Of a stretch of DNA of 64,000 bases, positions 1-64,000 are shown piece by piece. How positions within the stretch are numbered: the stretch's first letter is position 1; each line of letters opens with the position of its first letter. Source of the DNA: Candidatus Pacearchaeota archaeon (lineage in GTDB: Archaea > Nanobdellota > Nanobdellia > Pacearchaeales > GW2011-AR1); the NCBI GenBank assembly GCA_018221285.1, contig JAAOYJ010000024.1, positions 13,156 to 77,155 on the forward strand. Direction: 5' to 3'. The position numbers were made by a program, and so were the translations under genes. A model generated the notes under the pieces. It had not been told where the DNA came from and searched no databases. It saw only the letters and a program-made list of their open reading frames with translations.

Positions 1-114
1 ACTTAGACTTCCGAACATTAGAGAAGGAGTTTTATTTCCAAGGGATAGGGATCGGTTGAGTCCCTGAGTTTTTAAGAAGGAAAGTTTTTTAAATAGAATA
101 AATCCAAGTGTTAT

Positions 115-447
115 ATGAGAATTGGAGATTATTGGACTTTAAGACCTTTAATAAAGAAACTTAAAGAAGAACCAAAAACTGAAGCGAGCGCATGTATGCA
201 GAATATCCTCAAAAGTTTTGCGTTTAGTGAGCTGTTTTTGAAAAAACTCCCTGATGAAAGATTAGAAGGTTTCAAGAAGGAATATGATACGTCATTCCTT
301 ACAAAAGTCTTTAGATATTTTGAAACACCTTTATTCGGGGAACCTATTGAATTTGTGGAAAAAGAAATAAAATATTTGTTAGAAGGAAGAGATGCTGTTA
401 GGAGATATGAGGCTGGAGAAGTTGTTTGTGGGATTTCTGGGTTTTAA
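115..447 (+). CDS. hypothetical protein (110 aa)
   Basis: ATG-initiated ORF from the track. No competing ORF and no recognisable motif. Confidence 0.4.
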   Translation: MRIGDYWTLRPLIKKLKEEPKTEASACMQNILKSFAFSELFLKKLPDERLEGFKKEYDTSFLTKVFRYFETPLFGEPIEFVEKEIKYLLEGRDAVRRYEAGEVVCGISGF

Positions 448-482
448 GATAATTTTAAAAATTGTTTCTGGTTGAAGGGTGT

Positions 483-1340
483 ATGAAATTGTTGGTTATT
501 GGGGATTTCCATGGTAAGTTTCCTAAGAAGTTACAGAATAGAATTAAGAAGGAGAAAGTTGATTTAGTTGTTAGTTTGGGAGACTATTCTTCTTGGTCTT
601 TGATAAGCGAATTTTTTAAACATTGTTATCGAAAGGATATTGAATTATGGGAGGTTGTTGGAAAAACAAAATACAAAGAATCAACTTTGAAAGATTTGAA
701 GACTGGCCAAAGGATTATATCACAATTAAATAATTTGCCTATGAAAGTAATATCAATTACTGGGAATCATGATTTTACCAAATGGAAGGAAGCCCATAAG
801 ATGTATGACAAGCCTGTTCGGAGTAAATGGAAATGGCCTTACAAAGAGAGATTTTCATCTTTAATTAAAAACTTCAAAAATATAGAAATCTTTGATTGGT
901 CTTATGTGAAATTTAGAGGATTTGTTTTTATTGGCTATCCAAATAGTAATTTTCCAGGCCATGTTCAAAGTAAGCAATACAGATTGCAGAGAAAGAAACT
1001 AGATAAACTTTTTAATAGATTTAAGAAAGAAAATAAAGAAGGCAAAGTTATTTTTGTTTCCCATAATGTGCCTTATGGTTCTAAATTAGGAGTAGTTACA
1101 GCTAAGACAGCACATGAAAAAGCAAGAGGGAAAAACCATGGTTCAAAACTTGCAAGAAGAATCATTGACAAATGGCGACCACGTCTTGTTCTTTGTGGAC
1201 ATATGCATGAACATCAGGGTACTGACAAAATTGGGAAGAGTTTAATTCTTAACTCTGGCCCTGCCTTCGAAAGCAAGGCAGTGGTTATTGATATTGATGA
1301 GAACATGAAGAAAAAGATTAAAGTTAAGTTTATCAAATAA
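483..1340 (+). CDS. calcineurin-like metallophosphoesterase
   Basis: Ordered motifs LLVIGDFHG, GDY, GNHD, SHNVP, CGHMHE. Start moved from TTG 462 to ATG 483. Confidence 0.75.
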   Translation: MKLLVIGDFHGKFPKKLQNRIKKEKVDLVVSLGDYSSWSLISEFFKHCYRKDIELWEVVGKTKYKESTLKDLKTGQRIISQLNNLPMKVISITGNHDFTKWKEAHKMYDKPVRSKWKWPYKERFSSLIKNFKNIEIFDWSYVKFRGFVFIGYPNSNFPGHVQSKQYRLQRKKLDKLFNRFKKENKEGKVIFVSHNVPYGSKLGVVTAKTAHEKARGKNHGSKLARRIIDKWRPRLVLCGHMHEHQGTDKIGKSLILNSGPAFESKAVVIDIDENMKKKIKVKFIK

Positions 1341-1370
1341 TTTTTTAAATGGCTTTCACGTGTTTTTTAC

Positions 1371-1730
1371 ATGAAGAATATAGAGCCAAGGATATTCCGG
1401 CAGAGAGTTACAATAGAGGCAAAATATCAAATAAAGGTCTCTGAAGTGATAATAAGAAAATTTCTGAGAGAACTTACGGCATTTTTAGGAATGAGGCCAT
1501 TAACGAAGCCATTTATTTTTTCCCCTAATAAGACTAAGCATCCTATTCATCATGGGATAGCTGGGTTTGTAGGATGGGCGGAGTCAGGAGGGTCTATCTA
1601 TACATGGGATAAATTTAACTTTTTGACTGTTGAGATATATACTTGTAAAAAATTCAATGCAAAAAAAGCCGCGGATTTTGTAAGTGAATTTTTTTCTTGT
1701 AAAGAGATAGTATTTAGCGAGGGGAAATGA
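1371..1730 (+). CDS. S-adenosylmethionine decarboxylase-like (class 1, pyruvoyl-type fold) protein
   Basis: GIAGFVGWAESGGSIYTWDKFNFLTVEIYTC aligns to the archaeal/bacterial AdoMetDC core G-V-T-G-x-V-x-x-S-E-S-H-I-S-I-H-T-W...V-D-V-F-T-C. The E-S cleavage dipeptide and the T-C cysteine are retained. Confidence 0.6.
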   Translation: MKNIEPRIFRQRVTIEAKYQIKVSEVIIRKFLRELTAFLGMRPLTKPFIFSPNKTKHPIHHGIAGFVGWAESGGSIYTWDKFNFLTVEIYTCKKFNAKKAADFVSEFFSCKEIVFSEGK

Positions 1731-2566
1731 CAAAAATTATCAATAAGATTAGCAATGAGATTGTTGAAAGACTAAGAGATGATAAAAATCTATTATCTTT
1801 AACCTTGGTGGGTTCTTCTTCAAATTACCCTAAAAAGTTAAATGAATTTAATGATATAGATTTTGTCTTTATCTATAATAATCTTAAGAGAGCAGATATT
1901 AAGAGATTGAAATATATCCAGAAATCTCTTGAAGAGAAATATTCTTCTAATAAAATAGGAATCACCCACACTTTTAAAATTGGTCCCATAAAGATAATTT
2001 CCAAAAAACCAAAAACGATAATGTTGCATTTCCTTGTTTATTCAAAGAATAATTATTTAAAATACGAGTCAAATCTCACTAGGTTCTCTTTTCAGCATCA
2101 CAGCCCTCTTTGTGGAAAACATCTGAATAAAATAAATTCATTAAAGAAAGTTAATTTCCAAGATTTGTTTAATGATATAGACGGAATTCCTGCAATGAAA
2201 GAGTGGATAGTTAAAAAGAAAGGGACCTATATAGAGCCGATAGGGAGGGATGTAAAATTTACAGATTTTGAATTGAAAGATAAGCAATATTTAGAGGTTA
2301 TTTTCTATTGTGTCCTAAATCTTACGATGAACATGGAGAGAGCAAAAAGAGGATATTTCAAGTTTAATAAAAATACACTTAATCAATTTGAGAGTGATTT
2401 CCCTCTAGAACTGAATGATTTTCCTTCTGAGATTTTTCTATTGAAGGATAAGTTGAGAAAAGGGCATAATTTTTCTTTAAAAGAGTTGGATAATATAAAA
2501 GATAAATCACTAAAGTTTATATCTCAATGTGAGTTGATTATTAAGGAAAATTATCTTTATGATTAA
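1727..2566 (+). CDS. Pol-beta superfamily nucleotidyltransferase domain protein
   Basis: LTLVGSSS...FNDIDFVFIY fits the G-S...D-x-D NTase signature. ATGA overlap with the upstream gene. Confidence 0.5.
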   Translation: MTKIINKISNEIVERLRDDKNLLSLTLVGSSSNYPKKLNEFNDIDFVFIYNNLKRADIKRLKYIQKSLEEKYSSNKIGITHTFKIGPIKIISKKPKTIMLHFLVYSKNNYLKYESNLTRFSFQHHSPLCGKHLNKINSLKKVNFQDLFNDIDGIPAMKEWIVKKKGTYIEPIGRDVKFTDFELKDKQYLEVIFYCVLNLTMNMERAKRGYFKFNKNTLNQFESDFPLELNDFPSEIFLLKDKLRKGHNFSLKELDNIKDKSLKFISQCELIIKENYLYD

Positions 2567-2618
2567 CCTCAAACCTGTCCTCTCCAATACCAAAACCAAA
2601 AACCTTAAATATATAATA

Positions 2619-2638
2619 ATTTATACAATTGTATAAAT
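2619..2638. promoter_or_regulatory. 20-bp perfect palindrome ATTTATACAATTGTATAAAT, candidate operator
   Basis: Perfect inverted repeat about 30 nt upstream of the wHTH-MNT gene. A third half-site, ATATACAAT, overlaps the ATG at 2668. Confidence 0.3.
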
Positions 2639-2667
2639 AAATAGTTAAGTGTAGAATAATATATACA

Positions 2668-3192
2668 ATGTTGAATCAATCATCTGAAGAGAAGATTTTG
2701 GGAGTTTTTTTTAATTTTCCCCTCGAGAAGTTTCATATACGTGAAATAGCGCGTTTGTCTAAGTTAAACCCCAACACTGTTCTTAATGTTTTGAGGAATC
2801 TTGAGAATGAAAAACTGATTATTCGGAAGAAGAAGTCACATATAGTTGAGGTGTCGGCTAATCTCAATGAAGGGTTTAAACGTTTGAAGAGGATTAATAA
2901 CTTAGAAAGAATTTATGAAAGCGGAATAGTTGATTTTCTTATGGAGAAATTTTCTCCTGAAGCAATTTCTGTTGTGGGGAGTTATTCTGCTGGAGAGGAT
3001 GTGGAGAGCAGTGATATAGATATTGTTGTAGTAACTAAAGGAAATTCAGAAATAAGTCTTTCCAAGTTTGAGAAGTTTTTGGGCAGAAAGATTCATTTGA
3101 TTATAACAGATTATAAGTCCATGTCAGAGGAATTTTACATAAATTTAATAAATGGTGTGGTGTTGTATGGGTATCTCGATAAAAAGAAATGA
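2668..3192 (+). CDS. wHTH + minimal nucleotidyltransferase (MNT-type antitoxin-like)
   Basis: N-terminal HTH-like IREIARLSKLNPNTVLNVLRNLENEKLI. NTase motif GSYSAGEDVESSDIDIVVV. Confidence 0.65.
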   Translation: MLNQSSEEKILGVFFNFPLEKFHIREIARLSKLNPNTVLNVLRNLENEKLIIRKKKSHIVEVSANLNEGFKRLKRINNLERIYESGIVDFLMEKFSPEAISVVGSYSAGEDVESSDIDIVVVTKGNSEISLSKFEKFLGRKIHLIITDYKSMSEEFYINLINGVVLYGYLDKKK

Positions 3193-3608
3193 AACCTTTT
3201 GAATATTATCTTAAAAATAAATTAGTAATGAAAGCCTCCCCAAATTTAGCTAGGGCAAGGTCTTTGATTAAAGATATAAATTTAAGATTGAAGTTCCTCA
3301 GGAAGATAGATATAAAGGAATTTCCTAAAATTTATTTTGAACATTTATATGATATTGTTCGGGATTTCTGCGACGCTATTTTATTTGCTGAAGGGTATAA
3401 GCCATCATCTCATCAGGCTTCAATTGCTTATTTGTCTAAAAAAGGATTTAATTTTACTTTAATTAAAAAGTTGGATTCATTTAGATACAAGCGAAATATT
3501 TCGAAATATCATGGAGAACCAATCTCATTGGAGGAGGCAAAGGATTTGGATAGGTTTTACAAAAGTATTAAAGATAGATTAAACAATCTTTTGAAAGATA
3601 TAAAATGA
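3189..3608 (+). CDS. HEPN domain protein (toxin-like partner of MNT)
   Basis: R-x5-H motif in RNISKYH near the C-terminus. About 140 aa and helical. ATGA overlap with the MNT gene. Confidence 0.6.
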   Translation: MKPFEYYLKNKLVMKASPNLARARSLIKDINLRLKFLRKIDIKEFPKIYFEHLYDIVRDFCDAILFAEGYKPSSHQASIAYLSKKGFNFTLIKKLDSFRYKRNISKYHGEPISLEEAKDLDRFYKSIKDRLNNLLKDIK

Positions 3609-3883
3609 CATCATTCTTATGGAAAAAGGTTTCTGAAAAAGAGAAAGAGGATATTCGTAAGCAGGCAAAGGGCATCATGGATGATTTTTCAGGTAAGCTT
3701 TCTAAAGTGAAGGGAGAGATGAAAGAGCCGTTGATTGAACGTGATGAGGGGGAACGTAAAGAGAGCGGAGAAGAATGTTGTGATGATTTTTCTAGAGAGA
3801 TTATGTTTAGGAATGCTCCTAATACCCTAAAGGGCACAAGTAAAAATGAAGATTTTATAATCGGGGAGCGGAAAGGATGGTAG
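3605..3883 (+). CDS. gatC: GatC-like subunit of Asp/Glu-tRNA amidotransferase (archaeal type)
   Basis: C-terminal ...FRNAP...EDFIIGERKGW resembles the GatC NAP...G-x-F-x-V-P tail. Lies in a chain of overlapping genes ending in gatA. Confidence 0.5.
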   Translation: MTSFLWKKVSEKEKEDIRKQAKGIMDDFSGKLSKVKGEMKEPLIERDEGERKESGEECCDDFSREIMFRNAPNTLKGTSKNEDFIIGERKGW

Positions 3884-4134
3884 ATAACGTATTAAATAGA
3901 ATGTATTTAGGACTTCCAATTAAAATGCAAAATTGCATATCTAATAATAGATTATCTCCTATCCAAATTTTATCTCAGAGGATTGCCCCTTTATTTGGAG
4001 GCCCTATTCCTACAAGATATACTTATGATGATTTTGAAGAAGTAAGGGATCAATGTAGTTTATTTAGTGAAGAAATTGAAATTGTTAAAATTAAATGTAG
4101 TGATTATCTAATAATGGCGATGGGATTAGGATGA
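3877..4134 (+). CDS. hypothetical protein (85 aa) wedged between gatC-like and gatA
   Basis: Start overlaps the gatC-like stop (ATGGTAG). Stop overlaps the gatA start (ATGA). Confidence 0.4.
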   Translation: MVDNVLNRMYLGLPIKMQNCISNNRLSPIQILSQRIAPLFGGPIPTRYTYDDFEEVRDQCSLFSEEIEIVKIKCSDYLIMAMGLG

Positions 4135-5507
4135 ACACACAACAAAAACTAAAAAAGTACCTTGCTGAGATTCAGAAGAATGATAAATCAGGCAAGAAGA
4201 TAAATGCAATCCTCCAACTCAACCCAAATACTTTAGCAGAAGCCAAAGCGATTGATGTTAAATCTAAGAAAGGAAAGTTGGCTGGCAAGATAATTGTTGT
4301 GAAGGCGAATATTAATGTTAAAGGTTTGAATGCTTCGTGTGCGTCGAGGGTTTTGGAGGATTATATTTCTCCTTATGATGCTACTGTGATTAAGAAGATT
4401 AAGGAAGAGGATGGATTGATTATTGGAATGGCGAATATGGATGAGTTTGCGTGTGGTTGGAGTGGGGAGACTTCTGCATATGGTCCTACGCGGAATCCTT
4501 GTGCCCCTGATTTAGTTGCAGGTGGAACGAGTTCTGGAAGTGCTGCTTCTGTTTCTGCAGGTTTTTGTGATATTGCTTTAGGGAGTGATACGGGAGGAAG
4601 TATAAGAGTTCCATCTTCTCATTGTGGAGTTGTAGGGATTAAGCCAACATATTCAAGTGTATCTCGTTATGGTTTGATTGATATGACTATGAGTTTTGAC
4701 CAAATTGGGCCTGCTGCAAAGAATGTTACAGACGCTGCTTTGTTGTTAAGTGTCATTTATGGAAGGGATGAATGTGATGCTATCTCGCAATCTCGCTCGA
4801 ATCCCGTGCCCTCCCGCCCGTCAGCGCCTTCGGCGCAGACAAAAGTTAGACTCGCGAAATCATCTAAGATAAACTTAGTGAATGTTCAAAAAACTCCTAA
4901 GAATCTTGTTGTTGGATTACTTGATTTTCCAGTGAATGATAAAAGGATTCAGAAATTGATTGATGATAAAGTTGAAAAGGCTTCGAAGAAGTATGGGTGG
5001 GAAATTAAGAAGATTAAAATTCCCTATCTTGAATTAAGTATTGCAACATATTTCCCAATTGTTTATGTGGAATTTTTCTCTGCTACAAGAAGATTTGATG
5101 GTAGAAGATATGGTAAGAAGATTGAAGATGCTGCGGGACCAGAGGTTTTGAGAAGGATTTTGGGAGGAAGCGAGATTTCAAAGGCAGAGCATCATGGAAG
5201 ATATTATAATAAGGCCTTGAAGGTTAGAAAGTTGATTAGTGAAGAATTTGCCAAAATGTTTAAGTCAGTAAATTGTATTATCTCGCCGACTGTTCCGCGT
5301 TTGCCCCATGAGATTGGTAGCAAAATTTCTAATGAGGATATGTACTCTTATGATGCTTTGACCCTCCCTTATAATTTGTATGGAAATTGTGCGATTTCAA
5401 TTCCTTGTGGGGAGATTGAAGGGATTCCTGTTGGAATGCAAATTGCTTGTGATAAGTTTGAGGATGAAAAGATGTTGGGGATTGCGAGGGCGATTGAGAA
5501 GATTTAG
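4131..5507 (+). CDS. gatA: Glu-tRNA(Gln)/Asp-tRNA(Asn) amidotransferase subunit A (amidase family)
   Basis: Amidase signature GGTSSGSAASVSAGFCDIALGSDTGGSIRVPSSHCGVVGIKPTYSSVSRYGLI. Confidence 0.9.
   Translation: MNTQQKLKKYLAEIQKNDKSGKKINAILQLNPNTLAEAKAIDVKSKKGKLAGKIIVVKANINVKGLNASCASRVLEDYISPYDATVIKKIKEEDGLIIGMANMDEFACGWSGETSAYGPTRNPCAPDLVAGGTSSGSAASVSAGFCDIALGSDTGGSIRVPSSHCGVVGIKPTYSSVSRYGLIDMTMSFDQIGPAAKNVTDAALLLSVIYGRDECDAISQSRSNPVPSRPSAPSAQTKVRLAKSSKINLVNVQKTPKNLVVGLLDFPVNDKRIQKLIDDKVEKASKKYGWEIKKIKIPYLELSIATYFPIVYVEFFSATRRFDGRRYGKKIEDAAGPEVLRRILGGSEISKAEHHGRYYNKALKVRKLISEEFAKMFKSVNCIISPTVPRLPHEIGSKISNEDMYSYDALTLPYNLYGNCAISIPCGEIEGIPVGMQIACDKFEDEKMLGIARAIEKI
4782..4857 (+). repeat. GC-rich repeat-like insertion, in frame inside gatA
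   Basis: A visibly GC-rich island in an AT-rich gene. It contains the CTCGC, TCGAATCC and TCCCGCCC words and a GCGCC-TTC-GGCGC hairpin, all shared with the intergenic repeat family. It encodes the P/S/A-rich linker SQSRSNPVPSRPSAPSAQTKVRLA. Confidence 0.45.
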
Positions 5508-5639
5508 CTCGCTGACGCGAGGATTGGTGAGAGTTATTAATGATTTAGCTTTATCCCACCCACCCGTGGGAGGAAGTAGTTAATAAAAAAGAACTTAATA
5601 TGTTGAGCAACTTAGCTGGTTTTTTGTTAATAGTTTTTT
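5508..5639 (+). repeat. mosaic intergenic repeat, copy A
   Basis: CTCGC-TGAC-GCGAG hairpin, AGAGTTATTAATGATTTAGC, CCCAC-CCACCC-GTGGG hairpin, core GAAGTAGTTAAT..AAGAACTTAATATGTTGAGCAACTTAG, tail TTTTTTGTTAATAGTTTTTT. Confidence 0.8.
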
Positions 5640-5713
5640 AATCATGAGCACATTGTGCGAATCTATTTTCCCATCACAACAATCTTTAAATTCTGTATCT
5701 TACTTTTCTCTTC

Positions 5714-6247
5714 ATGAAGTATGATAAAAATCAGGCGCATTATGTTGTTATTACTTGTATTCCTGTTAATGAAGAAGGAAAATATTTGATTGCAAAGAGA
5801 GCTGAGAAGGAGAAGGCATTTCCTGGTTTGTGGACTGTTCCAGGAGGGAAGTTGGAGGTTTTGGATTATGCGCTGAGAGAGAAGGACACGTCTGCTCATT
5901 GGTATAATGTTTTTGAGGATGTTGCAAAGAAAGAGATGAAAGAAGAAGTTGGATTGGAAGTTAAAAATATTGAATATGTCACTAGTATGGTTTATATTCG
6001 GAGTGATGGTGTTCCTGCGGTGATTGTGAGTTTGTGGGCAAAAGTTGTTGGAGATTCCACTAAAGTGAAACTTTGTCATGCTTTAACAGATTACAAATGG
6101 GTTACACTTGAAGAAGCAAAGAATTATGAATTGATTGATGGGATTTATGAAGAGCTTGAGATTTTGGATAGGAAATTGAAGGATGGGGGGAAGATGGGAG
6201 AGTGGAAGAAGAGTGATGGAGATGAAGGGTTGTTTGGGAGTTATTAA
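5714..6247 (+). CDS. NUDIX hydrolase
   Basis: Nudix-box-like GGKLE...AKKEMKEEVGLEV. Confidence 0.7.
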   Translation: MKYDKNQAHYVVITCIPVNEEGKYLIAKRAEKEKAFPGLWTVPGGKLEVLDYALREKDTSAHWYNVFEDVAKKEMKEEVGLEVKNIEYVTSMVYIRSDGVPAVIVSLWAKVVGDSTKVKLCHALTDYKWVTLEEAKNYELIDGIYEELEILDRKLKDGGKMGEWKKSDGDEGLFGSY

Positions 6248-6302
6248 CTGAAGAGTGATAACATATAGAAACACTTATAAAGTCTATTTCTTGGATTAGT
6301 TT

Positions 6303-6629
6303 ATGAAAGATAAAGATTCGTATACTTTGAAAGAAGTTGCAGAGTTTGTTAGTGGAGCTACTTTTGAATGTCTAACTAATGACTCAACCGCATCTATGAT
6401 GGGGTACTTAGAAAAAAACATGCCAAGTAAGTTATATTTTGAAACTCTTTATAAATTTGGAGAAAAGTTAAAAGAAAGTGGGAAGGATCCAAGATTGTAT
6501 AAATTAGGGGTACAATTGATGGGGACCTCTTTAGCACTAAGGCTAGAAGATAATTTTAATTCTTCGCTTAAATCTACAATTGATTCTGCAATTTCTATGA
6601 TAAAAAAAGATAGAGAGGCTAGAGATTAA
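6303..6629 (+). CDS. hypothetical protein (108 aa)
   Basis: ORF track. Shares a Y-x3-Y-x2-G-x-KLKESG motif with the ORF at 14175..14486. Confidence 0.4.
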   Translation: MKDKDSYTLKEVAEFVSGATFECLTNDSTASMMGYLEKNMPSKLYFETLYKFGEKLKESGKDPRLYKLGVQLMGTSLALRLEDNFNSSLKSTIDSAISMIKKDREARD

Positions 6630-6630
6630 G

Positions 6631-7032
6631 ATGAAAAACAAAAGGGAAAGAGTAATAGAAAGAAAAAATTATATCGATAAAGTTAGCTTGCCTAATGATA
6701 GGAATTTTAGAAATATGGCTTCAATAACAGGATTAGCATTGGCTGTAGACGCGTTTCAATCTTTATTTACTGGGGAGCTTTTTATTTATGGTAAACCTAT
6801 CGAACAAGCCATACAACCTGCTCTTTATGCTATGTCCTCTCTTGGACCTCTTTATGCGGCCAGAATGTCAGAGGAAGCAATTAAAGATTCTAAGAATAAA
6901 GTTAAAGCATTAGAATATGGATTAGATAAGAATGATTTTGATAGTTCTATGGTAGAAATGGCTTCTGATGGTCCAACAAATTGGAAGGAAGCTTTTTCAG
7001 ATTTCTTTTATGAGTTTAAGAAAGATAAGTAG
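6631..7032 (+). CDS. hypothetical protein (133 aa)
   Basis: ORF track. Starts 2 nt after the previous stop. Confidence 0.4.
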   Translation: MKNKRERVIERKNYIDKVSLPNDRNFRNMASITGLALAVDAFQSLFTGELFIYGKPIEQAIQPALYAMSSLGPLYAARMSEEAIKDSKNKVKALEYGLDKNDFDSSMVEMASDGPTNWKEAFSDFFYEFKKDK

Positions 7033-7083
7033 TTTAAGAGTTATTAACAAAACCCTTAAATATCTCTTGCAATTGTTTTTTTG

Positions 7084-7767
7084 ATGAAACTTAATGATGT
7101 TGAGATAAAGTGGTTAGGGCATGCTGGTTTTTTGATAAGGAATTCTTCTGTAATTTATATTGATCCTTATAAAATTGGTGATGGGTCTGAGAAGGCTGAT
7201 TTGATTTTGATAACACATAGTCATTATGATCATTGTAGTGTTGCTGATATGGAGAAGATTATCAAAGAGGGCACGCGGATTGTTATGACTGCTGATTGTC
7301 AGAGTAAGATTACGCGGTTTGATGTGCCGATTAGGATGGAGATAATTGAGCCTGGACAGGATTTGGAGTTTGGAGATGTGAAGATCTCTGCTTTGCCCGC
7401 GTATAATTTAGATAAACCTTTTCATTCTCAAGATGAGCATTGGGTTGGTTATTTAATTAAGATTGGAGAGGTTCTTATTTATCATGCAGGAGATACTGAT
7501 GTGATTCCTGAGATGCAGAAGTTGACAGGGCATAAGCAAGAAGGAAAGGAGTTTGTGGCGTTGCTTCCGATTGGAGGGAGATTTACAATGGATGTTGAGG
7601 AGGCTGTTGAAGCAGCGAAGATGATTAAGCCGACATTGGCAATTCCAATGCATTATGGAGATATTGTGGGAACAGAAGATGATGCTAAAGAGTTTTGTGA
7701 GATGTGTGGGGAAGAGGGTGTGAAGGCTAGGATGTTGGATGCCCTAAAGGGCACGAGGAAAGAATGA
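7084..7767 (+). CDS. MBL-fold metallo-hydrolase
   Basis: LITHSHYDH (H-x-H-x-D-H) plus downstream HAGDTD and PMHYG. ATG at 7084 preferred over TTG at 7081. Confidence 0.75.
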   Translation: MKLNDVEIKWLGHAGFLIRNSSVIYIDPYKIGDGSEKADLILITHSHYDHCSVADMEKIIKEGTRIVMTADCQSKITRFDVPIRMEIIEPGQDLEFGDVKISALPAYNLDKPFHSQDEHWVGYLIKIGEVLIYHAGDTDVIPEMQKLTGHKQEGKEFVALLPIGGRFTMDVEEAVEAAKMIKPTLAIPMHYGDIVGTEDDAKEFCEMCGEEGVKARMLDALKGTRKE

Positions 7768-8237
7768 GAATCGGAATAATTGGTCCAAGTAAGTTGAGAG
7801 AGAAAGATAAGATATCTCGGATAGCAAAGATTGTTGCTAATTTAGGGAAGGAGATTGTATTAACTCCTGATAAAGGTTCGTCCTCAGAGTTTTTTGCACA
7901 AGAGTATTTGGCTAATAAGGGGAAAAAAGTTTTTGAGATAGTTCCGTTAGATGATAAAGAATTTGGTTATGATTGGGTTAATTTGGATCTTGGAGAGAAG
8001 ATTAATTGTGGATCTTGGAGGAATCAGCCTGAAAAACTAAATGAAGAGTCAGATGTTCTTTTGTGTTTAGGTTATTCTACAGGAGGGATGATAGAAATTT
8101 GTTATTCTAAATGGTTTAAGAAAAAACCAGTTTATATCATTAATGAATTTATTGAAGACAAATTGCCTAAAGAGCTTGAGGAAAGTTTAGATTTAAAGTA
8201 TATCTCTATAGAGGATTTAGAGAAAGAACTAAAATGA
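7764..8237 (+). CDS. SLOG/LOG-like Rossmann-fold protein (tentative)
   Basis: MRIGIIGPS N-terminus and DVLLCLGYSTGGMIEI...KKPVYIIN resemble the LOG/TIGR00725-type layout. ATGA overlap with the upstream gene. Confidence 0.35.
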   Translation: MRIGIIGPSKLREKDKISRIAKIVANLGKEIVLTPDKGSSSEFFAQEYLANKGKKVFEIVPLDDKEFGYDWVNLDLGEKINCGSWRNQPEKLNEESDVLLCLGYSTGGMIEICYSKWFKKKPVYIINEFIEDKLPKELEESLDLKYISIEDLEKELK

Positions 8238-8842
8238 AAAACAATTTCTCTCAACGAAAACAATCAATCCTCTCGAAGGAGGATAAATCCTCGAGAGGGA
8301 AATGGGATGAGAAGATTGTTAAGTTGTGCGATAAGATAAATTCGTTTGAAGAATATTATACTACGTCGTCGTGTTCTGGAAGAGTTGTGATTATGATTGA
8401 CCAGGATAAAAAGGAGAGTGATTTGTTTTTGAAGGTTTGGCATGATTTGATTTCGTTAAGTCAGTTGAGAGAAGAATTGAAGGAGATTGATAAGGATTCG
8501 GTTAAATTTAAGCAAAAGCAAGACCAAAGATCTTCCATCTGTCCAAACTTAGTTAAGTTTAAACAGGAGCCATGCATACTTCATATTGATTGCAGGACTA
8601 TTGATGATGCTAAGAGATTGTTGGATAAAGCTAGATTAGCAGGTTGGAAAAAGTCAGGAATAATTTCTTTGGGAGAGAGGATAATTGTTGAATTGAATGG
8701 GACAGATAAGTTGGAGTTTCCGATTATGAAGAGTGGAAAGATATTGGTTGGAGAGGATTTTTTGGAAGTAATTGTTGAAAAGTCTAATGATAATTTGAAA
8801 AAGAGCTGGAGTAAGATTGGGAAGTTGAAGAATTTATTCTAA
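8234..8842 (+). CDS. taw3: tRNA wybutosine/wyosine-synthesizing protein 3 (Taw3/TYW3-like methyltransferase)
   Basis: DEKIVKLCDKINSFEEYYTTSSCSGRVVIM matches the TYW3 signature ...YYTTSSCSGR. Confidence 0.75.
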   Translation: MKNNFSQRKQSILSKEDKSSRGKWDEKIVKLCDKINSFEEYYTTSSCSGRVVIMIDQDKKESDLFLKVWHDLISLSQLREELKEIDKDSVKFKQKQDQRSSICPNLVKFKQEPCILHIDCRTIDDAKRLLDKARLAGWKKSGIISLGERIIVELNGTDKLEFPIMKSGKILVGEDFLEVIVEKSNDNLKKSWSKIGKLKNLF

Positions 8843-9048
8843 ATAAAATCCATCTTCTAACACAGAAATATTTATATAGAACAAGCTATTTAATTTATTA
8901 TAATATTAATTTTACTTGGCGGTTAATTAATATTTATGTAGGGAGGTGATTCCTCTTTTTCTTTAACAATAGTTGGAAGTTTGCGAACTATTTAAATATT
9001 TCGCTAAAGCAGGCCAACAAATAGAATTGAAAGGAGGTTAAAAAATAA

Positions 9049-10128
9049 ATGGTGTTAGATTTTGCAAAAGAAGCGATACAAAAAACAGAGAGCCACAGTA
9101 TTAACTTTGACGAGTTAAGAGCAGGGAAAGCCAACATTAAAGTTATTGGTGTTGGAGGATGTGGGAATAATATGGCGACATGGCTTTTTAATAAAGGAAT
9201 TATGGGGGCTACAATCTATGCAGCGAATACGGATGCACTTCACCTGAGTGTTACAAAAGCTGATGAGAAAATTCTTATTGGAAAGGAATTGACTAAAGGA
9301 TTGGGTGCTGGTGGACGACCAATGACTGGAAAGGAAGCTGCTAAGGAGGCTCTTGTAGATCTTAAGAAAGCTATTTCAGGAGCAGATATGATATTTGTTC
9401 TGGCTGGAATGGGTGGTGGAACAGGAACTGGAGCAGCACCTGTAGTGGCACAACTCGCAAAAGAGACTGGTGCGGTAGTAATTAGTGTTGTTACAATGCC
9501 TTTTGAAGCAGAGAAAGCTAGAATCGATAAAGCTGAATTTGGCTTGCAGGAACTTAGAGATGTGACTGATACATGTATTGTCCTTGATAATAACAGACTT
9601 GTTGATATTGCTGGGCAACTTCCGATTGAACAGGCTTTTGCTGTTGCGAACGAGTTGGTTAGTACAATGGTTAAAGGAATTGTAGAGACAATTACACTTC
9701 CGAGTTTGATTAACTTGGATTATGCAGATGTTTCTTCGATTATGAAGAACGGAGATGTAGCTGTGATTGGAATTGGTGAATCGAATACACAAGATCGTGT
9801 GAATGATGCTGTTCAGCAGGCCCTTACTCATCCTCTACTTGATGTGGATTATAAAGGTGCTACTGGAGCTTTGATTCATATAACTTGCGGCCCTGATTTG
9901 AAGTTAGAAGAGTTTGATGTAATTGGTCGGTCGGTTTCAGAGAATTTAAATCCAGAAGCGAATGTTATTATTGGAGCGAGAATCAGTAAGGATTTTATTG
10001 GGAAGGTTCGAGTGATTACAATAATGACTGGAGTTAAGTCTCCTTATGTAATGGGTAAGAGTATGGATGATCACACTTTACCTGTGTCCAGGGAGATGTC
10101 TGATTTAGGAATTGAGGTCTTGAGATAA
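9049..10128 (+). CDS. ftsZ: cell division protein FtsZ
   Basis: GVGGCGNNM and the tubulin signature GGGTGTGAAPVVA. Strong GGAGGT Shine-Dalgarno sequence upstream of the ATG. Confidence 0.95.
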   Translation: MVLDFAKEAIQKTESHSINFDELRAGKANIKVIGVGGCGNNMATWLFNKGIMGATIYAANTDALHLSVTKADEKILIGKELTKGLGAGGRPMTGKEAAKEALVDLKKAISGADMIFVLAGMGGGTGTGAAPVVAQLAKETGAVVISVVTMPFEAEKARIDKAEFGLQELRDVTDTCIVLDNNRLVDIAGQLPIEQAFAVANELVSTMVKGIVETITLPSLINLDYADVSSIMKNGDVAVIGIGESNTQDRVNDAVQQALTHPLLDVDYKGATGALIHITCGPDLKLEEFDVIGRSVSENLNPEANVIIGARISKDFIGKVRVITIMTGVKSPYVMGKSMDDHTLPVSREMSDLGIEVLR

Positions 10129-10146
10129 TTTGTTTTTATTATTTAT

Positions 10147-10176
10147 CCCCTCTTCGGAGGGGCTTTTTTCTTTTTT
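10147..10176. terminator. hairpin CCCCTC-TTCG-GAGGGG followed by a T-run
   Basis: Perfect 6-bp GC stem with a TTCG loop, then CTTTTTTCTTTTTT. Lies between convergent ftsZ and the 10202..10876 gene. Confidence 0.5.
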
Positions 10177-10201
10177 AGAATTTATTTGGTATTTCTTTTT
10201 A

Positions 10202-10876
10202 TCAAGTCGTTAGAAATAAACCATATAATAAACCCATTAGAAAAGGGATTATTATTAATGTTAAAATAATTACTGTGAGGCAAGCCCATGGGCCAACTCT
10301 TTTTTCGTTTTCCCTGTCGTCTATTATTCTATTTATTTCGTATTGTAAATAAAGAAAGTTAAATATTAGAGTAAAAAACCAAGAAGCTTTTCTTGTGCCC
10401 CCTTTATTTGTCATAGTTTGATTTAAGATTGTTCTTGTATTGAAAGCGAGTTTAAGGGACAAGTAAATTAATAAGATTGTAAATATAAACCCTATTGAGA
10501 GAAGGATTAGGCCTAAAGTAGTTTCTAAAAAGACATTAATTTTATCTTTAAAGAATAGATTAGCAATTTGGAGGATTATAATAATTATCATAAATATCAA
10601 ATAAGTTATCGCTGCTCCTTTACTTAATTTTTTTTGAGTTTTTAAATTATCAAATTCTGGTTTTCTTTTAATATACCAAATTGCAGGATAAATCCCAAGA
10701 GTTATAATGCTTAGAAACCAGAGCCAAACTACGCTCTTTTTCTGGGGAACTTTTGGACCTGGTTGAGTTTCTGTTTGGACCTTTTTTGTTTGCGGCACTT
10801 TTTTTAGAGGTTGTTGATTTGGAGGGGTTGTTTGAATCACCTTTTTTTTCACAACTTTTTTAATTTGATTATTCAT
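10202..10876 (-). CDS. multi-pass membrane protein (DUF4234-like motif)
   Basis: K/P/Q-rich N-terminus, then TM helices. LGIYPAIWYIKRK resembles DUF4234. Confidence 0.45.
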   Translation of the reverse strand: MNNQIKKVVKKKVIQTTPPNQQPLKKVPQTKKVQTETQPGPKVPQKKSVVWLWFLSIITLGIYPAIWYIKRKPEFDNLKTQKKLSKGAAITYLIFMIIIIILQIANLFFKDKINVFLETTLGLILLSIGFIFTILLIYLSLKLAFNTRTILNQTMTNKGGTRKASWFFTLIFNFLYLQYEINRIIDDRENEKRVGPWACLTVIILTLIIIPFLMGLLYGLFLTT

Positions 10877-10878
10877 CT

Positions 10879-11436
10879 TTAAACATCCAATGTTTTTGGA
10901 ACCTTCATTTTTTTGTTTTTGAATTTGTGGAAGTAAAGGACATTGTCCAAATCAATCTTTGCTTTTCGTGTTCGCTTTTTGTTGAATTCATACCCTATTG
11001 GAAAGATTGCTTCTACATGTATGTCCTTTGGGATTTTTACAGCCTCTTTTATTATCCTGTCTACGAAATGTCCTATCCAACAAGTTGCTAGTTTTTTCTC
11101 CTCGATTTTCAATAAGAAGTTTTGAATTGCTGCCCCTGCTTGCTGTCTACAATACCTTTCCCCTCTCTCCTCATAAGCATTTAATGTTATTCTTGGATCT
11201 GAGCAGACAACTACGACATATTTTACTTGTTTGATAAACTCTTGTTGAGATGCTTCAGCAAGTTTATTGATTGTTTTTTCGTCGTCAATTAGAACAAACC
11301 TCAATGTGAAACAGTCGCCTGCCATTGGGGCAAATCGCGCAGCATCAATACAGTCGATGATATCTCTCCAATCTGGCTTTTTATCTTTGAACTTTCTTGT
11401 GCTATGTCTTCCTTGAATTGCTTTGTCAAGTTGCAT
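10879..11436 (-). CDS. nitroreductase family protein
   Basis: N-terminal AIQGRHSTRKF motif. Length and layout fit NADH oxidase/nitroreductase. Confidence 0.7.
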   Translation of the reverse strand: MQLDKAIQGRHSTRKFKDKKPDWRDIIDCIDAARFAPMAGDCFTLRFVLIDDEKTINKLAEASQQEFIKQVKYVVVVCSDPRITLNAYEERGERYCRQQAGAAIQNFLLKIEEKKLATCWIGHFVDRIIKEAVKIPKDIHVEAIFPIGYEFNKKRTRKAKIDLDNVLYFHKFKNKKMKVPKTLDV

Positions 11437-11474
11437 GGTTGGGTTAAGAGAAATAGGTTAATAAATATTAGGGT

Positions 11475-11870
11475 TTAGGCTGCTAATCTTCTTATATAAT
11501 TCTGTTCGTAACTCAATGCTTTTTTTGATAAGTTACTACAAATGTCTCTGAGTTCAGGAAGATCTTTAGAAGAAAGTAAATTAATATCTTTTAATTTTTT
11601 TGCTAACAAACTTGTTTGCAAAGCAACTTCTTTAGAATGCCTTTGTTTTTTACCTAATGCTTCCCATATTATTAAGCTCTCTGAAATATCTCTGTGTAAA
11701 TATCCTTCTTTACTCTTTTGCCTAACCCCTTTTCTTAGATATGATGCTAATTTTTTAACATGTCTATAATCTTCTTTTGTTGCTGTCCCGAGAATATGAT
11801 TGTCAATCCCTAATGCTGCTCCAATAGCGAGCCATTTTAAGTCATATTCCATATTAATTATAATCTTCAT
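11475..11870 (-). CDS. hypothetical protein (131 aa)
   Basis: ORF track; no motif recognised. Confidence 0.4.
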   Translation of the reverse strand: MKIIINMEYDLKWLAIGAALGIDNHILGTATKEDYRHVKKLASYLRKGVRQKSKEGYLHRDISESLIIWEALGKKQRHSKEVALQTSLLAKKLKDINLLSSKDLPELRDICSNLSKKALSYEQNYIRRLAA

Positions 11871-11892
11871 CTATATTTAAGAATTGTTGTGT

Positions 11893-12132
11893 TTAATCTT
11901 CACATTGACTAACACTTGCATTGCAGCAAGAAGTGAATCCTTTGCAATCATATTGTTCAGGATAACTTTCCATAACTAAAAGTTGGCCCATGCAGAAGCA
12001 ACTCTTGCATTCTATGATTTCTCCCTCTGAGTTTATCTTGAATGGTTTGTAGTTTTGTATTAGGGCTTTGCTGATTAGAAGTCCTAGAATAATCCCCGCG
12101 ATTATGATCAGAGCAATTGTTTTTTTGTTCAT
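11893..12132 (-). CDS. small secreted/anchored Cys-rich protein (79 aa)
   Basis: N-terminal hydrophobic helix, then 8 Cys in about 45 aa. Confidence 0.4.
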   Translation of the reverse strand: MNKKTIALIIIAGIILGLLISKALIQNYKPFKINSEGEIIECKSCFCMGQLLVMESYPEQYDCKGFTSCCNASVSQCED

Positions 12133-12177
12133 AAGAGTAAGAGTTCTTATTAGTTATTAAATTTATTGAATGGTAAA

Positions 12178-12186
12178 CTTTAAAAG
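12178..12186 (+). promoter_or_regulatory. TATA-like box CTTTAAAAG for tRNA-Asn
   Basis: Centred about 28 nt upstream of the tRNA 5' end. The other two tRNAs show the same spacing. Confidence 0.45.
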
Positions 12187-12209
12187 ATAATGTACTTTCT
12201 AGTTTTTAG

Positions 12210-12324
12210 GTCCTGGTAGCTCAGTTGGTAGAGCGATCGGCTGTTAAGTACCATCAAGATGGTTCATTCCGTATCTTGAGATACAGAAACCGATAGGTCG
12301 TAGGTTCGAGTCCTACCTGGGACG
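12210..12324 (+). tRNA. tRNA-Asn (GTT) with an intron of about 41 nt in the anticodon loop
   Basis: Manual fold: acceptor GTCCTGG/CTGGGAC, D-arm GCTC-AGTTGGTA-GAGC, anticodon stem ATCGG/CCGAT, loop CTGTTAA, T-arm GTAGG-TTCGAGT-CCTAC. A T6 run follows. No encoded CCA. Confidence 0.85.
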
Positions 12325-12328
12325 TTTT

Positions 12329-13042
12329 TTATTTTGCAATTCCCCATAATAAATCAAAGTAATTTCTATAGCTTTTTGCTAACTTCTCACTTTCAATTAG
12401 AACAATTAAGATAGGTTCTTCGTGAATGAATATTGCTACTTTGTTTCCATAAATAATTGTGGCTGCAGGAGATTGGTATTCTTTTGGAAGAAATTTCACT
12501 TTGTTTAGTTTCCATAAAGGAGCTTCGGTTCCTTCAGTTGCGAGAATCTTTGCTCGTATATTTTTCTCTCTTCGCTGGCGTGCCCATTGCTCTGTATAAA
12601 GAGAGAGATCTTCTTTGAATTTTCCTTGAGACCCAAGCACATAAAAATCCTTTTCAGTATCAACAATATCTTTCATGATGTTTCTTTCTCCTTGGAATCC
12701 TACAAAAATTTGGGCTGGAGAAATTGATTTTGATTCGCCTTTGAGTGAATGAATTTTCTTAACTATCTCTTTAGCTAATTTATGTTTCTCCTTGGCTTTC
12801 TCTTCTTCTTCAAGTGCAATTTCTAATAATTTAGAGGGAGAAGTCGCAGAATATTCTTTTACCTTATTTTTTATAATAAAACTTACAAATCCTTTTTCAA
12901 GAAGCCGATCTAATACATCATATACTGTTGTACGATGAAGTTGAGTTTTCTTTATGAGTTCAGATACTAATGAAGAGCCAAGCCGAGTTAATGCAATGTA
13001 AACTTTCTCCTCGGTTTTTGTTAATCCAAATTCTTCAAGCAT
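12329..13042 (-). CDS. TrmB family transcriptional regulator
   Basis: N-terminal LEEFGLTKTEEKVYIALTRLGSSLVSELIKKTQLHRTTVYDVLDRLLEKGFVS is a typical TrmB wHTH. Confidence 0.8.
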   Translation of the reverse strand: MLEEFGLTKTEEKVYIALTRLGSSLVSELIKKTQLHRTTVYDVLDRLLEKGFVSFIIKNKVKEYSATSPSKLLEIALEEEEKAKEKHKLAKEIVKKIHSLKGESKSISPAQIFVGFQGERNIMKDIVDTEKDFYVLGSQGKFKEDLSLYTEQWARQRREKNIRAKILATEGTEAPLWKLNKVKFLPKEYQSPAATIIYGNKVAIFIHEEPILIVLIESEKLAKSYRNYFDLLWGIAK

Positions 13043-13097
13043 GTTGTCATGTTACATGACTACTATTGTTTAAATATGTTTCTAAGACAAGTTTGAT

Positions 13098-13268
13098 ATG
13101 AGAACACAAGGAGAAAACTACGTAAATGTAAAACAACTTGAAGAGGGAGTAGATGAGATTAGACGTAAATATGAGAAACCTCTTTTTAAAAAGGAAGAGA
13201 GAATGAATATCCTTTCTGATATTGGAGAGGATTGTAGGCAATGTTCATCGTGTCACGGGTGTAGGTAG
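13098..13268 (+). CDS. possible small ORF (56 aa) ending in CRQCSSCHGC
   Basis: Hand-translated; below the track cutoff. C-x2-C-x2-C-x2-C at the C-terminus. Stop lies 1 nt before the response-regulator ATG. Confidence 0.2.
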   Translation: MRTQGENYVNVKQLEEGVDEIRRKYEKPLFKKEERMNILSDIGEDCRQCSSCHGCR

Positions 13269-13269
13269 A

Positions 13270-13716
13270 ATGGAGAAAGAAAATAAATACTTAGCGAATG
13301 AAAGAATATTAATTGTAGATGATATTGAAGAGTGGTTAGAGATTACTAAGAATAATGCAGTGCATTATGGGGCACAAGATATTATTAATGCCAAAAATGT
13401 TAAGGATGGAGAAAGATTGTATTGTGAAGTTAGTCCAACAATCGTCTTTGCAGACATCAATTTTGATAAGAAAGATTTGGCAAATCAAGAAGGGTTGTCT
13501 TTGATTGAGAAAATATCCGAATCAAGATCAGAAGATTTGATTGCATTAGTTGCTATGTCTTCTTTACAAGCTATAGAAGATGCAACCAAAAAGACAGGAG
13601 CAGATTATTTCATAAATAAAAAATCATTTATGGAAGATTTTGATGGATTTATTGAGACTTATTTTCCAAATAATAATGATAGAACTACTCAAGAAAACAT
13701 ATCTCTTGAAGCCTGA
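13270..13716 (+). CDS. stand-alone response regulator receiver (CheY-like)
   Basis: ILIVDD, the phospho-acceptor-like FADINF, VAMSS and a conserved K (INKK) in canonical order. ATG 13270 preferred over the upstream alternative start. Confidence 0.7.
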   Translation: MEKENKYLANERILIVDDIEEWLEITKNNAVHYGAQDIINAKNVKDGERLYCEVSPTIVFADINFDKKDLANQEGLSLIEKISESRSEDLIALVAMSSLQAIEDATKKTGADYFINKKSFMEDFDGFIETYFPNNNDRTTQENISLEA

Positions 13717-14155
13717 AGATATAGAAATTGAACTGGATAAACATTATAAGAGATATCAAGAGATTCTTAATAGGACTAAGGAAATCTGGGAAGATATGAA
13801 TGAGGCCCGGGCGATTCTTTTTTTAACAGGACAAGTTTATTGCGAACAAATTGCTCCACAAGCAATAGAGAGAAGACTTCATTTGTTAAAAGAAAAAATG
13901 GAATTAGTTAAATTCTTTGAATTAATCGATAGTAATTCTGAACAACTTGAAGAATTGCGAAAAGATAGTTTATTTGTTGAATTGGAAAAGTTTTATAGAA
14001 TAATAAAAGAATATAAAAATAAATATGATAATGGTAAATTTTATCTTGATGAAGAGAGATTTATCAAAGTTTATAATTTGTTTAATCCAGATCCACAGGA
14101 TCTTGCAGGATATAAAGGAGAATTTGATAAGAAGAGTTTAGATTTTATGAAGTAA
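13643..14155 (+). CDS. hypothetical protein
   Basis: ORF track. The 5' end overlaps the receiver gene, so the true start is uncertain (ATG 13643 or 13676). Confidence 0.35.
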   Translation: MDLLRLIFQIIMIELLKKTYLLKPEDIEIELDKHYKRYQEILNRTKEIWEDMNEARAILFLTGQVYCEQIAPQAIERRLHLLKEKMELVKFFELIDSNSEQLEELRKDSLFVELEKFYRIIKEYKNKYDNGKFYLDEERFIKVYNLFNPDPQDLAGYKGEFDKKSLDFMK

Positions 14156-14174
14156 TCATCACTTCAAACCCATA

Positions 14175-14486
14175 TCAATAAGAACAAATCTTCATAATAG
14201 ATAATCTGTTTTTGGGGTGTACGAAATTATAGAAGGCTCCCTTTATATTCCCCCATGTTTGGCCACTTTCTTTTAATTTGGCCCCTATGTGATAAATTGA
14301 TTCATAAAATGTCCAATCCTTACGAGGTCTTTGAATACGTTCTTTTGTTGTTGATATTTCAACTCCATCAATCCCATCCCTAACTACTTCCTCTAAATCT
14401 GCCCAATTTGTTTTTTCTCCACGAGTAAGAATGTAATTAGTTAGGACCTTCCATTTAATTGAATCCAAAGCTTTTTTTAATTCCAT
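14175..14486 (-). CDS. hypothetical protein (103 aa)
   Basis: ORF track. Shares the KLKESG motif with the ORF at 6303..6629. Confidence 0.4.
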   Translation of the reverse strand: MELKKALDSIKWKVLTNYILTRGEKTNWADLEEVVRDGIDGVEISTTKERIQRPRKDWTFYESIYHIGAKLKESGQTWGNIKGAFYNFVHPKNRLSIMKICSY

Positions 14487-14534
14487 CCAATTTTGTTATT
14501 TTATTAATATAAAAATATTATTGTGATTAAGTCC

Positions 14535-15032
14535 TCATTTCAAACCCAAATCAACAGGATCTTTTATTTGGTTTCTTTCGAGAGTAGCGTAGACGTTTCC
14601 TTGTTTTGAGCCTTTGATTATTGAGATGATTGCTTCTTGTGCGTTTTCTATGAATTCTGGAGGGCCGATGATTCCGACGAAATTGTTTTTTATTTCGAAG
14701 TGGCAGTTTGTTAGATTACAAAGAGTTTTCAATGTTTTTCCTTTTGTTCCTATAATTCTTGCCTTGATTCTTCCCATATCTTTTTTTGTTGTGTGTTCTT
14801 TTATGTTTATTATTTCAAGTATGAAATCATGTTCTTTTATCTCCATAGTGTCAGAGAATGGAAAACCAAAGTTCAGGGCATCTATGACTTTCTCTGCAGT
14901 ATATTCGTCTTTTGGCTTGCCATTAATTGTGACTTCTTTACCCCTGTTAGTTATTTTAACATTCAGGATTTTCTCTAGCTTCTTTCTTGCTCTTGTTATC
15001 CTTGGGAGTTTTGGTGAGAGGATGGTTTTCAT
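14535..15032 (-). CDS. KH-domain RNA-binding protein (archaeal Dim2/Pno1-like)
   Basis: Two KH-like modules with IIGTKGKTLKTL (G-x-x-G). Size is typical of aDim2p. Confidence 0.65.
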   Translation of the reverse strand: MKTILSPKLPRITRARKKLEKILNVKITNRGKEVTINGKPKDEYTAEKVIDALNFGFPFSDTMEIKEHDFILEIINIKEHTTKKDMGRIKARIIGTKGKTLKTLCNLTNCHFEIKNNFVGIIGPPEFIENAQEAIISIIKGSKQGNVYATLERNQIKDPVDLGLK

Positions 15033-15063
15033 GGTTGGGTGAAGAGAAAGAGATATTTAAAAT

Positions 15064-15205
15064 GCTCGCTGACGCTACTCGCGACCTCGCACGAGTGATT
15101 AATTCTTAGCACTCTCTACCACGAAATCGCTAGGATTAATAAGAGTTATTAATGGAAAAGAACTTAATACGTTGAGTAACTATTTGATTTTTTGTTAATA
15201 GTTTT
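15064..15205 (+). repeat. mosaic intergenic repeat, copy B
   Basis: GCTCGCTGACGC + ACTCGCGACCTCGCACGAGT...CTCTCTACCACGAAATCGCT module + AGAGTTATTAATGGAAAAGAACTTAATACGTTGAGTAACTA + TTTTTTGTTAATAGTTTT. Confidence 0.8.
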
Positions 15206-15226
15206 AAGAATTATGAGTGGAACGAA

Positions 15227-15556
15227 TTAGAATTCACTCTTTTCATCTTTCAAATGACCATTCTTCTTTAGCCATGCAATTTGATTTGGCTTGTATTTTA
15301 GTAAAAGATCTCCTTTTGTATCGTCTAGTTCCCATGGCTGAACAATAACCACATCGTCTGGTCTAAGCCATAACCTTCTTCTTAGTCTTCCAGGAACCCT
15401 ACAGTTTCTTTGTTTTCCATCAAGACAATGAACCATCATTTTATTTCCCCCAAGCCTTTGCTCGATAATTCCAATAACTTCGCCTTGTTTTGGAAGAGGA
15501 GCTCTTATGATTCTTGGTTCGTCGTCAGGATTTGGTCTCTTGAAAGATTTAGCCAT
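15227..15556 (-). CDS. eif1a: translation initiation factor aIF-1A
   Basis: S1-like OB core GGNKMMVHCLDGKQRNCRVPGRLRRRLWLRPDDVVIVQPWE. Confidence 0.9.
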   Translation of the reverse strand: MAKSFKRPNPDDEPRIIRAPLPKQGEVIGIIEQRLGGNKMMVHCLDGKQRNCRVPGRLRRRLWLRPDDVVIVQPWELDDTKGDLLLKYKPNQIAWLKKNGHLKDEKSEF

Positions 15557-15606
15557 GTTAAATGAAAAAGAGAGAGGTTTATAAAATTAGGGGTTTTAAT
15601 TTTGTG

Positions 15607-16146
15607 ATGCAGCCAGTATCGAGGGGATATGGGAAATTGAAGTTTGCTTTGGAGAAGTTTAATATAGATTTGGAAGGGAAAATATGCGCTGATCTTGGTT
15701 CATCAACAGGAGGGTTTGTCCAGGTTATTTTAGAAGCTAATTGTAAGAAAGTTTATTCTGTTGAAACGTCAAAGAATCGTTTACATTTTGTTTTGAAGGA
15801 TGATTCGCGGGTTGTTGTTATGGATAAGACGAATGCGCTTCATGTTGATCTTCCTGAGAAGGTTGATTTTATTTCTGTTGATGTTGGATGGACAAAGCAG
15901 AAATTGGTTATTCCAAATGTTGTAAAGAATCTGAAAGATAATGGGGTTATTGTTAGTTTAGTTAAGCCACATTATGAGTCTGGTGAGAAGTTAGTAAAGG
16001 AAGAAGATTTGAAGAGTATCTTGGAGAAGGTTAAAGAAGAGATTAGTGAATATGTTAAGGTGATTGATATTGCTGAATCGCCGATTGTTGGAGCAAAAGG
16101 TAAGAATAAGGAATTTTTTGTGTTGTGTGAGAAGAAATTAAAGTAA
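15607..16146 (+). CDS. TlyA/FtsJ-like rRNA methyltransferase (no S4 domain)
   Basis: VSRGYGKL...ADLGSSTGGFVQV SAM-binding motif. ATG 15607 preferred because TTTATAAAATT sits about 25 nt upstream. The track start 15562 would lie 5 nt from the divergent aIF-1A start. Confidence 0.65.
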   Translation: MQPVSRGYGKLKFALEKFNIDLEGKICADLGSSTGGFVQVILEANCKKVYSVETSKNRLHFVLKDDSRVVVMDKTNALHVDLPEKVDFISVDVGWTKQKLVIPNVVKNLKDNGVIVSLVKPHYESGEKLVKEEDLKSILEKVKEEISEYVKVIDIAESPIVGAKGKNKEFFVLCEKKLK

Positions 16147-16437
16147 GACCAATGCAAACGGCACACCATCTATTTTTTTGAATCCGTCTTCTGGGATGAT
16201 CCCTGCTTTGATTGCGCAGTTTACTGATTTTTCTCCTATGATGGTGAATGTGGCGTCTTCCCTTGAGAAATTTTGCATAATCTTAATTACTTCTTCCTCT
16301 GAAGTCTCTTCTCCCCCAAAGAAGCTTTCTTTAACATCTAACTGGAATTTTCCTTCGTAGAATTTTTTATTGAGAAGTTCAGAATCACAAATAGCAACAA
16401 TCTCTCTATATGATTGGATTATTTTTATTAATATCAT
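16138..16437 (-). CDS. DUF424 family archaeal protein
   Basis: The pattern VAICDSELLNKKF...GVPFALVL is typical of DUF424. Confidence 0.55.
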   Translation of the reverse strand: MILIKIIQSYREIVAICDSELLNKKFYEGKFQLDVKESFFGGEETSEEEVIKIMQNFSREDATFTIIGEKSVNCAIKAGIIPEDGFKKIDGVPFALVLL

Positions 16438-16481
16438 TCTATAAAAAAGAAAAAAAAGAGCTTTAAAAAATTAATTAAAAT

Positions 16482-16673
16482 CTAAAAAGATTTTTTAGCG
16501 CCGTCTGCGATTGCTTTTTCTGCGTTGTCTTTAGACATCATTGCACACATCTTACATCCGCAAGCTGTACAAATTCCTTTCGCCATAAATCCGCCTTTTG
16601 CAGTCTGACAAATTTCTGGATCTTTCATCTCTTGTCCTTTTTTCTTACACTTAACACAATATCCTGTTACCAT
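16482..16673 (-). CDS. small zinc-ribbon protein (DUF5679-like)
   Basis: YCVKCKKKGQEMKDPE...KGICTACGCKM gives two CxxC pairs. Confidence 0.5.
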   Translation of the reverse strand: MVTGYCVKCKKKGQEMKDPEICQTAKGGFMAKGICTACGCKMCAMMSKDNAEKAIADGAKKSF

Positions 16674-16768
16674 TTTTTTTAATCCTCAGTTTAATTAGTG
16701 AATTCCGAAGAATTGCTTGATTTATAGAGGGAATTTTGTTTTATAAGGGTTTTGATTGGAAGGATTGT

Positions 16769-16858
16769 CTCGCTAACGCGAGGATTAGAGAAGAAGTAGT
16801 TAATGAATTAGCTTCGCATAATACGTTGGGTAACTTACAATATTCTTTTTTGTTAATA
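16769..16858 (+). repeat. mosaic intergenic repeat, copy C
   Basis: CTCGC-TAAC-GCGAG hairpin + GAGAAGAAGTAGTTAATGAATTAGCTTCGCATAATACGTTGGGTAACTTA + TTTTTTGTTAATAA. Confidence 0.85.
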
Positions 16859-16901
16859 AATCTTATCAATTTGCGAACACAGGTGAGCAAGTAGAATAAA
16901 G

Positions 16902-17309
16902 TTAAATCTTCCCTCTCACACTATGCTTTGCACCGCATGCAAGGCAATGAATGAATGTTAATCGGTCTTGTTTCTTAAGTTCTGTGTCTGGCTTTCCGCA
17001 TTCTTTACACAGTACAAACTCCTTGACGTATTGTTCTATCTTCTGATTTATCTTCGCGCTTGGAACTTTTATGTTTAGAACAAGCCTGTCACCGTCTTTA
17101 TGGCCTGAAGCTGCGAGTTCTCTTAACATGAATTTCTGAAAATGCTCTGGGTTTCTCCTTATGTGAGACACTATCTGAAAGAAGTTTGTCAAAATGGTTT
17201 TCTTTCCTTCAAAATGCCCTTCAACCTTTGGAATCTCAAACCTTCCACTAGCAACATCAACTTTCTTTACTTTCTTGTAAGCTTCATCAAGTAATTGTTC
17301 GTATGTCAT
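16902..17309 (-). CDS. eif2b: translation initiation factor aIF-2 subunit beta
   Basis: YEQLLDEAY N-terminus and a C-terminal CKECGKPDT...CLACGA zinc ribbon. Confidence 0.9.
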   Translation of the reverse strand: MTYEQLLDEAYKKVKKVDVASGRFEIPKVEGHFEGKKTILTNFFQIVSHIRRNPEHFQKFMLRELAASGHKDGDRLVLNIKVPSAKINQKIEQYVKEFVLCKECGKPDTELKKQDRLTFIHCLACGAKHSVRGKI

Positions 17310-17361
17310 GAGATTATCTATTATAGGCGCTTTAATAAGGTTTTGATATTTAGAAATAGTT

Positions 17362-17991
17362 CTAACCCAAATATCTTACTCTTCCAGGGCGAGGTTCAAA
17401 GATTATGCCTTCCTCGAGGAATTTTTGGATTTCTTGGTTTATGATTTCAGGAGAGATGTCTCTTAGATTCATGATTATTTTGTCGAGGTCGATTCCTCCT
17501 TCATCCTCTGAATTCTTGATTGTTCCGAGTATTTTGTCTTTTACAGCAGTTATTTGCTCACGTGGAACAGCTCCTGAGTTTTTGTTCCGCTCTTTTTCAA
17601 TTTCCAATTTTCTTACAAGGAGATATTTTGGATCTTGTGCTTTCATTATGTCTGGAGCAATATAAATTTCATTGTTCCAATATCTTAATAGTCCAATAAC
17701 AATAACTGTTTCACCTTGATTTATGTCTTTGAATTTAGGTAGGTCGTCTCCGAAAACCCTTAGCTTTATTTGGCCTGAACCATCATCCAGTGTCAAAGAT
17801 AAGAACTTGCTCTCTCCTTCGCTTTCATATCTGTCGACAATATTCCCTATGACATTAATTCTTACAATGTTTTTGCTTCCTAACTCTAGGAATTTGAATC
17901 TATCTTCTTCGAGAATTGGTTTTCCAATTAGGATATCCCCTATTCGTAATTTGTATGCTGTGTGTCTTTTGAATTGTGGTTGTTCTGTCAT
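17362..17991 (-). CDS. OB-fold + C-terminal winged-helix protein (RPA32-like, tentative)
   Basis: Central OB-like region (IVDRYESEGESKFLSLTLDDGSGQIKLRVFGD) and a wH-like C-terminus. Confidence 0.45.
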   Translation of the reverse strand: MTEQPQFKRHTAYKLRIGDILIGKPILEEDRFKFLELGSKNIVRINVIGNIVDRYESEGESKFLSLTLDDGSGQIKLRVFGDDLPKFKDINQGETVIVIGLLRYWNNEIYIAPDIMKAQDPKYLLVRKLEIEKERNKNSGAVPREQITAVKDKILGTIKNSEDEGGIDLDKIIMNLRDISPEIINQEIQKFLEEGIIFEPRPGRVRYLG

Positions 17992-18040
17992 CTTAGGAAA
18001 AATGAGAATTAGTTTTTAAAGATTTATGTGGGGGAGATAG

Positions 18041-18088
18041 CTCGCCGGAGGCGAGGTGTTGGGAGATGTTGATAATGGGAAAATTTAG
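18041..18088 (+). repeat. mosaic intergenic repeat, copy D (short)
   Basis: CTCGCC-GGA-GGCGAG hairpin + GTGTTGGGAGATGTTGATAATGGGAAAATTTAG, which parallels the 5' part of copy A. Confidence 0.55.
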
Positions 18089-18163
18089 TGTAAAAATATA
18101 CATTACTTCAATATCGTTTGAACTTATAAAAACATTTAAATATGAATCGTATTAAGATTTTAT

Positions 18164-18790
18164 ATGAACAACAAAACATTCATAAGCATTATCTTTGGGA
18201 TGATAATAATTGTCCTTTTTGGAGTTTATTATTATCAAACTTCTGCAATTTTTATTCAAACCCCGAATTTAGTTGATGCTCAAAATTTAAATGTTGAAGG
18301 AAAAATGATGGCGAATGATTTTGGCACCCATAATTATTCATTAATGTTGATAGAAAGAGCAGAATTAAGGATTTTGGAAGCTGAATTAAAATTAGGTGAA
18401 GCTAAAGAAAAAGACTTAAGCGACTATAGTTTTTTACATAGGCAATTTATTAATGAGATGATTAAAAAACTGAAAGGGATGCTAAGTGATTCAAAAGATG
18501 AGCTTGTGAAAGCAAAAGAAGAACTGGAAAAAGAAAATTATTGGAATGCTTCATCTCATTCTTATTTATCGGGGAATATTGCTATTTTAATTCCAATACA
18601 TGTTAAAAAAATCCTTGAAGGAAGAACAAAAGATGAATGGAATAGGGAGCAAGCAATCACTGGGCATGAATCAACGCCTATTAATTATACAATTGAAATT
18701 CCTGTTGATGAAAATGGAGAACCGATTCGAAATGTTACCCCTCCCTCAAATCAATCTGATTATCCTCCTACTACAGAAGAAGAGATGTGA
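18164..18790 (+). CDS. N-terminally anchored hypothetical protein (208 aa)
   Basis: One N-terminal TM helix, a coiled-coil-like middle and a P/T-rich tail. Confidence 0.45.
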   Translation: MNNKTFISIIFGMIIIVLFGVYYYQTSAIFIQTPNLVDAQNLNVEGKMMANDFGTHNYSLMLIERAELRILEAELKLGEAKEKDLSDYSFLHRQFINEMIKKLKGMLSDSKDELVKAKEELEKENYWNASSHSYLSGNIAILIPIHVKKILEGRTKDEWNREQAITGHESTPINYTIEIPVDENGEPIRNVTPPSNQSDYPPTTEEEM

Positions 18791-18808
18791 TTTTCATTTA
18801 ATCACATC
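18784..18808. terminator. 9-bp perfect hairpin GATGTGATT-TTCATTT-AATCACATC spanning two convergent stop codons
   Basis: The stem contains the TGA of the + gene (18788-18790) and the TGA of mcm (complement of 18802-18804). Confidence 0.45.
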
Positions 18809-20829
18809 CTCTGGATGTATCCTCTTTTGGGTTTGAAAATGTCTCCTGAGGCTTGTAGTTTATTTATTGCGTCCTCGATTTCATCTTTGCTTAATTTGTC
18901 TTCGAGCTCTTTCTCAACCTCTTCCATTGGAATTAGCTTTCCAAGTCTGCTCTCTAGATGGGTAAGGGTGTCCCGAACTGTGAAGATTTTACTTCTCTGG
19001 GAGGATGGAATTCCTGTAGAAATCCTGTCGATATCAATGGTTTTTGATTCGTAATCATAGCCTACTTGCATAAGATAATATTTCATTATTTCTATTGCTC
19101 TTTTTGCGTCGTCCTTAGTTACTTTTTCACTTAGTCTTAATTTTGCTGAGGCCTCTGATAGTCTGACTAGTGCCTGCAACTGTCTGGCAGAAATCGGAAT
19201 CGGCCTCATAGCACTCTCTGACGCAACAGGTTTATTTCTCAAGTCCACATAAAATTTCTTAATTTCTGAGACTGCATTGTTTGTTAATTCTGGCCTAATC
19301 CTTTGCTTGGCATATGCAACATATTTTCTAAAAATCTCTCTTGGGATTAACATATCTTCTCCTGCGCTTTGATGTTCTTGTAATACATGGCTCGCGATTT
19401 TTTCATCCTTATCTCTGCTTGGGATATCTCTTAGAGTGAAAATTACATCGAATCTGTTGATTAATGTTGGAGGCAGATCAATCTGTTGAGCAATTGATTG
19501 GTATGGGTCGAATCTCCCGAATTTTGGATTTGCTGCAGCTAGGACAGATGTCTCGCTTCTCAAAGTTGCTTGTACATTTGCCTTGGAGATTGTAACTGTC
19601 TGTTGCTCCATTGCTTCATGCATAGCACTTCTATCTGTAGGGTCCATTTTTTCTAATTCATCTATGCAAACCAATCCTTTGTTCGCCAGAACCATCGCAC
19701 CTGCTTCCAAGCTCCAACCCCTCAAATATTCATCTCTCACTACTGTTGCTGTTAGCCCTGCTCCTGAAGTAGATTTACCGACGACATAACGTCCTTTTGG
19801 AGAAATGGTTGCCATAAAATTTAGAGTAACACTTTTTGCCACTCCCGGATCTCCTATTAATAAAATGTGGATGTCTCCTCTGCTCTTCTGCCCGTCTGCA
19901 TGTGTTTTTTGTACGCCACTAAATAATTGAAGTACTAAAGATTTTTTGATTTCCTGATATCCCCAGACACTTGGAGTAATACTTTTTGCTAGTTTGTCAA
20001 ATATTTTTGGGTCTTCAGAAAGTTCGAGGATTTGTCTTTCATCTTCTTCGCTTATGTCAAGTTCTTCAAAAGTTTCTTCAAGAGGGATAAGGTTGTTTGC
20101 CTCAATTGCCAGTTCGAATCTTGTTGAGAGCCCCCCTGTTTTTAGAGGAACAGGAACTTCTTTCAGAACTCCGATAGCTTTTACTCTACTTCCAGGGGTT
20201 GTCTTTTCTTCCATCTTTGGTTCAACCAAATCTTCTTTTACAAACACGTGAATTCTTTTTGGTTGCTCTCCTCCTGAAAGAGATTCGGGGGATTCTTCAA
20301 TAACTAGTCTTTGAGTATCAACCATTTCCTTGCTTATTAATTTGAATCCTCCTCTTCTTCCGCAAGAACATCTTGAAGGTTCTCTGAATTTTTTCTCTAT
20401 TTGTAAAACTGAAATAACTGTTCCACAACTTGGGCACTCGAACTTTGCATTTACTACTTGGGGTCTAACATCAGATGCTTGCCGGATGATTCCTTCGAGA
20501 ATAATTAATTCATTTAAGTGTTTTGAACGAATATTTCTTACCTTTATTTCTTGGCTTTTTGGAAGATTGAATAATCTTACCCTGACATTGATGACCAATC
20601 CTGATTCTTCGATTGCTTGTTCAATTAGTCTTAGAGTGTCTTCTGGATTTGAGAGAATTTCATCTGAGAGTTTGTTTGAGAACTCTGTGAGTTTCATGAA
20701 ATCAATATAAATTACATTATTGCCTTTACGTAGAGAGTCTCCAAGTTCCTTTTTGTGGAAATCGAAGAAGTTCTTTGACTCTATTATTAGTTCCTCGTTT
20801 TTTGGCCTGCTAGGATTATCACCTTCCAT
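18802..20829 (-). CDS. mcm: MCM replicative helicase
   Basis: Zn finger CPSCG...CSCG, Walker A ILLIGDPGVAKS, Walker B CIDELEKM, arginine-finger region SRFD-like NRFDVIF. Confidence 0.95.
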   Translation of the reverse strand: MEGDNPSRPKNEELIIESKNFFDFHKKELGDSLRKGNNVIYIDFMKLTEFSNKLSDEILSNPEDTLRLIEQAIEESGLVINVRVRLFNLPKSQEIKVRNIRSKHLNELIILEGIIRQASDVRPQVVNAKFECPSCGTVISVLQIEKKFREPSRCSCGRRGGFKLISKEMVDTQRLVIEESPESLSGGEQPKRIHVFVKEDLVEPKMEEKTTPGSRVKAIGVLKEVPVPLKTGGLSTRFELAIEANNLIPLEETFEELDISEEDERQILELSEDPKIFDKLAKSITPSVWGYQEIKKSLVLQLFSGVQKTHADGQKSRGDIHILLIGDPGVAKSVTLNFMATISPKGRYVVGKSTSGAGLTATVVRDEYLRGWSLEAGAMVLANKGLVCIDELEKMDPTDRSAMHEAMEQQTVTISKANVQATLRSETSVLAAANPKFGRFDPYQSIAQQIDLPPTLINRFDVIFTLRDIPSRDKDEKIASHVLQEHQSAGEDMLIPREIFRKYVAYAKQRIRPELTNNAVSEIKKFYVDLRNKPVASESAMRPIPISARQLQALVRLSEASAKLRLSEKVTKDDAKRAIEIMKYYLMQVGYDYESKTIDIDRISTGIPSSQRSKIFTVRDTLTHLESRLGKLIPMEEVEKELEDKLSKDEIEDAINKLQASGDIFKPKRGYIQRM

Positions 20830-20946
20830 AGTAGGGAAGAGTTGCTATCCTTTTTATAAATTTATATAGATTATTGAGTGGTTTAAGAAAAGATGTGTTG
20901 GAAAATGTATAGATAATTTTAAAAGTTCACCACTATTCTCAAATAA

Positions 20947-22830
20947 ATGCCTAATCGATCTGAATTCCTGCGACTTTGTGAAGAGAATGAGTATTCTAAG
21001 AGAGAGATTGATCTTTTTAGAAAGGCTCTTGATTATTCAAAGGAGCAGTTTAAAGCTGAAAAGAGGTTATCTGGCGAGCTAGTGATGAGACATAATATTG
21101 AAATTGGAAAAATTTTGGTTAAGTCGAAACTTTTCCCAGAAGTTGTTGTGGCAGGTATTCTTTATGGGGGAGAGGGGAAAGTTCTTCCAACTGAACTTCA
21201 GAAAGAATTTGGAAAGGAGATTTCTGATTTGGTTTATGGCCAATCACAGTTAAAAGTTATTAAGTCAAAGAATGAAAATGTTGAAGCAGAGACTTTGAGG
21301 AAAATTTTGTTAGTCACTATCAAAGATGTTCGGATTATTTTTGTGAAACTCGCAGATAAGTTGGATAATCTTAAGACGATGAGGGTGTTACCTGAAAAAG
21401 AGCAGAGGAAAATTGCAGAAGAAGTTCTTGAAGTTTATGCTCCACTTGCAAATCGTTTTGGATTGGAGTATATTCGGCGTAGATTAGAAGAGAGGGCATT
21501 TAAGATTCTTAATCTTCGTAGATATAATGAGATTGTAAATTTTTTGAAAGATTCAAAAGAGAATAGGCAGAAGTTTGTTAAGGATTTTATTGGAGAGGTT
21601 AGTAAGAAGTTGGGGGGGAAAGCTAAGATAGTTGGAATTAAGGGAAGAGAGAAGCACATCTATAGTATTTATAAGAAACTTCACAGGGAGAGTTTACATA
21701 ATCAAAGAGATCATTTTGCGATTAGGATTATTGCTAAGTCTGTTGATGATTGTTATAAGGCTCTTGGGATTTTGCATGAAAATTATGAAGGGGGAAGGCT
21801 GAAAGATTATATTGCTTCTCCGAAACCAAATGGTTACCAGTCATTGCATACTACTTTGAATATTGTAGGAAAATATGTGGAAGTTCAAATTAGGACGCAA
21901 GAGATGGAAGAAGTTGCAGAGGAAGGTGTTGCTTCGCATTGGTCTTATAAGAAGTTGAAATCAGATGAGAATTTTGAAAAGAAAACTGCGTGGTTAAGGT
22001 CTGTTTTGGATTTGCAGGCTAATGAGAAGGATAAGGAATTTTTGAAGACAGTTAAGTTGAATGTTTTTGGAGATAAGATTTATTGTTATACTCCTCAGGG
22101 AAAGGCGATTGATTTGCCAAAAGGGTCGACGATTCTTGATTTTGCTTATCAGATTCATCAAGAGGTTGGGAATCGTGCTGTTGGAGGGAGGATTGATGGG
22201 ATTTATGCGTCGCTCAGGAAAGAGTTGAAAAACGGCGAGGTTGTTGAGATAATGACTAATAAGAACCAGAGACCGAGGAGAGACTGGGTTAAGTTTGTTG
22301 TATCTGCCCGTGCAAGAAGTATAATTAGAAAAGAAGTTAAGAGGTATGAAAAGATTCCTGTGGCTAAACATTATTCAATTAAGGAATCAGAGAAAGAGAA
22401 GTTTGATGATTTGACTTATTCTTTAGAGTTTCCTAATCATAAACTTTCTTTGGCAAAGTGCTGCTCTCCGATTCCAAAGAATGAAATTGTGGGAGTGATT
22501 AAATCTCATAGAAAGATTTCAGTTCATGTTAAGGATTGCAAGAGGATAAAGGAAGCGGTAGATAGAATTATTCCTGTTTTCTGGAAAGAGACTTTTAATC
22601 GTCCGATAAAGATTATTGTTGAGGCGTCTGATAGGTCTGGGATACTGGCAGATATGCTTAATACGATTTCTCGAGGAGGTTTTGTTGTGAAAGAAGCAAA
22701 TGCAAAGTTGATTAGTAATGGGGCCTCTGAATGTTCTTTTGTAATTGTTCCTCAGAAGCTTGAGCATATAGTTAATTTGATAAAAAGGATAAAGAAAGTT
22801 CGGGGTGTGCAGAAGATTTGGTTTGAATAA
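20947..22830 (+). CDS. long RelA/SpoT homolog (HD-like, synthetase, TGS, ACT); hydrolase motif degenerate
   Basis: Synthetase motifs GREKHIYSIYKKL, DHFAIRII, KDYIASPKPNGYQSLHT, VEVQIRTQEM, ASHWSYK. TGS region IYCYTPQGKAIDLPKGSTILDFAYQIH. ACT-like C-terminus. The position of the hydrolase LLHDxxEDT motif reads ILYGGEGKV. Confidence 0.85.
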   Translation: MPNRSEFLRLCEENEYSKREIDLFRKALDYSKEQFKAEKRLSGELVMRHNIEIGKILVKSKLFPEVVVAGILYGGEGKVLPTELQKEFGKEISDLVYGQSQLKVIKSKNENVEAETLRKILLVTIKDVRIIFVKLADKLDNLKTMRVLPEKEQRKIAEEVLEVYAPLANRFGLEYIRRRLEERAFKILNLRRYNEIVNFLKDSKENRQKFVKDFIGEVSKKLGGKAKIVGIKGREKHIYSIYKKLHRESLHNQRDHFAIRIIAKSVDDCYKALGILHENYEGGRLKDYIASPKPNGYQSLHTTLNIVGKYVEVQIRTQEMEEVAEEGVASHWSYKKLKSDENFEKKTAWLRSVLDLQANEKDKEFLKTVKLNVFGDKIYCYTPQGKAIDLPKGSTILDFAYQIHQEVGNRAVGGRIDGIYASLRKELKNGEVVEIMTNKNQRPRRDWVKFVVSARARSIIRKEVKRYEKIPVAKHYSIKESEKEKFDDLTYSLEFPNHKLSLAKCCSPIPKNEIVGVIKSHRKISVHVKDCKRIKEAVDRIIPVFWKETFNRPIKIIVEASDRSGILADMLNTISRGGFVVKEANAKLISNGASECSFVIVPQKLEHIVNLIKRIKKVRGVQKIWFE

Positions 22831-22836
22831 AAATAG

Positions 22837-22950
22837 GTTCGCTCCGCTCACGATGGGTGGCTTCGAATCCTCCTTCGGCAGGATTCTTCGCTGAGAGGTT
22901 GTTAATGAGTTAGCTTCGCATAGTGTGTTGAGAAACTATTATTGTTATTA
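22837..22950 (+). repeat. mosaic intergenic repeat, copy E
   Basis: GGCTTCGAATCCT-loop-AGGATTCTTCGC hairpin + TGAGAGGTTGTTAATGAGTTAGCTTCGCATAGTGTGTTGAGAAACTA. Confidence 0.8.
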
Positions 22951-23004
22951 CTTCTAAAAGATAACAGTAGGAAGATTTATAAGAGTGAAAAATTTACTAA
23001 ACAA

Positions 23005-24018
23005 ATGAATATTGAAATAATTGATATATTAGTTGCGAGATTAAAAGATGCCCCAGTTGAAAAGCATCTGTTAGAAGCCCACCAGGATTTTTTGTTAAGA
23101 ACAGGATTCAGAAAAGTTGGTGAAGAAGGTATCTCACAAGATTCTGGCGTACTTGCAATAAATAGGAGTATGTATGCAGTTCCAGTTGTAACTGATGTTG
23201 TGTTTCTTCCCTTTAGTCGTTTAGAAGAAACGAGCGAAGGATATTGTTTTGGTCCTGAAGATACTAATGCGATTCCAGTAAATATGTGGTACGGAAAATG
23301 GCAAGGAAATTTAGTAAGTAGAGTGGATCTTTTTGTTCCGAAGCATATGGATCCTTTTCTTTATATTAGTGAATCTCTCCCAGATTATACAGAAAGAGAC
23401 AGGAGTGAACTAGAAAGATTTGAAGTTAGAAAATTTATTAGAAGTAGGGAAAATATAGAAGCAGTATTCCCTAGTTTGTGTGAAAAACTTGAAAGAGTTA
23501 CTCAACCATTAGAAATGCAGGTTTCTGAATTTGACGAAATCAAAAGTAATATTTCAGATAACCTTGATCTTTTAGGAATTGATCATAAAATTATTTATAG
23601 GTCAAAAACAGTAGAAAGTGTTTTTAGTAAAGCTGAAAGGCGACTAGCTACCATAAATTCATATAACGATTTTACTTATGGAGATTTGGGGTGGTTAGTA
23701 GATAAGGATATACCTTCTCTTGAAGAGGTGGCTCTATATAGTCCAGACATAAATGGCATGAGAGTTATGGTTAAAAGTGCAGAAGAATGTTATAAGGCAC
23801 TTGATGTTTTATCTCAAGAATATAAAGTTGAGAGTGTTGAAAGAGATGATGGAACCCTATTTTATCGAATTTATGATTGTATTCCATTTCCAAAAAGAAC
23901 AGGGTTCCAGATGATAGGTTATTTTTCTGAGATTAATGGAAAAAGAATTCACTTTGAAATCCAATCCGAAAAGATGCAATCAAGGGCTGCTAATGACGGA
24001 TATCATCTGAGAGTTTAA
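23005..24018 (+). CDS. divergent RelA/SpoT-synthetase-like nucleotidyltransferase with an unknown N-terminal domain
   Basis: The C-terminal third parallels the neighbour's synthetase domain. YRSKTVESVFSKAERRL matches GREKHIYSIYKKL. DINGMRVMVKSAEECYKALDVL matches DHFAIRIIAKSVDDCYKALGIL. PFPKRTGFQMIGY matches SPKPNGYQSLHT. IHFEIQSEKMQ matches VEVQIRTQEME. ATG 23005 preferred because the track start lies inside repeat E. Confidence 0.5.
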   Translation: MNIEIIDILVARLKDAPVEKHLLEAHQDFLLRTGFRKVGEEGISQDSGVLAINRSMYAVPVVTDVVFLPFSRLEETSEGYCFGPEDTNAIPVNMWYGKWQGNLVSRVDLFVPKHMDPFLYISESLPDYTERDRSELERFEVRKFIRSRENIEAVFPSLCEKLERVTQPLEMQVSEFDEIKSNISDNLDLLGIDHKIIYRSKTVESVFSKAERRLATINSYNDFTYGDLGWLVDKDIPSLEEVALYSPDINGMRVMVKSAEECYKALDVLSQEYKVESVERDDGTLFYRIYDCIPFPKRTGFQMIGYFSEINGKRIHFEIQSEKMQSRAANDGYHLRV

Positions 24019-24101
24019 TCTTCAAAACCAATTCTACATAAGAACCATTTTCTCAATTACAATTAACAGACTTTTAGAAATCTGTGAGTTTACGAGCGCT
24101 A

Positions 24102-24674
<573 letters not shown>

Positions 24675-24715
24675 TTTATAATGATTTATACAAAAATTCT
24701 TTTATAAAGGTATCG

Positions 24716-24815
24716 AGGGTATTGCGCGAAACAAGTTCGCGATATTGATGGCTTCGCGTCGGACTTTGTCACGACGCTTCGCAGAGAGAAGTAGTTAATT
24801 GAATAGCTTGTTTAG
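24716..24815 (+). repeat. mosaic intergenic repeat, copy F (degenerate core)
   Basis: CGCGAA-ACAAG-TTCGCG hairpin, ATGGCTTCGC + GCGTCG-GACTTTGTCA-CGACGC hairpin + GCTTCGCAGAGAGAAGTAGTTAATTGAATAGCTTG. Confidence 0.7.
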
Positions 24816-24854
24816 TATAATAATTAATATAAACTAATTTTAATTCGAAGATTT

Positions 24855-25163
24855 ATGAAAGAAAGAGATTTTTATTTTCCAGCGATATTAAAAAATTACA
24901 TTGAATTTCTTGGATTTGATAAAAGGGAATTTAGTCTATTAGCTACCCCTTGGCATGGATTTGCAGATGAGGTTGTAGAAAAGTATGGGTTTAAATTAGA
25001 AGGAGTTGTTTTAGAAGGGGAAGGGTGTAAAACGTATACGTTAAGAGGATTAAAACAAGAATCTGGTCTTGTATTAATTGGAAAGGATTTTGGAGACGAG
25101 GTTACTTACTCTCAAGGATTGTGTAATGTGTTGAGGCATAAAGTTGTTAGCCTTCCTTCCTAA
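24855..25163 (+). CDS. hypothetical protein (102 aa)
   Basis: ORF track. The 3' end overlaps the convergent gene by 17 nt. Confidence 0.4.
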   Translation: MKERDFYFPAILKNYIEFLGFDKREFSLLATPWHGFADEVVEKYGFKLEGVVLEGEGCKTYTLRGLKQESGLVLIGKDFGDEVTYSQGLCNVLRHKVVSLPS

Positions 25164-26244
25164 ATCTATCTCCAACATATCCAATCAATTCACTGCCGCT
25201 TATTCGAATTGTTGAAGGTCCAGCTCTTATATAGAATTCTTCATCTTGAGGAGTTGGTCGCAAGAAGACTTGCTCGTTGCTTCTTCTACAATCTATTTTT
25301 AATACGGTTTTTCCTTCAATTAAAACTTGCTCAAAACTGATGAAGGATAAGTATTTCTTTCCAATTTTGGCTTTTATGAGATTCATTAGATGAAGGTTGA
25401 ATCTATCGTTGTTTTCGAATCTGTCTCTTTCTATTCCGATGATTTTGCCGTTGTTTGCCACACCAATTAGTAATGTTCCGCCATTTGAATTTAGAAGTGC
25501 GGTCAATGTTTTTAGGACAGAGTATTCAAGTCTTCTGTCAAGTTCATTTGTATGGAGATTCACCCTCAATGTTGATTTGAATTCTGTTTTTGCGTTTTCA
25601 CCTTTTTTGATTATCTCAAGGATTTCCTCAGGAGAATCTGTTTTTGTGAATAGTTTTGGATTTGTTCTTTTGAATTTATCTACGATTCTATTAAACACCT
25701 TTACTTTTCTTTTCATATAGATGTAACCGAAGACTGAAGCTATTGCTGCGCCGATTATTACATAAGTCATGTTCATCATGGTGAATGCGTAAATACCTGT
25801 ATGTAATTCATGACCAAGTATTAGTTTAAGGTAGAATTTTGCTAGTTCGATTAGGAACCCGATTGCTACAGAAAAGTTGAAGGAGAATAGGATTATTAGG
25901 AAATAGTTTTTCTTTATTTGGTTGCTTGAATATAAGATTAGTAAGATCATGAATCCTATCATGCCTGTTGCGATTCCGAAGAAGATTGGGATTATCTTTC
26001 CTCCTATCTCTCCAAGGAAGAAGGTCAGTATTACGAATACTAGAAGAAGCCATTCAAATTCTCGAGGAATTTTCAATTTGTATTTTTTGAATATCTGTGG
26101 AACAAACATTAAGATGAGTAGGAATATGTTTGTTGACATAATGTGCCAGAACTGAGAGTAGATTGCGTTGAGGATCGATAAAATCAAGATTAGTTTTATT
26201 GCGAGAGAGAGGTAATCTCCTATAGATGATGATTTTTTAGGCAT
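25147..26244 (-). CDS. polytopic membrane protein with a C-terminal AlbA_2 (Schlafen/AAA_4-type) domain
   Basis: About 5-6 N-terminal TM helices, then ENAKTEFKSTLRVNLHT...VLKTLTALLNSNGGTLLIGVANNGKIIGIE, typical of the AlbA_2 putative DNA-binding domain. Confidence 0.6.
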   Translation of the reverse strand: MPKKSSSIGDYLSLAIKLILILSILNAIYSQFWHIMSTNIFLLILMFVPQIFKKYKLKIPREFEWLLLVFVILTFFLGEIGGKIIPIFFGIATGMIGFMILLILYSSNQIKKNYFLIILFSFNFSVAIGFLIELAKFYLKLILGHELHTGIYAFTMMNMTYVIIGAAIASVFGYIYMKRKVKVFNRIVDKFKRTNPKLFTKTDSPEEILEIIKKGENAKTEFKSTLRVNLHTNELDRRLEYSVLKTLTALLNSNGGTLLIGVANNGKIIGIERDRFENNDRFNLHLMNLIKAKIGKKYLSFISFEQVLIEGKTVLKIDCRRSNEQVFLRPTPQDEEFYIRAGPSTIRISGSELIGYVGDRFRKEG

Positions 26245-26296
26245 GATTTAGAAAGGAAGGTGAAGTTTATAGGGATTTTGGTGTTTGGGGGGATGT

Positions 26297-26392
26297 CCCT
26301 ACTCGCGACTTCGCACGAGTCATGGAATGAGGGATTACTCTCTACCACGAAGTCGCTCTCCCACCCTTGCCCGTGGGGAGAGGGTTGTTAAA
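26297..26392 (+). repeat. mosaic intergenic repeat, copy G (truncated core)
   Basis: ACTCGCGACTTCGCACGAGT...CTCTCTACCACGAAGTCGCT (same module as copy B) + CTCCCACCC..GTGGGGAG hairpin + GGTTGTTAAAT. The TTA of GTTGTTAA is the stop codon of the minus-strand gene 26388..26756. Confidence 0.75.
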
Positions 26393-26756
26393 TATAATCA
26401 TAATGAACACTTTTATTGTAAGTATTATTATTTCTCGGATCAGTGTATGGATAATGAATTTCTATAGAATCTCCCTTATCTTTAGTCCGATCCTCCCCTT
26501 CAATAAATGTCTTTAGATCGATTTTCTTCAATTTAGGAGTTTTATTAACTCTAGTATCTTCCTCTGAAAAAGGATGTCTATAATTACAATGGGTTATCCA
26601 TTTGATATCCTCTATTCCAAAACGACCTTCTTTCTTAAAAAGGTTTCCAATAAATAAACTGAAAACTCGTTGATCTTTATGTTTAGAAATATATTGTCTC
26701 CATAAATGTATTTCTTGTCCAATATACTTTTTTAATCCTTTATTTGTAATTTTCAT
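26388..26756 (-). CDS. hypothetical protein (122 aa)
   Basis: ORF track; no motif recognised. Confidence 0.4.
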   Translation of the reverse strand: MKITNKGLKKYIGQEIHLWRQYISKHKDQRVFSLFIGNLFKKEGRFGIEDIKWITHCNYRHPFSEEDTRVNKTPKLKKIDLKTFIEGEDRTKDKGDSIEIHYPYTDPRNNNTYNKSVHYDYI

Positions 26757-26802
26757 ATCAAAGAAGACTATGAATCTTTTTTAAAGATTATTGTGATTAA
26801 CT

Positions 26803-28515
26803 TCAACCAAATCTCCAATTCCTCTTCTGATTCTTGAAGGCTTCTTCGATTTCTTTGGGGTCTGCGATTTCTTTAAGAGGTTTGTCTGGTCGAAGGGCTG
26901 TGAATCTTGGGAATCTCAAAGCCCAACCTGATTTGTAGTTTGGAGAACGTTGGACTTCTTGGTATGTTACTGATACAACTATTTTTGGTTTTATCTTTGC
27001 TATTTTTCCTTTCTCACTTGTGATTAAAGGTGTTAGGAGTTTTGTTAGAGAATCAAAAGTTATTTCATTATCTTTTTCTGCAATCCCTGTTCCGACTTTT
27101 CCAATCTCAAAATATTCGTCCTTCTTTTTCCCTCTGCATGAAAGAATGAAACTTGAAAGCCATCCACTTCTTTTTCCGGTTCCATATTCTGCGCCTGTGA
27201 TTACTAAATCTAAATCTCTTTCTTCAGGTTTCATCTTTACCATGTTTCCGACTCTTCTGCCAGGCCTATAATCTGATTTAAGATTCTTCATCATAACCCC
27301 TTCTTGATTATCTGCGAGGGCTTTCTTATAGAACTTGTCAGCTTTCTTTTCGTCGTCGGTTATAAGTTGTTTAGAAGCAAGGATCTTGTATTTTTTCTCT
27401 GTAAGAATTTTCCTTAGGAGTTTGCTTCGTTCTTCAAATGGTTTTTCTAGAAGGGATTTCCCATTGTAGTACAGGATGTCAAAGACATTAACTTCAACAG
27501 GTAGTTTTTCTTGGAGTTTTTCTATGTCGTACTTTCGCCTGATTCTCTGGCTTATTGCTTGGAAGTCTGTGTATTCTTTTGTTTTTTTATCAAATCCGAC
27601 TGTTTCTGAATCAAGGATGAATGAATTTCCTTTAACATGTTTTAGAATACATTCAACGACTTCAGGGAATTGTTTTGTAACGTTTTCTAACATCCTTGTG
27701 AATAGGAAAACTTCCTTTCCTTTTTTGTGAATTATCAATCTGAATCCATCATATTTGTATTCAACTGCACACGGAGAACCGACTTTTTCAAAACCTTCTT
27801 TGAAGCTTGTCGCTTTTTGAGCGAGCATTGCCTTGATTGGCTTGCCAATTTCCAAAGAGACTTTCTCTAACCCTTTCAGTTTACCTTTTCTTGCAATATC
27901 AAAAACTATTGCCAAATCATTTGCCTTATCTATTGCCTTCTGGATGGCCTCAGAAGCTTGTTTATCTCTATCAAAGAATGCTGCTGACATTGATTCCCTA
28001 ATTGTTCCTTCCTGCACACCAATCCTCAAGTCTCCAATTACAGTTCTTGTTAGATATTGGGCTTCGATTGGAGAAGCAGAAGTCATGAGTTCTGTTATTA
28101 ATGCTAGTTTTTTATTTACGGTTCCTTTTCCTACAAGCTCTGGAAGCTTCCTTAAATTCTCAATAACCTTCTCTGTTGTAAGGATATATGAATGAAGTGT
28201 GGATTGCTTTTTATTTTGAAAGAGTTTTTTAGCAACTTCTCCTAAATCCCCAATTGTCTTCCATTCTTTAGTAACCTTGTCAGGACTTATCCCTGTTGCC
28301 TTTGAAATTGCTTTAATCGCAAGCTGATTACTTATGCCAATTTTTCTATCATCATATTCTGGATAAATCATTCCCTCAAGAAGATACATGACATCTCTGT
28401 CCTCCTTTGGAAGAAACTTTAGAAATTTAGAAAGGATCTCAATCTTCTCAAGTCGCTTAGTTGTTGAGGATAAGTCTTCATAGAGTTGAGCTAGTTTTTT
28501 GTATTGCAAGTTCAA
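26803..28515 (-). CDS. lig: ATP-dependent DNA ligase
   Basis: Adenylation motif EYKYDGFR (KxDG), DSETV, the EGVMMK and LVITGAEYGTGKRSG motifs. The apparent start is TTG. Confidence 0.95.
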   Translation of the reverse strand: MNLQYKKLAQLYEDLSSTTKRLEKIEILSKFLKFLPKEDRDVMYLLEGMIYPEYDDRKIGISNQLAIKAISKATGISPDKVTKEWKTIGDLGEVAKKLFQNKKQSTLHSYILTTEKVIENLRKLPELVGKGTVNKKLALITELMTSASPIEAQYLTRTVIGDLRIGVQEGTIRESMSAAFFDRDKQASEAIQKAIDKANDLAIVFDIARKGKLKGLEKVSLEIGKPIKAMLAQKATSFKEGFEKVGSPCAVEYKYDGFRLIIHKKGKEVFLFTRMLENVTKQFPEVVECILKHVKGNSFILDSETVGFDKKTKEYTDFQAISQRIRRKYDIEKLQEKLPVEVNVFDILYYNGKSLLEKPFEERSKLLRKILTEKKYKILASKQLITDDEKKADKFYKKALADNQEGVMMKNLKSDYRPGRRVGNMVKMKPEERDLDLVITGAEYGTGKRSGWLSSFILSCRGKKKDEYFEIGKVGTGIAEKDNEITFDSLTKLLTPLITSEKGKIAKIKPKIVVSVTYQEVQRSPNYKSGWALRFPRFTALRPDKPLKEIADPKEIEEAFKNQKRNWRFG

Positions 28516-28597
28516 TCACCTCGAGGATAAGAAGGAAAAGATGTTTTTAAAATTGCTGCTTAGAAAGATTTAAATTATTCAACGGATTGATTATATT

Positions 28598-28765
28598 ATG
28601 AAGGATGTTGAAGCCAAGGTAGAAGAAGGGAGATTGGTTGTTCTTAATGAAAGACTATATTATATAATAGAAAGAGGAAACGGCAGGATTAGTGAACTAA
28701 TTTGTGAAAATGGGAAATGTGTAAGGGGAAAAAAGCATAAAAGAAGTTATTTTTTATCTGAATGA
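28598..28765 (+). CDS. possible small ORF (55 aa)
   Basis: Hand-translated as MKDVEAKVEEGRLVVLNERLYYIIERGNGRISELICENGKCVRGKKHKRSYFLSE. Fills an otherwise empty gap of about 250 nt. Confidence 0.2.
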   Translation: MKDVEAKVEEGRLVVLNERLYYIIERGNGRISELICENGKCVRGKKHKRSYFLSE

Positions 28766-28768
28766 TTA

Positions 28769-29143
28769 CTACTCACTTTTCCACAATCCATGCAAATTAC
28801 AATAGGCTCTTGCTTTGACATCTCTCTTGACAGGGAAGCTGGCTTCGGGTTTGTCGCCTGGTTTTAGGAACTTTTTTGATTCTCCCTTGTCTGTTGAGAT
28901 TTCAATCCATTCAATATAATGGTCGTCATCCATTGGGTGAGGATCTGAACCTACTTTGATAATTACTCCTTGTTCATCATTCTCAATTATTGGAACATGT
29001 TTTTCTTGAGAAGCATCTACTGTGTTTTCGCTTTGAAGTTTCATTGGTTGTCCGCAGCAGATAAGTTCTCCTTGTCCTGTGTGTAGAACTTCAACTATGT
29101 TTCCGCATACTTCGCATTTGTAGATTTGTTGGAGGTTTGTCAT
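28769..29143 (-). CDS. dfx: desulfoferrodoxin (2Fe superoxide reductase)
   Basis: Desulforedoxin-like YKCEVCGNIVEVLHTGQGELICCGQPM plus a C-terminal SOR domain with EKHVP...H...CNLHGLW. Confidence 0.85.
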   Translation of the reverse strand: MTNLQQIYKCEVCGNIVEVLHTGQGELICCGQPMKLQSENTVDASQEKHVPIIENDEQGVIIKVGSDPHPMDDDHYIEWIEISTDKGESKKFLKPGDKPEASFPVKRDVKARAYCNLHGLWKSE

Positions 29144-29364
29144 TTTTTATTCTTTTTGATATTATCTTTTATCAAGTAAATTCCCCCGATTAACATAAAG
29201 ATTACAAACAACCATGCAGGCATAAATCCATAACTTTGTAAATAAGCCTGTTCAAATCCAAAGTATCTCCATTCATTTATTAAATTAATCAATGAAAAAA
29301 TTCCTCCTAATGTTGCTACTATTCCTATAATTAAGTTGGTTGTGTTTCTTCTTTGTATTGTCAT
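29140..29364 (-). CDS. small two-TM membrane protein (74 aa)
   Basis: Two hydrophobic helices. ATGA overlap with dfx, and lies 7 nt downstream of rubrerythrin. Confidence 0.4.
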   Translation of the reverse strand: MTIQRRNTTNLIIGIVATLGGIFSLINLINEWRYFGFEQAYLQSYGFMPAWLFVIFMLIGGIYLIKDNIKKNKK

Positions 29365-29370
29365 TTTAAA

Positions 29371-29895
29371 TTATAATTCACAGAAATCCTCTGGTTCGAA
29401 ATATTCCCTTTCGTGTTTGCAAACAGGGCAAATCCCTGGAGGTTCTGTTCCTTCTCTAATATAACCGCACTTAGAACATTTCCATCTAATTGCTTTGTCT
29501 CTCTTATACACAGTTCCTTTCTCAACCATTTCCAATAGTTTCTTATACCTCTCTTCATGGTGCTCTTCAACTTCAGCTATTTCTTTAAATAACTTGGCAG
29601 CCTCGGCATTTCCTTCTTCTTCAGCATCTTTTTGCATTTGAGGATACATTTCAGAATGTTCATGATGTTCTCCTTTAATCGCTTCTTTTAAGTTTTCTTT
29701 AGTATCTCCAATTCCTTTTAGAAGTTTAAATTCTTCTTTTGCATGTTGCATTTCATTCAAGGCTGTTTCTTCAAAAATCTTGGCGATGTAATGATAACCT
29801 TGTTTCTGCGCGACCTTTGCAAAATAAGTATATTTGTTCCTTGCCTGACTTTCGCCTGCAAATGCTTTTAATAAGTTATCCTCTGTTTTGGTCAT
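29371..29895 (-). CDS. rbr: rubrerythrin
   Basis: Di-iron E-x-x-H helices (ESQARNKY, NEMQHAKEE, EHHEHSEMY, EVEEHHEERY) and a C-terminal rubredoxin CSKCG...CPVC. ATG 29895 preferred over TTG 29913. Confidence 0.9.
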   Translation of the reverse strand: MTKTEDNLLKAFAGESQARNKYTYFAKVAQKQGYHYIAKIFEETALNEMQHAKEEFKLLKGIGDTKENLKEAIKGEHHEHSEMYPQMQKDAEEEGNAEAAKLFKEIAEVEEHHEERYKKLLEMVEKGTVYKRDKAIRWKCSKCGYIREGTEPPGICPVCKHEREYFEPEDFCEL

Positions 29896-29982
29896 TTTGT
29901 TAAAAATGGGCAAATGAAAATCTTTGATTTACTTTTTGACATGTTTAGAAAATGGTTGAGATGGTTTAAATAAGTTTTGGGA

Positions 29983-30252
29983 TTATTTTTTAAATTTTTG
30001 AATGATAAAATACGCTCCCCAAGAAAATATTAATGAAGGAATTAAAAGGAATAATGCTCCTCCAAATCCTCCTATCAACCCTGATTGAAAATAAGGACAA
30101 CTACAAATATCTCTTATTCCTGTTTCAGGATTGAAAGGGCAATCACACATTAATCCTGAATATCCCCAATAAAATCCAATTATGAAACTCAATAAAATAA
30201 ATATTATAAAAGGCATCCAAAATGATTTGGATTTGAAAATTTTTAATACCAT
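29983..30252 (-). CDS. small membrane protein (89 aa) with a CDCP...CSCP motif
   Basis: Two TM helices flank a Cys-rich loop. Confidence 0.4.
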   Translation of the reverse strand: MVLKIFKSKSFWMPFIIFILLSFIIGFYWGYSGLMCDCPFNPETGIRDICSCPYFQSGLIGGFGGALFLLIPSLIFSWGAYFIIQKFKK

Positions 30253-30312
30253 ATTTGTTCTACAAAGTAAAAGACTATATAAATCTTATCAAAACCAGAT
30301 ATTTTTAAGAAA

Positions 30313-30906
30313 CTACTTCCCCTTCCGACCGCCAGCTCGAACTGATGGTCGAGATTTGTTAGCAGGATGTTTGCTTCGAAGTCCTCTGGACTTTTTCCCT
30401 GCGGAGGTTATTCCCCTCATTGTTCTTTTCTGGTTGACTTTCTTTGTTATCCAATTTATTGTCCTATCGTTTTTGATTTCTGGTTTACTTGGGTCAACAC
30501 AAATCACTTCATAGAAATAATGAACTCCGTCTTTTCCAATTAAATACGAGTTTAGGACTGTCAGGTTTTTGTATTTTCTCTCGACTCTTTGTTCTGCAAT
30601 CCATTTGTAAGACATCTTCAAGTTCTTTCTTGCATGAAGTCTCTTACTTCTTCTTCCCTTGTTCGGTCTTGGTCTTTTATGCCCTCCTCGTTTAAGTCTT
30701 ATCCTAATCATCACGAAACCTTTCTTATCTTTATATCCAAGTGCCCGTGCTCTGTCAAGCCTAAGAGGTTTATCAACTTTAACTTGTGCCTCAGATTTTC
30801 TCCATTCAATCATCCTTTCTCTAAGAGTTTTTTTATCAGGCTTTTTCCAAGCTTGTCTTAGATAATGATATAATCCTTTTACAGATTTATTTTCTTGTTT
30901 AGTCAT
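30313..30906 (-). CDS. rpl15e: 50S ribosomal protein L15e
   Basis: YHYLRQAWKKP N-terminus and a highly basic sequence typical of L15e. Confidence 0.9.
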   Translation of the reverse strand: MTKQENKSVKGLYHYLRQAWKKPDKKTLRERMIEWRKSEAQVKVDKPLRLDRARALGYKDKKGFVMIRIRLKRGGHKRPRPNKGRRSKRLHARKNLKMSYKWIAEQRVERKYKNLTVLNSYLIGKDGVHYFYEVICVDPSKPEIKNDRTINWITKKVNQKRTMRGITSAGKKSRGLRSKHPANKSRPSVRAGGRKGK

Positions 30907-30955
30907 GTGATACTGAGAAAAAATTTATTTTTAAAGGTTGGGGTTATTCACAAAA

Positions 30956-30965
30956 CTTATAAATA
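30956..30965 (+). promoter_or_regulatory. TATA-like box CTTATAAATA for tRNA-Ile
   Basis: Centred about 28 nt upstream of the tRNA 5' end. Confidence 0.45.
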
Positions 30966-30988
30966 ACCTATTCGCCCTAAATCTATAT

Positions 30989-31098
30989 GAGCCTGTAGCT
31001 CAGCCTGGTTAGAGCACTACTCTGATAATGGCCTAATCTTTAATTAGAATTGGGTATTGGTGAGGTAGGGGTCCACGGTTCAAATCCGTGCAGGCTCA
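30989..31098 (+). tRNA. tRNA-Ile (GAT) with an intron of about 36 nt in the anticodon loop
   Basis: Manual fold: acceptor GAGCCTG/CAGGCTC (perfect), D-arm GCTC-AGCCTGGTTA-GAGC, anticodon stem CTACT/GGTAG, loop CTGATAA, T-arm CACGG-TTCAAAT-CCGTG. Confidence 0.85.
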
Positions 31099-31162
31099 TA
31101 TAAACTGAATAGCACGTATATCAAAACTTTGTTTCGATGATGTGTGGGTTCATAATATTAAA

Positions 31163-32023
31163 ATGATTGATTTACATATACACACGACTGCTTCTGATGG
31201 ATCGCTTTCTCCTAAAGAAGTTATAGACAAAGCTATTGAAAAAGGCATAACTTGTTTGGCTATCACAGATCACGATACTATTGATGGGCTTAGGGAAGCT
31301 GTTGAATATGCGAAACAAAAAGACTTTGATCTTATCCTAGGGGTAGAAATTGGTTATGACGATTTTGAATCTGACATATCAGATATTCATATTATTGGTC
31401 TGGGAGTTGATTTTTTGAATAAAGAACTAATTGATGCGTGTGAGGAATTAAAGAAGAATCGTGTTTTACAAAAGAAGGAAATGGTGGGTAAATTAAACAA
31501 ACTTGGATACGAAATAACTTTTGAAGAAGTCCTGAAAGAAACAACTGGGACGAGTATTGGGAGGCCCCATATTGCAAGAGTCCTTATTAAGAAATATCCT
31601 GGCGAGTTCCAAGATATTCATGAGACTTTTGTAAAGTTATTGGATTCTGGAAAAAAAGCCTTTGTTTCTCAAAAGAAGTTTTCTCTCCAAAAAGTTATTC
31701 AACTAATCAATGATGCTGGAGGAATAACTATTCTAGCACATCCAGGATTATGCGAAAATGATGATGAAATAATAGAAAAATTTATTGCTGCAGGAGGGGA
31801 AGGAATTGAGATTAATTATCCTTATGAGAGATTAGGAAAAGATGAAAGATTAAATAATAAATATTTGAAGATTGCGGAGGAAAATGGCCTCCTTATTTCA
31901 GGTGGGAGTGATTTTCATAGTGATCAGGAATCCACAGAAATTGGAAGCTATGGTATCACAAAGGAACAATTTGAGGTCTTGAAGAAGAGGTTAATTGTTC
32001 AGGCCTCTCCCAATAAAATTTAA
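31163..32023 (+). CDS. PHP-domain phosphoesterase (TrpH/YciV-like)
   Basis: IDLHIHTTASDGSLSP, AITDHDT, LAHP and GGSDFH motifs. Confidence 0.8.
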   Translation: MIDLHIHTTASDGSLSPKEVIDKAIEKGITCLAITDHDTIDGLREAVEYAKQKDFDLILGVEIGYDDFESDISDIHIIGLGVDFLNKELIDACEELKKNRVLQKKEMVGKLNKLGYEITFEEVLKETTGTSIGRPHIARVLIKKYPGEFQDIHETFVKLLDSGKKAFVSQKKFSLQKVIQLINDAGGITILAHPGLCENDDEIIEKFIAAGGEGIEINYPYERLGKDERLNNKYLKIAEENGLLISGGSDFHSDQESTEIGSYGITKEQFEVLKKRLIVQASPNKI

Positions 32024-32047
32024 AAGAAGGGTTTTCCTGTAAGGTAT

Positions 32048-33997
32048 ATGAAAAGGGGCTTACTTGTTTTGTTATTGATAATTTTTTTGGGAATGCAATT
32101 TGTTATTTCTGATGGTTTGACAAGAGAAGTTTGTACTGATGTTCCTGGAGAAATATTGGAGTGTACAAAAACAAAGCAAGGTTGTGTATATGATTTTGAT
32201 GATGAATGTGATGGGTGGAGTAGAGGGCAAAGAACAGGAGATTGTGGGGGCTGGTTTGAATTCAAAGAGAGTTATATTTGTTTTGATGATTGGCAAAGTA
32301 GTTGTATATCAAATCCAACTTGTCCTGCAGGCTATTCTCAAGTAAGTTCTAGAGATTGTTCTGAAGAAGTTTGTGTTGAAGAGCCGATAGTGGTGGAAAT
32401 TCCTCCTGTTGATGAACCTTCCCTGCCAGAAATTGTTAATGATACGCCTGATGATCCAGATATTCCTGAAGAAAATAATACTGAAGAAGAACCTTTAGAT
32501 AATTCTAATAGATGGGGTGTTGAAATCCATCCTGTTGAAGATCCTCCATCACCAGAAGTTGTTAATGATTCTGAGGGCAATGAAATCAATCCTGTTGAAG
32601 AATCTCCTCCGCAGATTGTTTCTCAGGAAGAATTAGATGAATTCAAGATTAATTCAACTAATGATTCTGTTTCAGATGTTATTAGAGGGAATGGTCCACG
32701 GACAATTACTCAAGTAACTACTACTCCTGTTGAAGGAGGAGCTGAAATTTATGAGGTTAAAAGTGTACAAGAAGTTGAGACAGACAACGGTGTAATAAGT
32801 GTGGAGGTTACTGATGAAGTTGATTCTGAAAGTGGGGAGGTGACGGGTGTTGATAGAGTGATTAGGAGAGGGGATGTTGAGTTTAAAGAGGATGATAATG
32901 AAGTTATTTTTCTTCAGGATGGGGTGTTGGTAAAAGTTAGTGGAGTGGATGATAAGGAAGTTAAAATAGACAAAATGATGTCAAATTCTGTGCATCCATT
33001 AGTAACTCTTGAAAAGATTGTTATTCCAGGAGTTGTAAAAGGGGAGTGGGTCTTATTAAAAGTTAGGAAAGAGAGTTATTTTCCTGATTATGAGATTATC
33101 TTTGAGGCAGAGGATTATATTATTATTATTGTTAAAACAGATGATTTAGAGAGTTTGATTAATAATAGTGATGTTCTAAAGATTTCTGATGAAGAGAGTA
33201 AAGAAGCGTTTATTGAATATGAGGCGAAAGTTTTGCAGGAAGAGGCAGAGAAGATGATTGAAAAACAAGAACTTGAAAAGAGTTCATATGGTGTTGAGGA
33301 TATTGATAAGTTAGAAGAATATTTGGAAGCAGATGAGTGGGAGGTTCAGGAGGGTCATGAGTCTTATTATCAGCAATTTGTAACGCCAGATGAAGTTAAG
33401 GATTATATTGAAGATTTAAATGAAAAAGAATTGTATGAAAAGGTTACCTCTTTTGTTTGGATGCCTGATAAGGAATTGCATGGAATTCCTGAAAAATGGA
33501 TGACACCAGTAGAATTTTTAGAAGATTCCCAGAATTTGGATACTAACCCCTTAGGAGAGATTGCAAGTGATTGTTCAGAACAGGCGAATACACTTGTGTC
33601 TATGTTGAGGGCTTCAGGGGTTTCAGCAAAGGATGTGCGTGTTGTTCTGGGCAAGGTTAATTTTTCAGATGTTGTTGGAGGTCATGCGTGGGTAGAAATA
33701 AAGGAAGGTGATAAATGGATGGTTTTAGATCCGAGTCTTGGCCCTTTTTATGACGAGTATTTCAATATAAAATTAGAAAGAGACCCAATTAAGTATAATT
33801 ATTGGAAGTATCATGAGTATCCTTCTGTGGAAATTTGGATGTATTATAATGATGTATATTTCACTGACGAAGAAGCTGAGGTTGCAGAGGGTTGGTCGAA
33901 GAAAGCAGAAACAGCTTTGAGAAGTTCTATTTTTGAAAGTTTTGATAGGGGGATGTTTGCAAATTTTATTAAGTGGTTAAAGAATCTTTTTAGTTAA
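32048..33997 (+). CDS. secreted/anchored large protein with acidic repeats and a C-terminal transglutaminase-like cysteine protease domain
   Basis: N-terminal signal/anchor. Three imperfect repeats of about 20 aa (PPVDEPSLPEIVNDTPDD / HPVEDPPSPEVVNDSEGN / NPVEESPPQIV). C-terminal DCSEQANTLVSMLRASG...GGHAWVEI...LDPS supplies a Cys-His-Asp arrangement. Confidence 0.6.
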   Translation: MKRGLLVLLLIIFLGMQFVISDGLTREVCTDVPGEILECTKTKQGCVYDFDDECDGWSRGQRTGDCGGWFEFKESYICFDDWQSSCISNPTCPAGYSQVSSRDCSEEVCVEEPIVVEIPPVDEPSLPEIVNDTPDDPDIPEENNTEEEPLDNSNRWGVEIHPVEDPPSPEVVNDSEGNEINPVEESPPQIVSQEELDEFKINSTNDSVSDVIRGNGPRTITQVTTTPVEGGAEIYEVKSVQEVETDNGVISVEVTDEVDSESGEVTGVDRVIRRGDVEFKEDDNEVIFLQDGVLVKVSGVDDKEVKIDKMMSNSVHPLVTLEKIVIPGVVKGEWVLLKVRKESYFPDYEIIFEAEDYIIIIVKTDDLESLINNSDVLKISDEESKEAFIEYEAKVLQEEAEKMIEKQELEKSSYGVEDIDKLEEYLEADEWEVQEGHESYYQQFVTPDEVKDYIEDLNEKELYEKVTSFVWMPDKELHGIPEKWMTPVEFLEDSQNLDTNPLGEIASDCSEQANTLVSMLRASGVSAKDVRVVLGKVNFSDVVGGHAWVEIKEGDKWMVLDPSLGPFYDEYFNIKLERDPIKYNYWKYHEYPSVEIWMYYNDVYFTDEEAEVAEGWSKKAETALRSSIFESFDRGMFANFIKWLKNLFS

Positions 33998-34665
33998 TTC
34001 TTTGCTGCTAAATCGAGAACTATTTTTCCTTGTGAGAATTGATAGTTAACTATTGGAAGTCCGATTGGAATTATTTTGAAGTAAGCTTTGTTTTTTGCCA
34101 CAGCCTTGATTTCGATGCTGTTTTCAAGAGGAACAATTGAAACGTCTTTTACTGTTTTGACCCCAGGGATTTTAATTTCGTAACTGATTCTATCTGAAAG
34201 CCTTCTAACATTTGTTAAAGGTTCTTGTTGAGGCAGTTTTGAAAACCCTTTTAATTTTTCTTGTGGAAGTTTTAATGAAGGTGTTTTTTTGATTTGCTTC
34301 TGAACTTGATTTTGGTTAATTTGTTGAGAAGGCTGATTTAGAGGGATTCTTTGGCCGTTGATAAATAATTCCATATTTGTTTTTGGTTGGTCCTGTGAGT
34401 CTTTCATGCTTTTTTGCATTTCTTTTTCAATCATTTTCATTGCACTGTTGAACATTTTTCCAAACATTTTTCCACCAGCCCCTCTAAGAAGAGAATTAGT
34501 GAATTGTTCAAATTCATTTGCAGGAGCCATGAAATCGTTTTTCCCTAACATTCCAAAATCTTCATTTCTGGATTTTCCCTTTAGAGAACTTCCACAGCTA
34601 GGACAAAAATCATATTTGCTACTAATCTTCTTTCCGCATTTTTTGCAATCTTTTTTCTTAAACAT
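33994..34665 (-). CDS. zinc-ribbon protein with a C-terminal Hsp20/alpha-crystallin-like domain (tentative)
   Basis: CKKCGKK...CPSCG at the N-terminus. Beta-rich C-terminus ISYEIKIPGVKTVKDVSIVPLENSIEIKAV. Confidence 0.35.
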   Translation of the reverse strand: MFKKKDCKKCGKKISSKYDFCPSCGSSLKGKSRNEDFGMLGKNDFMAPANEFEQFTNSLLRGAGGKMFGKMFNSAMKMIEKEMQKSMKDSQDQPKTNMELFINGQRIPLNQPSQQINQNQVQKQIKKTPSLKLPQEKLKGFSKLPQQEPLTNVRRLSDRISYEIKIPGVKTVKDVSIVPLENSIEIKAVAKNKAYFKIIPIGLPIVNYQFSQGKIVLDLAAKN

Positions 34666-34705
34666 AGTTTATGGTAATTTGATTTTGTTTATAAGGTTTT
34701 TGGAG

Positions 34706-36088
34706 TTAATCTCTCAAATATTTCTGTATATGAATTATTTGATTGACTTCTTCGTGGATTGTTGGGGCGGCCCCTTTTAGAATGATTTCATTAAATGCTT
34801 GTGAAGATTTGAATTTTTTGGTTTTCCTTACTTCTCTCATTTTTGGAAGCCACCATAATGCAGCTATTGCTCTTGCAACACCCCCAATGATGAAGATTAA
34901 TAGTATTGGCTCAATGAAGTCAGTGTTTACGAATTTGATTAAAATTGCTCCTAAACCCGCACCGAAGAAAACTCCTAACCCCCAGAATAGGTTGTAATAA
35001 GATACGGCAAAACCTCGTTTTTGAGGACTGACATTATCATAGATGAAATTCTTTTCTGTTAAATGTAGTCCTGCCCATGCAAGGCCACTTATTGTTGAGG
35101 GGACTAGAATTAAGTAGATTGGATTTGTGTTTAAGATCCATAATATTGGGATTATTGTTATTAGTCCGGAAGCAATACAGAGAGTTATGTAGTTTCCATA
35201 TTTATCTGAAAACTTGCCCCATAATTCAAGGACAAGAAGAGATAAGGCTGTTCCTGCGAAAGTTATTATCATATAGATTGTATACGAAAACCCCAAATTT
35301 CTTAACAAATAAATTGCTAAGAGGGGACTTGAAATAGCGCAAGCAAAAGTGAAGAAGAATCTAAAGAGAGAGAATCTTCCAACATTGTTTTTGGGAGAGT
35401 TTATTAGAAAATCCCAGAAAGAAAAGTAAGACTCTTTTTTTAATTCTATTTTGGGTTCGTATTGTTTTTGGAAACTTCTCAAAGAGATTAACCTTGAAAT
35501 GAGGGCTAATGAAAACAAGATTATAAATCCAAACATGGTCCAGTTGTTTTTCTTGAAATAATCTAGGAAGATAGAAGCAAGAATTACTAATATAACAGAG
35601 ACAAAACCTGTTATTAAATTTCTTTTTGAAAACCATCGCCCTCTTTGTTTCTTATTTACAATATCTCCCATCCATGAGAACCATGCAGGATGTCCAATTC
35701 CTCCAAGTATTGAGTAAATCGCAAAGGATAATAAAAGTATGATTGGAAGTGTGCTGATTAGAATCCCCTTATAGAATAAAATTGCTATTGTTATGAAAGG
35801 GATCCACATTAATGCTTCAAGTGAAATTGTTTTGAGGAGGATTTTTTTCCGAGAATATTTTTCAGGAAGACGTGAGCCGAATACTTGGCTTAATGGTCCT
35901 AAGAGTCCAGCAATTGAAGTCAACATCGCGACCATTGAATTACTCGAATTAATCGCAATTGCAAAAGGAGAAACATAATGATGTCCGAATGAGTTTTTCG
36001 CTGTACAAAAGATACCTTCAGTTATGCTATGATTTCTTGCCTGATGTTTCAACTCCTTTATTTTTGGAGAGTCTTTTTTCTTCACCAT
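34706..36088 (-). CDS. MFS-type transporter
   Basis: About 12 predicted TM helices with inter-helix basic loops (KKQRGRWFSKRN) typical of MFS. Confidence 0.65.
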   Translation of the reverse strand: MVKKKDSPKIKELKHQARNHSITEGIFCTAKNSFGHHYVSPFAIAINSSNSMVAMLTSIAGLLGPLSQVFGSRLPEKYSRKKILLKTISLEALMWIPFITIAILFYKGILISTLPIILLLSFAIYSILGGIGHPAWFSWMGDIVNKKQRGRWFSKRNLITGFVSVILVILASIFLDYFKKNNWTMFGFIILFSLALISRLISLRSFQKQYEPKIELKKESYFSFWDFLINSPKNNVGRFSLFRFFFTFACAISSPLLAIYLLRNLGFSYTIYMIITFAGTALSLLVLELWGKFSDKYGNYITLCIASGLITIIPILWILNTNPIYLILVPSTISGLAWAGLHLTEKNFIYDNVSPQKRGFAVSYYNLFWGLGVFFGAGLGAILIKFVNTDFIEPILLIFIIGGVARAIAALWWLPKMREVRKTKKFKSSQAFNEIILKGAAPTIHEEVNQIIHIQKYLRD

Positions 36089-36171
36089 CTTTTATATAAT
36101 GAGAAGAGAAGATGGGTTAATAAATATTTTGAGAAGGTTAAGTTTTTATAGATTCTTTTTCTAGGGAAAAT

Positions 36172-37584
36172 ATGGCAAAGAAATTTTATGTTACGACACC
36201 GATATATTATCCGAATGATATTCCGCATGTTGGGCACGCGTACACGACAATTGTAGCAGATGTTCTCTCTAGGTGGAATAAGATTAGGGGAAAGGATGTT
36301 TTGTTTACAACCGGGGTTGATGATCATGGGATGAAGGTTCTTGAAACTGCAAAGGAAAATAATCTCCCCCCAAAAGAATTTGTAGATAAGATTGTTCCTC
36401 GATTTAAGGACGCTTGGGAAAAATTGAATATAGATTATTCAAGATTTATTCGGACAACTGATAAAGATCATAAGAAAATTGTCCAAAATATTTTGCAAAA
36501 GATTTATGATAAAGGAGAGATTTATTTGGGAGAATATGAAGGTTATTATTGTGTGGGGTGTGAAGCGTATTTAACTGAGAAAGAATTGGAAAATGGTTGT
36601 TGTCCGATCCATAAGAAAAAGGTTAAGAAGTTAAAGGAAGAGACCTATTTTTTTAAGATTCAAAATTATAAAGATAGGCTTTTGAAATTGTATGAGAAAG
36701 GGTTTATTCTTCCGAAGAATAAAACTAGTGAGATGGTTCATCGTGTTAAGGAATTAGATAGAGATTTGTCTATCTCTCGGACGAGTTTTGATTGGGGGAT
36801 TCCTGTGCCGTTTGATAAGAAACATGTGACTTATGTGTGGTTTGATGCATTGCTGAATTATTATACCTCGACACAAGAGAAAAATAGACAGGATTTTTGG
36901 CCTTGTGATTTGCATATCGTTGCGAAGGATATTTTTTACTTTCATGCTGTGATGTGGCCAGCAATTTTAATGGCAGCAGATTTGCCAGTCCCTAAAAATC
37001 TTTTTGTTCACGGTTATTGGACTTTTGGAAAGGAGAAAATATCAAAATCTCGGGGGAAAGTTATTAATGTTGATGAATTGATAGCACTTACCGGAAATGT
37101 GGATTCAGTAAGATATTTTTTATTGAGAGCAACTCCTTTTGGTAAAGACGGAGATTTTTCAGAGAAAGCATTGGTTGAGAGACATAATAATGAATTGGCT
37201 GATAAGTTGGGTAATTTGGTTTCGAGGGTTAGTGGATTGATTGAGAAGGAGGGATGTAAACAAAATAGAAAATGGAAAACCCCTTTTCTTACAGTAAACG
37301 TTAAGAAAGATGTTGGAGAACTTATGGAAAATTTTGAATTTGATAAAGTTCTTAATAGAATTTTTGCGTATGTAGACTCTTTAAATAAATGGGTTCAAGA
37401 TGAAAAACCTTGGGAAATTCATGAAGAAGATTTTAAGAGAGCTGTTTTGTATAATCTGAAAGAAGGAATTCTTTTAATTGCAGAATTACTTTGGCCGTTT
37501 ATCCCTGAAAGTTCAGAAAAGATAACTAAGCAGTTTAGTTCCAAGAATATAAAGAAAGGTGAGATATTGTTTAAGAAAGTATAA
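36172..37584 (+). CDS. metG: methionyl-tRNA synthetase (core enzyme only)
   Basis: PNDIPHVGHAYTT (HIGH), KISKSRG (KMSKS), and the CVGCE...CCPIH knuckle. Confidence 0.9.
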   Translation: MAKKFYVTTPIYYPNDIPHVGHAYTTIVADVLSRWNKIRGKDVLFTTGVDDHGMKVLETAKENNLPPKEFVDKIVPRFKDAWEKLNIDYSRFIRTTDKDHKKIVQNILQKIYDKGEIYLGEYEGYYCVGCEAYLTEKELENGCCPIHKKKVKKLKEETYFFKIQNYKDRLLKLYEKGFILPKNKTSEMVHRVKELDRDLSISRTSFDWGIPVPFDKKHVTYVWFDALLNYYTSTQEKNRQDFWPCDLHIVAKDIFYFHAVMWPAILMAADLPVPKNLFVHGYWTFGKEKISKSRGKVINVDELIALTGNVDSVRYFLLRATPFGKDGDFSEKALVERHNNELADKLGNLVSRVSGLIEKEGCKQNRKWKTPFLTVNVKKDVGELMENFEFDKVLNRIFAYVDSLNKWVQDEKPWEIHEEDFKRAVLYNLKEGILLIAELLWPFIPESSEKITKQFSSKNIKKGEILFKKV

Positions 37585-37585
37585 G

Positions 37586-37675
37586 ATGACAGACGGAATA
37601 GTTTCATTCGACGATTGGCAGAAGTTGGATTTTGAGATGGAATATAATAAAAGATTGCCGAGTTATGAGGATTGA
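37586..37675 (+). pseudogene. relic of the MetRS C-terminal tRNA-binding (Trbp111/EMAP-like) domain
   Basis: In the +1 frame, 1 nt after the metG stop: MTDGIVSFDDWQKLDFEME... resembles the domain start I-x-F-D-D-F-x-K-L-D-L-R-V-G. It then terminates after 29 codons. Confidence 0.3.
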
Positions 37676-38883
37676 TTTTTCTTCTTCTTTTTCTTCTTCT
37701 GTAATGGCTTGTAACTGATTGTTAATGGAACTAATTTTTTCTTATTATTTAGAATAGAATCAATTTTCAGATGTATTTTTGCAGCTCTTTTCTGTATTTT
37801 GTTATTTAATTTTTCTTCTTCTATCCAATGACGTTCATGAGCGTTTTTTTCTTTATCTCGGATATTCTTTAAATCTTTTATTGTAGTAAACAAATCTAAA
37901 AGTTCATTTTTATATTCAGGGCATATCAAGTATTGTTGGAGTTCTTTAGTTTTTTCTTCTATTTCCTCACCAGATAATCTTAACTTATGCGCTTCTACTA
38001 AAAACCCTCTTATTTGGCTCGCGATAATGTCTAATTTGGAAGAGTGTATTATTATAATCCCTTCTTTTTCACAGATTATCTTTTCTTTAGATGGGAAAAC
38101 GTTTGTAACGAGTAAAGCGTAATTTGCCTTGTGTTTAGTTTTTTGATCTTTTACTTGTTTTATAAATTTATTATCCCAATTTTTAGTATTTTTCACTTCA
38201 TAAACTATCAATCCTATTTTTTCTCCTTCGTATAATATTGTATGAAATATATCGCTACCGATTTTACCTCTTTTTGTTTCTTGAATTTCATCTCTTGGAA
38301 ATTTTCTGATTAAAATATCTAACGCTTCTTTTTGACCTGTTTTACCAAGTTCGTCTGAAGTTTTGTTTTCAAGTTTCCTAATCTTTTCTTGAAATTCAGA
38401 AATTAACTTTTCTTTATCTTCGTTATTTTCCCTTTTGGTCTTTATTAGTGTTTCTTTAAGGGCATCATTTTCTGTTTCATATTCTTCTATTTCCTTAATT
38501 TTTTCCTTATATTTGATTTCAAGTTTCTTTTCAATACCTTCTTTTTCAGATTCTGCTTCCTTAAGTTTCTCTTCCATAGAAGATATTTTTTCATTTTTAT
38601 CTTTTAGTTTTTCTTCAGATATCTTCTCAAAATCCTTTTTATTTTTCTCTCTTTCTTCCTCATAATTCTCTTTTAATGTTTTTTTAAAATTTTCAAATGT
38701 TTCTTTTTGCAGAATTAGTTTTTCTTCAGCTCTTTCTCTTTCGATTTTTGTCTTTTCTTCAAAATCCTTTTCAACTTGTTTTTTAATCTCCGATTCTTTA
38801 GCTTTAAAATTAGATTTAAATTTCTCTAACTTTTCCTTAGGAATTTCTCCCCCACAAAAGTTACACATGGCTTTCTTAACCAT
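37663..38883 (-). CDS. DUF2130-like coiled-coil protein with an N-terminal zinc ribbon and a nuclease-fold-like C-terminus
   Basis: CNFCGG N-terminus, about 170 aa of E/K coiled coil, then KRGKIGSDIFHTILYEGEKIGLIVYEVKNTKNWDNKFIKQVKDQ...ALLVTNVFP, typical of DUF2130. Poly-K tail. Confidence 0.55.
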   Translation of the reverse strand: MVKKAMCNFCGGEIPKEKLEKFKSNFKAKESEIKKQVEKDFEEKTKIERERAEEKLILQKETFENFKKTLKENYEEEREKNKKDFEKISEEKLKDKNEKISSMEEKLKEAESEKEGIEKKLEIKYKEKIKEIEEYETENDALKETLIKTKRENNEDKEKLISEFQEKIRKLENKTSDELGKTGQKEALDILIRKFPRDEIQETKRGKIGSDIFHTILYEGEKIGLIVYEVKNTKNWDNKFIKQVKDQKTKHKANYALLVTNVFPSKEKIICEKEGIIIIHSSKLDIIASQIRGFLVEAHKLRLSGEEIEEKTKELQQYLICPEYKNELLDLFTTIKDLKNIRDKEKNAHERHWIEEEKLNNKIQKRAAKIHLKIDSILNNKKKLVPLTISYKPLQKKKKKKKNQSS

Positions 38884-38913
38884 AATCTAAGGTATTATTC
38901 AAAGTATATAGAT

Positions 38914-39687
38914 TTATCTCTTACCAAAAGCCCTAGCTATCCTTTCAAATATTGTTTCTCTGTCTCTATCTGAATCGTATTCGATGTTGAGGAGTTTAGC
39001 TGCGATTTCTTTGTAAGCTCGAGCAGCATTGCTTTTTGGATGAGTGTGGACAACAGCGTTCTTTAAACTCAGTGCTTCTGAAATAGAAATATCTTCTGGA
39101 ACCATTCCAAGAATAGGAACCTCAAGCATTTCTTTTACTGTTTCAGGTTGTAATTCTATATGATTCTTCTTGACCCTTGTCATTATTACTCCTGTAATTG
39201 GCTTTTTCAATTGTTCTGCGAGTTTGATTGTTTTCAGTGCATCGGTGATCGCAGGCATCTCAGGATTTGTAATTATGATTATCTCATCAGCCATCTCAAT
39301 AACAGACTTTGCTTCCTCTCCAAGTCCTGCGGCACTATCCATAATCACGTAATCAGCGACCTTCTTGAAATCTTTTTTAAATTTTTTGATTACTTTTGGT
39401 TGTAATTTATTAAGTTCCTTTATTGATAATGAGGAAGGCATGATTTTTATTCCAGATTCATGTTCATAGACTGCTTCAAACACGTCTGATTCTTCTAGAA
39501 GGATGTTATTGAGGTTTACAGGAACTTCAGGAGATCCGAGATGGATTCCTACGTTTGGTGTTGACAAGTTTCCATCGATAACTAGAATGTCTTTGTGGAA
39601 ATGATTCATGGCCGCACCTAAATTTATTGCTGTGGTGGTTTTTCCAACCCCTCCTTTTCCTGATGTAATTACAATAACTTTTGACAT
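38914..39687 (-). CDS. minD: MinD/ParA-family P-loop ATPase
   Basis: Deviant Walker A SGKGGVGKTTTAINLG. ATG 39687 preferred over TTG 39699. Confidence 0.85.
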   Translation of the reverse strand: MSKVIVITSGKGGVGKTTTAINLGAAMNHFHKDILVIDGNLSTPNVGIHLGSPEVPVNLNNILLEESDVFEAVYEHESGIKIMPSSLSIKELNKLQPKVIKKFKKDFKKVADYVIMDSAAGLGEEAKSVIEMADEIIIITNPEMPAITDALKTIKLAEQLKKPITGVIMTRVKKNHIELQPETVKEMLEVPILGMVPEDISISEALSLKNAVVHTHPKSNAARAYKEIAAKLLNIEYDSDRDRETIFERIARAFGKR

Positions 39688-39734
39688 TTTAAGTTTCAAT
39701 GGAATTTAATGACGATCAGAAGTTTTTATTCTTC

Positions 39735-40175
39735 TTACTTCAATAGAAATTGCTTTGTAGTACTTATAAAGTTTTCTAACCTTTCAGCGTATAGCTTTAG
39801 TTCTTCAAGGTTGATATTGACTTCATTTCCTTGATACATTACTTTTAGGTTAACGTTTTTTCTGAATTCTCCAATCCTTTCTTTTCTCAAATCTTCAATC
39901 TTCCTAAACATTTCATACATCTCGATTACCTTTAGAAATTCTTTATCTTTTTTGAAGATTTTTCTTATTTGCTCGATTTTTCCTATAGGATTTGAAGAGA
40001 TTGAAGGAATTTTCTTCTTCTTTTTCGCGTGATTTAGGAGTGCGTCTATACTAGTTTCAATCATCTTCCTCCACCGAAGAATTAAATTAATTATGACATC
40101 ACATGTTTTTGTATATTTCATACTGACATAAAGTAGATGGTCTGCACTAATTTTTTCTTGGATTATTTTTTCCAT
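39735..40175 (-). CDS. hypothetical helical protein, paralog of 40225..40695
   Basis: Shares KIIQ..DHL(L/V)Y near the N-terminus and EF(R/V)... near the C-terminus with the adjacent gene. Confidence 0.45.
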   Translation of the reverse strand: MEKIIQEKISADHLLYVSMKYTKTCDVIINLILRWRKMIETSIDALLNHAKKKKKIPSISSNPIGKIEQIRKIFKKDKEFLKVIEMYEMFRKIEDLRKERIGEFRKNVNLKVMYQGNEVNINLEELKLYAERLENFISTTKQFLLK

Positions 40176-40224
40176 GGAGAGTTGATTCAAAATAGAACTA
40201 TATTTTATTAAGTTTAGATGCTTT

Positions 40225-40695
40225 TTATACTTTTCTTAGGATTATGTCTTCTGCCTTTTTTAAGATGTTTTTAGAAGTAACTATGAATTCCTTTGCTTTC
40301 TCAACTGTGATTGTTTTGTGGGTTGAATTATTGGACATAATGACTAACTTGTCTCCTCTTACAAACTCAAAAGGGCTTTGCATGTGGCTTTCAACTATGT
40401 CAAAGAGTTCAAGAATAGTTCTAATCTCTTCTCCTGTGATTCTGTACTTGGGCGCACATTTTTCTACGAATGTTTTGAAGTTTGTTTTTGGGCTGCTATG
40501 GAGTCTTATTCTTTTGTAGAGGTATTCGTACTGGAGAATTGAATTAATACAATTTGAGACAGCGGTTTTTGTCTCTTTGACGATTTTCAGGAGCAGTCTT
40601 TTGTCATTTACAATTGGAAGAGTCATGTAAACTAGGTGATCGACAGTTTGGATTATTTTTCCAGCTTCTTCAAGATATTCAATGAATTTCTGCAT
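40225..40695 (-). CDS. hypothetical helical protein, paralog of 39735..40175
   Basis: See the paralog entry; tandem arrangement. Confidence 0.45.
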   Translation of the reverse strand: MQKFIEYLEEAGKIIQTVDHLVYMTLPIVNDKRLLLKIVKETKTAVSNCINSILQYEYLYKRIRLHSSPKTNFKTFVEKCAPKYRITGEEIRTILELFDIVESHMQSPFEFVRGDKLVIMSNNSTHKTITVEKAKEFIVTSKNILKKAEDIILRKV

Positions 40696-40733
40696 AAATT
40701 AGAATGTGTTTGAAATATATAATGATTTGGATA

Positions 40734-41060
40734 TTAACTCAACTCTAAAATAGCCTCTGCCAAATCCCCCTTTACGCTTTCAAGAACTTTTTTTGCCTGG
40801 TCTTCTGTGCAATCTGTTTTCTCCATTACTGTTTTGACATCGTCCTCTGAGATTGAAGGGGCTTCTGATTCTTCTTGGACATCTCCTGTTATTTGAAATG
40901 ATTCTTTGCCTTGAACTATGATTTTCATTACAGAAGGATTATTGATTACAATGTTTCCGTCTGGTTTCTCGATTGTAACTTTCGAAGCTTCTATTTCGTC
41001 TTGGCTCATACCCATTTGTTTCATGAGTGCCTGCATTTTTTTTGGGTTTAGGTTCATCAT
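40734..41060 (-). CDS. nac: nascent polypeptide-associated complex protein (NAC + UBA)
   Basis: NPKKMQALMKQMGM N-terminus, a NAC beta-barrel region, and the C-terminal UBA-like TEDQAKKVLESVKGDLAEAI. Confidence 0.8.
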   Translation of the reverse strand: MMNLNPKKMQALMKQMGMSQDEIEASKVTIEKPDGNIVINNPSVMKIIVQGKESFQITGDVQEESEAPSISEDDVKTVMEKTDCTEDQAKKVLESVKGDLAEAILELS

Positions 41061-41061
41061 T

Positions 41062-41214
41062 TTAGTAGAACATTCCTAGAAAAAATCGGAATGCGATGAT
41101 TAGAATTATGAATAAGATTATATGGGTTGGTTTTAGAGGGAATCTACTAGCGTATTCTTCGCTGTATCTCATTAGCCCGCCGAATCCAGAGGGCATGTTT
41201 ACTGATTCTGACAT
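41062..41214 (-). CDS. preprotein translocase subunit Sec61beta (50 aa; not in the ORF track)
   Basis: Hand-translated as MSESVNMPSGFGGLMRYSEEYASRFPLKPTHIILFIILIIAFRFFLGMFY. The G-L-x-R-Y motif plus a single C-terminal TM helix is typical of archaeal Sec61beta. Stop lies 1 nt before the nac start. Confidence 0.6.
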   Translation of the reverse strand: MSESVNMPSGFGGLMRYSEEYASRFPLKPTHIILFIILIIAFRFFLGMFY

Positions 41215-41291
41215 TTGTTTTTGTGTTCCTTTTTATTGAAAATGTTAGTTACAAAATTTTTGATTTTGTAATCTGACATGGTTATTTGAAA

Positions 41292-41317
41292 GATAGATAG
41301 TTTTTAAAAGTTATTAT
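41292..41317 (+). repeat. direct repeat DR1 (GATAGATAGTTTTTAAAAGTTATTAT)
   Basis: 23 nt are identical (26 nt with 1 mismatch) to 42045..42070. Contains the TATA-like TTTTTAAAAG. Confidence 0.8.
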
Positions 41318-41367
41318 ATGGTCAAATAAACCGAAGAAATTAAATAGGGAACATTATTTTTATTAAG

Positions 41368-42060
41368 ATGAAGACAATAATTATAGGAGCAGGAGAAATA
41401 GGCTTAAGTTTGTATAAAATCTTTTCTAAACATTATAAAACAGAGATTATTGATTCTGATTCTAGTCTTGAGGGAGAATATGAAGTTATGCATGTCTGTT
41501 TTCCGTATTCAGATAAATTTGTAGAGAACGTTAAATCGTATAAAGAAAAATATAATACAAAATACACGATTATTCATTCAACTGTGCCTATCGGAACTTC
41601 TAGAAAATGTAATGCAATACATTCTCCTATTGAAGGGCTCCACCCTTTTTTAAGTAAAAGTATCCTAACTTTTACAAAATATCTTTCGGGAGGAGAAGCT
41701 GGAAAAATTGCAGATTATTTTAGAAGGGCTAATATAAAAATATATCTTGTGGATAAACAAGAATCAACAGAATTGATGAAAATAATGAGCACAACTTTTT
41801 ATGGCATACAAATAGAATTTACAAAAGAGATGAAAAGGCTTTGTGAAAAATATGATGTTCCTTTTGAATTATTTACCTTATGGAATATGAACTATAATGA
41901 ATCTTATGAAAAATTGGGTTTTCCGGAATATAAAAAACCTCTTCTTGTACCAATTATGAAAAAACAAGAGGGGCACTGCACAATTCCTAATGCATCTCTA
42001 TTAGACAATAAATTTACAGATTTTTTGAAAAAATTGAATAGTGAGACAGATAGTTTTTAA
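41368..42060 (+). CDS. NAD-binding UDP-glucose/GDP-mannose dehydrogenase-like protein (truncated form)
   Basis: MKTIIIGAGEIG Rossmann start, VMHVCFP, HSTVPIGTS, and the central helical STELMKIMSTTFYGIQIEFTKEM. Lacks the C-terminal UDP-binding domain. Confidence 0.45.
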   Translation: MKTIIIGAGEIGLSLYKIFSKHYKTEIIDSDSSLEGEYEVMHVCFPYSDKFVENVKSYKEKYNTKYTIIHSTVPIGTSRKCNAIHSPIEGLHPFLSKSILTFTKYLSGGEAGKIADYFRRANIKIYLVDKQESTELMKIMSTTFYGIQIEFTKEMKRLCEKYDVPFELFTLWNMNYNESYEKLGFPEYKKPLLVPIMKKQEGHCTIPNASLLDNKFTDFLKKLNSETDSF

Positions 42061-42070
42061 AAGTTATTAT
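42045..42070 (+). repeat. direct repeat DR2 (GACAGATAGTTTTTAAAAGTTATTAT)
   Basis: Partner of DR1. Includes the stop codon of the 230-aa gene and lies 14 nt upstream of the valS ATG. Confidence 0.8.
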
Positions 42071-42083
42071 CTTTGAGAAGGGT

Positions 42084-44477
42084 ATGTCAAAGAATCAGAT
42101 TGATTTTCATGCGATTGAGAACTGGAATGTTGAAATAGAGAGTGAAATAATTTCCAAATGGATGAAATCGGAGTTATTTAAGTTTAACAAAAATGCTAAA
42201 AAAATTTATTCTATTGATACTCCTCCGCCTTATATCAACGCTCCAATTCATATGGGTCATGCTGTTACCTATGCTTACCAAGATTTTTTTGCGAGATATA
42301 AGAGGATGAAAGGCTTCGAGGTTCTTTTTCCTTTAGGATTGGATAGAAATGGATTGCCAATCGAATTGGGTGCCGAGAAGAAATTTAATGTTTCGCCTTT
42401 TAAAATTGGGAGAGAGAAGTTTATTGAATATTGTGAAAAATTGTTAGACGAAACAACGACTGAATCAACAGACACGTTTGCAAAAATAGGAATTTCTTTT
42501 ACCTCTTATAAATATGGAGATCATATTGGGGCAGTTTATCATACTGATGCTCCAGAGTATAGGATTTTGACACAATCAACATTAATTAATTTATACAAGA
42601 AAGGATTGTTATACGAGGATGTTAGGATTAATAATTGGGATTCTAAGCTTCAGACAACAATTGCAGATTCGGAGATTGATTATGAAAATATCTCGAGTAC
42701 TTTTAACCATATTAGATGGAAAGTTAAAGAGATTGGAGAGGATATTATAATCGCTACGACACGTCCTGAATTAATTTGTACTTGTGGAAAAGTTATTTTC
42801 AATCCAGAAGATGAGAGATATAAACATTTAGAGGGAAAGACTGCGATAATACCTTTGTTTGAAAAAGAAGTTAAAATTATGTCTCACCCATTTGCTGACC
42901 CTGAAAAAGGTTCGGGAATTGTTATGATGTGTGCGGGAGGGGATTTGACAGATATTCAATTTTTTAGGGAACAAAAACTAAAGCCAATTATTGCAATTAG
43001 TAAGGATGGAAAGATGAATGAAAATGCTGGATTCTTAAAAGGTTTGAAAGTTAAGGAAGCTAGGAAAAAAATAAGTGAAAAACTCAAGGAAAAAGGATTC
43101 TTAGTTAAGCAAGAAGAGATTACGCACAGAACCCCTATTTCTGAAAGGTCTAAGGTGGAAGTTGAGTTTATTGAGATGCCAGAGTTTTATCTAAAACAGT
43201 TGAAATTTAAAGATGATGTTCGTAGGGTTTCAAAAAAGATGGATTTCTATCCAGAGTTCTCTAGGAAGATTTTGGATGATTGGATTGATTCAGTTTCTAT
43301 TGACTGGCCAGTTTCTAGAAGAAGATTTTATGCGACAGAGATTCCTTTATGGTATTGTAAAGAAAAAGGTTTAGTTGCTGTACCTCTGCCTGGAAAATAT
43401 TATCGTCCATGGAAAGATAAGGTTCCCAAAGATGCAGAGGTTTTTGAGAATGGAAAATTCGTAGGGAACGTTAGTGATGCTAAATTTAAAGAATTTAAAT
43501 GGGAAGGAGAAGAAAGAGTTTGTGATACTTGGATTGATTCTTCAATTTCTCAATTATACATTTTAAAATATAAGGAAGACCCAGATTTTTTTAAGAAAGC
43601 TTTTCCTGCAACTCTTCGTCCACAAGGAAAGGAAATTGTTAGAACTTGGCTTTATTATAGTATACTTAGAGGATTTTTAGAAACCGGAAAACCTTGTTTT
43701 AAGGACGTTTGGATTCATCAGCATATCTTAGATGGAAAGGGGAAAAAGATGTCAAAGAGTTTAGGAAATGTGATTGATCCTAATGAGATATTAAATGAAT
43801 TTGGGGGAGAAGCTTTGAGACTTTGGGGAGCGTTAGAGGGAGACATTTCAAAACAGGATTTGGCTTGCTCTAAAGAAAGGATTAGGGCGGAAGTTAAGAC
43901 TTTGAATAAAATACTGAATGCTTCAAAGTTTGTAATGTTATTTGAAAAACCTAAGAAGCCGAAGATAATTGTTAAAATGGACAAGTTGTTTATTGATTAT
44001 ATGGAAGATTTGACTGAAAGAATTGATAAGAGTTATTCTAAGTATGATTTTAATCGTCCTGCTCAGGAGTTGAGATGGTTCTTATGGGAGATCTTTGCTT
44101 CACATTATATTGAGATGATTAAGTCGAGAGCTTATAATCAGGATAATAAATTTAGTAAGGAAGAAAGCAGTTCTGCGAAATATACACTTCATTTTCTTCT
44201 TGAGCGGTTTTTGACTTTGATTTATCCGATTGTTCCGCAAATTACTACAACAATTGCAAGTGAGAAAGGAATTGATTTGTTGAAGATAGAATATCCAAAA
44301 GCGAAGAAGGGAAAATCAGATTTGAATTTAATTAAGAAGATAATGGATTTCAATAGCGAGGTTTGGAAAAAGAAGAAGGATAAAGGAGTTTCTCTAAGGA
44401 ATTCTATAGAAGGAATTAAAATTCCTAAGGAGTTAGAAGATTTTGCAGATTTAAAGGAGTGCCATAGTTTAAAATGA
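42084..44477 (+). CDS. valS: valyl-tRNA synthetase
   Basis: IDTPPPYINAPIHMGHAVTYAYQDFFARYKRMKGFEV (HIGH region, archaeal ValRS-like) and KMSKSLGNVIDP. Confidence 0.8.
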   Translation: MSKNQIDFHAIENWNVEIESEIISKWMKSELFKFNKNAKKIYSIDTPPPYINAPIHMGHAVTYAYQDFFARYKRMKGFEVLFPLGLDRNGLPIELGAEKKFNVSPFKIGREKFIEYCEKLLDETTTESTDTFAKIGISFTSYKYGDHIGAVYHTDAPEYRILTQSTLINLYKKGLLYEDVRINNWDSKLQTTIADSEIDYENISSTFNHIRWKVKEIGEDIIIATTRPELICTCGKVIFNPEDERYKHLEGKTAIIPLFEKEVKIMSHPFADPEKGSGIVMMCAGGDLTDIQFFREQKLKPIIAISKDGKMNENAGFLKGLKVKEARKKISEKLKEKGFLVKQEEITHRTPISERSKVEVEFIEMPEFYLKQLKFKDDVRRVSKKMDFYPEFSRKILDDWIDSVSIDWPVSRRRFYATEIPLWYCKEKGLVAVPLPGKYYRPWKDKVPKDAEVFENGKFVGNVSDAKFKEFKWEGEERVCDTWIDSSISQLYILKYKEDPDFFKKAFPATLRPQGKEIVRTWLYYSILRGFLETGKPCFKDVWIHQHILDGKGKKMSKSLGNVIDPNEILNEFGGEALRLWGALEGDISKQDLACSKERIRAEVKTLNKILNASKFVMLFEKPKKPKIIVKMDKLFIDYMEDLTERIDKSYSKYDFNRPAQELRWFLWEIFASHYIEMIKSRAYNQDNKFSKEESSSAKYTLHFLLERFLTLIYPIVPQITTTIASEKGIDLLKIEYPKAKKGKSDLNLIKKIMDFNSEVWKKKKDKGVSLRNSIEGIKIPKELEDFADLKECHSLK

Positions 44478-45562
44478 CAATCCTAACAAAGTACGAACTT
44501 GAAGAAGTCATTGAGGAGATTGAGACATATAAAGGGAGGCAGACAGAGTTGGTTAGTGTTTATGTGCCTGCAGGTTATGATGTGAATGCTGTGCAGAGGC
44601 AGCTTGAGGCAGAGAAGGGGACTGCGAAGAATATTAAGTCGACGTCTACTCGGAAAAATGTTTCAGAGGCGCTTGAGAAGATTGTTCGTTTTTTGAAGAC
44701 ATTGAAGAAGACGCCTGAGAATGGGTTAGCGATTTTTGCAGGAAATGTTGAAAGTTCAGAAGAGGGAGGGGGCATGCGGATATGGGAAATTGAGCCACCT
44801 ATGCCTTTGAAAGTTAGATTGTATAGGTGTGATAAAGAGTTTGTTCTGGAGACTTTGAAAGAGCAGCTTGAGGTTGATGAGATTTTTGCTTTGATTGTAA
44901 TGGATAGGAAGGAAGCTACGTTGGGAATTTTAGAGGGGAAGAGAATTGAGTTAATTAGGAATATGACTTCTGGGATTCCGTCGAAGGTTCGGGCTGGAGG
45001 GCAGTCGAGTCAGAGGTTTCATAGAATTACAGAAGGTTTGACAAGGGATTTTTATAAGAGGATTGCAGAGGAGGTTAAGAAGACTTTTTTTGATAATCCA
45101 AAGTTAAAGGGTATTCTTGTTGGAGGACCGATTCCGACAAAGGATGAATTCCTTGAGGGAGAATATATGGTTACAAAGTTAAGGGAGAAGGTTATTGGAA
45201 GAGTTGATTTGGGGGATAGTTCTGAATCTGGTTTGAAGGAGCTTGTTGAAAAGTCACAGGATATTCTCGCGAGCCAGGAGATTATCAAGGAGAAGCAATT
45301 ATTGGAAATGTTTTTTGAAACATTGGGGGAGAAGCCTGATTTGGCAAAGTATAAAGAGAAAGATATCAAGAAAGCATTGGAATTTGGGGCTGTTGATGTT
45401 TTAATTTTGTCAAAGGATTTTGATAAGAAGTTAGCAAAGGAGTTCAAGATGAAGGCACTTAGCATTGGCTCAACAGTTGAGATTGTTTCAACAGAGACAG
45501 AAGAAGGGAAGCAATTTTTTAATCTTTCTGGAGCAGGAGCTCTGCTCCGATTTAAAATTTAA
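44474..45562 (+). CDS. prf1: peptide chain release factor aRF1
   Basis: NIKS motif (AKNIKSTSTRKN) and GGQ motif (RAGGQSSQRF). ATGA overlap with valS. Confidence 0.9.
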   Translation: MTILTKYELEEVIEEIETYKGRQTELVSVYVPAGYDVNAVQRQLEAEKGTAKNIKSTSTRKNVSEALEKIVRFLKTLKKTPENGLAIFAGNVESSEEGGGMRIWEIEPPMPLKVRLYRCDKEFVLETLKEQLEVDEIFALIVMDRKEATLGILEGKRIELIRNMTSGIPSKVRAGGQSSQRFHRITEGLTRDFYKRIAEEVKKTFFDNPKLKGILVGGPIPTKDEFLEGEYMVTKLREKVIGRVDLGDSSESGLKELVEKSQDILASQEIIKEKQLLEMFFETLGEKPDLAKYKEKDIKKALEFGAVDVLILSKDFDKKLAKEFKMKALSIGSTVEIVSTETEEGKQFFNLSGAGALLRFKI

Positions 45563-45610
45563 ATTAAAAAATTTCATTCGTCAAAATCCACACAGTGATT
45601 TTACCGAGAC

Positions 45611-45661
45611 CAGTTTAATAATTTGTCAGGGGCTGGTGCGTTGTTGAGGTTTGTTGTTTAG
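45611..45661 (+). pseudogene. ghost copy of the aRF1 C-terminal 16 codons
   Basis: In the same frame as prf1: QFNNLSGAGALLRFVV-stop, versus the functional end QFFNLSGAGALLRFKI-stop. Most identically encoded residues use different codons. Confidence 0.55.
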
Positions 45662-45700
45662 GATATAAATTTTTATAAAGTGTTAAGAGATTAGGAACTT

Positions 45701-45973
45701 ATGTGGTATAAACACTTTAAAGCATTTATGGTAATGTTCGCAGGAGGATTAGCATGTGCCTCTGTTCTTTTAGGGGATAGGGCAACAACCCAATTTGAGA
45801 ATTCTTTGGAAGCAAATAGTAGTATTTCTCTTCAGAGCGTTGATAAGTGGGACTTAGTTGAAGATTTTCTTCCTTCTGGAGGAGATGGGGTTTTTGATTA
45901 TAAAGTAACAGTTAGGGAAAGTGGTGGAACTACTTATCAAACAAATGTTGCAGGTTATAATCTTGGTAGATAA
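45701..45973 (+). CDS. hypothetical secreted/anchored protein (90 aa)
   Basis: ORF track; N-terminal hydrophobic segment. Confidence 0.4.
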   Translation: MWYKHFKAFMVMFAGGLACASVLLGDRATTQFENSLEANSSISLQSVDKWDLVEDFLPSGGDGVFDYKVTVRESGGTTYQTNVAGYNLGR

Positions 45974-45975
45974 GT

Positions 45976-46173
45976 TTAAGCCATAGCCATATATTCTTTA
46001 TTCTCTAGAAATTGATTGGTTCTTCTTAATATTGAATCAATGCGATGCCCATTATAATCATTTCTTCCGAGGGGTCGCTCCTTCTTTGTTGGAGGTTTTC
46101 GCATTTCTAATTTAAGAGGTTTAGAAATGTTTCCACTTATATCTGCTAATCTTTCTAATTTTTCCTTTACCAT
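45976..46173 (-). CDS. hypothetical protein (65 aa)
   Basis: ORF track; basic, no motif. Confidence 0.3.
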   Translation of the reverse strand: MVKEKLERLADISGNISKPLKLEMRKPPTKKERPLGRNDYNGHRIDSILRRTNQFLENKEYMAMA

Positions 46174-46218
46174 GGTATATCTAACTATCCAGAGAATTTA
46201 AATTTTATTGTGATGTAT

Positions 46219-46288
46219 TGGCTCACTTTGTTCGCTTATTTAAGAAGTAGTTAATGAATTAGCTTCGCATAATATGTTGGGCAACTAT
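46219..46288 (+). repeat. mosaic intergenic repeat, copy H
   Basis: TGGCTCACTTTGTTCGCTTA + TTTAAGAAGTAGTTAATGAATTAGCTTCGCATAATATGTTGGGCAACTA. Confidence 0.85.
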
Positions 46289-46352
46289 TGGAAGAATTGA
46301 GAGATAGTATATATTCGATAATCTAAATCTTTTTATATGCTTGAGATATTTT

Positions 46353-46637
46353 ATGATGGAGATAGATGCATTACTTTCTCTTGGTAAAGGAAGATTAGAA
46401 GATTTAAGAGAAGAACGTCCAGAAACTCCTTGTCGAATTTTTTATATTGAAAATTCAATTGGTTTGGTCCATGTTGGAATTTATGAAGGAATTGAAGGAG
46501 AAAATATAAAGATGAGCAATACTAAAAGTGTAGATCATGAAATTGGAAGATTAGCTAAAAATTATCAAGAATGGCTAATTCCTACAAATTCTTTTGTTGA
46601 TTATGAGATTTGGCCAGAGAAGAATGTTGGGAGATAA
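46353..46637 (+). CDS. hypothetical protein (94 aa)
   Basis: ORF track; ATG 46353 preferred over TTG 46341. Confidence 0.4.
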   Translation: MMEIDALLSLGKGRLEDLREERPETPCRIFYIENSIGLVHVGIYEGIEGENIKMSNTKSVDHEIGRLAKNYQEWLIPTNSFVDYEIWPEKNVGR

Positions 46638-46680
46638 CCAAATTCTAAAATCTTATAAACAATATCTTATTCTCTAATTC

Positions 46681-47223
46681 ATGGTGATTAAAAGTGAAAC
46701 CATTGATGAGATTGATAGTGCGAAAGAGAAAAAGGATTTGAAGATTCTTGAGGCTGTGTTTTTTGTGTCTGGAAGGTTTTTGACAATGCAAGATTTGATT
46801 TCGCTTTCTGATTTGAATCCTGTGATTATTAAAGATTTGATTGAGAAGCTTAAAGAGAAATATGATAAGAGTGATTCTGCCATTGAGATTATTGAAAAAG
46901 GTGGTTCGTGGAAGATGGATGTTCGTGGAGAGTATTCTTATATAATTAATAAGTTGGCGACAGGAAGTGCAGAGTTTTCCAAGGCAGAGCAGGAGACTCT
47001 TGCGATTATTGCGTTTAAGCAGCCGATTAAGCAATCTGTTTTGATTAAGATTCGGGGGAACAAGGCCTATGATCATGTGAAGAAGTTTGCTGATCTTGGG
47101 TTGATTCGGAAGAAGAAAGTTGGAAGGACTAATGAGTTGAATCTTAGTGAAGAGTTTTATGATTACTTTAATATAACTGAGGGAGAGGGGAATCCTTTGA
47201 AGCAGGTTGAGGAGGATGAATGA
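46681..47223 (+). CDS. scpB: segregation and condensation protein B (ScpB)
   Basis: LEAVFFVSGRFLTMQDL and a second wH region ETLAIIAFKQPIKQSVLIKIRG. Confidence 0.8.
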   Translation: MVIKSETIDEIDSAKEKKDLKILEAVFFVSGRFLTMQDLISLSDLNPVIIKDLIEKLKEKYDKSDSAIEIIEKGGSWKMDVRGEYSYIINKLATGSAEFSKAEQETLAIIAFKQPIKQSVLIKIRGNKAYDHVKKFADLGLIRKKKVGRTNELNLSEEFYDYFNITEGEGNPLKQVEEDE

Positions 47224-47246
47224 ATGATGAACCAAATTAAAATTTG

Positions 47247-47276
47247 GACGCTCGTCGACGCAGTCACTTCGCATAA
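47247..47276 (+). repeat. mosaic repeat fragment, copy I
   Basis: GGACGCTCGTCGACGCAGTCACTTCGCATAAAG parallels the GGCTTCGC-hairpin-GCTTCGC module. The palindrome is CGTCGACG. Confidence 0.35.
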
Positions 47277-47291
47277 AGGGGGGAAGATTAA

Positions 47292-48527
47292 ATGGAGATT
47301 ATAACAATTGTTTATCTAACTTTAATGTTCATAGCTCTTTATATGTTCTCTTTTTTCGTAATAATAACCTTAAGGAATAAAGAAAGGTTGTTCGAATTTC
47401 CACATCCAAAGAAAATTTATTCACTAAGTATAGTAGTTCCTTGCTATAATGAAGAGGGAAGCATTGAAAAAAATATTAAATCGTTGCTTAATTCGGATTA
47501 TCCTGGCTTAGAGAAGATTATCGTTGTTGATGATTGTAGTAAAGATAATTCTTTTGAGATAATCAAAAAACTTGCTCAAAAATATCCAAAAGTTATGGCT
47601 GTGAGAACACCAAAAAATACTGGCAATGCAGCAGGATCCAAAAACTATGGCACAAAATTTGTAGAAACAGAGTTAATTGGTTTTAGTGATGCAGATACTC
47701 ATTCTAACAAAGATGCAATTAGTAAAATGGTTGGTTTTTTCAATGATCCCAAAATGTCTGCTGTAACATCCTTTGTCCGTGTTAGGAACAGAGACCAAAA
47801 CTTTTTTACGAAAGTCCAATCTTTGGAATATATGATTATGGGGTGGTCTAGAAAACTTTTGGATTTTGTAGATAGTGTTTATGTTACTAATGGGCCATTG
47901 AGTATATACTTAACAAAATATTTTAGAGAAGTTGGAGGATTTGATGAAACGAGCATTACCGAAGACATAGAAATTACTTGGAATATGCTTAATCATGGTT
48001 ACAAAACCGCCATGTCTCTTGATGCAAGAGTATCTACCATCACTCCCCACAAACGTGGAGAATGGTTTAGGCAAAGAACTAGATGGGGTCTTGGAGGTTT
48101 GCAAGCAATTTCTAAATATAGAAAAATGTTTTTCAAAAAAGGAATGTTTGGAGGTTTTATTTTGCCTTTTGTTTCACTTAGCATCATAGTAAGTCTCATT
48201 ACATTTTCATTTTCAAGCTATCTTATTATTAGATCTCTCCTTGTAAGAGGGTTGACAGCAACTTCGTCCCTCGCTTCTAATATTTCTATTTTCCATTTCC
48301 AAAAAATAAATCTTTATCCTTCAGTAATTATTTTCTATTTGATAGTTTTAGCTTCTTTCTCTCTTGTTTATTATAACTATGTATTATACAAAACAAAATA
48401 TGAAGAAAAACTAACAATCAAAAGATTTTTTAACCTTCTTTTTTATATGATGGTATACTCTGCAATGTATCCAACAGTTTGGTTTGCTTCAATTTACAGA
48501 TTTATAAAAAAAGATCACAAATGGTAA
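47292..48527 (+). CDS. family 2 glycosyltransferase, membrane-integrated processive type
   Basis: VVPCYNEE, DDCSKD, SDADT and QRTRWGLG (Q-x-x-RW), with N- and C-terminal TM helices. Confidence 0.8.
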   Translation: MEIITIVYLTLMFIALYMFSFFVIITLRNKERLFEFPHPKKIYSLSIVVPCYNEEGSIEKNIKSLLNSDYPGLEKIIVVDDCSKDNSFEIIKKLAQKYPKVMAVRTPKNTGNAAGSKNYGTKFVETELIGFSDADTHSNKDAISKMVGFFNDPKMSAVTSFVRVRNRDQNFFTKVQSLEYMIMGWSRKLLDFVDSVYVTNGPLSIYLTKYFREVGGFDETSITEDIEITWNMLNHGYKTAMSLDARVSTITPHKRGEWFRQRTRWGLGGLQAISKYRKMFFKKGMFGGFILPFVSLSIIVSLITFSFSSYLIIRSLLVRGLTATSSLASNISIFHFQKINLYPSVIIFYLIVLASFSLVYYNYVLYKTKYEEKLTIKRFFNLLFYMMVYSAMYPTVWFASIYRFIKKDHKW

Positions 48528-48528
48528 A

Positions 48529-49182
48529 ATGTTAGGAAATAAACACGCTTTTTGGCAAGCACTTGTAATTGCATTAATCCTATTTTGGTCTGGAATATTG
48601 ATAGGAGTTTTTTTTGAGAATTCCCGTACTGGAGAGTTAAAAAATTTTTATTTTGATTCTGAAACAGATCTTTTTGATTTTGAATTATCTTCGGAGATTG
48701 TTTATGAATCTAATCTTGATTGTGATCTAATTGTAGAAAAAAACATATTCTTTGCGGATAAAATATATCTTGAAGCGATTAAGATGGAAAAATATGATAA
48801 TTCTAATAAAATAACAGAGGAATTGTTATCTCTTCATCGAAGATATGATTTTCTAAGAACGCTTTTGTGGAAAGATATAATTGAAAACAAAGAAAAATGT
48901 GTTGGAGAGGTGAATACAGTAATTTATTTATATCAATATAAAAATCCCACAATAACGCAAAAAACAATCCAGGGAACAATGAGTAATTTTTTGATAGATT
49001 TGAAAGAAGAGCATAATGAAAATATAATCTTGATCCCAATAGCAGTAGATACAAACATAGAATCATTAGAAATCTTAAGGGAATTATATGGTCTAGAAAA
49101 TTTTCCAGCCATTTTTGTGAACGAAAAACATAAGTTTGAGACACTAGATTCTCTTGGAGATCTAGAGAGATATTTGGATTGA
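48529..49182 (+). CDS. N-terminally anchored hypothetical protein (217 aa)
   Basis: Starts 1 nt after the GT2 stop; one TM helix. Confidence 0.45.
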   Translation: MLGNKHAFWQALVIALILFWSGILIGVFFENSRTGELKNFYFDSETDLFDFELSSEIVYESNLDCDLIVEKNIFFADKIYLEAIKMEKYDNSNKITEELLSLHRRYDFLRTLLWKDIIENKEKCVGEVNTVIYLYQYKNPTITQKTIQGTMSNFLIDLKEEHNENIILIPIAVDTNIESLEILRELYGLENFPAIFVNEKHKFETLDSLGDLERYLD

Positions 49183-49231
49183 TGTTTTCTATCACAATAA
49201 TCTTAAAAAAGAGGAGATTGTTCTGATTTTT

Positions 49232-50185
49232 ATGGAATGTTTTAAGTGTGAGCTTCCGGGTACAAGAGTCCTTTTGTTTGATGCAATTTCTGATAAAGGG
49301 ATTGTGAAGATTTGTGAGAAGTGTTCTGAAGAAGAGGATATTCCTGTGATAAGGGCGCCAGGGTATAAGAAAGAGCAGAAGATCGATTTGTCGAAGTTGA
49401 GGAAGCCAGCGAAGAAGAGGTCTGTAGTTTATGAGAGGCTTTCGAGAATGTCTGGGATTGATATTAAGGAAGAACCAGTGAACGAGATTCTTGCTAAACA
49501 AGATGTTTCTTTGAAGGATATTGTTGAGCAGAATCTTAAAGAGAGAATAAAGAAAGAGCCTATGCCTAAACCTCATCTTGTTGATAATTTTCATTGGATT
49601 CTTATGAGATCGAGGAGAATGAGGAAGATGACTGCAGAACAGCTTGCAATGGAGATTGAAGAGCCAGAGCTTGCAGTTAAGATGGCTGAGAAAGGAGTTC
49701 TTCCAGAAGATGATCGGAAACTTATAGATAAACTTGAGATTAAGTTGAGGGTTAAATTGGTTAAGGATGAGTTTAGGATAGTGGAGAAGCCAGTTGAGAG
49801 ATTGGTTCAGGGTGTTGATTTTGAATTGGAAGAAAAAAGGGATTCTATTTCTTCAGAGATTGATTTTAAATCTGATAGGACAAAGAGGGTAACTATTTCT
49901 GATTTGAAGACTATGAGAAGAGATCGGGAAGAAATGTTATTTGAGGATGAACCAATGAATTTCAGGGAAGAGATTGTTTTTAATGAAGATGCCACAGAGG
50001 AGATGCCTGAGTTTGTGGTAAGGCAAAGTGGAACAGGGCCCGAGATGGATATGGCACCCAACCAAGTAGGTCATGGAGAGGGTATACCTTCTGACGAGGG
50101 CAAAGAGAAACCAAAGAAAGATTATTCGGGAAGACAAGATTTAACAGATAAAGAGATTGATGATATTCTTTTTGGTAGGGGATGA
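49232..50185 (+). CDS. MBF1-like zinc-ribbon + HTH protein with a long acidic C-terminal extension
   Basis: CFKCE...CEKC ribbon, then XRE-type HTH ILMRSRRMRKMTAEQLAMEIEEPELAVKMAEKGVLPEDDRKLIDKLEIKLRVKL, as in archaeal MBF1. Confidence 0.5.
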   Translation: MECFKCELPGTRVLLFDAISDKGIVKICEKCSEEEDIPVIRAPGYKKEQKIDLSKLRKPAKKRSVVYERLSRMSGIDIKEEPVNEILAKQDVSLKDIVEQNLKERIKKEPMPKPHLVDNFHWILMRSRRMRKMTAEQLAMEIEEPELAVKMAEKGVLPEDDRKLIDKLEIKLRVKLVKDEFRIVEKPVERLVQGVDFELEEKRDSISSEIDFKSDRTKRVTISDLKTMRRDREEMLFEDEPMNFREEIVFNEDATEEMPEFVVRQSGTGPEMDMAPNQVGHGEGIPSDEGKEKPKKDYSGRQDLTDKEIDDILFGRG

Positions 50186-50400
50186 AGATGGCTCCCTGGA
50201 TTATATTCGATGAATCTGATTATGTTGAGAGAGTTGTATATGAAGAACCAGTAGAAAAAGATTTAAGACGTAATGAAAATGTGCTTGGAGTTATGAAGAT
50301 TAGTGGTCAGCAAGCAGGAGAAATTGAGGAAGCATTATCTTTGAATCAAGCAGTTCCAAAATATCTGGTGGAGAGATATTCTAAGTTAGAGAATATATGA
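50182..50400 (+). CDS. hypothetical protein (72 aa)
   Basis: ATGA overlap with the upstream gene. Confidence 0.4.
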   Translation: MKMAPWIIFDESDYVERVVYEEPVEKDLRRNENVLGVMKISGQQAGEIEEALSLNQAVPKYLVERYSKLENI

Positions 50401-50443
50401 TTGTTAATGGAATGGCTTCGCATTATATGTTGAGTAACTAAAG
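50401..50443 (+). repeat. mosaic intergenic repeat, copy J (core only)
   Basis: TTGTTAATGGAATGGCTTCGCATTATATGTTGAGTAACTAAAG begins immediately after the upstream stop codon. Confidence 0.8.
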
Positions 50444-50482
50444 TATAATAATGTTTAAATATGGAAAATATAGAAGATAAAT

Positions 50483-50887
50483 ATGGGAAAAGTTAATCAA
50501 GAAATATTAGATATTAGGGAAGAGTTAAAGAGTAATGGCATAATTAGTTTTCTTTATGATGGGGATTTGGAAAGACATTATCCCTCCCGCCAAATGGAAG
50601 GATGGATTGAACACGAGGGTTTTCCAAAAGAGAGAGATGATGATTGGGCAAGAAGTAAACGAATAGGAGATTTGCAATTTGCCTATAGAGATTTAGAGAA
50701 AGTTTTTGAAGAGTTAATTGTATTTTATAAGCAAAGGGGATTTAAGTTAGGTGATTGGAATAAAGAATCTAAGATTATACTCTTCAATAAGAATGGTGGA
50801 GAAAGGGCAATTAACTATAGCCCTTTCAAACCTGATTTTCTCATAGCATCTTTTTATGGAGATGGGCATCATTTTCGATTAGAATAA
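50483..50887 (+). CDS. hypothetical protein (134 aa)
   Basis: ORF track; no motif. Confidence 0.4.
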   Translation: MGKVNQEILDIREELKSNGIISFLYDGDLERHYPSRQMEGWIEHEGFPKERDDDWARSKRIGDLQFAYRDLEKVFEELIVFYKQRGFKLGDWNKESKIILFNKNGGERAINYSPFKPDFLIASFYGDGHHFRLE

Positions 50888-50925
50888 TTTGTTAATAGTT
50901 ATATCAATCTCGCGACAGCGAGCTA
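50888..50925 (+). repeat. mosaic repeat fragment, copy N
   Basis: TTTGTTAATAGTT tail motif followed by the CTCGC-GACA-GCGAG hairpin. Confidence 0.45.
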
Positions 50926-50969
50926 ATCTTCAACCAAACTTTTATAAACCAATTTCAATCCTTCTTAAT

Positions 50970-51233
50970 ATGGATTTAAAGATTCTTAATAGCTCAAAGG
51001 ATGAAATTGAAGTTGAATTGGGTAGTTTGACGATTGCAGAGATTTTGAGAGTTTATCTTAATAAGGATTCTGATGTGATTTTTGCAGCTTGGAAAAGAGA
51101 GCACCCGACTCAGAAACCGATTCTAAAGGTTAAGACCAAGGGAAAGACTGCAAAGAAAGCGATTAATGACGCTGTTAGTTCTATAACAAAGGATTTAGAT
51201 AAGTTTGAAAAAGATTTTATTGGGATGAAGTGA
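50970..51233 (+). CDS. rpoL: DNA-directed RNA polymerase subunit L (Rpo11)
   Basis: LTIAEILRVYLNKDSDVIFAAWKREHPTQKPILKVKTKGKTAKKAINDA matches the RpoL pattern ...V-x-F-A-A-Y-x-x-x-H-P...I-K-T. ATG 50970 preferred. Confidence 0.7.
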   Translation: MDLKILNSSKDEIEVELGSLTIAEILRVYLNKDSDVIFAAWKREHPTQKPILKVKTKGKTAKKAINDAVSSITKDLDKFEKDFIGMK

Positions 51234-51267
51234 GTGGTTGACACAGGGAATAGTTCTGATAAATAAT

Positions 51268-51639
51268 ATGAAAACAATTTTAAAAGGAAGATATAAAAAT
51301 TATAAGTCTCACCTAGATTATTTTAGAAACCAGGAAAGGTTAGTTGGCCTATCCAGATGGGAATTGGTTCAAGAAGATTCAGCACTCTATAAGGCTTTGA
51401 TAAGGTCTGGGGAATTAGAAGAAGCAATTCCAGAAATTTATCCTGGGGGAAGGGGGAGACCGCCTTTATCAGAAGATAAGCAAAAACAAATCTTAGGTCT
51501 TCATGATAAATATGAGAGAAATGCTAGTAAAGTCGCTAAACTGGTTGGATGTTCTCCACCCACTGTTATTAGATATTGGGAAGGGAAGGATTTAGAGATA
51601 AGAAGTTGTGGAAGACCTAGATTAGATAATCAATCATAA
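51268..51639 (+). CDS. HTH-containing hypothetical protein
   Basis: C-terminal ASKVAKLVGCSPPTVIRYWEG is HTH-like. ATG 51268 preferred over TTG 51238. Confidence 0.35.
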   Translation: MKTILKGRYKNYKSHLDYFRNQERLVGLSRWELVQEDSALYKALIRSGELEEAIPEIYPGGRGRPPLSEDKQKQILGLHDKYERNASKVAKLVGCSPPTVIRYWEGKDLEIRSCGRPRLDNQS

Positions 51640-51673
51640 CAATCCTTATTAATTCTGATTCTTTTTGTTTTTT

Positions 51674-52405
51674 ATGTCACGGAATAAAATATCTGCTGGG
51701 AGTTTTGATTTTAATAAATGGCTTTATGGAGGTTATGAGAAAGGTGTTATTACGATGCTTGCTGGGCCACCTGGAAGTGGGAAGACGAACTTTGTGATTC
51801 TGGCTGCGTGTAGCCAAGCTAAGAAAGGGAATAGGATTATTTTTGTTGATACAGAAGGAGGGTTTTCTGTTGAGAGAGTTAGACAGATTGTCGGAGATGA
51901 CTATAAAGAGATTTTGAAAAATATTTTGTTGTTGGAGCCGACGAGTTTTGAGGAACAGCAAAGTGTTTTTTCTAATTTGGCTGGAAAGGTTAGTAAGAAG
52001 CATGCGAGTATGATTGTTGTTGATGGGATGGCAATGCTTTATAGGTTGGAGTTGGGAGATGCTGCGAAGTCAAAGGATTCTGAAAATGTGCGAGAAGTAA
52101 ATAGAGAAATGGCAAAGCAGATGAGGGTGTTGGCAGAGATTTCGAGGAAGCAGAATATTCCAATTATTATTACTAACCAGGTTTATGGTTCGTTTGTGTC
52201 TGAGGAGGATTGGAAGAAAGGAGTTCAGAGAGAAATGAATATTGTGGGAGGAGATTTGTTGAAGTATTGGAGTAAGTGTATAATTGAATTGAAGAATAAT
52301 AATGGAAAGAGAAAGGCTGTTTTGTTGAAGCATAGAAGTCTTCCGCAGAAAGAGCTTAGCTTTGAGATTAAGGATAAAGGTGTTTACAGGAAGAGATGGA
52401 TTTGA
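51674..52405 (+). CDS. radB: DNA repair and recombination protein RadB
   Basis: Walker A AGPPGSGKTNF and Walker B MIVVDG. About 240 aa with no N-terminal HhH domain. Confidence 0.8.
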   Translation: MSRNKISAGSFDFNKWLYGGYEKGVITMLAGPPGSGKTNFVILAACSQAKKGNRIIFVDTEGGFSVERVRQIVGDDYKEILKNILLLEPTSFEEQQSVFSNLAGKVSKKHASMIVVDGMAMLYRLELGDAAKSKDSENVREVNREMAKQMRVLAEISRKQNIPIIITNQVYGSFVSEEDWKKGVQREMNIVGGDLLKYWSKCIIELKNNNGKRKAVLLKHRSLPQKELSFEIKDKGVYRKRWI

Positions 52406-52416
52406 GTTGTTTTAGA

Positions 52417-53172
52417 TTATTCAAGAGCAGGAATTCTTGCTGTCGTTTTTGGAACATTAATTATTGAGTGTTTTTTTAAACCTGTTTCAACCCTATTATC
52501 TCCAAGATAGACAAACCAGTTACTAGGTCCTGGTCCTCCGATATATGGCCCTTCTCTAGAATAATCTTTATCCCATACATGTCCTGGTTTAGCTATTAGT
52601 GGTTTTGCCTTTTCTCCAATCTTATCTAATAATTTTGTTAGTTTTGAACTTTTAAGTAACCTGTCCATTATTCTTAATCTCTTAACTGGGAAGATATCAT
52701 CATTAATCCAAATAGCTCCTTCTCCACTTGCCCAATTTCTATTTCCTCTTAAACTTAAATCTAGTACTTGATGCTTCTCAACAGGAACATGCAAATATCT
52801 ATGAGTTCTTTTAACACTAAAGATTCCTTCTCCTGAGATAACTCCTGTCTCTAACATTTCATTTACTCTTACAGTTAACATTCTTTCGTTTTGTAATTCT
52901 TTAACTTGTCCAAGAAATTCATTTACTGCAGGAACTCTTTGATAAGCTTCTTGATCAAAATGTCTAAAGCAATAATCTAAGACAAGATCAGGATGTATTT
53001 CTTCATGATCTATTTGTAATTTATTAATTTCTCTATATGAGTCATTTCTACTTGTTGTTAATTGTCTTTGATTTTTTTCCAATTCTTTTATTTGAGCTTT
53101 TACATTATCTAAACTTGTTGATTTTTCTTTAAAGTTTATTACTGCTTTTTCTATTTCTGATTTAGATGTCAT
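52417..53172 (-). CDS. hypothetical protein (251 aa), N-terminal coiled coil
   Basis: ORF track; no motif. Confidence 0.45.
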   Translation of the reverse strand: MTSKSEIEKAVINFKEKSTSLDNVKAQIKELEKNQRQLTTSRNDSYREINKLQIDHEEIHPDLVLDYCFRHFDQEAYQRVPAVNEFLGQVKELQNERMLTVRVNEMLETGVISGEGIFSVKRTHRYLHVPVEKHQVLDLSLRGNRNWASGEGAIWINDDIFPVKRLRIMDRLLKSSKLTKLLDKIGEKAKPLIAKPGHVWDKDYSREGPYIGGPGPSNWFVYLGDNRVETGLKKHSIINVPKTTARIPALE

Positions 53173-53275
53173 TTATTTTTATAGGAATTATTTCTTTTTA
53201 ATAATTATTGTACTTAACCAACACATTTATTAATCATATTTACCACTTAATTTTAATTAAAAGAGGTTAAATGAA

Positions 53276-53497
53276 ATGTGTAATTGCAAAGGTACTGAGG
53301 TTGTTATTGGTTTAGTGATTTTAGTGTTTGCTTTATGGCCGACTCTATTAAGTGCGATGGCTGTGAAGTGGATATCTATTGTTGCTGCGGTGATTTTGAT
53401 TCTTCATGGACTTAAGTGTCCGAACATGTCAGAATGCGCTCCGATGGCAAAGAAACCTATGAGAAAGAAAGCAGCTAAAAAGAAAAAGAAGAGATAA
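53276..53497 (+). CDS. small membrane protein with a lysine-rich tail (73 aa)
   Basis: Two TM helices, then KKPMRKKAAKKKKKR. Confidence 0.4.
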   Translation: MCNCKGTEVVIGLVILVFALWPTLLSAMAVKWISIVAAVILILHGLKCPNMSECAPMAKKPMRKKAAKKKKKR

Positions 53498-53500
53498 TTT

Positions 53501-55849
53501 TTAATTTTTAATTTCTTCTGAAATTCTTTTTTTGTATTCTTTAATCCTTTCTTCATTAGTAGGACATTCTGGGTTGAAACAGAAAGTCCAAGGTCTTTTA
53601 CCTTTTCTTAAACTCATTAACATTGGGAACTGACATTCTTCACAGATTTTCCTTGTTCTTTTGATCATTCCATGAGGGGGTAGAGAAAAAGTTGTTTTAC
53701 AATCTGGGTAAGCATCACAAGCAACAAATTGCCTTTTTGTTTTTCTAGAATAGGTAATTCCTAAATGACCTTTCTTACACTTTGAACAAGGGTTTAGTTT
53801 GTTCTCTTCTTTTTGTTGTTCTCTTAATTTGATGTTTGCTGATAAGAGTTCTTTTCCAATTTCTTTCTCGTGCTTTTCAAAATCTTTTGAAATGTCTGCA
53901 ATAGTTTTTTTGGCTTTATTGATTATTTTTTCTTCTTTCTCAAGGAAATTATTTTTGGCTTCTAGGATAGATCCCATATCGTTCTCGAAACTCCTTGTAA
54001 GTTCTTCGTCGATGATTATTGGAGAATATTTTTCGAGTGTTGCGATTAAGGACATCCCTAATGGGGTGGCTTCTATACTCTTTTCCTTAACATAGTTTCG
54101 ATCATAAAGTGTTTCAAGGATTGATGAACGGGTTGATTTTGTTCCAAGGTTCTTTTTTTCGAGCTGAGAGATTATCGAGGCAGGAGAATATCTTTTAGGA
54201 GGTTGAGTTTCTTTCTCTTCTGTTCTTGAATCTGTGATTTCAACTTCTCCATCAAAATCAGGAATTTCAACTTCTTTTAATTTAGAAGGATAGATTTCCA
54301 TCCATGCTTTTTTTCTTACAGAAGAACCGTTTGCCGCGAATAACAAATCATCTACTTTTGCAGAAACCCTTTTTTTATCGACTATTGCATCATCGCAAAA
54401 TAAAGATAGGAATCTCTTGACAATTAGATTGTATATTTTCTCGTCGTCTCCAGCAAGGATTTGGGTTTCTCCTGTAGGGTAGATTGAAGGATGGGCAGGG
54501 TCTGTTTTTTTACCCTCTAAAGGTTTTTGTTTTGTAATTAATTTTTCTACCTTATGTTGCTTTGCTATTTTCTTTAGAATTGTTTTATAATCGATTGAAG
54601 TTGGAAGTTTCTGGCTTGAGGTTCTTGGGTAAGAGATTAATCCTGTAAGATAAAGTGATTGGGCGGCCCTTAAAGTATTGGAAGGGGTTATTCCGTGGAA
54701 CTTGTAGGCTTCTGTTTGGAGAGTTGTTAGATTGAATGGGGGGTTTGGAGGGATGATCTGTTCTGTTTTTTTAGTTGAGGCTGTTGTTGTTTGTCCTTTA
54801 ATGTTCTCAAATTTAGATAAATCTTTTTTGTCGAAGAGGTCTTTATTGTGTTTTAGTTCTAATTTATTTTTTCCATCTGAAATTGTTGCGAAAACTTGCC
54901 AATAAGGTTCTGATTCGAATGCCTGGATTTCTCGTTCTCTTTTGACAATTAAATTAAGAGCTGGTCCTTGGACTCTTCCGATTGACATGATCCTGAACTT
55001 CCCTGTTGTCTTTATGGCATTCATTAAAGCACGAGACAAATTTATTCCATAGAACCAATCAAGGTAGTGTCTTGTTTCTCCTGCAATTGCTTGGCCCCAA
55101 CTTATATGTTTTGATTTTTTATCATAAGCTTTGTTGAGTTCTGGAGAAGTCAGAGTTGAGAATTTCATTCTGCTTGCGTCCTTTTGGCCTGCCACGAATC
55201 TTACAACATTCAATCCAATTACTTCCCCTTCAATATCAAAGTCTGTTGCCACTGTCAGGCTTCCTGCATTTTTCGCCAAACTTAATAATGTAGTGTAGTA
55301 TCTTTTTGAGAAATCTTTTTTCCTTACTAAATAATTCGGGAACCAACTCACGTCAAATTCAGGTACTGCTGAACCGGGCTTGTTTTGCTTTAAGGCGAAC
55401 AAATGACCGACAGCGCAAGCAACGATTATTTTTCTGCCTTCCCTATCGATTTCGTAATATGAAACTTTGTTGAGGATTTTTTGTTTTGGGGTTCCTAGTG
55501 CAGAAGCAATTTTTGTAGCTGCTTGAGGTTTTTCTGTAATGATTAGTTCATAACCGTCTTTTTTTAGGTTTATCTTTGGGATTGAATAGGTAATTTTCTT
55601 CTTAGCCGATTTCTTTTTAGAAACCATTTTTTTCCTAGCCTTTTTCTTTGGTTTCTTGGTAGTAATTTTCTCAACAGTCTCAAGAGATTTTCTATCTGGT
55701 TTTTTATATTCTTTTTCAATTGTTTTTTTAAAATCTACAAGAGGTTCTTTAACTTCCTTAAGGGTTGCCCTATCTAAATCATCTTCATCCATTGGAAAGT
55801 ATTCCTCAGCGACTTTCTCTTCACGGGATTTTTTTTGTTTTTTTGGCAT
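53501..55849 (-). CDS. topA: DNA topoisomerase I (type IA) with C-terminal zinc ribbons
   Basis: Toprim ELIITEKPQAA, DFDIEGE, active-site region ISYPRTSSQ, and C-terminal CSKC...CDAYPDC and CEEC motifs. Confidence 0.95.
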   Translation of the reverse strand: MPKKQKKSREEKVAEEYFPMDEDDLDRATLKEVKEPLVDFKKTIEKEYKKPDRKSLETVEKITTKKPKKKARKKMVSKKKSAKKKITYSIPKINLKKDGYELIITEKPQAATKIASALGTPKQKILNKVSYYEIDREGRKIIVACAVGHLFALKQNKPGSAVPEFDVSWFPNYLVRKKDFSKRYYTTLLSLAKNAGSLTVATDFDIEGEVIGLNVVRFVAGQKDASRMKFSTLTSPELNKAYDKKSKHISWGQAIAGETRHYLDWFYGINLSRALMNAIKTTGKFRIMSIGRVQGPALNLIVKREREIQAFESEPYWQVFATISDGKNKLELKHNKDLFDKKDLSKFENIKGQTTTASTKKTEQIIPPNPPFNLTTLQTEAYKFHGITPSNTLRAAQSLYLTGLISYPRTSSQKLPTSIDYKTILKKIAKQHKVEKLITKQKPLEGKKTDPAHPSIYPTGETQILAGDDEKIYNLIVKRFLSLFCDDAIVDKKRVSAKVDDLLFAANGSSVRKKAWMEIYPSKLKEVEIPDFDGEVEITDSRTEEKETQPPKRYSPASIISQLEKKNLGTKSTRSSILETLYDRNYVKEKSIEATPLGMSLIATLEKYSPIIIDEELTRSFENDMGSILEAKNNFLEKEEKIINKAKKTIADISKDFEKHEKEIGKELLSANIKLREQQKEENKLNPCSKCKKGHLGITYSRKTKRQFVACDAYPDCKTTFSLPPHGMIKRTRKICEECQFPMLMSLRKGKRPWTFCFNPECPTNEERIKEYKKRISEEIKN

Positions 55850-55855
55850 TTTTAG

Positions 55856-56006
55856 ATTCGCTAGCGCTCATAATTAATGGCTCACAACTGGCCCTGCCAA
55901 GTTTTTCGCTTAGAATACTGTTAAGTCGATATCAGATTCTTTCGCGGGGAAATCTGACAGAGTCGATTTCTGAGCAACTAATCTCGAGCAAAGCGAGTTA
56001 ATTACT
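55856..56006 (+). repeat. mosaic intergenic repeat, copy M (expanded, highly structured)
   Basis: TTAATGGCTCAC...TTCGCTTA (as in copy H), GTTAAG...CTGAGCAACTAATC core variant interrupted by a CAGATT-loop-AATCTG hairpin, and the terminal CTCG-AGCAAAG-CGAG hairpin + GTTAATTAC. Confidence 0.6.
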
Positions 56007-56082
56007 AGTTTTAATTGAGAAGAAGGGTTTTTATTATTTTGTATTACCTAAATTCTTATAAAACTTGATTTTGAATTATGAG

Positions 56083-56415
56083 ATGGTTAGTAGGAAATTT
56101 AGAAAAGGATGGAAAGTTAGTACTAAAAGTTTGTTTGAGAGTTGTGTGGAAGAAGTTAATGTAGTGGATTTATCAAGTTGTATTGGAAGTGATTGTATAG
56201 ATTTTCCTTGTGGAGATTCAAAATATGCTATTGCGATGAGGAAATATAAAAGATTAATCAAATCAAATTCAAGATTATCTCCTGATGCTGTTTGGGCTTA
56301 TCTTGAAGGGGATAATCTCCAAGGAGATAATGAAGAACCAAAAGAAGGTAATAATTATTCCAAAGTTCCTGGGAATTGCTTTAGGAAACTAAATCCAGTT
56401 GATGATGGATTTTGA
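56083..56415 (+). CDS. hypothetical protein (110 aa)
   Basis: ORF track; ATG 56083 preferred over TTG 56065. Confidence 0.4.
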   Translation: MVSRKFRKGWKVSTKSLFESCVEEVNVVDLSSCIGSDCIDFPCGDSKYAIAMRKYKRLIKSNSRLSPDAVWAYLEGDNLQGDNEEPKEGNNYSKVPGNCFRKLNPVDDGF

Positions 56416-56422
56416 TTAAATC

Positions 56423-57280
56423 TTAAAAAACTTTATCTATTTCCTGTAACCTCTTCCTTGAATCTATTGATTTATTAAATAAATTCCAGAAAATTTTTGA
56501 TAGCCATCCTGACCATTCTTTATCCTTTATTGTGTAGAATATGAATATCTTTTTATCAAGTTCTTTTATCTTTCCAGTTGGTTCTTTTATCTTTCCAGTT
56601 GGTTCTTTTATCTCTTTTATCCTAAAAAATTTGTTATCAACTATAAATGCTCTTAGAGGATGTTCTCTGTGTCTGATTTCTATATTTTCTTTTCCATGTT
56701 TGAAATTCAAGGAAAGCAGTTTCTCTATGTTCTTTTTTCCTATAATATCTACTCTGCAGATTACTTTAATGTTTATACCTTTTTTGACAAGTTCTTCTAT
56801 TGTTTTGAAGATGTTAACATTACCTTTTTTTAGATTTATGAATGAGAGATTTCCAGAAAAGATAAGAAGCTGTTTTTTAGTTGCTTTGAGAAGATTATCT
56901 AGTTCTTTTAGTTTAGTTAGGCTTTCATCAGAAGTTTTTTCAATACTAGCTTTTTTGTTTTTGTCTGGAATATGCTGGAAGATATCAAAAGCTGAGAAGT
57001 CCTCCTTTTTTCTTGCTGTTTTGATTTCTTCTTCAAGTTTTTCTTGGAAGATAGAACTACTAACTTTTTCCATAGAAGCCCAATAAACTATTTTTAGTGC
57101 TCCTCTTGTGCCTCCTCTAAAAATCCTTGTTGCAAGAATTCCAAATTCTTTTTCTATTTGTTGAATATACCTGTCTGCTGTTCTCCAATTCTTTCCTATG
57201 TGGTTTGCTATCTCTTGTATACTCCTTGGTTTTGTATAAACAAAGTCCCCTATTTTCTTTATTGTTTTACTATCGAGCAT
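56423..57280 (-). CDS. wHTH regulator-like protein (TrmB-like architecture, tentative)
   Basis: N-terminal PRSIQEIANHIGKNWRTADRYIQQIE is HTH-like. Contains the duplicated heptapeptide KEPTGKI. Confidence 0.4.
   Translation of the reverse strand: MLDSKTIKKIGDFVYTKPRSIQEIANHIGKNWRTADRYIQQIEKEFGILATRIFRGGTRGALKIVYWASMEKVSSSIFQEKLEEEIKTARKKEDFSAFDIFQHIPDKNKKASIEKTSDESLTKLKELDNLLKATKKQLLIFSGNLSFINLKKGNVNIFKTIEELVKKGINIKVICRVDIIGKKNIEKLLSLNFKHGKENIEIRHREHPLRAFIVDNKFFRIKEIKEPTGKIKEPTGKIKELDKKIFIFYTIKDKEWSGWLSKIFWNLFNKSIDSRKRLQEIDKVF
56561..56613. repeat. 21-nt tandem repeat, about 2.5 units (TTCTTTTATCTTTCCAGTTGG)
   Basis: Two perfect units plus 11 nt of a third, in frame. Encodes KEPTGKIKEPTGKIKE on the minus strand. 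Confidence 0.85.
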
Positions 57281-57385
57281 AATTTAATAAATCCTTTGGA
57301 ATATTTAAGTATTTTTATTATGTACAACACTATGGACATTTTTTGTGCAGTAAAGAGTATATAGTTTACAAGTCATATAATATAT

Positions 57386-58159
57386 ATGATATTTGATTCC
57401 CAATTCTTAACAAAAGATGATCTGAAAGATTTGAAAAAAGACACCTGTGTTTTTTGTGATTATAAATTCAATATTAAGAAAGTTAGAGAAGAGGTAGGAG
57501 AAGAGTGGTTTGGGAGCCATGGTTATGAACATACAGCCAAGGTTTTGTATAAATCATATTTAATCTCAGATTTAAATCTCTATACTTTTAATTTTGAATT
57601 TGATGAAACAACTAAGGATTATTTTAAATCTAAAGAAACTGAACTTGTTGAGAAAATTAAGAGAGAAAAAGAGGAAGAATCTCCAAGATTGAGAAAAAAG
57701 CTTGAAGATAAGTTTTCACAGTATGACTTATCTGGGGAAGAAGCTAGGATAGCTGTAGATTCTATTATTAGAGATTATTTATCTGAGCTAAATCAAGAAG
57801 GTTTTTCCTCACAATCTCCTTTAGAAAAAAGAATTGAGAAATTATTTCATAATTTACAATTAGGAGATTTGAGGTTGGTCTTTAAAGATGGAGGGGACCC
57901 ATATAACTATAAAACTAAAAGAGTAAGTTTTAGTCCAAGAGGATTGAAGACTCATAAAACTTGTTGGCCGTTTTCTAGTTTTGATGATCCAACTTCTTTT
58001 AATGTGAAATTTCAGGAATTTTTTAAGTATCTTGAACAGAATCCAAGATTTGAAAATTATGAATCTTTATTTGAAGAATTTCCTGATTTATGGGAAGAGA
58101 TATTAGAATTGGATATTACATTAAACGCAAAAACCTATAATCCTGTGGACCATTTATAA
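57386..58159 (+). CDS. hypothetical protein (257 aa)
   Basis: ORF track; no motif. Confidence 0.45.
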   Translation: MIFDSQFLTKDDLKDLKKDTCVFCDYKFNIKKVREEVGEEWFGSHGYEHTAKVLYKSYLISDLNLYTFNFEFDETTKDYFKSKETELVEKIKREKEEESPRLRKKLEDKFSQYDLSGEEARIAVDSIIRDYLSELNQEGFSSQSPLEKRIEKLFHNLQLGDLRLVFKDGGDPYNYKTKRVSFSPRGLKTHKTCWPFSSFDDPTSFNVKFQEFFKYLEQNPRFENYESLFEEFPDLWEEILELDITLNAKTYNPVDHL

Positions 58160-58762
58160 CTAAATCTCAATAATCTTCCCTTTTCTTCCGACATTAATCA
58201 CCTTTGTTTTTCCTATTTTTTCTTCTATCCCTTCTGCTTCGTGGATGTGTCCTGCGAGGAATATGTCTGGTTTGAATTGTTCAATTGCTTTTCTTACCCC
58301 TGTGCTTCCACGAACTCCTGAGAATTCTGCCTTTGTGTTGGCAGCGTGAAGATGACTTACCATGATTTTCTTTTCTAAATCTTTGATTTTCTCGAATTCT
58401 TTTTTTAATTTTGCGAATGCTTTTTTCTCATTGAGATCTAATTGCCAGTCAGCACTTCCTATTCCAAAGACTCCTAGATTTCCGTATTTTACATAATGAT
58501 TTCCGACATTTTTTACCCCATAGAGTTTTGACAGAAATTCTGCTGTTTCAGAAGTATCCCAGTTTCCAGGAACAAATATTACTTTTTGATTTTTGTCTAT
58601 GAAAGGTTTCAATAGATTGTCTGAATCAAAAGGCCCTGTTATATCTCCTGCGAGTATAACTAAGTCTACTTTTTCCTTTTCAGCTTTCTCAGCTAGCTTT
58701 TTTGCAATTGTACTATTTCCATGGAAATCTCCTGCAGCGAGGATTTTTGTTTTTTTATTCAT
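58160..58762 (-). CDS. metallophosphoesterase (YfcE/MJ0936-like)
   Basis: ILAAGDFHGN, AGDITG, GNWD, SHLH and GHIHE motifs. Confidence 0.8.
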   Translation of the reverse strand: MNKKTKILAAGDFHGNSTIAKKLAEKAEKEKVDLVILAGDITGPFDSDNLLKPFIDKNQKVIFVPGNWDTSETAEFLSKLYGVKNVGNHYVKYGNLGVFGIGSADWQLDLNEKKAFAKLKKEFEKIKDLEKKIMVSHLHAANTKAEFSGVRGSTGVRKAIEQFKPDIFLAGHIHEAEGIEEKIGKTKVINVGRKGKIIEI

Positions 58763-58933
58763 ATATTCTAATAGCCATATTACTTAATAAATATTCTGAA
58801 ATGGATATTGTGACATATTTTTACTCATATATAGGAACGAAAATATATATCCCAAAACATTTAAAAGGACAACACTGTCTGAATATATACATTAAAACAC
58901 ATATATCTACATCACATATGTTCAGTAAATAAA

Positions 58934-59200
58934 ATGAAAGACAATTTTGACATCTTTTTCAGGAGAAAGCCGGCTTTGATGTTGGTTTCTTTGAAGAAGA
59001 ATTTAAGAATAAGATATGGTAGTCTTTTGGCTAAGGAAGTGGATTGCACTTATAGCCACGCAGTAAAGATTCTGCAGACTTTGGAAGTTCTGAAATTAGT
59101 TGAGTTTGAAAAAAAGGGGCGAATAAAACTAATTAGGTTGACCAAGAAAGGTCGAGAAGTCTCAGATGCGATTGAGAATATTCAGAAATTAATCAAGTGA
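58934..59200 (+). CDS. small winged-helix DNA-binding protein
   Basis: YGSLLAKEVDCTYSHAVKILQTLEVLKLVEFEKKGRIKLIRLTKKG is a typical wHTH. Confidence 0.5.
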   Translation: MKDNFDIFFRRKPALMLVSLKKNLRIRYGSLLAKEVDCTYSHAVKILQTLEVLKLVEFEKKGRIKLIRLTKKGREVSDAIENIQKLIK

Positions 59201-59267
59201 TTATAATTCTGTTAAAGACGCCCCTTGAAATGAAGAGATAGTAGTGGGTACGCTGAGATATCAGTAG

Positions 59268-59277
59268 TTTTTTAAAC
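59268..59277 (+). promoter_or_regulatory. TATA-like box TTTTTTAAAC for tRNA-Lys
   Basis: Centred about 28 nt upstream of the tRNA 5' end. Confidence 0.4.
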
Positions 59278-59300
59278 TTCTTCCTTTAATATTAATTAAT

Positions 59301-59416
59301 GGCTCTGTAGCTCAGCCTGGTCAGAGCACTAGACTCTTATGCACGACATGTCGTACGTTCTTTACGAGTGTCGCAAAGAAATCTAGGTGTCGGGGGTTCA
59401 AATCCCTCCAGGGCCA
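59301..59416 (+). tRNA. tRNA-Lys (CTT) with an intron of about 40 nt in the anticodon loop
   Basis: Manual fold: acceptor GGCTCTG/CAGGGCC (one G-U pair), D-arm GCTC-AGCCTGGTCA-GAGC, anticodon stem CTAGA/TCTAG, loop CTCTTAT, T-arm GGGGG-TTCAAAT-CCCTC. Confidence 0.8.
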
Positions 59417-60078
59417 TGTTTGTTTATGACTTCTAAAAGTTCTTCAATAGAATTAGTGTTAAACTGGGCGAGATTATGAACATTGGCATTAAAAGAGATG
59501 CTCACATCCGAATTATCTAACATTGTTTTATCTCCTAGGCTGTGGCCAATTCCAATTACTTTATGATTCTTTTTTAGTTCTTTAATGATATGTCCTTTAA
59601 GTTTATCTGAGATTACGAGTTGTGTGCCAGTTATTTTAGTGTTACCAAATATAAACTCTCCTGCGATTATGTTTCTTGAGTCAAAATCTATTTCACCTAG
59701 TTTAGCTTCGCAAATGTCTTTCATTCCAGAACTGATGAAAATCACAGAGTAATCTTTAGTTAGTTGTTTTATTAATTTATCAAACCCTTCTACCCAAGGA
59801 GTTTCTTCCACAATGTTATCGCGTAATTTTTTATATTCTTTTAGGTCATGCTCCCAGAACAAACTATTAAGATAACCTATTTCTTCAAATGAACAAGGGA
59901 TATATTTCTCTAATTCTTTTTTATCAATTGTTCCTGCTATTTTTTGAGTAACTTTTCTTACAAGATGAATTGGTATAGCAAGTTCATCAAAATCAAAAGC
60001 TAAGACAACCTTGTGTTTAAGGTTAAGTTCAGAAATTCTTTTATCTAAGAGTTTTAAGTTTTCTTCTTTAGTAAGCAT
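59398..60078 (-). CDS. HAD-superfamily phosphatase
   Basis: Motif I VLAFDFDE (DxD), motif II ISSG, and the GIGHSLGDKTML motif III/IV region. ATG 60078 preferred over TTG 60126. The last 19 nt are antisense to the tRNA-Lys 3' end. Confidence 0.6.
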   Translation of the reverse strand: MLTKEENLKLLDKRISELNLKHKVVLAFDFDELAIPIHLVRKVTQKIAGTIDKKELEKYIPCSFEEIGYLNSLFWEHDLKEYKKLRDNIVEETPWVEGFDKLIKQLTKDYSVIFISSGMKDICEAKLGEIDFDSRNIIAGEFIFGNTKITGTQLVISDKLKGHIIKELKKNHKVIGIGHSLGDKTMLDNSDVSISFNANVHNLAQFNTNSIEELLEVINKHGPGGI

Positions 60079-60128
60079 GTATGAACGTAAACAGTAAAAC
60101 TTAAAAACGTGTTGATTTTCATTCAATC

Positions 60129-60470
60129 ATGACTTTAAGGTTTTGTCACAAATGCAAAACTTTACAGAGACCCCGAAAAAAAGACGGGAAGATTATTTTT
60201 GATTGTTCTAAGTGTGGATTTTCTGAAGTTATTGACGAGAAAGATCATGTGATTACAAGTGAGAAAATGAAGAAGCCTGAGAAAAGAGGAAAGGGTTCTG
60301 TGGAGGATAAGGATGTGTTTGCAACGTATGAACATGTTTGTGAAAAGTGCGGGTATGATAAAGCAGAAGTAATAGATATGGGGATATTTTATTCAGATGA
60401 AGATAATTTGATTTTACTTAAATGTGGTAAGTGTGGTTGGTCTGAAAGGATTGGTCGGAAGGTATCTTAG
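60129..60470 (+). CDS. TFS/RpoM-like two-zinc-ribbon protein with a non-canonical acidic loop
   Basis: N-ribbon FCHKC...CSKCG. C-ribbon CEKCG...FYSDEDNLILLKCGKCGWSER, where canonical TFS has QTRSADE. Confidence 0.6.
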   Translation: MTLRFCHKCKTLQRPRKKDGKIIFDCSKCGFSEVIDEKDHVITSEKMKKPEKRGKGSVEDKDVFATYEHVCEKCGYDKAEVIDMGIFYSDEDNLILLKCGKCGWSERIGRKVS

Positions 60471-60566
60471 TCCCGCCCACCCACCCGTGGGGCGCTGACG
60501 CGCCAGTTGTTAATGAATTAGCTTCGCATAATCGTTTGAGTAACTTAACCTGTTTTTTGTTAATTA
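60471..60566 (+). repeat. mosaic intergenic repeat, copy K
   Basis: CCCAC-CCACCC-GTGGG hairpin, GGCGC-TGAC-GCGCC hairpin, AGTTGTTAATGAATTAGCTTCGCATAATCGTTTGAGTAACTTA, TTTTTTGTTAATTAC. Confidence 0.85.
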
Positions 60567-60598
60567 CTTTTTATTTCGAGCCTAAGGCGAGCAATTGT

Positions 60599-60907
60599 TT
60601 ATCTATATTCTCTCCAGGTGTGATTGCACTTTGTGCATTTGAAGAATTTAGTTTCTGCTTCGTCTCCTGCTCTTGTTTGAACAGTCCAGAAATAAGCATG
60701 TTTATTTTTGCACTTCTCGCAATCTTCCTTAACAATCGGTCTGACTTCAGAATCTTTTTCTTTTACCACAGTGATTTCTTTTTTATCATTAATCTTTTCG
60801 GAGATTATTACTTTTACTTTTTCTTTAGAAGAATAACTACATCGAGGGCATTTGCTTCCTTTCCCCCCTGACATCAAAATCGCACCGCACTTTGGACAAA
60901 ATTCCAT
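60599..60907 (-). CDS. tfs: transcription factor S (TFS)
   Basis: N-ribbon FCPKCG...CPRC. C-ribbon CEKC...WTVQTRAGDEAETKFFKCTKCNHTWRE with the canonical acidic hairpin. Confidence 0.85.
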   Translation of the reverse strand: MEFCPKCGAILMSGGKGSKCPRCSYSSKEKVKVIISEKINDKKEITVVKEKDSEVRPIVKEDCEKCKNKHAYFWTVQTRAGDEAETKFFKCTKCNHTWREYR

Positions 60908-60974
60908 ATTAAGATTAACACCTCATAAGCTAGGTACTTTTGTTCAGGTTGGTTTAAAAAGTTTTGGTTTATAT

Positions 60975-61080
60975 TGCTCGCTTCGCTCGGGATGAATGGC
61001 TCCGCGCCAGACTTTGTCGAGGCGCTTCACGAGAAGAAGTTGTTAATGGGATAGCTTCGCATAATCTGTTGAGTAACTTA
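60975..61080 (+). repeat. mosaic intergenic repeat, copy L
   Basis: CTCGCTTCGCTCGG, ATGGCTCCGC + GCGCC-AGACTTTGTCGA-GGCGC hairpin + CTTCACGAGAAGAAGTTGTTAATGGGATAGCTTCGCATAATCTGTTGAGTAACTTA. Confidence 0.85.
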
Positions 61081-61085
61081 ATCTA

Positions 61086-61796
61086 CTATTTCCTACAAAC
61101 AATCGTTATATCTTTAGGCAACCCAATTCTGTACTTGAAATAAGGAATCTTTTTTACTAATGATGGAGATGGTCTTGGTTCCTTAAGAGAGGTTATTACA
61201 AATCCTGCTTTTGTTAGAGAATCAAAATAGTCTTCGAAAGTCCAATGATAATCTTTAAAACTGATTAATGAACCGTCTACTTGTTTTGCATATGCAATCA
61301 TTTTTGCACCACTCATAAAGTAATGGAATCCCTTCGGTAGTTTGAATCTAGCATGGGTGATTGGATCAAAAGGGTGCATATCGCTAATAAATAATCTGCC
61401 ACCTTTTTTAAGAATCCGATAAGCCTCTTGAAACAATTTATTAATCTTAGTTTTAGATGGAATCTCTAGTAAGGCATAGATGATTACTGCGATGTCATAT
61501 CTGTTTGATTTTATTTTTTTAAGGTTTGTAAAGTCCCCTTTAAGATATTTGATTCCAAGAGATTTTCTTCCCTCTTCCTTTCTTGCAAGAGCCAATTGAT
61601 TTTCAGAGATATCTACTCCTGTGCAATCCGCCCCTCTTTGTGCAAAAAGTCTTGTCCAATATCCGCTACCACATCCGATATCAACCAATCTCTTTCCTTT
61701 TAAATTTCCAAGTTCTTTTAATGTATGTGGTTTTCTCAAGAATTCTTTACTATGCTCCGCTTTTGTGAATTTTTTACTATGTTTCTTTGTCCACAT
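61086..61796 (-). CDS. class I SAM-dependent methyltransferase
   Basis: Motif I LVDIGCGSGYW, followed by the post-I D (GVDISE). Confidence 0.8.
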   Translation of the reverse strand: MWTKKHSKKFTKAEHSKEFLRKPHTLKELGNLKGKRLVDIGCGSGYWTRLFAQRGADCTGVDISENQLALARKEEGRKSLGIKYLKGDFTNLKKIKSNRYDIAVIIYALLEIPSKTKINKLFQEAYRILKKGGRLFISDMHPFDPITHARFKLPKGFHYFMSGAKMIAYAKQVDGSLISFKDYHWTFEDYFDSLTKAGFVITSLKEPRPSPSLVKKIPYFKYRIGLPKDITIVCRK

Positions 61797-61826
61797 AAAC
61801 TCTAAAGGAAATAATGATTTATTAAA

Positions 61827-62489
61827 TTATCTTTCATCACAAAAACCTTTTTCTGATACTGGGCGAGAGGGTTCGTAGAAAGCTAATTTTAGCCAGCCTA
61901 TATAAGGAAGTCTTATTGGCAGCGCTTTTCCGACAAGTTGTTCAGATGAGATTTCTTTTTCAATACTTAATTGTCCATTGTTATTGTCTCCGATTGTTGA
62001 GAATGTATATTTGCCTTCGGTGTTTTCTATGGTTCTTATCCGATGGATGATTGGATTATTTCTGCCTGCATTGAAGATTATCACATCACCGACTTCTAGT
62101 TTTTCAGGTTTTGCTCCGACGATGAATAATATGTCTCCTTTGTTGAATCCGTTTTTGAATGCAAAGTCTCTAAAGTCAAGATCGTTTATTATGTAAGGAG
62201 CATATTTTGATTCGTGTTTATCCCACCATCCATCGAAGTTTGAGAATACGTTTCCGTCGTGATACATGCTGCATGATTCTACAATTGCGAGAGGTAATGA
62301 GGTTCCAGTCACTAAACTCAGTACAGGAAAGAAAATGAATTTAATGAATATGAATATAATTATGATTGAAACTACCCATCCTTGAGGGCTATCGTCTTTC
62401 CATGCGAAGTACCAAAATGCTCCGAGGAAAGTTATTATTGCTTTCCAATATTTTTCCAAAGATTTTTTTAGATCACCTTTCTTTTTCAT
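61827..62489 (-). CDS. signal peptidase I, archaeal/Sec11 type
   Basis: N-terminal TM, Ser box VESCSM, GDVIIFNAG...PIIHRI His box, and the GDNN box. Confidence 0.7.
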   Translation of the reverse strand: MKKKGDLKKSLEKYWKAIITFLGAFWYFAWKDDSPQGWVVSIIIIFIFIKFIFFPVLSLVTGTSLPLAIVESCSMYHDGNVFSNFDGWWDKHESKYAPYIINDLDFRDFAFKNGFNKGDILFIVGAKPEKLEVGDVIIFNAGRNNPIIHRIRTIENTEGKYTFSTIGDNNNGQLSIEKEISSEQLVGKALPIRLPYIGWLKLAFYEPSRPVSEKGFCDER

Positions 62490-62697
62490 GAGAGAAAGAA
62501 GAGATGAGGTTTTTTAAAATATATGTTTGAGTGGATAAATTCTTTTAAAGATAAGTTGGGTGAGTTAGTTAATTTTAAATATTCTCTTTTACTATACTTA
62601 TAATGGATACTAATTTAATTTTACTCCTTTTAGCTTTATTTTATTTTTTAATAATTTTAATTCCTTTACTTAGGAAAAAACCACGAAGAAGATAACG

Positions 62698-62940
62698 ATG
62701 GCTAAAATAAAAGAGAAAAAATCTACTAAGGCTGTTAAAGAGAAAGTAGATAATAAGAAAGAAAGGATAAGTACAAAAATATTAATTTCTTTTGTCGTCG
62801 GGGTTATGTTATTACTATTAGCTTATGCTATAAAAAAGGTTGTTGATTGTGGTTTAAGTGATTGTTATTTAGGTGGTGCTGGTGCTGGTTCATTAATAGT
62901 CACATTAATATGGTTATTCGTTGAAAGCCTAAAACCTTAA
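62698..62940 (+). CDS. small membrane protein (80 aa)
   Basis: Basic N-terminus and two TM helices. Confidence 0.4.
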   Translation: MAKIKEKKSTKAVKEKVDNKKERISTKILISFVVGVMLLLLAYAIKKVVDCGLSDCYLGGAGAGSLIVTLIWLFVESLKP

Positions 62941-62965
62941 ATATATTAAAAATTTTAAAATTAAT

Positions 62966-63319
62966 ATGGTGGAAAAAATTGAAGAGAGGCAACATGAGAC
63001 TATGGTCAGAGTTCTTAAAAATTATTTGGAAGAAAAAGGTTACAAAGTAAAAGTAGAACCAGAAACTAAATCATATGCGGGTGTTAAAGCAGACGTTGAG
63101 GCAACAAAAGGAAAGGAAAAAATATGTTTTGAAATTGTTAATGGAGAGAGAATTGATACTCCTGAAATAAGGGCTAAGTGGGAGGCTATATCAGGGAATA
63201 GAGAATGGGATTTTAGTTTATTTGTTCCTCAAGACAAAGAGAAAGAAATAAAAGAACTATTGGAAAAATGGGCTATTTATTTCAGATACTTATGGGTATA
63301 TGCTCCTCAATCATTATAA
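62966..63319 (+). CDS. hypothetical protein; possible PD-(D/E)xK-like core
   Basis: GVKADVEATKGKEKICFEIV loosely fits a D...E-x-K nuclease-fold pattern. Weak evidence. Confidence 0.3.
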   Translation: MVEKIEERQHETMVRVLKNYLEEKGYKVKVEPETKSYAGVKADVEATKGKEKICFEIVNGERIDTPEIRAKWEAISGNREWDFSLFVPQDKEKEIKELLEKWAIYFRYLWVYAPQSL

Positions 63320-63360
63320 TAGACTTTCTACAAACCCAAAATCCACGAAACATTTAAATA

Positions 63361-63385
63361 GTATACATATGTGTGTATACACATA
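63361..63385. other. 25-nt perfectly alternating purine-pyrimidine tract containing the 12-bp palindrome TGTGTATACACA
   Basis: GTATACATATGTGTGTATACACATA read directly. GTATAC occurs twice, with related TGTACA and TGTATG just downstream. Confidence 0.6.
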
Positions 63386-63464
63386 GAGTGTACATGCTTC
63401 TGTATGTATGCCTCTTTTCAACCCTCTGCTGCACTGTAATGGTGCAGCAATTATATTCGATAAA

Positions 63465-63668
63465 ATGAAACTTAAGGAAAGAATTAAACAAAGAGATTTT
63501 AAGAAAAGTATGTCTAATGTTTTACTTGGTCTTATTGTGTCATTAGGAATCTATTATCTATTTCAGTTTACTAACGCTTCTGCAGAAACTTGGACTTTTT
63601 TAATTGTAACACTTCTTTTAATAATCTATTTTGAGTTATGCGATGTAACTAAGGAGCTATTAAGATAA
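63465..63668 (+). CDS. small membrane protein (67 aa)
   Basis: ATG 63465 preferred over the upstream alternative start; two TM helices. Confidence 0.35.
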   Translation: MKLKERIKQRDFKKSMSNVLLGLIVSLGIYYLFQFTNASAETWTFLIVTLLLIIYFELCDVTKELLR

Positions 63669-63669
63669 A

Positions 63670-64000
63670 ATGCCAGAATTATTTGACAACAAGATTTTGT
63701 GTAAGAAATGTAGTAAACAAATGGAAAAAGCAAAACTTACTAAAAATGGATTTTTATTTCGTGCGATGGCGTGCCCTAAGTGCGATCACAAATTGATTCA
63801 TCCTGTAGACAAACAGGAATATGATAAGTTTAAAAATCTAAAAAATAAGGAATTTAGAGTTAAAATGAGATTAGTTGGAAATAGTTATGCGGTTTCAATC
63901 CCGAAAGAGATTGTGTCGTTTATGAATGCGCAGGAGAAAGCAATGAATGATATGGTTAGATTATGTTTTGAGGATTTTGGAAGAGTGAGTTTAAATTTTG
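63670..64000 (+). CDS. zinc-ribbon + AbrB/SpoVT-type DNA-binding protein (3' end outside the window)
   Basis: Hand-translated as MPELFDNKILCKKCSKQMEK...CPKCDHKL, then RLVGNSYAVSIPKEIVSFM (AbrB/MazE-like swapped-hairpin motif). The ORF runs off the window end. Confidence 0.55.
   Translation, partial: MPELFDNKILCKKCSKQMEKAKLTKNGFLFRAMACPKCDHKLIHPVDKQEYDKFKNLKNKEFRVKMRLVGNSYAVSIPKEIVSFMNAQEKAMNDMVRLCFEDFGRVSLNF

What the first reader, a model, noticed from the sequence alone, without database searches (positions are those of the whole stretch)
4782..4857. Repeat-like GC-rich segment inserted in frame inside gatA
Inside the otherwise AT-rich gatA there is a stretch of about 75 nt that is visibly GC-rich: TCTCGCAATCTCGCTCGAATCCCGTGCCCTCCCGCCCGTCAGCGCCTTCGGCGCAGAC...GACTCGCG. 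It uses the same vocabulary as the intergenic repeat modules: CTCGC words, TCGAATCC as in copy E, TCCCGCCC as in copy K, and a GCGCC/GGCGC hairpin as in copy L. It stays in frame and encodes the low-complexity linker SQSRSNPVPSRPSAPSAQTKVRLA. It lies in the variable region between the conserved GRDxxD segment and the hydrophobic VVGLL segment, which is noticeably longer here than in the GatA sequences I recall. This resembles Rickettsia palindromic elements, which insert in frame into coding genes.
Basis: partly seen in the sequence, partly recalled or inferred. Interest (0 to 1): 0.65.

Follow-up and report, generated by a model that had tools for sequence, protein, structure and literature searches.

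The report
GC-rich mini-element inserted in gatA
A 66-base GC-rich piece of repeat-like DNA sits in frame inside an essential gene of a tiny AT-rich archaeon; relatives carry clearly mobile hairpin mini-elements at the same spot and in neighbouring genes, much like the in-frame selfish elements of Rickettsia and yeast mitochondria.

Summary
Window 4791-4856 (66 nt, 65% GC, the GC-richest 66-nt stretch of the 34% GC window) is an in-frame, lineage-specific insertion in gatA (4131-5507). It adds 22 residues (SRSNPVPSRPSAPSAQTKVRLA) that AlphaFold2 models as the protein's only long low-confidence loop. In a 120-homolog alignment (119 homologs plus the window's own GatA), 97 have a 3-4 aa linker here. 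This linker is a repeated landing site in Pacearchaeota. Several relatives carry a 51-54 nt double-hairpin element ("family A"). Its stems covary, and it also sits in frame in at least five other gene families. It is present or absent between GatAs that are 92% identical. Another relative (L165) carries, at the same codon as the window, an insert that matches the window's own intergenic repeat module at 60471-60513 (z=14). The window's insert itself is single-copy. It resembles those modules only moderately (P about 0.01), and a leave-one-out profile hit is not significant (E=27). No inverted termini, target duplication, transposase, BHB intron or Rfam family was found. Best reading: a translated, tolerated insertion of a GC-rich hairpin mini-element, an archaeal counterpart of Rickettsia palindromic elements and yeast mitochondrial GC clusters. 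I found no earlier description for DPANN archaea.

The parts
4131..5507 (+). gatA (Asp/Glu-tRNA amidotransferase subunit A), 458 aa, host gene
   Evidence: ORF. PF01425 homologs named GatA from Pacearchaeota/Nanoarchaeota. PDB GatA matches at 1e-88.
4791..4856 (+). The inserted segment: 66 nt, 22 codons (SRSNPVPSRPSAPSAQTKVRLA), 65% GC
   Evidence: Absent from 97 of the 120 aligned GatAs and from most of the 164 related loci, whose linker is 9-12 nt. GC outlier. AF2 pLDDT below 50 for residues 222-244.
4783..4796 (+). TCTCGC-AA-TCTCGC direct repeat at the left junction (first copy native ISQ codons, second copy starts the insert). CTCGC recurs at 4851-4855.
   Evidence: Read from the sequence. 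The L165 insert starts at the same codon with TTCTCGC. Not a clean target-site duplication.
4791..4811 (+). 5' sub-module TCTCGCTCGAATCCCGTGCCC. It contains TCGAATCC (as at 22863). TCCCGTGCCCTC is the reverse complement (11 of 12) of the GAGGGCACGAGA module of relatives' inserts.
   Evidence: P about 0.02; weak.
4812..4819 (+). TCCCGCCC box, shared with the intergenic module at 60471 and with intergenic modules in L001 and L003
   Evidence: Pattern TCCCGCCC-N10-40-AGTTR: 2 hits in the window against 0.02 expected. In the loci it hits only L001, L003 and L026. The pattern was chosen post hoc.
4820..4840 (+). Local hairpin GTC-A-GCGCC-TTC-GGCGC-A-GAC (8 bp with one A.A mismatch)
   Evidence: It occupies the position of the GGCGC-TGAC-GCGCC / GCGCGC-TGAC-GCGCGC hairpins of 60491-60504 and of the L165 insert.
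4841..4856 (+). 3' tail AAAAGTTAGACTCGCG. AAGTTA aligns with the AGTTGTTAA / AAGTTAAAG end of the module copies.
4857..4868 (+). Native linker codons AAATCATCTAAG (KSSK), equivalent to ESKK/KSKI of uninserted orthologs
60471..60513 (+). Closest in-window relative: intergenic GC module TCCCGCCCACCCACCCGTGGGGCGCTGACGCGCCAGTTGTTAA, directly after a stop codon and upstream of a conserved repeat core
5505..5640 (+). Intergenic repeat unit directly downstream of the gatA stop codon (CTCGC-TGAC-GCGAG hairpin, CCCACCCACCCGTGGG hairpin, degenerate core)
26356..26392 (+). Intergenic module CCCACCCTTGCCCGTGGGGAGAGGGTTGTTAAA of the same family
3821..3841 (+). Second small in-frame extra segment in the neighbouring 92-aa ORF (3605-3883): AATACCCTAAAGGGCACAAG, encoding NTLKGTS
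   Evidence: Missing in 33 of 79 orthologous loci. It is 19 of 20 identical to part of the insert in the MBL-fold hydrolase gene of L019, and close to the NUDIX insert of L001.

Best explanation
The segment is a lineage-specific, in-frame insertion of a short GC-rich, hairpin-bearing repeat module into the codons for a surface linker of GatA. Such modules form a pool of small elements in this group of AT-rich DPANN archaea. They are modular and can merge or nest. In the window they mostly sit just downstream of genes. In relatives they have repeatedly landed in this same GatA linker and in loops of neighbouring genes. The copy in the window is translated as 22 extra Pro/Ser/Ala/Arg-rich residues that form a disordered loop. 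It persists because the loop tolerates extra length and the reading frame is kept. Shown: it is an insertion; it is compositionally foreign; the site is a repeated target; related elements are mobile and conserved at the level of nucleic-acid structure; the loop is modelled as disordered. Inferred: it derives from the same module family as the intergenic repeats (about 0.6); it is translated rather than removed; and the copying mechanism. For that mechanism I consider hairpin-dependent single-strand transposition, or gene conversion/template switching from another copy, the most likely, because there are no inverted termini, no target duplications and no nearby transposase.
For: Insertion and foreign composition. 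Disordered loop: pLDDT below 50 only for residues 222-244, with flanks above 90. Hot spot: 21 of the 120 aligned GatAs carry inserts of 10-42 aa at this linker, belonging to several unrelated sequence types. All nine distinct insert lengths seen at the DNA level are multiples of 3 and contain no stops. Mobility in relatives (family A, 51-54 nt): the L089 copies in gatA and in the MBL hydrolase gene differ at 1 of 52 nt. Copies also occur in GatB/E-like, NUDIX, TYW3 and the small ORF upstream of gatA, in at least two reading frames. Two stem pairs covary with no broken pairs, and folding z is -2.9 to -5.3. The element is present or absent between GatAs 92% identical (P0009/P0030, P0034/P0039), and a filled and an empty site are seen at 91% DNA identity. 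Carriers are scattered over the GatA tree. A 30-nt sub-module is nested at the same GTA|CCC point in gatA and MBL copies. Link to the window's intergenic repeats: the L165 gatA insert, at the same codon and starting with the same TCTCGC, matches window 60471-60513 (score 42, z=14.3, 0 of 1000 shuffles). The window insert against L165 and 60468 gives P 0.008-0.06, and the pooled score P 0.012. The TCCCGCCC...AGTTR architecture is found twice against 0.02 expected. K-mer sharing gives P 0.02-0.05.
Against: The window's insert has no second copy in the 64 kb window or in 1.9 Mb of related loci. The family A covariance model does not hit it or anything else in the window. The leave-one-out HMM of the intergenic-type modules gives only 2.5 bits, E=27. 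The insert as a whole does not fold better than shuffles. There are no terminal inverted repeats, no clean target-site duplication, and no transposase in the window. The inserts of the window and of its sister L001 do not align in the same orientation (P=0.5-0.6). Translation is inferred only from frame conservation.
Confidence: 0.68

Rival explanations
1. Ordinary hypervariable linker. The loop grew in place by replication slippage, small duplications and drift, with no mobile element involved. The resemblance to the intergenic repeats is compositional coincidence between GC-rich low-complexity strings.
For: The insert is single-copy. The profile hit is not significant. A TCTCGC word is duplicated at the left junction, and the middle contains CCCN-type low complexity. 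The similarity P values are only about 0.01-0.05 after several tests.
Against: Tandem Repeats Finder finds nothing. Slippage in a 38% GC gene with GC3 of 0.32 would not produce the GC-richest stretch of the window. The L165 insert at the same codon is plainly a copy of an intergenic module. Relatives show real mobile elements at this site.
Confidence: 0.15
2. A functional nucleic-acid element embedded in the gene. The hairpin(s) would be kept by selection because they act on the mRNA or DNA, for example as a binding site for a host factor, a translational pause, an RNA stability or processing signal, or a recombination signal. The peptide would be a by-product. This does not exclude a mobile origin.
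For: In family A the stems covary while the encoded residues change (S to F at a compensated pair) and the loops vary. The elements are far more conserved between genomes than the host genes. High GC is retained in a genome under AT pressure. Intergenic copies sit directly after stop codons.
Against: The window's insert has only one modest hairpin and no significant overall fold. No Rfam family matches. 97 of the 120 aligned GatAs do without any insert. Covariation is also expected for elements that need their hairpins for their own mobility.
Confidence: 0.1
3. An intervening sequence that is removed or skipped: an archaeal bulge-helix-bulge intron in the mRNA, or a translational bypass element like the byp elements of Magnusiomyces mitochondria.
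For: The window's tRNA genes carry introns, so the splicing endonuclease is present. GC clusters in one yeast mitochondrion are bypassed in translation (PMC8811140).
Against: All inserts at this site in all loci are multiples of 3 and free of stops, which removal would not require. My scan found no bulge-helix-bulge motif at the insert boundaries with more than 2-bp flanking helices, and the best candidate would delete the conserved DAISQ residues.
Confidence: 0.04
4. Assembly artefact: a chimeric join or misassembled GC-rich read inside gatA.
For: The source is a metagenome-derived contig and the insert is unique in sequence.
Against: The frame is kept and both flanks continue the same gene exactly. 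Analogous inserts occur at the same linker in independent assemblies from NCBI, JGI, ENA and Logan.
Confidence: 0.03

Closest known systems
Rickettsia palindromic elements (RPEs; Ogata et al. 2000, as reviewed in PMC10969869)
   Same: Short non-autonomous repeats in a small AT-rich genome. They occur in intergenic DNA and in frame inside unrelated housekeeping genes, add a peptide in positions compatible with the fold, and show no obvious transposase, inverted termini or target duplications.
   Different: Archaeal host. The elements are much shorter (51-66 nt against about 100-150 bp), strongly GC-rich, and modular, with sub-modules that nest. More than one reading frame is used. The window's copy is single and not palindromic overall. 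Sequence homology to RPE families was not tested.
Yeast mitochondrial GC clusters, including the in-frame clusters of var1 (PMC8811140, PMC4478555)
   Same: GC-rich hairpin elements of 30-60 nt in a very AT-rich genome. They are mostly intergenic and sometimes in frame in coding DNA. They show presence/absence polymorphism, stems conserved more than loops, and merging and shuffling of modules into new clusters.
   Different: Organelle against free-living or episymbiotic archaeon. AG/TAG terminal repeats are described there, and I could not establish terminal repeats here. Unidirectional gene conversion has been shown there by genetics, whereas nothing is known here.
Double-hairpin elements of fungal mitochondria (Paquin, Laforest and Lang 2000, cited in PMC4478555; recalled from memory beyond the citation)
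   Same: Family A in the relatives is a two-hairpin GC-rich unit that inserts into genes as well as spacers.
   Different: Different hosts and sequences. The window's insert shows only one hairpin.
REP/BIME elements and MITEs of prokaryotes (PMC3733652, PMC10969869)
   Same: Short repeated hairpins, often just downstream of genes, like the window's intergenic modules.
   Different: No GTAG/CGTC tag, no RAYT gene, no terminal inverted repeats and no target duplications were seen. REPs are by definition extragenic.

Membership tests
Rickettsia palindromic element-like in-frame repeat | Inserted in frame in a protein-coding gene, absent from orthologs | tested here: met
   66 nt, 22 codons, no stop; 97 of the 120 aligned GatAs and most related loci lack it.
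Rickettsia palindromic element-like in-frame repeat | Multiple copies of the same element in the genome (intergenic and genic) | tested here: inconclusive
   There is no second copy of the 66 nt in the 64 kb window. Related modules occur at 60471, 5505 and 26356, but similarity is only P about 0.01 and the profile gives E=27. Only 64 kb of the genome could be read. The feature is met for family A in relatives.
Rickettsia palindromic element-like in-frame repeat | Palindromic: the element folds into a stable hairpin | tested here: not met
   The whole insert gives z -0.3 to -0.8 against shuffles; only a local 8-bp hairpin at 4820-4840 is present. Family A in relatives meets the feature (z -2.9 to -5.3, with covariation).
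Rickettsia palindromic element-like in-frame repeat | Insertion point compatible with the protein fold (surface loop) | tested here: met
   In the AF2 model, residues 222-244 have pLDDT below 50 and are flanked by segments above 90. Contacts with GatB/GatC were not modelled.
Rickettsia palindromic element-like in-frame repeat | Sequence homology to a described RPE family | not tested
Homology is not expected, given the different domain of life and composition.
MITE | Terminal inverted repeats and target-site duplication | tested here: not met
   No inverted termini. The filled and empty sites of family A show no duplication. Only an imperfect CTCGC repeat flanks the window's insert.
REP / RAYT system | Extragenic palindromes with a conserved tag, plus a RAYT (Y1 transposase) gene flanked by them | tested here: not met
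   No Y1 transposase in the window or in 166 of the loci (tblastn). The one IS200-like gene, in L001, is flanked by its own unrelated CTCCAC hairpins.
Archaeal bulge-helix-bulge intron | hBHBh' motif placing both splice sites at the insert boundaries | tested here: not met
   My own scan found only 2-bp flanking helices, and the best candidate would remove conserved residues. Strict frame conservation argues against splicing.
Mitochondrial GC-cluster-like element | GC-rich hairpin module in an AT-rich genome, mostly intergenic, occasionally in frame in genes, with modular reshuffling | tested here: met
   This is a resemblance in behaviour, not common descent.
Known RNA families (Rfam 15) | Match to a curated covariance model | tested here: not met
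   Nothing above gathering score except three tRNAs. Only chance-level hits at 4700-4950 and 60400-61120.

The most novel reading that the evidence does not exclude
Pacearchaeota and related DPANN archaea harbour a previously undescribed system of very short (about 30-60 nt), modular, self-nesting GC-rich hairpin elements. These elements colonise protein-coding genes in frame at about one per 4-5 kb in some genomes. They are held under selection for nucleic-acid structure rather than for the peptide, spread between lineages, and share modules with the repeats that follow genes. The gatA insert of this window is one decayed or recombined member. Such elements could be selfish, or could act as host-used RNA/DNA signals and as a steady source of new surface loops in minimal proteomes.
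Probability: 0.5. Interest if true: 0.78.

Novelty: new variant of a known kind. Interest (0 to 1): 0.62.

Why it matters
In-frame selfish elements in housekeeping genes are known mainly from Rickettsia and from fungal mitochondria, and how they move is still unknown. Here the same behaviour appears in ultra-small archaeal genomes. Hundreds of metagenomic relatives offer natural filled and empty sites, nested intermediates and structure-preserving substitutions. That makes several questions tractable by comparative genomics and by simple biochemistry. What copies such elements? Are they targeted, or only filtered by selection? Do they create new protein loops? For annotation, it warns that GC-rich, Pro/Ser/Ala/Arg-rich low-complexity linkers in DPANN proteins may be element scars rather than functional domains.

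Tried and rejected
1. A fuzzy regex search for repeat cores timed out and was replaced by nhmmer.
2. blastn-short of the insert against the window and against 1.9 Mb of loci found nothing significant.
3. The family A covariance model found no copy in the window and does not hit the insert, so the insert is not a family A member.
4. The window's own contig could not be extended, because P0001 is not on record.
5. Peptide searches for the family A peptide failed: the query was too short, and then no shared words were found. One database search was lost this way.
6. Viral contigs. The family A pattern is absent. The 15-mer CCCGCCCACCCACCC gives 79 mostly unrelated hits. A few low-GC contigs (L206, L217, L237) show similar vocabulary, but this was not pursued.
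7. A Y1/IS200 transposase as mobiliser: only one copy, in L001, with unrelated hairpins.
8. BHB intron: no convincing motif.
9. Tandem duplication origin: Tandem Repeats Finder is negative.
10. tRNA-fragment origin of TCGAATCCCGTGC: no tRNA or other Rfam hit in 4700-4950, and the flanks do not form a T-arm.
11. The conserved core of the intergenic repeats has no consensus secondary structure.
12. A clean target-site duplication could not be defined for the window's insert, for L165 or for family A.

Full report
**The thing itself.** The window is 34% GC. By the names attached to its GatA homologs, it comes from a DPANN archaeon of the Pacearchaeota/Nanoarchaeota group. Its three tRNA genes carry introns. 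The ORF at 4131-5507 encodes a 458-aa GatA (PF01425; PDB GatA matches at 1e-88). Comparison with orthologs places the extra DNA at 4791-4856. It is 66 nt, or 22 codons (SRSNPVPSRPSAPSAQTKVRLA). It lies directly after the Gln codon of the conserved DAISQ motif and before four AT-rich codons (KSSK) that correspond to the normal 3-4 residue linker. It is the GC-richest 66-nt stretch of the window: 0.65 against a mean of 0.34 and sd of 0.069. Only the intergenic repeat near 60,4xx equals it. GC3 is 0.64 against 0.32 for the rest of gatA.

**It is an insertion, in a tolerant loop.**
- In the alignment of the 120 best homologs (which includes the window's own GatA), 97 have a 3-4 residue linker and 21 have 10-42 residues there.
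- In 164 related loci fetched from genome and metagenome collections, the linker DNA is mostly 9-12 nt.
- Bacterial GatA structures are about 23 residues shorter across this region.
- An AlphaFold2 model built on 68 homologs (mean pLDDT 85) has one long low-confidence segment, residues 222-244, which is the insert. It is flanked by segments above 90.

**The linker is a repeated landing site for mobile mini-elements.** Every insert seen at the DNA level at this site is a multiple of 3 and has no stops: 51, 63, 63, 78, 84, 90 and 126 nt, among others.

One group of inserts (L003, L089, L088, L002 and several database proteins) is a 51-54 nt element that I call family A: ACACCACAGGCGTACCCCGAwAAATCTTCnnnGAAGATTTyTACTAAGGGCAAr.
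- It folds into a small hairpin plus a long hairpin. Folding z is -2.9 to -5.3.
- Two stem pairs covary (AU/CG/GC and CG/UA) with no broken pairs. One compensated pair changes Ser to Phe in the peptide, so the constraint is on the nucleic acid.
- The same element sits in frame in other genes: an MBL-fold hydrolase, NUDIX, TYW3, a GatB/E-like gene and the small ORF upstream of gatA. At least two reading frames are used.
- In L089 the gatA and hydrolase copies differ at 1 of 52 nt.
- Carriers are scattered over the GatA tree.
- GatAs 92% identical differ by presence or absence. A filled and an empty site at 91% DNA identity show no target duplication.
- A 30-nt sub-module (GGGCACGAGAACCTC-loop-GAGG) is nested at the same GTA|CCC point in gatA and hydrolase copies.
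- The hydrolase loop shows a graded series of 18, 28, 35, 44 and 60 residues.

**How the window's insert relates to all this.** It is not family A. The covariance model finds nothing in the window. It has no second copy in the window or in 1.9 Mb of loci. It does not fold better than shuffles overall, and has only the hairpin GTC-A-GCGCC-TTC-GGCGC-A-GAC at 4820-4840.

The link to the intergenic repeats comes through a third genome. The L165 gatA insert begins at the same codon with the same TCTCGC. It reads TCTCGCCCACCCACCC-TAAGC-GCGCTGACGCGC-GCGCAGAAGTTAA. This matches the window's intergenic module at 60471-60513, TCCCGCCCACCCACCC-GTGGG-GCGCTGACGCGC-CAGTTGTTAA (score 42, z=14.3, 0 of 1000 shuffles). 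L165 in turn resembles the inserts of L001 (z=7) and L166 (z=4.5).

The window's insert has the same order of parts: TCCCGCCC, a GC hairpin, then AAGTTA. The statistics, however, are only moderate.
- Against dinucleotide shuffles, P is 0.057 (forward) and 0.01 (reverse) against L165.
- P is 0.015 (forward) and 0.008 (reverse) against 60468.
- The pooled top-five score has P=0.012.
- K-mer sharing with the intergenic modules has P 0.02-0.05.
- The post hoc pattern TCCCGCCC-N10-40-AGTTR hits exactly these two places in the window, against 0.02 expected. In the loci it hits only intergenic modules of the nearest relatives L001 and L003, plus L026.
- A leave-one-out HMM of seven module copies aligns colinearly to 4810-4847 but scores only 2.5 bits, E=27.

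The 5' third of the insert may be an inverted copy of the GGGCACGAGA module (11 of 12, P about 0.02). I therefore rate derivation from this module pool at about 0.6, not as proven.

**Mechanism.**
- Shown: the segment is an insertion, it is compositionally foreign, the loop is permissive, the frame is conserved, and related elements are mobile.
- Inferred: it is translated. The alternative of removal is unsupported. I found no credible BHB motif, no Rfam family, and strict multiples of 3.
- The copying mechanism is unknown. There are no inverted termini, no target duplications and no transposase in the window. The single IS200-like gene seen, in L001, has unrelated hairpins.
- Insertion points within the 12-nt linker differ between insert types: after Q in the window and L165, after N in L001, and between ES and KK for family A. 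This favours selection for a tolerant loop over strict site-specific integration.

**Comparison with what is known.**
- The behaviour matches Rickettsia palindromic elements (PMC10969869).
- It matches yeast mitochondrial GC clusters even more closely. Those include in-frame insertions in var1, stems conserved more than loops, merging and shuffling of modules, and a mainly intergenic location (PMC8811140, PMC4478555).
- It fails the tests for MITE, REP/RAYT and BHB intron.
- Four literature searches found no report of such elements in DPANN archaea. A fifth query, with 'Pacearchaeota', returned only unrelated MITE papers.

**Verdict.** I classify it as a new variant of a known kind, of clear interest to people who study mobile DNA and genome reduction.

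Noticed in passing
window 5575, 15144, 16797, 22899, 26385, 46248, 50401, 60507, 61040: An intergenic repeat with a conserved, unstructured core of about 42 nt (AGTwGTTAATGAATTAGCTTCGCATAATnnGTTGAGTAACT). It is often followed by TTTTTTGTTAATAG and preceded by variable GC-rich hairpin modules. All nine copies are on the + strand, whatever the orientation of the neighbouring genes. The core is seen elsewhere only in the nearest relatives L001 and L003.
   Followed up: partly
L003:4860-4913, L089:1298-1351 and 2323-2376, L004:13236-13289 and 16459-16512, L005:9127-9180, L105:4469-4521, 9650-9703 and 9985-10035, L002:8991-9045, 10749-10782 and 13573-13638: Family A: a 51-54 nt double-hairpin element inserted in frame in six gene families of related Pacearchaeota. 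It shows stem covariation and near-identical copies within one genome. Density reaches about one per 4-5 kb in L002, L004 and L105.
   Followed up: yes
L247:2897-3080 versus L248:5032-5160; L002:10690-10730: A 30-nt sub-module (CCAAGGAGGGACAAGAACCTCTTTGAGG / TACCCAAAGGGCACGAGAACCTCTACGAGG) is nested between GTA and CCC of an existing minimal element. The same point is used in the gatA copies and the MBL hydrolase copies.
   Followed up: partly
L004:10125-10156: The gatA of L004 carries a second small insert near its N-terminus (GCACCGCTCGGTGTACCCCAAAGTACTG). It resembles the start of the insert at the linker site.
   Followed up: no
window 24757-24777 and 61005-61025: Two intergenic hairpins with the same loop (GACTTTGTC) and different, compensating GC stems (GCGTCG/CGACGC and GCGCC/GGCGC). 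The pattern is found twice against 0.03 expected. The reverse complement of the gatA insert contains AACTTTTGTC.
   Followed up: partly
window 7741-7758 and 3829-3845: CCCTAAAGGGCAC(G/A)AG occurs in the C-terminal codons of the MBL hydrolase gene and in the small ORF upstream of gatA. The same words occur in the NUDIX insert of L001 and the hydrolase insert of L019.
   Followed up: partly
window 12210-12324, 30989-31098, 59301-59416: Three tRNA genes of 110-116 nt (intron-containing) are found by Rfam but missed entirely by ARAGORN.
   Followed up: no
L001:9620-10235: An IS200-like Y1 transposase gene (PF01797) flanked by its own hairpins (CTCCACTTT...AAGTGGAG and CTCCACAC...GTGTGGAG). It lies next to a tRNA gene and a CCCGCCCGCCC module.
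   Followed up: partly
L206, L217, L237 (IMG/VR contigs, 37% GC): Low-GC viral contigs carry CCCGCCCACCCACCC next to GCTCGCTTCGCTCG-type words and GC hairpins. The same vocabulary is seen in the window's intergenic modules (for example 60975-60990).
   Followed up: no
L164:861-962, L166:10655-10777, L167:1058-1168; proteins P0027, P0038, P0067, P0071, P0093, P0097: Further, different GC-rich insert types at the same GatA linker. One is a recurrent short xPNHPP type that is scattered over the tree. Their DNA was not examined for other copies.
   Followed up: no

Follow-up and report, generated by a model that had tools for sequence, protein, structure and literature searches.

Repeat copies and their gene settings

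The window, i.e. the whole 64-kb stretch of DNA analysed here, belongs to a DPANN-type archaeon (Pacearchaeota), as had been surmised, with a small, AT-rich genome, and the repeat copies described below sit between its housekeeping genes. Pfam agrees with the neighbour names given in the first-pass annotation, namely the amidase gatA, RelA_SpoT, KH, DUF5679, OB-fold/RPA, TBP, AlbA_2, topoisomerase and two TFS-like proteins.

The repeats form a genuine family of mosaic build. Matches to TAGCTTCGCATAAT with at most two mismatches occur 8 times in the window against 0.54 expected, a number reached in 0 of 100 shuffles, and GTTGAGTAACTTA is matched 12 times against 2.1 expected. By nhmmer, a core profile recovers exactly eight full cores in the window, all on the + strand, at E-values of 1e-9 to 1e-17, with the next-best match at E = 0.13. 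Adding two truncated cores and two degenerate copies, 12 loci can be documented instead of the 14 that had been claimed. In each copy, between one and three short GC-rich palindromes, drawn from a limited set of modules (a, b, c, d, z), are followed by a purine-rich linker and a conserved, non-palindromic, AT-rich core of ~45 nt, which together with the TTTTTTGTTAAT tail found in copies A, B, C and M spans about 75 nt. The architecture is BIME-like, as the first-pass annotation had suggested, with short GC-rich palindromes attached in mosaic fashion to a core that is not palindromic, and the modules a to d, the tail and the two core subfamilies of that annotation were all found again; AAAAGAACTTAAT characterizes copies A and B and TAGCTTCGCATAAT the other six full cores, with an indel of 3 nt separating the two. 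Three direct GTTAAT/GTTGAG-type motifs are spaced 21–29 nt apart in the core, and minus-strand copies of modules a, b, c or d are absent from the window.

Copy A (5508..5650, +) begins directly at the end of the gatA stop codon, with a NUDIX gene downstream, and comprises hairpin a (5508-5521), a partial core (5529-5551), hairpin d (5555-5570) and a subfamily 2 core (5573-5637) with its tail at 5620-5631. Copy D (22836..22945, +), located between two RelA/SpoT-homologue genes on the + strand, combines a variant of module c (hairpin 22865-22886) with a core that extends from 22895 to 22960 by profile and lacks a T-run. The core-only copy H (50401..50445, +; 50400-50445 by nhmmer) directly follows the stop codon of the 72-aa ORF, with + strand genes on both sides, and copy M (60471..60566, +) directly follows the stop codon of a TFS-like gene and is placed convergently with tfs; here, hairpin d (60476-60491) and the a-type hairpin GGCGCTGACGCGCC (60491-60504) precede the core (60504-60568) and its tail (60553-60564).

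Copy B (15063..15222, +), flanked by the - strand genes for eIF1A and KH, consists of a truncated hairpin a, module b (15077-15131) and a subfamily 2 core (15143-15204) with its tail at 15188-15199. Copy C (16769..16860, +), between the - strand genes for eIF2-beta and DUF5679, contains hairpin a (16769-16782) and a core (16793-16858) with its tail at 16846-16857; the proposed distance of 30–70 nt 5′ of a - strand gene does not hold for this copy, which starts 95 nt from the DUF5679 start. In copy G (26287..26405, +), a short hairpin (26287-26299), module b (26301-26357) and a d-type hairpin (26358-26380) lead to a truncated core (26383-26405). This copy lies upstream of the AlbA_2 gene, which starts 42 nt away, and its GTTAA indeed supplies the TAA stop codon of the minus-strand ORF 26388-26756, as had been noticed before. 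Copy N (60976..61085, +), built from module z (60976-60991), module c (hairpin 61004-61025) and a core at 61036-61103 by profile, lies 68 nt upstream of tfs and abuts the stop codon of a minus-strand methyltransferase gene (61086).

Divergent genes flank copy E (24722..24821, +), in which hairpin y (24722-24742) and module c (hairpin 24756-24777) precede a decayed, truncated core (24791-24821), with tbp 47 nt downstream. Small divergent ORFs lie on either side of copy F (46216..46292, +), which carries a decayed module c (46216-46236) and a core at 46244-46310 by profile, without a T-run. Of the two degenerate copies, the one at 18041..18088 (+), 49 nt upstream of the RPA-like gene and likewise between divergent genes, retains the a-type hairpin CTCGCCGGAGGCGAG (18041-18055) and the decayed 5′ part of a core (18065-18088). 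The other, a GC-rich mosaic upstream of topA (about 55853..56010, +), is only weakly assigned to the family by a c-like stretch (55874-91) and the core 3′-like part TTCTGAGCAACTAATC (55968-83).

Strand polarity and interrupted gene junctions

All 12 loci read in the single direction that had been claimed, on the + strand, for which simple binomial arithmetic gives two-sided probabilities of ~0.008 for the eight full cores and ~0.0005 for all 12. The asserted independence from transcription is likewise seen within the window, where the copies fall into three groups of four, found downstream of + genes, antisense between - genes and between divergent genes. GC skew amounts to +0.345 in + genes and -0.079 in - genes, third-codon-position GC skew to +0.52 and +0.06, respectively, and this pattern is uniform across all four 16-kb quarters of the window. 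The + strand is therefore G-rich independently of transcription, and copy polarity tracks replication, not transcription. By general experience, the G-rich strand would be the leading strand; the window itself contains no origin. In the relative L085, the fuller copy also resides on the G-rich strand of its contig, but a partial copy of module c and the 5′ part of the core occupies the opposite, C-rich strand, so polarity is not absolute.

Copies B and C interrupt a block of genes, lig-TBP-MCM-RPA-eIF2b-DUF5679-DUF424-eIF1A-KH, which is syntenic in dozens of relatives. The gap between eIF1A and KH measures 1–11 nt in 15 of 49 relatives and 4 nt in the nearest one, L005, where it reads TAG-A-ATG, versus about 192–194 nt between the same stop and start codons in the window, almost wholly copy B. 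Between eIF2b and DUF5679, 46 nt in L005 and a median of 93 nt in the relatives compare with 228 nt in the window. The short gaps of the syntenic relatives show copies B and C to be insertions into otherwise conserved, tight junctions. The core was found in 0 copies in 80 MCM-syntenic Pacearchaeota loci (1.27 Mb) and in 0 exact matches in GTDB representative genomes, and it is present in a second lineage (L001, L085-L090); judged from these sequences, the family is patchily distributed among relatives.

These observations bear on the replication- or segregation-polar motif that had been suggested. A polar signal selected by the host, e.g. a translocase guide, a fork pause or a strand mark for segregation or repair, would agree with the location of all 12 loci, spaced at roughly one per 5 kb, on the G-rich strand, and the three direct core motifs could bind a protein. 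However, the core is missing in the 80 syntenic relatives and the GTDB representatives, conserved junctions are interrupted by the copies, several of these (E, G, 18041, 55853) are truncated or degenerate, and L085 holds the opposite-strand partial copy. Known polar motifs are, in addition, short oligomers which are found inside genes too. We therefore consider a host signal improbable.

The position of the copies relative to genes invites a further explanation, namely that they are scars or miniatures of integrative elements targeting gene 3′ ends rather than single-strand transposons. A gene 3′ end is abutted by 8 of the 12 window copies, in some cases to the nucleotide, and relatives contain small GC-rich insertions, with b-like hairpins, bracketed by 10–25 nt duplications of a tRNA or protein gene 3′ end. 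Such duplicated ends are seen for tRNA genes in L067 (GGGACCTCCA), L070 (GTGCAGCCTCA), L074, L043 and L053, for L15e in L070 (AGAATATCAGTA) and for eIF2-beta in L030 (about 24 nt with the stop codon). In the window, however, neither flanking duplications nor terminal inverted repeats were found, the latter as stated previously; the sole candidate, the 9-nt repeat GATTTAGCT of copy A, takes in the gatA stop codon and is within chance expectation. Copies E, F, 18041 and 55853 have the starts of divergent genes, not 3′ ends, on either side, uniform orientation would be left unexplained, and the roughly 80 window ORFs yielded no integrase domain and, in keeping with the first-pass annotation, no transposase domain. 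Taken together, integrative scars appear unlikely to us.

Contact with stop codons also raises the question of short coding cassettes, acting as mini-ORFs or C-terminal extensions similar to Rickettsia palindromic elements. The core can be read in one frame as VVNELASHNxLSN...FLLI, the indel between subfamilies is a multiple of one codon, and no stop interrupts this frame in the modules and the core of A, C, M, N and L001; copy M appears to run into the end of the TFS-like ORF, copy G provides a stop codon, and an ORF of L085 contains one related module. Against this, an in-frame stop precedes the core by one codon in D and F, start codons are absent, copy B is frameshifted, the substitutions between copies show no preference for third codon positions, and 1.4 Mb of related DNA contain no other coding sequence for such a peptide. 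Coding cassettes are consequently the explanation to which we give very little credence.

Hairpin conservation and RNA-level readings

The stem of hairpin a is CTCGC/GCGAG in copies A and C and GGCGC/GCGCC in copy M. In module c, pairing holds for 31 of 32 cells, including two compensatory pairs (four copies, three genomes), and in module b 48 of 48 cells are paired on one strand (five genomes). The hairpins, kept by compensatory or wobble changes, are thus under selection. Full pairing of module b is restricted to the minus strand of the window, where 11 G·U cells correspond to C·A mismatches on plus, and its structural strand is opposite to that of the core and module c. As module b is also sense to the flanking genes, in copies B and G as well as in L020 and L070, an RNA-level role is hinted at for at least this module.

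The elements might then be small RNA genes on the leading strand, like tRNA genes, or hairpin cassettes in untranslated or intercistronic mRNA regions that, in the manner of bacterial REPs, protect transcripts or bring about their processing or termination. In addition to the preserved hairpins and the strand-specific wobble, this would be in line with the T-run that ends four copies, with the location of all three tRNA genes of the window on the + strand, and with the positionally orthologous core of L001 and L085, which is conserved beyond its neighbouring genes (34 of 36 positions identical versus 82–87% in the flanking genes). Yet no consensus fold emerged from nine cores, whole elements fold no better than shuffles (z of -2.1 to +0.3), an Rfam search of the repeat elements at E up to 10 matched no family, and the T-run is present in only four of eight full copies. 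A consistent promoter or terminator was not found in the core, and copies A, D, H and M, beginning 0–6 nt past a stop codon, leave no room for a promoter. A cis-acting role in mRNA would have to accommodate four copies sense and four antisense to flanking genes, leaving the fixed DNA strand unexplained. The self-transcribed small-RNA family initially proposed is not upheld by these data, all the more as the b stem forms on the opposite strand only. An RNA-level explanation of the family is hence rather unlikely in our view.

Possible strand-specific insertion and related systems

We tentatively favour, as a possible explanation, non-autonomous REP/BIME- or PATE-like insertion elements that spread through single-stranded DNA; mobile elements that insert in a strand-specific manner account for the data better than do the small-RNA and the segregation-motif suggestions. 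We know of no REP/BIME-like or single-strand-transposed mini-elements described in these archaea.

The window elements share with REP/BIME (REPINs, linked to RAYT/TnpA-REP) the short GC-rich extragenic palindromes in mosaic clusters with variable linkers, a high copy number, intergenic location by gene ends, hairpins under selection and the lack of a transposase within the element. They differ by their long, non-palindromic AT-rich core, their co-orientation, where REPs in BIMEs alternate, the lack of a GTAG or CGTC tag abutting the stems, and their DPANN host; RAYT-class Y1 proteins were not found in Archaea, in which IS200-type enzymes are the only Y1 transposase class seen (PMC6006769). IS200/IS605 elements transpose as single-stranded DNA with the top strand alone active and insert with a bias to the lagging-strand template (PMC5027513). 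With these and PATEs, the window elements have in common hairpins at an end, the lack of terminal inverted repeats and target-site duplications and, for IS200/IS605, an orientation bias tied to the replication strand. The relative L020 encodes an IS200-type Y1 transposase (PF01797 Y1_Tnp, 3.4e-24) flanked by GC-rich subterminal hairpins, its sense strand being the G-rich strand and counterpart of the window + strand. However, the anatomy deviates from IS200/IS605 ends: hairpins occur on the left only, the right end is the unstructured core of 45–75 nt, no conserved 4–5 nt target precedes the left ends of the window copies, and the modules vary from copy to copy in a mosaic manner. Between the ends of the L020 IS200, the one copy available, and the repeat family there is no significant similarity, and the genome from which the window comes has no known partner transposase.

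Classical MITEs such as the Sulfolobus SM elements are equally small, non-coding, multi-copy, intergenic and lineage-restricted, but differ from the window copies in their terminal inverted repeats and target-site duplications; MITE-type elements do occur in L067 (8681-8897 and 9646-9838), where 12-bp terminal inverted repeats CTCTGTCCGGAG surround a b-like hairpin. Rickettsia RPEs and mycobacterial MIRUs resemble the window elements as short repeats at or over stop codons that can add codons, whereas the window elements display no consistent frame or translational coupling and are oriented by chromosome strand, not by genes.

Under the favoured single-strand insertion, the elements would be moved in trans by an enzyme whose gene lies elsewhere in the genome and which acts on single-stranded DNA at the replication fork, with an IS200-type Y1 (HUH) transposase as best precedent. 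This enzyme might recognise the hairpins and/or the repeated GTTAAT/GTTGAG motifs of the core. With one parental strand alone exposed on the lagging-strand template, insertions would build up in one orientation per replichore, and nested insertion together with recombination between copies could generate the mosaicism. After insertion, copies would mostly persist as neutral passengers in the space separating a gene end from the promoter that follows, and would at times contribute a stop codon or a small number of C-terminal codons. Modules b and c are, however, found in several other genera and conserved across genera with 70–80% identical MCM, and this conservation, together with that of the L001/L085 core, could reflect a host function rather than selfish spread.

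Copies, core and genomic setting

The elements described here constitute a real, lineage-restricted, mosaic and interspersed repeat family, of a sort undescribed in this group. Allowing two mismatches at most, the 14-mer TAGCTTCGCATAAT matched eight times in the window against 0.54 expected, and GTTGAGTAACTTA matched twelve times against 2.1 expected. A profile built from the copies recovered exactly eight full cores at E-values from 1e-9 to 1e-17, all on the + strand of the window (starts at 5573, 15143, 16793, 22895, 46244, 50400, 60504 and 61036), with the next-best window match at E = 0.13. Two truncated copies (E, 24791–24821, and G, 26383–26405) and two degenerate ones (18041–18088 and about 55853–56010) likewise lie on the + strand. 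Of the fourteen loci claimed in the first-pass annotation we could thus document these twelve but not the remaining two, while its statement that every copy reads in the same direction holds for the eight full cores and the four further loci, and the profile search of the window returned no minus-strand copy of modules a, c or d. The two core subfamilies and the hairpin modules a–d were recovered in the window as it had described them, the TTTTTTGTTAAT tail was seen in four copies, its gene names were upheld by Pfam, and the GTTAA of copy G does act as the stop codon of the ORF at 26388–26756. All modules are intergenic, with lengths of 14 nt (a), 22 nt (c), 16 nt (d) and about 55 nt (b), and the core is conserved in primary sequence, featuring three direct GTTAAT/GTTGAG-type motifs spaced 21–29 nt. 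A search of Rfam 15, which the annotation had proposed, gave no hit to any copy even at E up to 10.

Only three tRNAs reached gathering scores in this search (12210–12324, 30989–31098 and 59301–59416, all on the G-rich + strand, 55–57 bits). These genes are 110–116 nt long with an intron of about 40 nt in each, which is why ARAGORN in default mode finds no tRNA in the window. The intron-bearing tRNAs, together with genes for TBP, TFS, eIF1A, eIF2-beta and MCM, identify the host as an archaeon, and the closest matches of MCM (86% identity) and TBP (92–93%) come from MAGs of Pacearchaeota, Woesearchaeota or Nanoarchaeota. The genomes of DPANN archaea are tiny and streamlined, and to our knowledge interspersed repeat families are not usual in descriptions of these organisms.

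Some further features of the window were observed alongside the family. The 307-nt spacer at 41061–41367 contains a GC-rich stretch (about 41140–41200) that has ATTCTTCGCTG in common with copy D, as well as ATGATTA and CTGA motifs, with no Rfam match there; it may represent a further decayed copy, or else a small RNA with no relation to the family. Directly 3' of ftsZ, CCCCTCTTCGGAGGGGCTTTTTT (10145–10172) forms a clean, terminator-like hairpin with a T-run that has no relation to the repeat family. The window also has two TFS/RPB9-type zinc-ribbon paralogues arranged tail to tail (60129–60470 on the + strand, 60599–60907 on the - strand), each adjoining a repeat copy (M and N), and the final codons of the first hold GGTTGG/GATTGG motifs also found 5' of other copies.

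Compared with the corresponding gene junctions of relatives, the copies behave like inserted DNA. The block ligase-TBP-MCM-RPA-eIF2b-DUF5679-DUF424-eIF1A-KH keeps its synteny in dozens of relatives, where the eIF1A–KH spacing is 1–11 nt in 15 of 49, and in L005, the nearest relative, a single A stands between stop and start codon (TAG-A-ATG). The corresponding codons are 192 nt apart in the window, with nearly all of this stretch taken up by copy B. The spacer between eIF2b and DUF5679 is 46 nt in L005 with a median of 93 nt, and it extends to 228 nt in the window, where it contains copy C with the conserved leader and promoter of DUF5679 still recognisable to its left. Between MCM and TBP, which are 55–200 nt apart in most syntenic relatives, lie two bacterial-type RelA/SpoT-homologue (RSH) genes (20947–24018), one long (HD_4 + RelA_SpoT + TGS + ACT) and one a short synthetase-only paralogue. 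RSH genes were found in only 1 of 84 loci, and the pair, with copy D between its two genes, looks like an acquired island.

Structure and distribution of modules and core

The short modules are true hairpins. The stems are maintained by compensatory changes: hairpin a pairs as CTCGC/GCGAG in copies A and C and as GGCGC/GCGCC in copy M, while in module c (four copies from three genomes) 31 of 32 cells are paired and two pairs have changed on both sides, from GC through GU to AU and from CG to UA. The long-range stem of module b is paired in 48 of 48 cells (11 of them G.U) when read on the minus strand of the window and in 37 of 48 on the plus strand; module b thus takes its structure on the strand opposite to that on which the core reads. 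For the neighbouring genes this structural strand is the sense strand, both in the window and in two loci from related genomes, L020 and L070. RNA-level roles, above all for module b, rank second among the readings of the family, and we consider them unlikely. For the core, RNAalifold predicted no pairs in the consensus fold, and the minimum free energy of the whole element was no better than that of shuffled sequences. A K-turn or C/D reading of the core's AAUGA...UUGAG was rejected, as two copies have GG for GA and subfamily 2 is without the inner hairpin, and the C (RUGAUGA) and D (CUGA) boxes are not found in the core. Least probable of all, and by our estimate hardly credible, is that the copies are coding cassettes, since the VVNELASHN frame contains in-frame stops, no start codons and a frameshift in copy B, and yields no homologous peptide.

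The core has a narrow distribution. No copy was found in 1.27 Mb from 80 syntenic relatives, the exact pattern was absent from GTDB representative genomes, and the exact-pattern scan of IMG/VR gave none for either the core or module b. The same scan of JGI metagenomes gave a single match, contig L001, which together with NCBI, ENA and Logan contigs (L085–L090) represents a second core-bearing lineage. The copies in L001 and L085 occupy the same site upstream of a radical-SAM gene, with cores identical at 34 of 36 positions and flanking genes 82–87% identical, and the TTTTTGTTAATA tail is present in the L085 copy too. A weak core match in another relative, L062, falls within an ORF and probably arose by chance. 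Modules b and c have a wider distribution and a greater age than the core: module b is also present in L020, L035, L067 and L070, and module c in L039 and L085. Occurring in several Pacearchaeota genera, they are a candidate recognisable structured element that merits a family model of its own.

L085 additionally carries a palindromic module, ACCCYWWWGGGCATAAA, at 1656–1672, 1753–1769 and 9918–9934, in all cases on the minus strand. Two of these bracket the core copy, and one, accompanied by another GC-rich hairpin, falls within a 231-aa ORF and has the look of an insertion into it. The flanking duplication of about 20 nt that ACCCYWWWGGGCATAAA creates around the L085 copy was rejected as a target duplication, being a third repeat module with a copy also elsewhere.

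In relatives, we also observed GC-rich insertions of 40–180 nt bracketed by direct duplications (10–25 nt) of gene 3' ends, namely of tRNA, ribosomal protein L15e and eIF2-beta genes, stop codon included. They lie in L067 (7674–7942), L070 (3660–3960 and 4590–4800), L030 (6500–6780), L074 (about 17017–17127), L043 (about 6163–6294) and L053 (about 2241–2367), and several terminate in a b-like arm, GGTCGGGAGCA. They could stem from att-like recombination by an integrase or from a different process, and they speak for the idea that the family derives from elements targeting gene 3' ends, a derivation to which we give a small chance; the window copies themselves show no target-site duplications or TIRs in a repeat search of nine regions. 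L067 furthermore contains a MITE-like element in two copies (8681–8897 and 9646–9838), each about 200 nt long with perfect 12-bp TIRs, CTCTGTCCGGAG, and a central b-like hairpin; the copies flank two small ORFs (8898–9558). The duplication-bracketed insertions and this TIR-bounded MITE together indicate that several kinds of small GC-rich insertion element exist in Pacearchaeota genomes, and the modules appear to be common to several of them.

Strand polarity and replication

The twelve loci are found in every transcriptional context, four downstream of + genes (A, D, H and M), four antisense between - genes (B, C, G and N) and four between divergent starts (E, F, 18041 and 55853). Transcription therefore does not account for their constant strand, in agreement with the earlier proposal of a transcription-independent polarity. 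Calculated gene by gene, GC skew amounts to +0.345 for + genes and -0.079 for - genes, and at third codon positions to +0.52 and +0.06. Whatever the coding direction, then, the + strand is rich in G and T, a very strong asymmetry whose transcription-independent GC-skew component is near +0.13 overall and near +0.29 at third codon positions; T outnumbers A on this strand as well. The pattern is alike in all four quarters of the window, without a switch across the 64 kb. A G- and T-rich strand is the usual signature of the leading strand of one replichore, and we infer that the + strand of the window is such a strand. Orientation was to be compared with GC skew according to the first-pass annotation, and within the window all twelve loci lie on the G-rich strand. 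In L085, where the G-rich strand is the minus strand, it carries the fuller core copy, while a partial copy of c and the core 5' part (199–251) lies on the opposite strand; the replication-strand polarity is thus strong, not absolute. L020, L057 and L085 display a strand asymmetry with the same sign relative to synteny, and several other relatives have almost none.

Such polarity would also be expressed by a host polar motif. The mosaics would then be a host-retained, replication-polar system, an architecture element not known in Archaea, in which the leading or lagging strand would be marked by the strand-specific hairpins b and c together with a putatively protein-binding core, with possible roles in fork or segregation control or in ssDNA processing by a domesticated HUH enzyme. 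We regard this as improbable.

Mobilisation and comparison with known systems

None of the approximately 80 ORFs in the window contains a transposase, integrase, reverse transcriptase or Orc1 domain, in line with the earlier remark that no transposase is present. The sole recombinase-related signal in the window is a weak resolvase-type HTH_7 match (1.9e-5) in a 133-aa ORF at 51238–51639, without a catalytic domain. In L020, however, an IS200-type Y1 transposase gene (10840–11420, 136 aa, PF01797, 3.4e-24) sits between a tRNA gene and a nitroreductase gene, with GC-rich hairpins on both sides and its sense strand on the G-rich strand, the counterpart of the window + strand. IS200/IS605 elements move as single-stranded DNA, using the top strand only and preferring the lagging-strand template (PMC5027513), and IS200-type is the only Y1 class reported in Archaea, where RAYT classes are not reported (PMC6006769). 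No better precedent than IS200/IS605 is available for a polarity that is linked to replication, not to transcription, and comes without TIRs or target duplications. We tentatively favour, at somewhat less than even chances, a reading in which the copies are non-autonomous REP/BIME- or PATE-like elements that would have spread through single-stranded DNA. The fit to IS200/IS605 is incomplete, since the hairpins are one-sided, the left junctions have no fixed target motif and the ends of the L020 element have no significant similarity to the repeat family.

The resemblance to BIME/REP mosaics noted earlier holds in part. REPs are short (20–40 bp) GC-rich imperfect palindromes with many extragenic copies, and modules a–d fit this description, as does their mosaic arrangement. 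REPs, however, alternate in orientation (REPIN doublets), whereas in the window clusters all modules and loops (TGAC, CCACCC) are co-directional and no inverted module doublets were found. The GTAG or CGTC tetranucleotide conserved at the foot of REP stems (PMC3733652) does not precede hairpin a, where TTAG, AATG, TTGT and ATAG are found instead, and GTAG occurs in the copies only in the linker AAGTAGTTAAT, not abutting a stem. REP/BIME hosts possess a RAYT (TnpA-REP) gene, usually REP-flanked, and none is present in the 64-kb window.

In IS200/IS605-derived PATEs, both ends carry subterminal hairpins that are recognised on a single strand; the window copies have hairpins only 5' of the core, and neither core nor tail shows a conserved fold. 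PATEs insert 3' of a fixed target of 4–5 nt without TSD or TIR; duplications and TIRs are absent from the window copies as well, as the first-pass annotation had stated for terminal inverted repeats, but their left junctions lack a common tetranucleotide, element boundaries being uncertain. A PATE-like orientation bias is seen in 12 of 12 loci and in the main L085 copy, with one L085 partial copy opposite and leading and lagging strands assigned by way of GC skew. The ends of a cognate Y1 transposase element resemble its miniatures, and the sole Y1_Tnp found, that of L020, has dissimilar ends. Classical MITEs have TIRs and a short TSD of fixed length, neither of which occurs at the window copies in the nine regions. 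A CRISPR array or tandem repeat has regular spacing, and CRISPR was rejected on the irregular spacings of the family (533 to 23,349 nt). By inspection, a dif/Xer site was likewise rejected, with only CGCATAAT in common with bacterial dif and no inverted right arm, as was an integron attC site, whose GTTRRRY/RYYYAAC cores are unmatched.

If the favoured reading of single-stranded spread is true, the occurrence of REP/BIME-like mosaics would extend beyond Bacteria into a domain without known RAYT transposases, which raises the question of their mobiliser. The density in the window is one copy per about 5 kb, and if it holds genome-wide the family would take up roughly 2% of the sequence, given a genome size of about 1 Mb. 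The value of the family depends on mapping copy orientation across the genome and on identifying the mobilising enzyme. If our reading is right, the elements would allow the direction of replication to be read from sequence alone in uncultured archaea with unmapped origins, and by splitting operons (eIF1A–KH) and donating stop codons the copies would shape gene expression and gene ends in these reduced genomes.

What the first reader, a model, noticed from the sequence alone, without database searches (positions are those of the whole stretch)
20947..22830. Full-length RelA/SpoT homolog with a degenerate hydrolase motif in an archaeal informational-gene context
The 627-aa protein has the long-RSH domain order HD-like, synthetase, TGS, ACT. 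Its synthetase motifs are intact: GREKHIYSIYKKL, DHFAIRII, GYQSLHT, EVQIRT. Where hydrolase-active Rel/SpoT proteins carry LLHDxxEDT, this protein reads ILYGGEGKV, so the catalytic His-Asp and Glu-Asp pairs are missing, as in monofunctional RelA. Published surveys of the RSH superfamily report long RSHs as uncommon in archaea. Here the gene sits divergently next to mcm and upstream of tbp, which is not an obviously foreign island. No recognisable dedicated (p)ppGpp hydrolase is present in the window. The Nudix gene at 5714 is the only generic candidate.
Basis: partly seen in the sequence, partly recalled or inferred. Interest (0 to 1): 0.6.

Follow-up and report, generated by a model that had tools for sequence, protein, structure and literature searches.

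The report
Hydrolase-dead alarmone synthetase in DPANN archaeon
A tiny DPANN archaeon carries a resident, full-length relative of the bacterial stress enzymes Rel/RelA/SpoT that has kept the site that makes the alarm nucleotide (p)ppGpp but lost the site that destroys it; no partner hydrolase was found in its genome, which makes it a concrete test case for alarmone signalling in archaea.

Summary
ORF 20947-22830 (+) encodes a 627-aa long RSH (pseudo-HD, SYNTH, TGS, zinc finger/RIS, ACT). Every synthetase catalytic residue is intact. The hydrolase HD and ED dyads are gone, with a 2-residue deletion.

It is not a one-off. It belongs to a large DPANN clade ("A", at least 118 clusters) with an invariant synthetase site and a clade-wide dead hydrolase site. 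A related DPANN clade ("B") keeps the hydrolase. Both clades group apart from the sampled bacteria and share a helical linker half the bacterial length.

The gene is resident. mcm-RSH-tbp synteny recurs in independent assemblies, and the gene tree follows host families.

In another family (f20), 62 of 73 clade-A genomes also encode a separate ~400-aa hydrolase with an intact RSH-type HD domain. That partner, small SAHs and clade B were not found in this 82%-complete genome, and the ~400-aa partner was not found in 10 related clade-A genomes. Eight Nudix genes are the only generic candidates.

RelA/SpoT in DPANN was reported in 2021. This scan has flagged the same clade on several other genomes. 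I rate it a new variant of a known kind, of moderate interest. Enzyme activity is inferred, not shown.

The parts
20830..20946 (.). Divergent mcm/RSH intergenic region with A/T-rich TATA-like boxes (about 20851-20870 and 20914-20926, the latter roughly 25 nt upstream of the RSH ATG). Presumed archaeal promoters.
   Evidence: Sequence read. The promoter function is inferred, not tested.
20947..22830 (+). Long RSH gene (627 aa), clade A: predicted monofunctional (p)ppGpp synthetase.
   Evidence: AF2 model pLDDT 86.2, pTM 0.81. Foldseek returns only Rel/RelA/SpoT structures.
21025..21465 (+). Pseudo-hydrolase (HD_4) domain, residues 27-173. Folded but catalytically degenerate.
   Evidence: Pfam HD_4 111.6 bits. 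pLDDT 81-97. Residue table.
21157..21183 (+). ILYGGEGKV (residues 71-79): the position of LLHDxxEDT. HD becomes YG, with a 2-residue deletion and no ED pair.
21346..21378 (+). KLADKLDNLKT (residues 134-144): the position of KLADRLHNMRT. Arg becomes Lys (invariant in clade A) and His becomes Asp. Asn is kept.
21643..21954 (+). Synthetase (RelA_SpoT) domain, residues 233-336. R234, K236, S240, D255, R260, K293, Y297, H301, E312, Q314 and R316 are all intact. The motif is RLKD (RxKD type).
22078..22257 (+). TGS domain, residues 378-437, with the invariant His404 (equivalent of E. coli RelA H432).
22258..22458 (+). Shortened helical linker between TGS and the zinc finger: 68 aa against 126-150 aa in bacterial enzymes.
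22459..22602 (+). Zinc-finger/RIS domain with invariant C505, C506, H527 and C531.
   Evidence: The precomputed Pfam entry PF28438 is RelA_RIS.
22603..22818 (+). ACT/RRM domain, residues 553-624.
23005..24018 (+). Strain-specific orphan gene (337 aa from the ATG; 358 aa from the TTG at 22942) with a very divergent C-terminal RelA_SpoT (SAS-like) domain, inserted between the RSH and tbp.
   Evidence: Pfam 34 bits. Absent from the syntenic loci L016 and L005. It is its own only hit among 5.8 billion proteins. Three remote relatives exist.
18802..20829 (-). Archaeal MCM helicase gene: a conserved syntenic neighbour.
24102..24674 (-). TATA-binding protein gene: a conserved syntenic neighbour.
5714..6247 (+). 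Nudix hydrolase (177 aa), one of 8 in the genome. A generic candidate for non-RSH alarmone degradation.

Best explanation
The gene encodes a resident archaeal long RSH that works as a synthetase-only enzyme of [hS] type. The SYNTH domain transfers pyrophosphate from ATP to the 3'-OH of GDP/GTP to make (p)ppGpp. The N-terminal HD domain has lost metal binding and catalysis and survives as a structural or allosteric module, as in E. coli RelA. The C-terminal TGS, short helical, zinc-finger and ACT domains most likely couple activity to uncharged tRNA and/or the ribosome. The enzyme belongs to a DPANN-specific clade A that shares ancestry with a hydrolase-competent DPANN clade B. It has been inherited vertically in the window's lineage. 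Alarmone removal must be done in trans. In family f20 a separate ~400-aa protein with an intact RSH-type HD domain usually co-occurs. No such partner was found in the window's lineage, so a non-RSH hydrolase (for example one of the 8 Nudix proteins) or dilution is inferred. Shown: domain architecture, residue conservation, phylogeny, synteny and distribution. Inferred: the catalytic activities, the tRNA/ribosome trigger and the route of degradation.
For: The best solved relatives are Rel, RelA and SpoT. The synthetase residues R234, K236, D255, R260, K293, Y297, H301, E312 and Q314 are invariant in 118 of 118 clade-A sequences, and S240 and R316 in 117 of 118. The guanine-stacking Tyr and the PKxNGY(Q/R)SxHT loop are as in (p)ppGpp-making Rel enzymes. 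On the hydrolase side, the HD-motif Asp is Gly in 93 of 118 clade-A sequences against Asp in 115 of 118 in clade B. The second metal-binding Asp is N/T/D/V in clade A against Asp in 116 of 118 in clade B. The ED pair is lost, with a 2-residue deletion. The pseudo-HD domain is still constrained: mean pairwise identity is 0.51, K138 is invariant, and model pLDDT is 81-97. The TGS His and the C-C-H-C zinc-finger residues are invariant. Residency is supported by mcm-RSH-tbp synteny in the 75%-identical JGI locus L016 and RSH followed by a tbp-sized ORF in the same-genus contig L005. It is also supported by even composition and by core clade A (100/100) splitting by host family into f20 versus f1+f23 (100/99). 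The archaeal long RSHs separate from 7-9 bacterial references at 96/86 and 100/97. They also share a halved TGS-to-zinc-finger linker that was not used in the trees. On partners: the ~400-aa protein with an intact HD domain is in 66 of 81 f20 genomes, which is 62 of the 73 that carry clade A. It has no match in the own genome or in 10 clade-A genomes of f1/f23. The own genome has no other HD_4 protein, no Ppx/GppA, and 8 Nudix genes.
Against: There is no biochemical or expression evidence. [quoted passage not shown] A synthetase-only state without a hydrolase is generally toxic in bacteria, so the lack of a partner here is uncomfortable for the model. The genome is only 82% complete, so a hydrolase could lie in the missing part. 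The helical linker that contacts tRNA in RelA-ribosome complexes is half the bacterial length, and archaeal ribosomes differ, so the bacterial activation mechanism may not carry over. Only 7-9 bacterial sequences were in the trees, so the separation from bacteria is provisional.
Confidence: 0.72

Rival explanations
1. The enzyme is still bifunctional: the HD pocket keeps hydrolase activity through displaced or alternative residues.
For: His49, Asp137 and Asn141 of the window protein are retained. The domain is well folded in the model. No other RSH-type hydrolase was found in the genome.
Against: The HD-motif Asp, a metal ligand that defines the HD superfamily, is absent in the window protein and in about 115 of 118 clade members. 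The ED catalytic pair is absent, with a 2-residue deletion. Asp137 is not conserved in the clade (N/T/D/V), and His73 is Tyr here. Clade B and the stand-alone hydrolases in the same phylum keep all of these residues, which shows what a constrained active site looks like in these organisms.
Confidence: 0.05
2. The synthetase makes a different product: (p)ppApp, or pyrophosphorylated tRNA as some toxSAS enzymes do. It would act as a toxin or effector rather than a stringent factor.
For: No hydrolase partner was found in this lineage. A second, orphan SAS-like gene is inserted next door. DPANN archaea live attached to hosts.
Against: The acceptor-binding loop (PKPNGYQSLHT, with invariant Tyr and His) and the RxKD motif are those of GDP/GTP-using Rel enzymes. 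The full regulatory C-terminus is conserved. There is no toxin-antitoxin-like gene pairing. The gene lies in a conserved housekeeping locus. The only PADLOC match is a generic SYNTH-domain hit.
Confidence: 0.08
3. The protein is a catalytically silent pseudoenzyme, or a gene decaying after loss of its hydrolase partner. This would explain its patchy distribution in family f1.
For: The gene is patchy in the window's order: about 18 full-length genes in 401 genomes. The pseudo-HD is further eroded in genus g73.
Against: Synthetase, TGS and zinc-finger motifs are intact in all 13 f1 members examined, including those with the most eroded HD. The reading frames are full length without stops.
Confidence: 0.08
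4. The gene is a recent bacterial transfer, or a binning or assembly artefact.
For: PMC8407392 infers a bacterial origin for DPANN RelA/SpoT. Genome contamination is estimated at 5.8%.
Against: The gene lies inside a 113-kb contig, between archaeal mcm and tbp. The same synteny recurs in independent assemblies. GC content is even. The best bacterial identity is 30-40%, against 47-79% to more than 100 DPANN clusters. The tree is congruent with host families. Any bacterial origin would be ancient.
Confidence: 0.03

Closest known systems
E. coli RelA (monofunctional long RSH, [hS]; PDB 5iqr, 5kpv)
   Same: Same five-part architecture. Intact synthetase combined with a degenerate but retained HD domain. 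Conserved TGS His and zinc-finger Cys/His residues. Top Foldseek hit.
   Different: It is not a member of the RelA subfamily. The NF008124 score is 356 against a cut-off of 728. The motif is RxKD (RLKD), not ExDD (EFDD). In the trees it falls in a separate, archaeal clade, so the hydrolase was lost independently. The helical linker is about 80 residues shorter. No SpoT-like paralogue was found in the same genome.
Bifunctional Rel (B. subtilis Rel 6yxa; T. thermophilus Rel 6s2u; S. equisimilis Rel 1vj7)
   Same: Highest sequence similarity (E 4e-106 to 6yxa). RxKD motif. The catalytic half superposes on 6s2u with TM 0.76 (normalised to the target) and rmsd 3.8 A.
   Different: The hydrolase catalytic residues are missing and the linker is shorter.
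DPANN clade-B long RSH (for example P0122, 'RelA/SpoT family protein [Nanoarchaeota archaeon]')
   Same: Same phylum, same length of about 630-640 aa, same halved helical linker. In the trees it groups with clade A apart from the sampled bacteria.
   Different: Clade B keeps the HP / LLHDxxED / LADRLHNMRT motifs and is 36-38% identical to the window protein.
Acinetobacter baumannii SpoT (PDB 7qpr)
   Same: Best full-length structural match to the compact predicted conformation (TM 0.54).
   Different: Opposite specialisation: according to the earlier scan note e1-2516987, 7qpr is an [Hs] enzyme. Only 21-23% identical.

Membership tests
Long RSH (RelA/SpoT family, TIGR00691) | Domain order HD - SYNTH - TGS - helical - zinc finger/RIS - ACT | tested here: met
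   Pfam HD_4, RelA_SpoT, TGS and ACT_4 in order. RelA_RIS (PF28438) is precomputed. C-C-H-C residues are present.
Long RSH (RelA/SpoT family, TIGR00691) | Score above the curated family cut-off | tested here: met
   530.4 bits against 499.2.
Long RSH (RelA/SpoT family, TIGR00691) | Synthetase catalytic residues (R241, K243, D264, R269, K297, Y308, H312, E323, Q325 in Rel_Seq numbering, recalled from memory) | tested here: met
   All are present, and all are invariant in 118 clade-A sequences.
Long RSH (RelA/SpoT family, TIGR00691) | (p)ppGpp synthesis activity | not testable with these tools
   Needs an enzyme assay.
Bifunctional Rel/SpoT | Hydrolase metal ligands and catalytic dyads (H..HD..ED..D..N) | tested here: not met
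   HD becomes YG, ED is absent, and there is a 2-residue deletion. The SpoT equivalog NF008303 scores 398 against a cut-off of 947.
Proteobacterial RelA subfamily | Equivalog score | tested here: not met
   NF008124 scores 356 against a cut-off of 728.
Proteobacterial RelA subfamily | ExDD charge-reversal motif of monofunctional RelA (established knowledge: Sajish et al. 2007, recalled from memory) | tested here: not met
   RLKD here. The Lys is present in 114 of 118 clade-A sequences. E. coli RelA reads EFDD.
Proteobacterial RelA subfamily | Phylogenetic placement with RelA | tested here: not met
   Clade A is a separate group at 100/100. E. coli RelA falls with the bacterial sequences.
toxSAS / CapRel-type toxin or defence synthetases | Single SYNTH domain, toxin-antitoxin-like bicistronic context, match to a defence model | tested here: not met
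   Multidomain protein in a housekeeping locus. The only PADLOC match is a generic SYNTH-domain hit to PDC-S33.

The most novel reading that the evidence does not exclude
The window's lineage (the f1/f23 subclade of clade A) maintains under selection an active, tRNA/ribosome-coupled (p)ppGpp synthetase with no RSH-type hydrolase anywhere in the genome. This configuration is regarded as non-viable in bacteria. The alarmone would then be removed by a non-homologous enzyme (for example one of the unusually many Nudix proteins), or be used differently in these host-attached cells. The phylum as a whole would have independently re-created the bacterial division of labour: a hydrolase-dead synthetase plus a stand-alone hydrolase in family f20.
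Probability: 0.35. Interest if true: 0.7.

Novelty: new variant of a known kind. Interest (0 to 1): 0.5.

Why it matters
[quoted passage not shown] The RSH census that shaped the field found no long RSHs in archaea (PMC3153485). This gene is a well-preserved member of a large archaeal clade whose synthetase site is invariant. It therefore gives a concrete protein for testing whether any archaeon makes alarmones.

The comparative picture adds two testable evolutionary points. First, the hydrolase site was lost independently of proteobacterial RelA. Second, the compensation differs by lineage: a separate ~400-aa hydrolase in one family, and none detectable in the window's family. The halved helical linker shared by all DPANN long RSHs may reflect adaptation to the archaeal ribosome or tRNA.

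Against this, the presence of RelA/SpoT genes in DPANN was already published in 2021. This scan has also flagged the same clade repeatedly.

Tried and rejected
- **Orphan as recent duplicate.** I asked whether the downstream SAS-like ORF is a conserved partner or a recent duplicate of the RSH. It is neither. It is absent from the syntenic loci of close relatives, is only 31% identical over 78 aa, and has no close homologue among 5.8 billion proteins.
- **Generic HD protein as the missing hydrolase.** I tested the genome's only generic HD protein (188 aa, contig C22). Its family occurs in only 11 of 81 f20 genomes, so I rejected it as a consistent partner.
- **Interim conclusion corrected.** I first concluded from the Pfam HD_4 survey that most clade-A genomes lack any RSH-type hydrolase. 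That was wrong for f20. A ~400-aa hydrolase that Pfam detects only weakly is present in 66 of 81 genomes.
- **C-terminal extension as a dead synthetase.** I tested whether the C-terminal extension of that ~400-aa protein is a degenerate synthetase domain. hhalign aligns only the HD part.
- **Clade A nested in clade B.** This is the maximum-likelihood topology, but the AU test does not reject B-like monophyly (p = 0.435).
- **Insertion boundaries.** A tRNA-like stretch after the RSH stop codon is not a tRNA, there is no Rfam hit, and the flanking repeats are no better than chance.
- **Repeat-protein hits.** The large hits in the representative search for the orphan are spurious matches to Listeria-Bacteroides repeat proteins.
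- **Limited bacterial sampling.** The single genome-contig scan returned only 6 bacterial loci.
Full report
**Observation.** The ORF at 20947-22830 (+) is real and encodes 627 aa. Pfam finds HD_4 (27-173), RelA_SpoT (233-336), TGS (378-437) and ACT_4 (553-624) in the order of a long RSH. NCBIfam TIGR00691 scores 530 bits, above its cut-off of 499. The RelA and SpoT equivalog models score far below theirs: 356 against 728, and 398 against 947. The closest solved relatives are B. subtilis Rel (6yxa, E 4e-106), a mycobacterial Rel and E. coli RelA. In the 6yxa alignment 'flHDvvEDt' faces 'ilYG--gEGk'. The HD dyad is YG, two residues are deleted and the ED pair is missing. The upstream His (RHN) and 'LADKLDN' remain.

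**Organism and context.**
- The window is part of an 863-kb, 43-contig assembly that is 82% complete with 5.8% contamination. It belongs to a small-genome archaeon.
- Sources name the relatives Nanoarchaeota, Woesearchaeota or Pacearchaeota archaeon.
- The flanking genes are archaeal: MCM with the archaeal winged helix, TBP, a Schlafen/AlbA_2 protein and ATP-dependent DNA ligase. GC content is even across the window.
- A 75%-identical homologue on an independent JGI contig shows the order MCM - RSH - TBP - SLFN/AlbA_2 - DNA ligase (L016). The same-genus genome has the RSH followed by a TBP-sized ORF.
- The gene is therefore resident and the contig is not a chimera.

**A clade-wide property.**
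- The 5.8-billion-protein search returned at least 120 clusters of about 630 aa at 47-79% identity. All carry the same domains and all come from DPANN-type sources.
- Nearly all of them read LLHG or LLYG where active enzymes read LLHD, and none has the ED pair.
- Across 118 clade-A sequences, the synthetase residues corresponding to Rel_Seq R241, K243, D264, R269, K297, Y308, H312, E323 and Q325 (numbering from memory) are invariant at 118 of 118, and S247 and R327 at 117 of 118.
- In the same set the HD-motif Asp is Gly in 93 sequences. The second metal-binding Asp is N/T/D/V. 'DR' is always 'xK', and the His of 'LHN' is mostly Asp.
- The pseudo-HD domain is still constrained. Mean pairwise identity is 0.51 and Lys138 is invariant. 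The AlphaFold model (pLDDT 86.2, pTM 0.81) predicts it as an ordered helical domain with pLDDT 81-97.
- Foldseek returns only Rel, RelA and SpoT structures.

**A second archaeal clade and the phylogeny.**
- Within the same order, other genomes carry a long RSH only 36-38% identical to the window protein, with all hydrolase motifs intact: HP, LLHDVLED, LADRLHNMRT. This clade B is also large, with at least 120 clusters.
- In an IQ-TREE analysis of the HD-SYNTH-TGS region, clade A (100/100), clade B (100/99) and nine bacterial references (96/86) are three groups meeting at one node. Clade A has a long stem.
- With family-labelled archaeal sampling, all full-length DPANN RSHs separate from the bacteria (100/97). 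Core clade A (100/100) is preceded by partly degenerate forms (G753, G431). It splits cleanly into an f20 subclade and an f1+f23 subclade (100/99) that contains the window gene.
- Clade A nests within the B-like sequences in the best tree, but B-like monophyly is not rejected (p-AU 0.435).
- A character not used for the trees supports a common origin. Both DPANN clades have a 66-68-aa segment between TGS and the zinc finger where bacterial enzymes have 126-150 aa. All other domains match in length.
- The RxKD motif (RLKD) is that of bifunctional Rel, not the ExDD of RelA. The loss of the hydrolase is therefore independent of proteobacterial RelA.
- Caveat: only 7-9 bacterial sequences could be included.

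**Distribution.**
- In 401 genomes of the window's order the gene is patchy. There are about 18 full-length genes, four ~460-aa truncated forms and a few small HD-only proteins. No genome has more than one match.
- In 400 high-quality genomes of the phylum, 183 have an RSH-related match. Clade A is near-universal in family f20 (40 of 42), and B-like genes fill most other families.
- Together with the family-congruent tree, this favours vertical inheritance with frequent loss in the window's family.
- One f20 genome (G556) has both an A and an intact B copy. The B copy groups with other families, so it is a secondary acquisition or a binning artefact.

**Where is the hydrolase?**
- The own assembly has no second HD_4 protein, no Ppx/GppA, one generic HD protein and eight Nudix genes, one of them at 5714-6247.
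- The generic HD family is not a consistent partner: it is present in 11 of 81 f20 genomes.
- The Pfam survey of f20 suggested that few clade-A genomes have another HD_4 protein. Weak hits in 370-430-aa ORFs led to a family whose N-terminal half carries all hydrolase motifs (HP-x-N, HD-x-x-E[ED], KLADR-x-HN), followed by a conserved ~190-aa extension.
- This family is present in 66 of 81 f20 genomes. By my count, that is 62 of the 73 that carry clade A. The two clade-A genomes of genus g190 that lack it (G443, G827) have small SAHs with intact motifs instead.
- hhalign aligns only its HD part to the long RSH, so the extension is not a recognisable dead synthetase.
- In f20 the dead-HD synthetase is thus usually accompanied by a separate hydrolase.
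- A 14-sequence profile of this family finds nothing in the window's genome, even at E up to 1. It finds nothing in 10 other clade-A genomes of the f1/f23 subclade (76-97% complete), apart from one weak 179-aa hit.
- The synthetase, TGS and zinc-finger motifs are intact in all 13 f1 members examined. The window's lineage therefore appears to maintain a synthetase-only enzyme without an RSH-type hydrolase.

**Mechanism.**
- Shown: architecture, intact synthetase site, dead hydrolase site, conserved regulatory domains, residency and distribution.
- Inferred: the protein makes (p)ppGpp from ATP and GDP/GTP. The acceptor loop PKPNGYQSLHT, with its invariant Tyr and His, matches GDP/GTP-using enzymes.
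- Inferred: the pseudo-HD acts structurally or allosterically, as in RelA.
- Inferred: the TGS His (equivalent of E. coli RelA H432) and the zinc finger couple activity to uncharged tRNA and/or the ribosome. The halved linker leaves the geometry uncertain.
- Inferred: degradation is in trans, by an unidentified enzyme in this lineage.

**Prior knowledge.**
- Atkinson et al. 2011 found no long RSHs in archaea.
- A 2021 DPANN comparative study reported RelA/SpoT in 41.7% of Woesearchaeota, 21.3% of Pacearchaeota and 19% of Nanoarchaeota, and inferred a bacterial origin. The passages I read do not mention the dead hydrolase.
- This scan has already flagged the same clade on several other genomes (e1-3172505, e1-3364790, e1-3182183 and others). 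It has also flagged the extended hydrolase family (e1-1441598) and the orphan next door (e1-2975372).
- The gene itself is therefore another member of a clade already noticed.

**Limits.**
- No biochemical or expression data are available.
- The assembly is incomplete.
- Bacterial sampling in the trees is thin.
- Related genomes are not independent, so I attach no statistics to the co-occurrence counts.

Noticed in passing
window 23005-24018 (+) (TTG alternative start at 22942): Orphan 337-aa protein with a very divergent C-terminal RelA_SpoT domain (Pfam 34 bits). It keeps R-x-K..S, D..R, PK..G-F-Q and E-x-Q motifs. It is inserted between the RSH and tbp only in this genome, and is its own only hit among 5.8 billion proteins. 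Three remote relatives (P0243, P0245, P0248; about 25% identity over nearly full length) share the layout of an N-terminal extension plus SYNTH. It is listed as a separate finding of this scan (e1-2975372).
   Followed up: partly
L103-L116 (family f20 genomes, e.g. G823:C14:11075-12226): A ~370-430-aa protein family with an intact RSH-type HD hydrolase domain plus a conserved ~190-aa C-terminal extension of unknown fold. It is present in 66 of 81 f20 genomes and largely co-distributed with the hydrolase-dead clade-A RSH. It was not found in the window's genome or in 10 f1/f23 relatives.
   Followed up: yes
G211:C20:702-1934, G084:C1:254628-255809 (L074, L075; genus g58 of the window's family): Truncated ~460-aa RSHs (degenerate HD, SYNTH and TGS; no zinc finger or ACT) with intact synthetase motifs. 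They sit on a very long branch that groups with the bacterial references rather than with clade A. This may be a separate origin or a long-branch artefact.
   Followed up: partly
G556:C49 (L052) and G556:C13 (L051): One f20 genome (95% complete, 1% contamination) carries both a hydrolase-dead clade-A RSH and a fully intact clade-B RSH, like a RelA/SpoT pair. The B copy groups with RSHs of other families, so it is a transfer or a binning artefact.
   Followed up: partly
own genome G000 (C42, C43, C13, C9): There are eight Nudix-domain genes in an 863-kb genome, four of them on contig C42. They are candidates for non-RSH alarmone or nucleotide housekeeping hydrolysis.
   Followed up: no
G431:C1:559535-561391 (L092) and G753:C2:45-1874 (L050): These are intermediate forms. 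G753 has the 2-residue deletion and 'LIHS' but keeps 'LADKLHNLRT'. G431 reads 'LLHGICLIDK' without the deletion. Both branch at the base of clade A, which suggests stepwise or repeated loss of the hydrolase site.
   Followed up: partly
window 25147-26244 (-); also L016 7537-8643 and L017 3653-4216: A Schlafen/AlbA_2-domain gene lies near the clade-A RSH in three different loci, with a membrane-spanning N-terminal half in the window copy. It may simply be common in these genomes.
   Followed up: no
window 22851-22890: A GC-rich hairpin (GAATCCT-ccttcggc-AGGATTC) with a T-arm-like GCTTCGAATCC lies just after the RSH stop codon. ARAGORN and Rfam find nothing. It is probably a terminator-like structure.
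   Followed up: yes
clade B alignment (P0122-P0241): At the RxKD/ExDD position clade B is mixed (Lys in 54 sequences, Asp in 44 of 118), although its hydrolase motifs are intact. The charge-reversal rule derived from bacteria may not hold in these archaeal enzymes.
   Followed up: no
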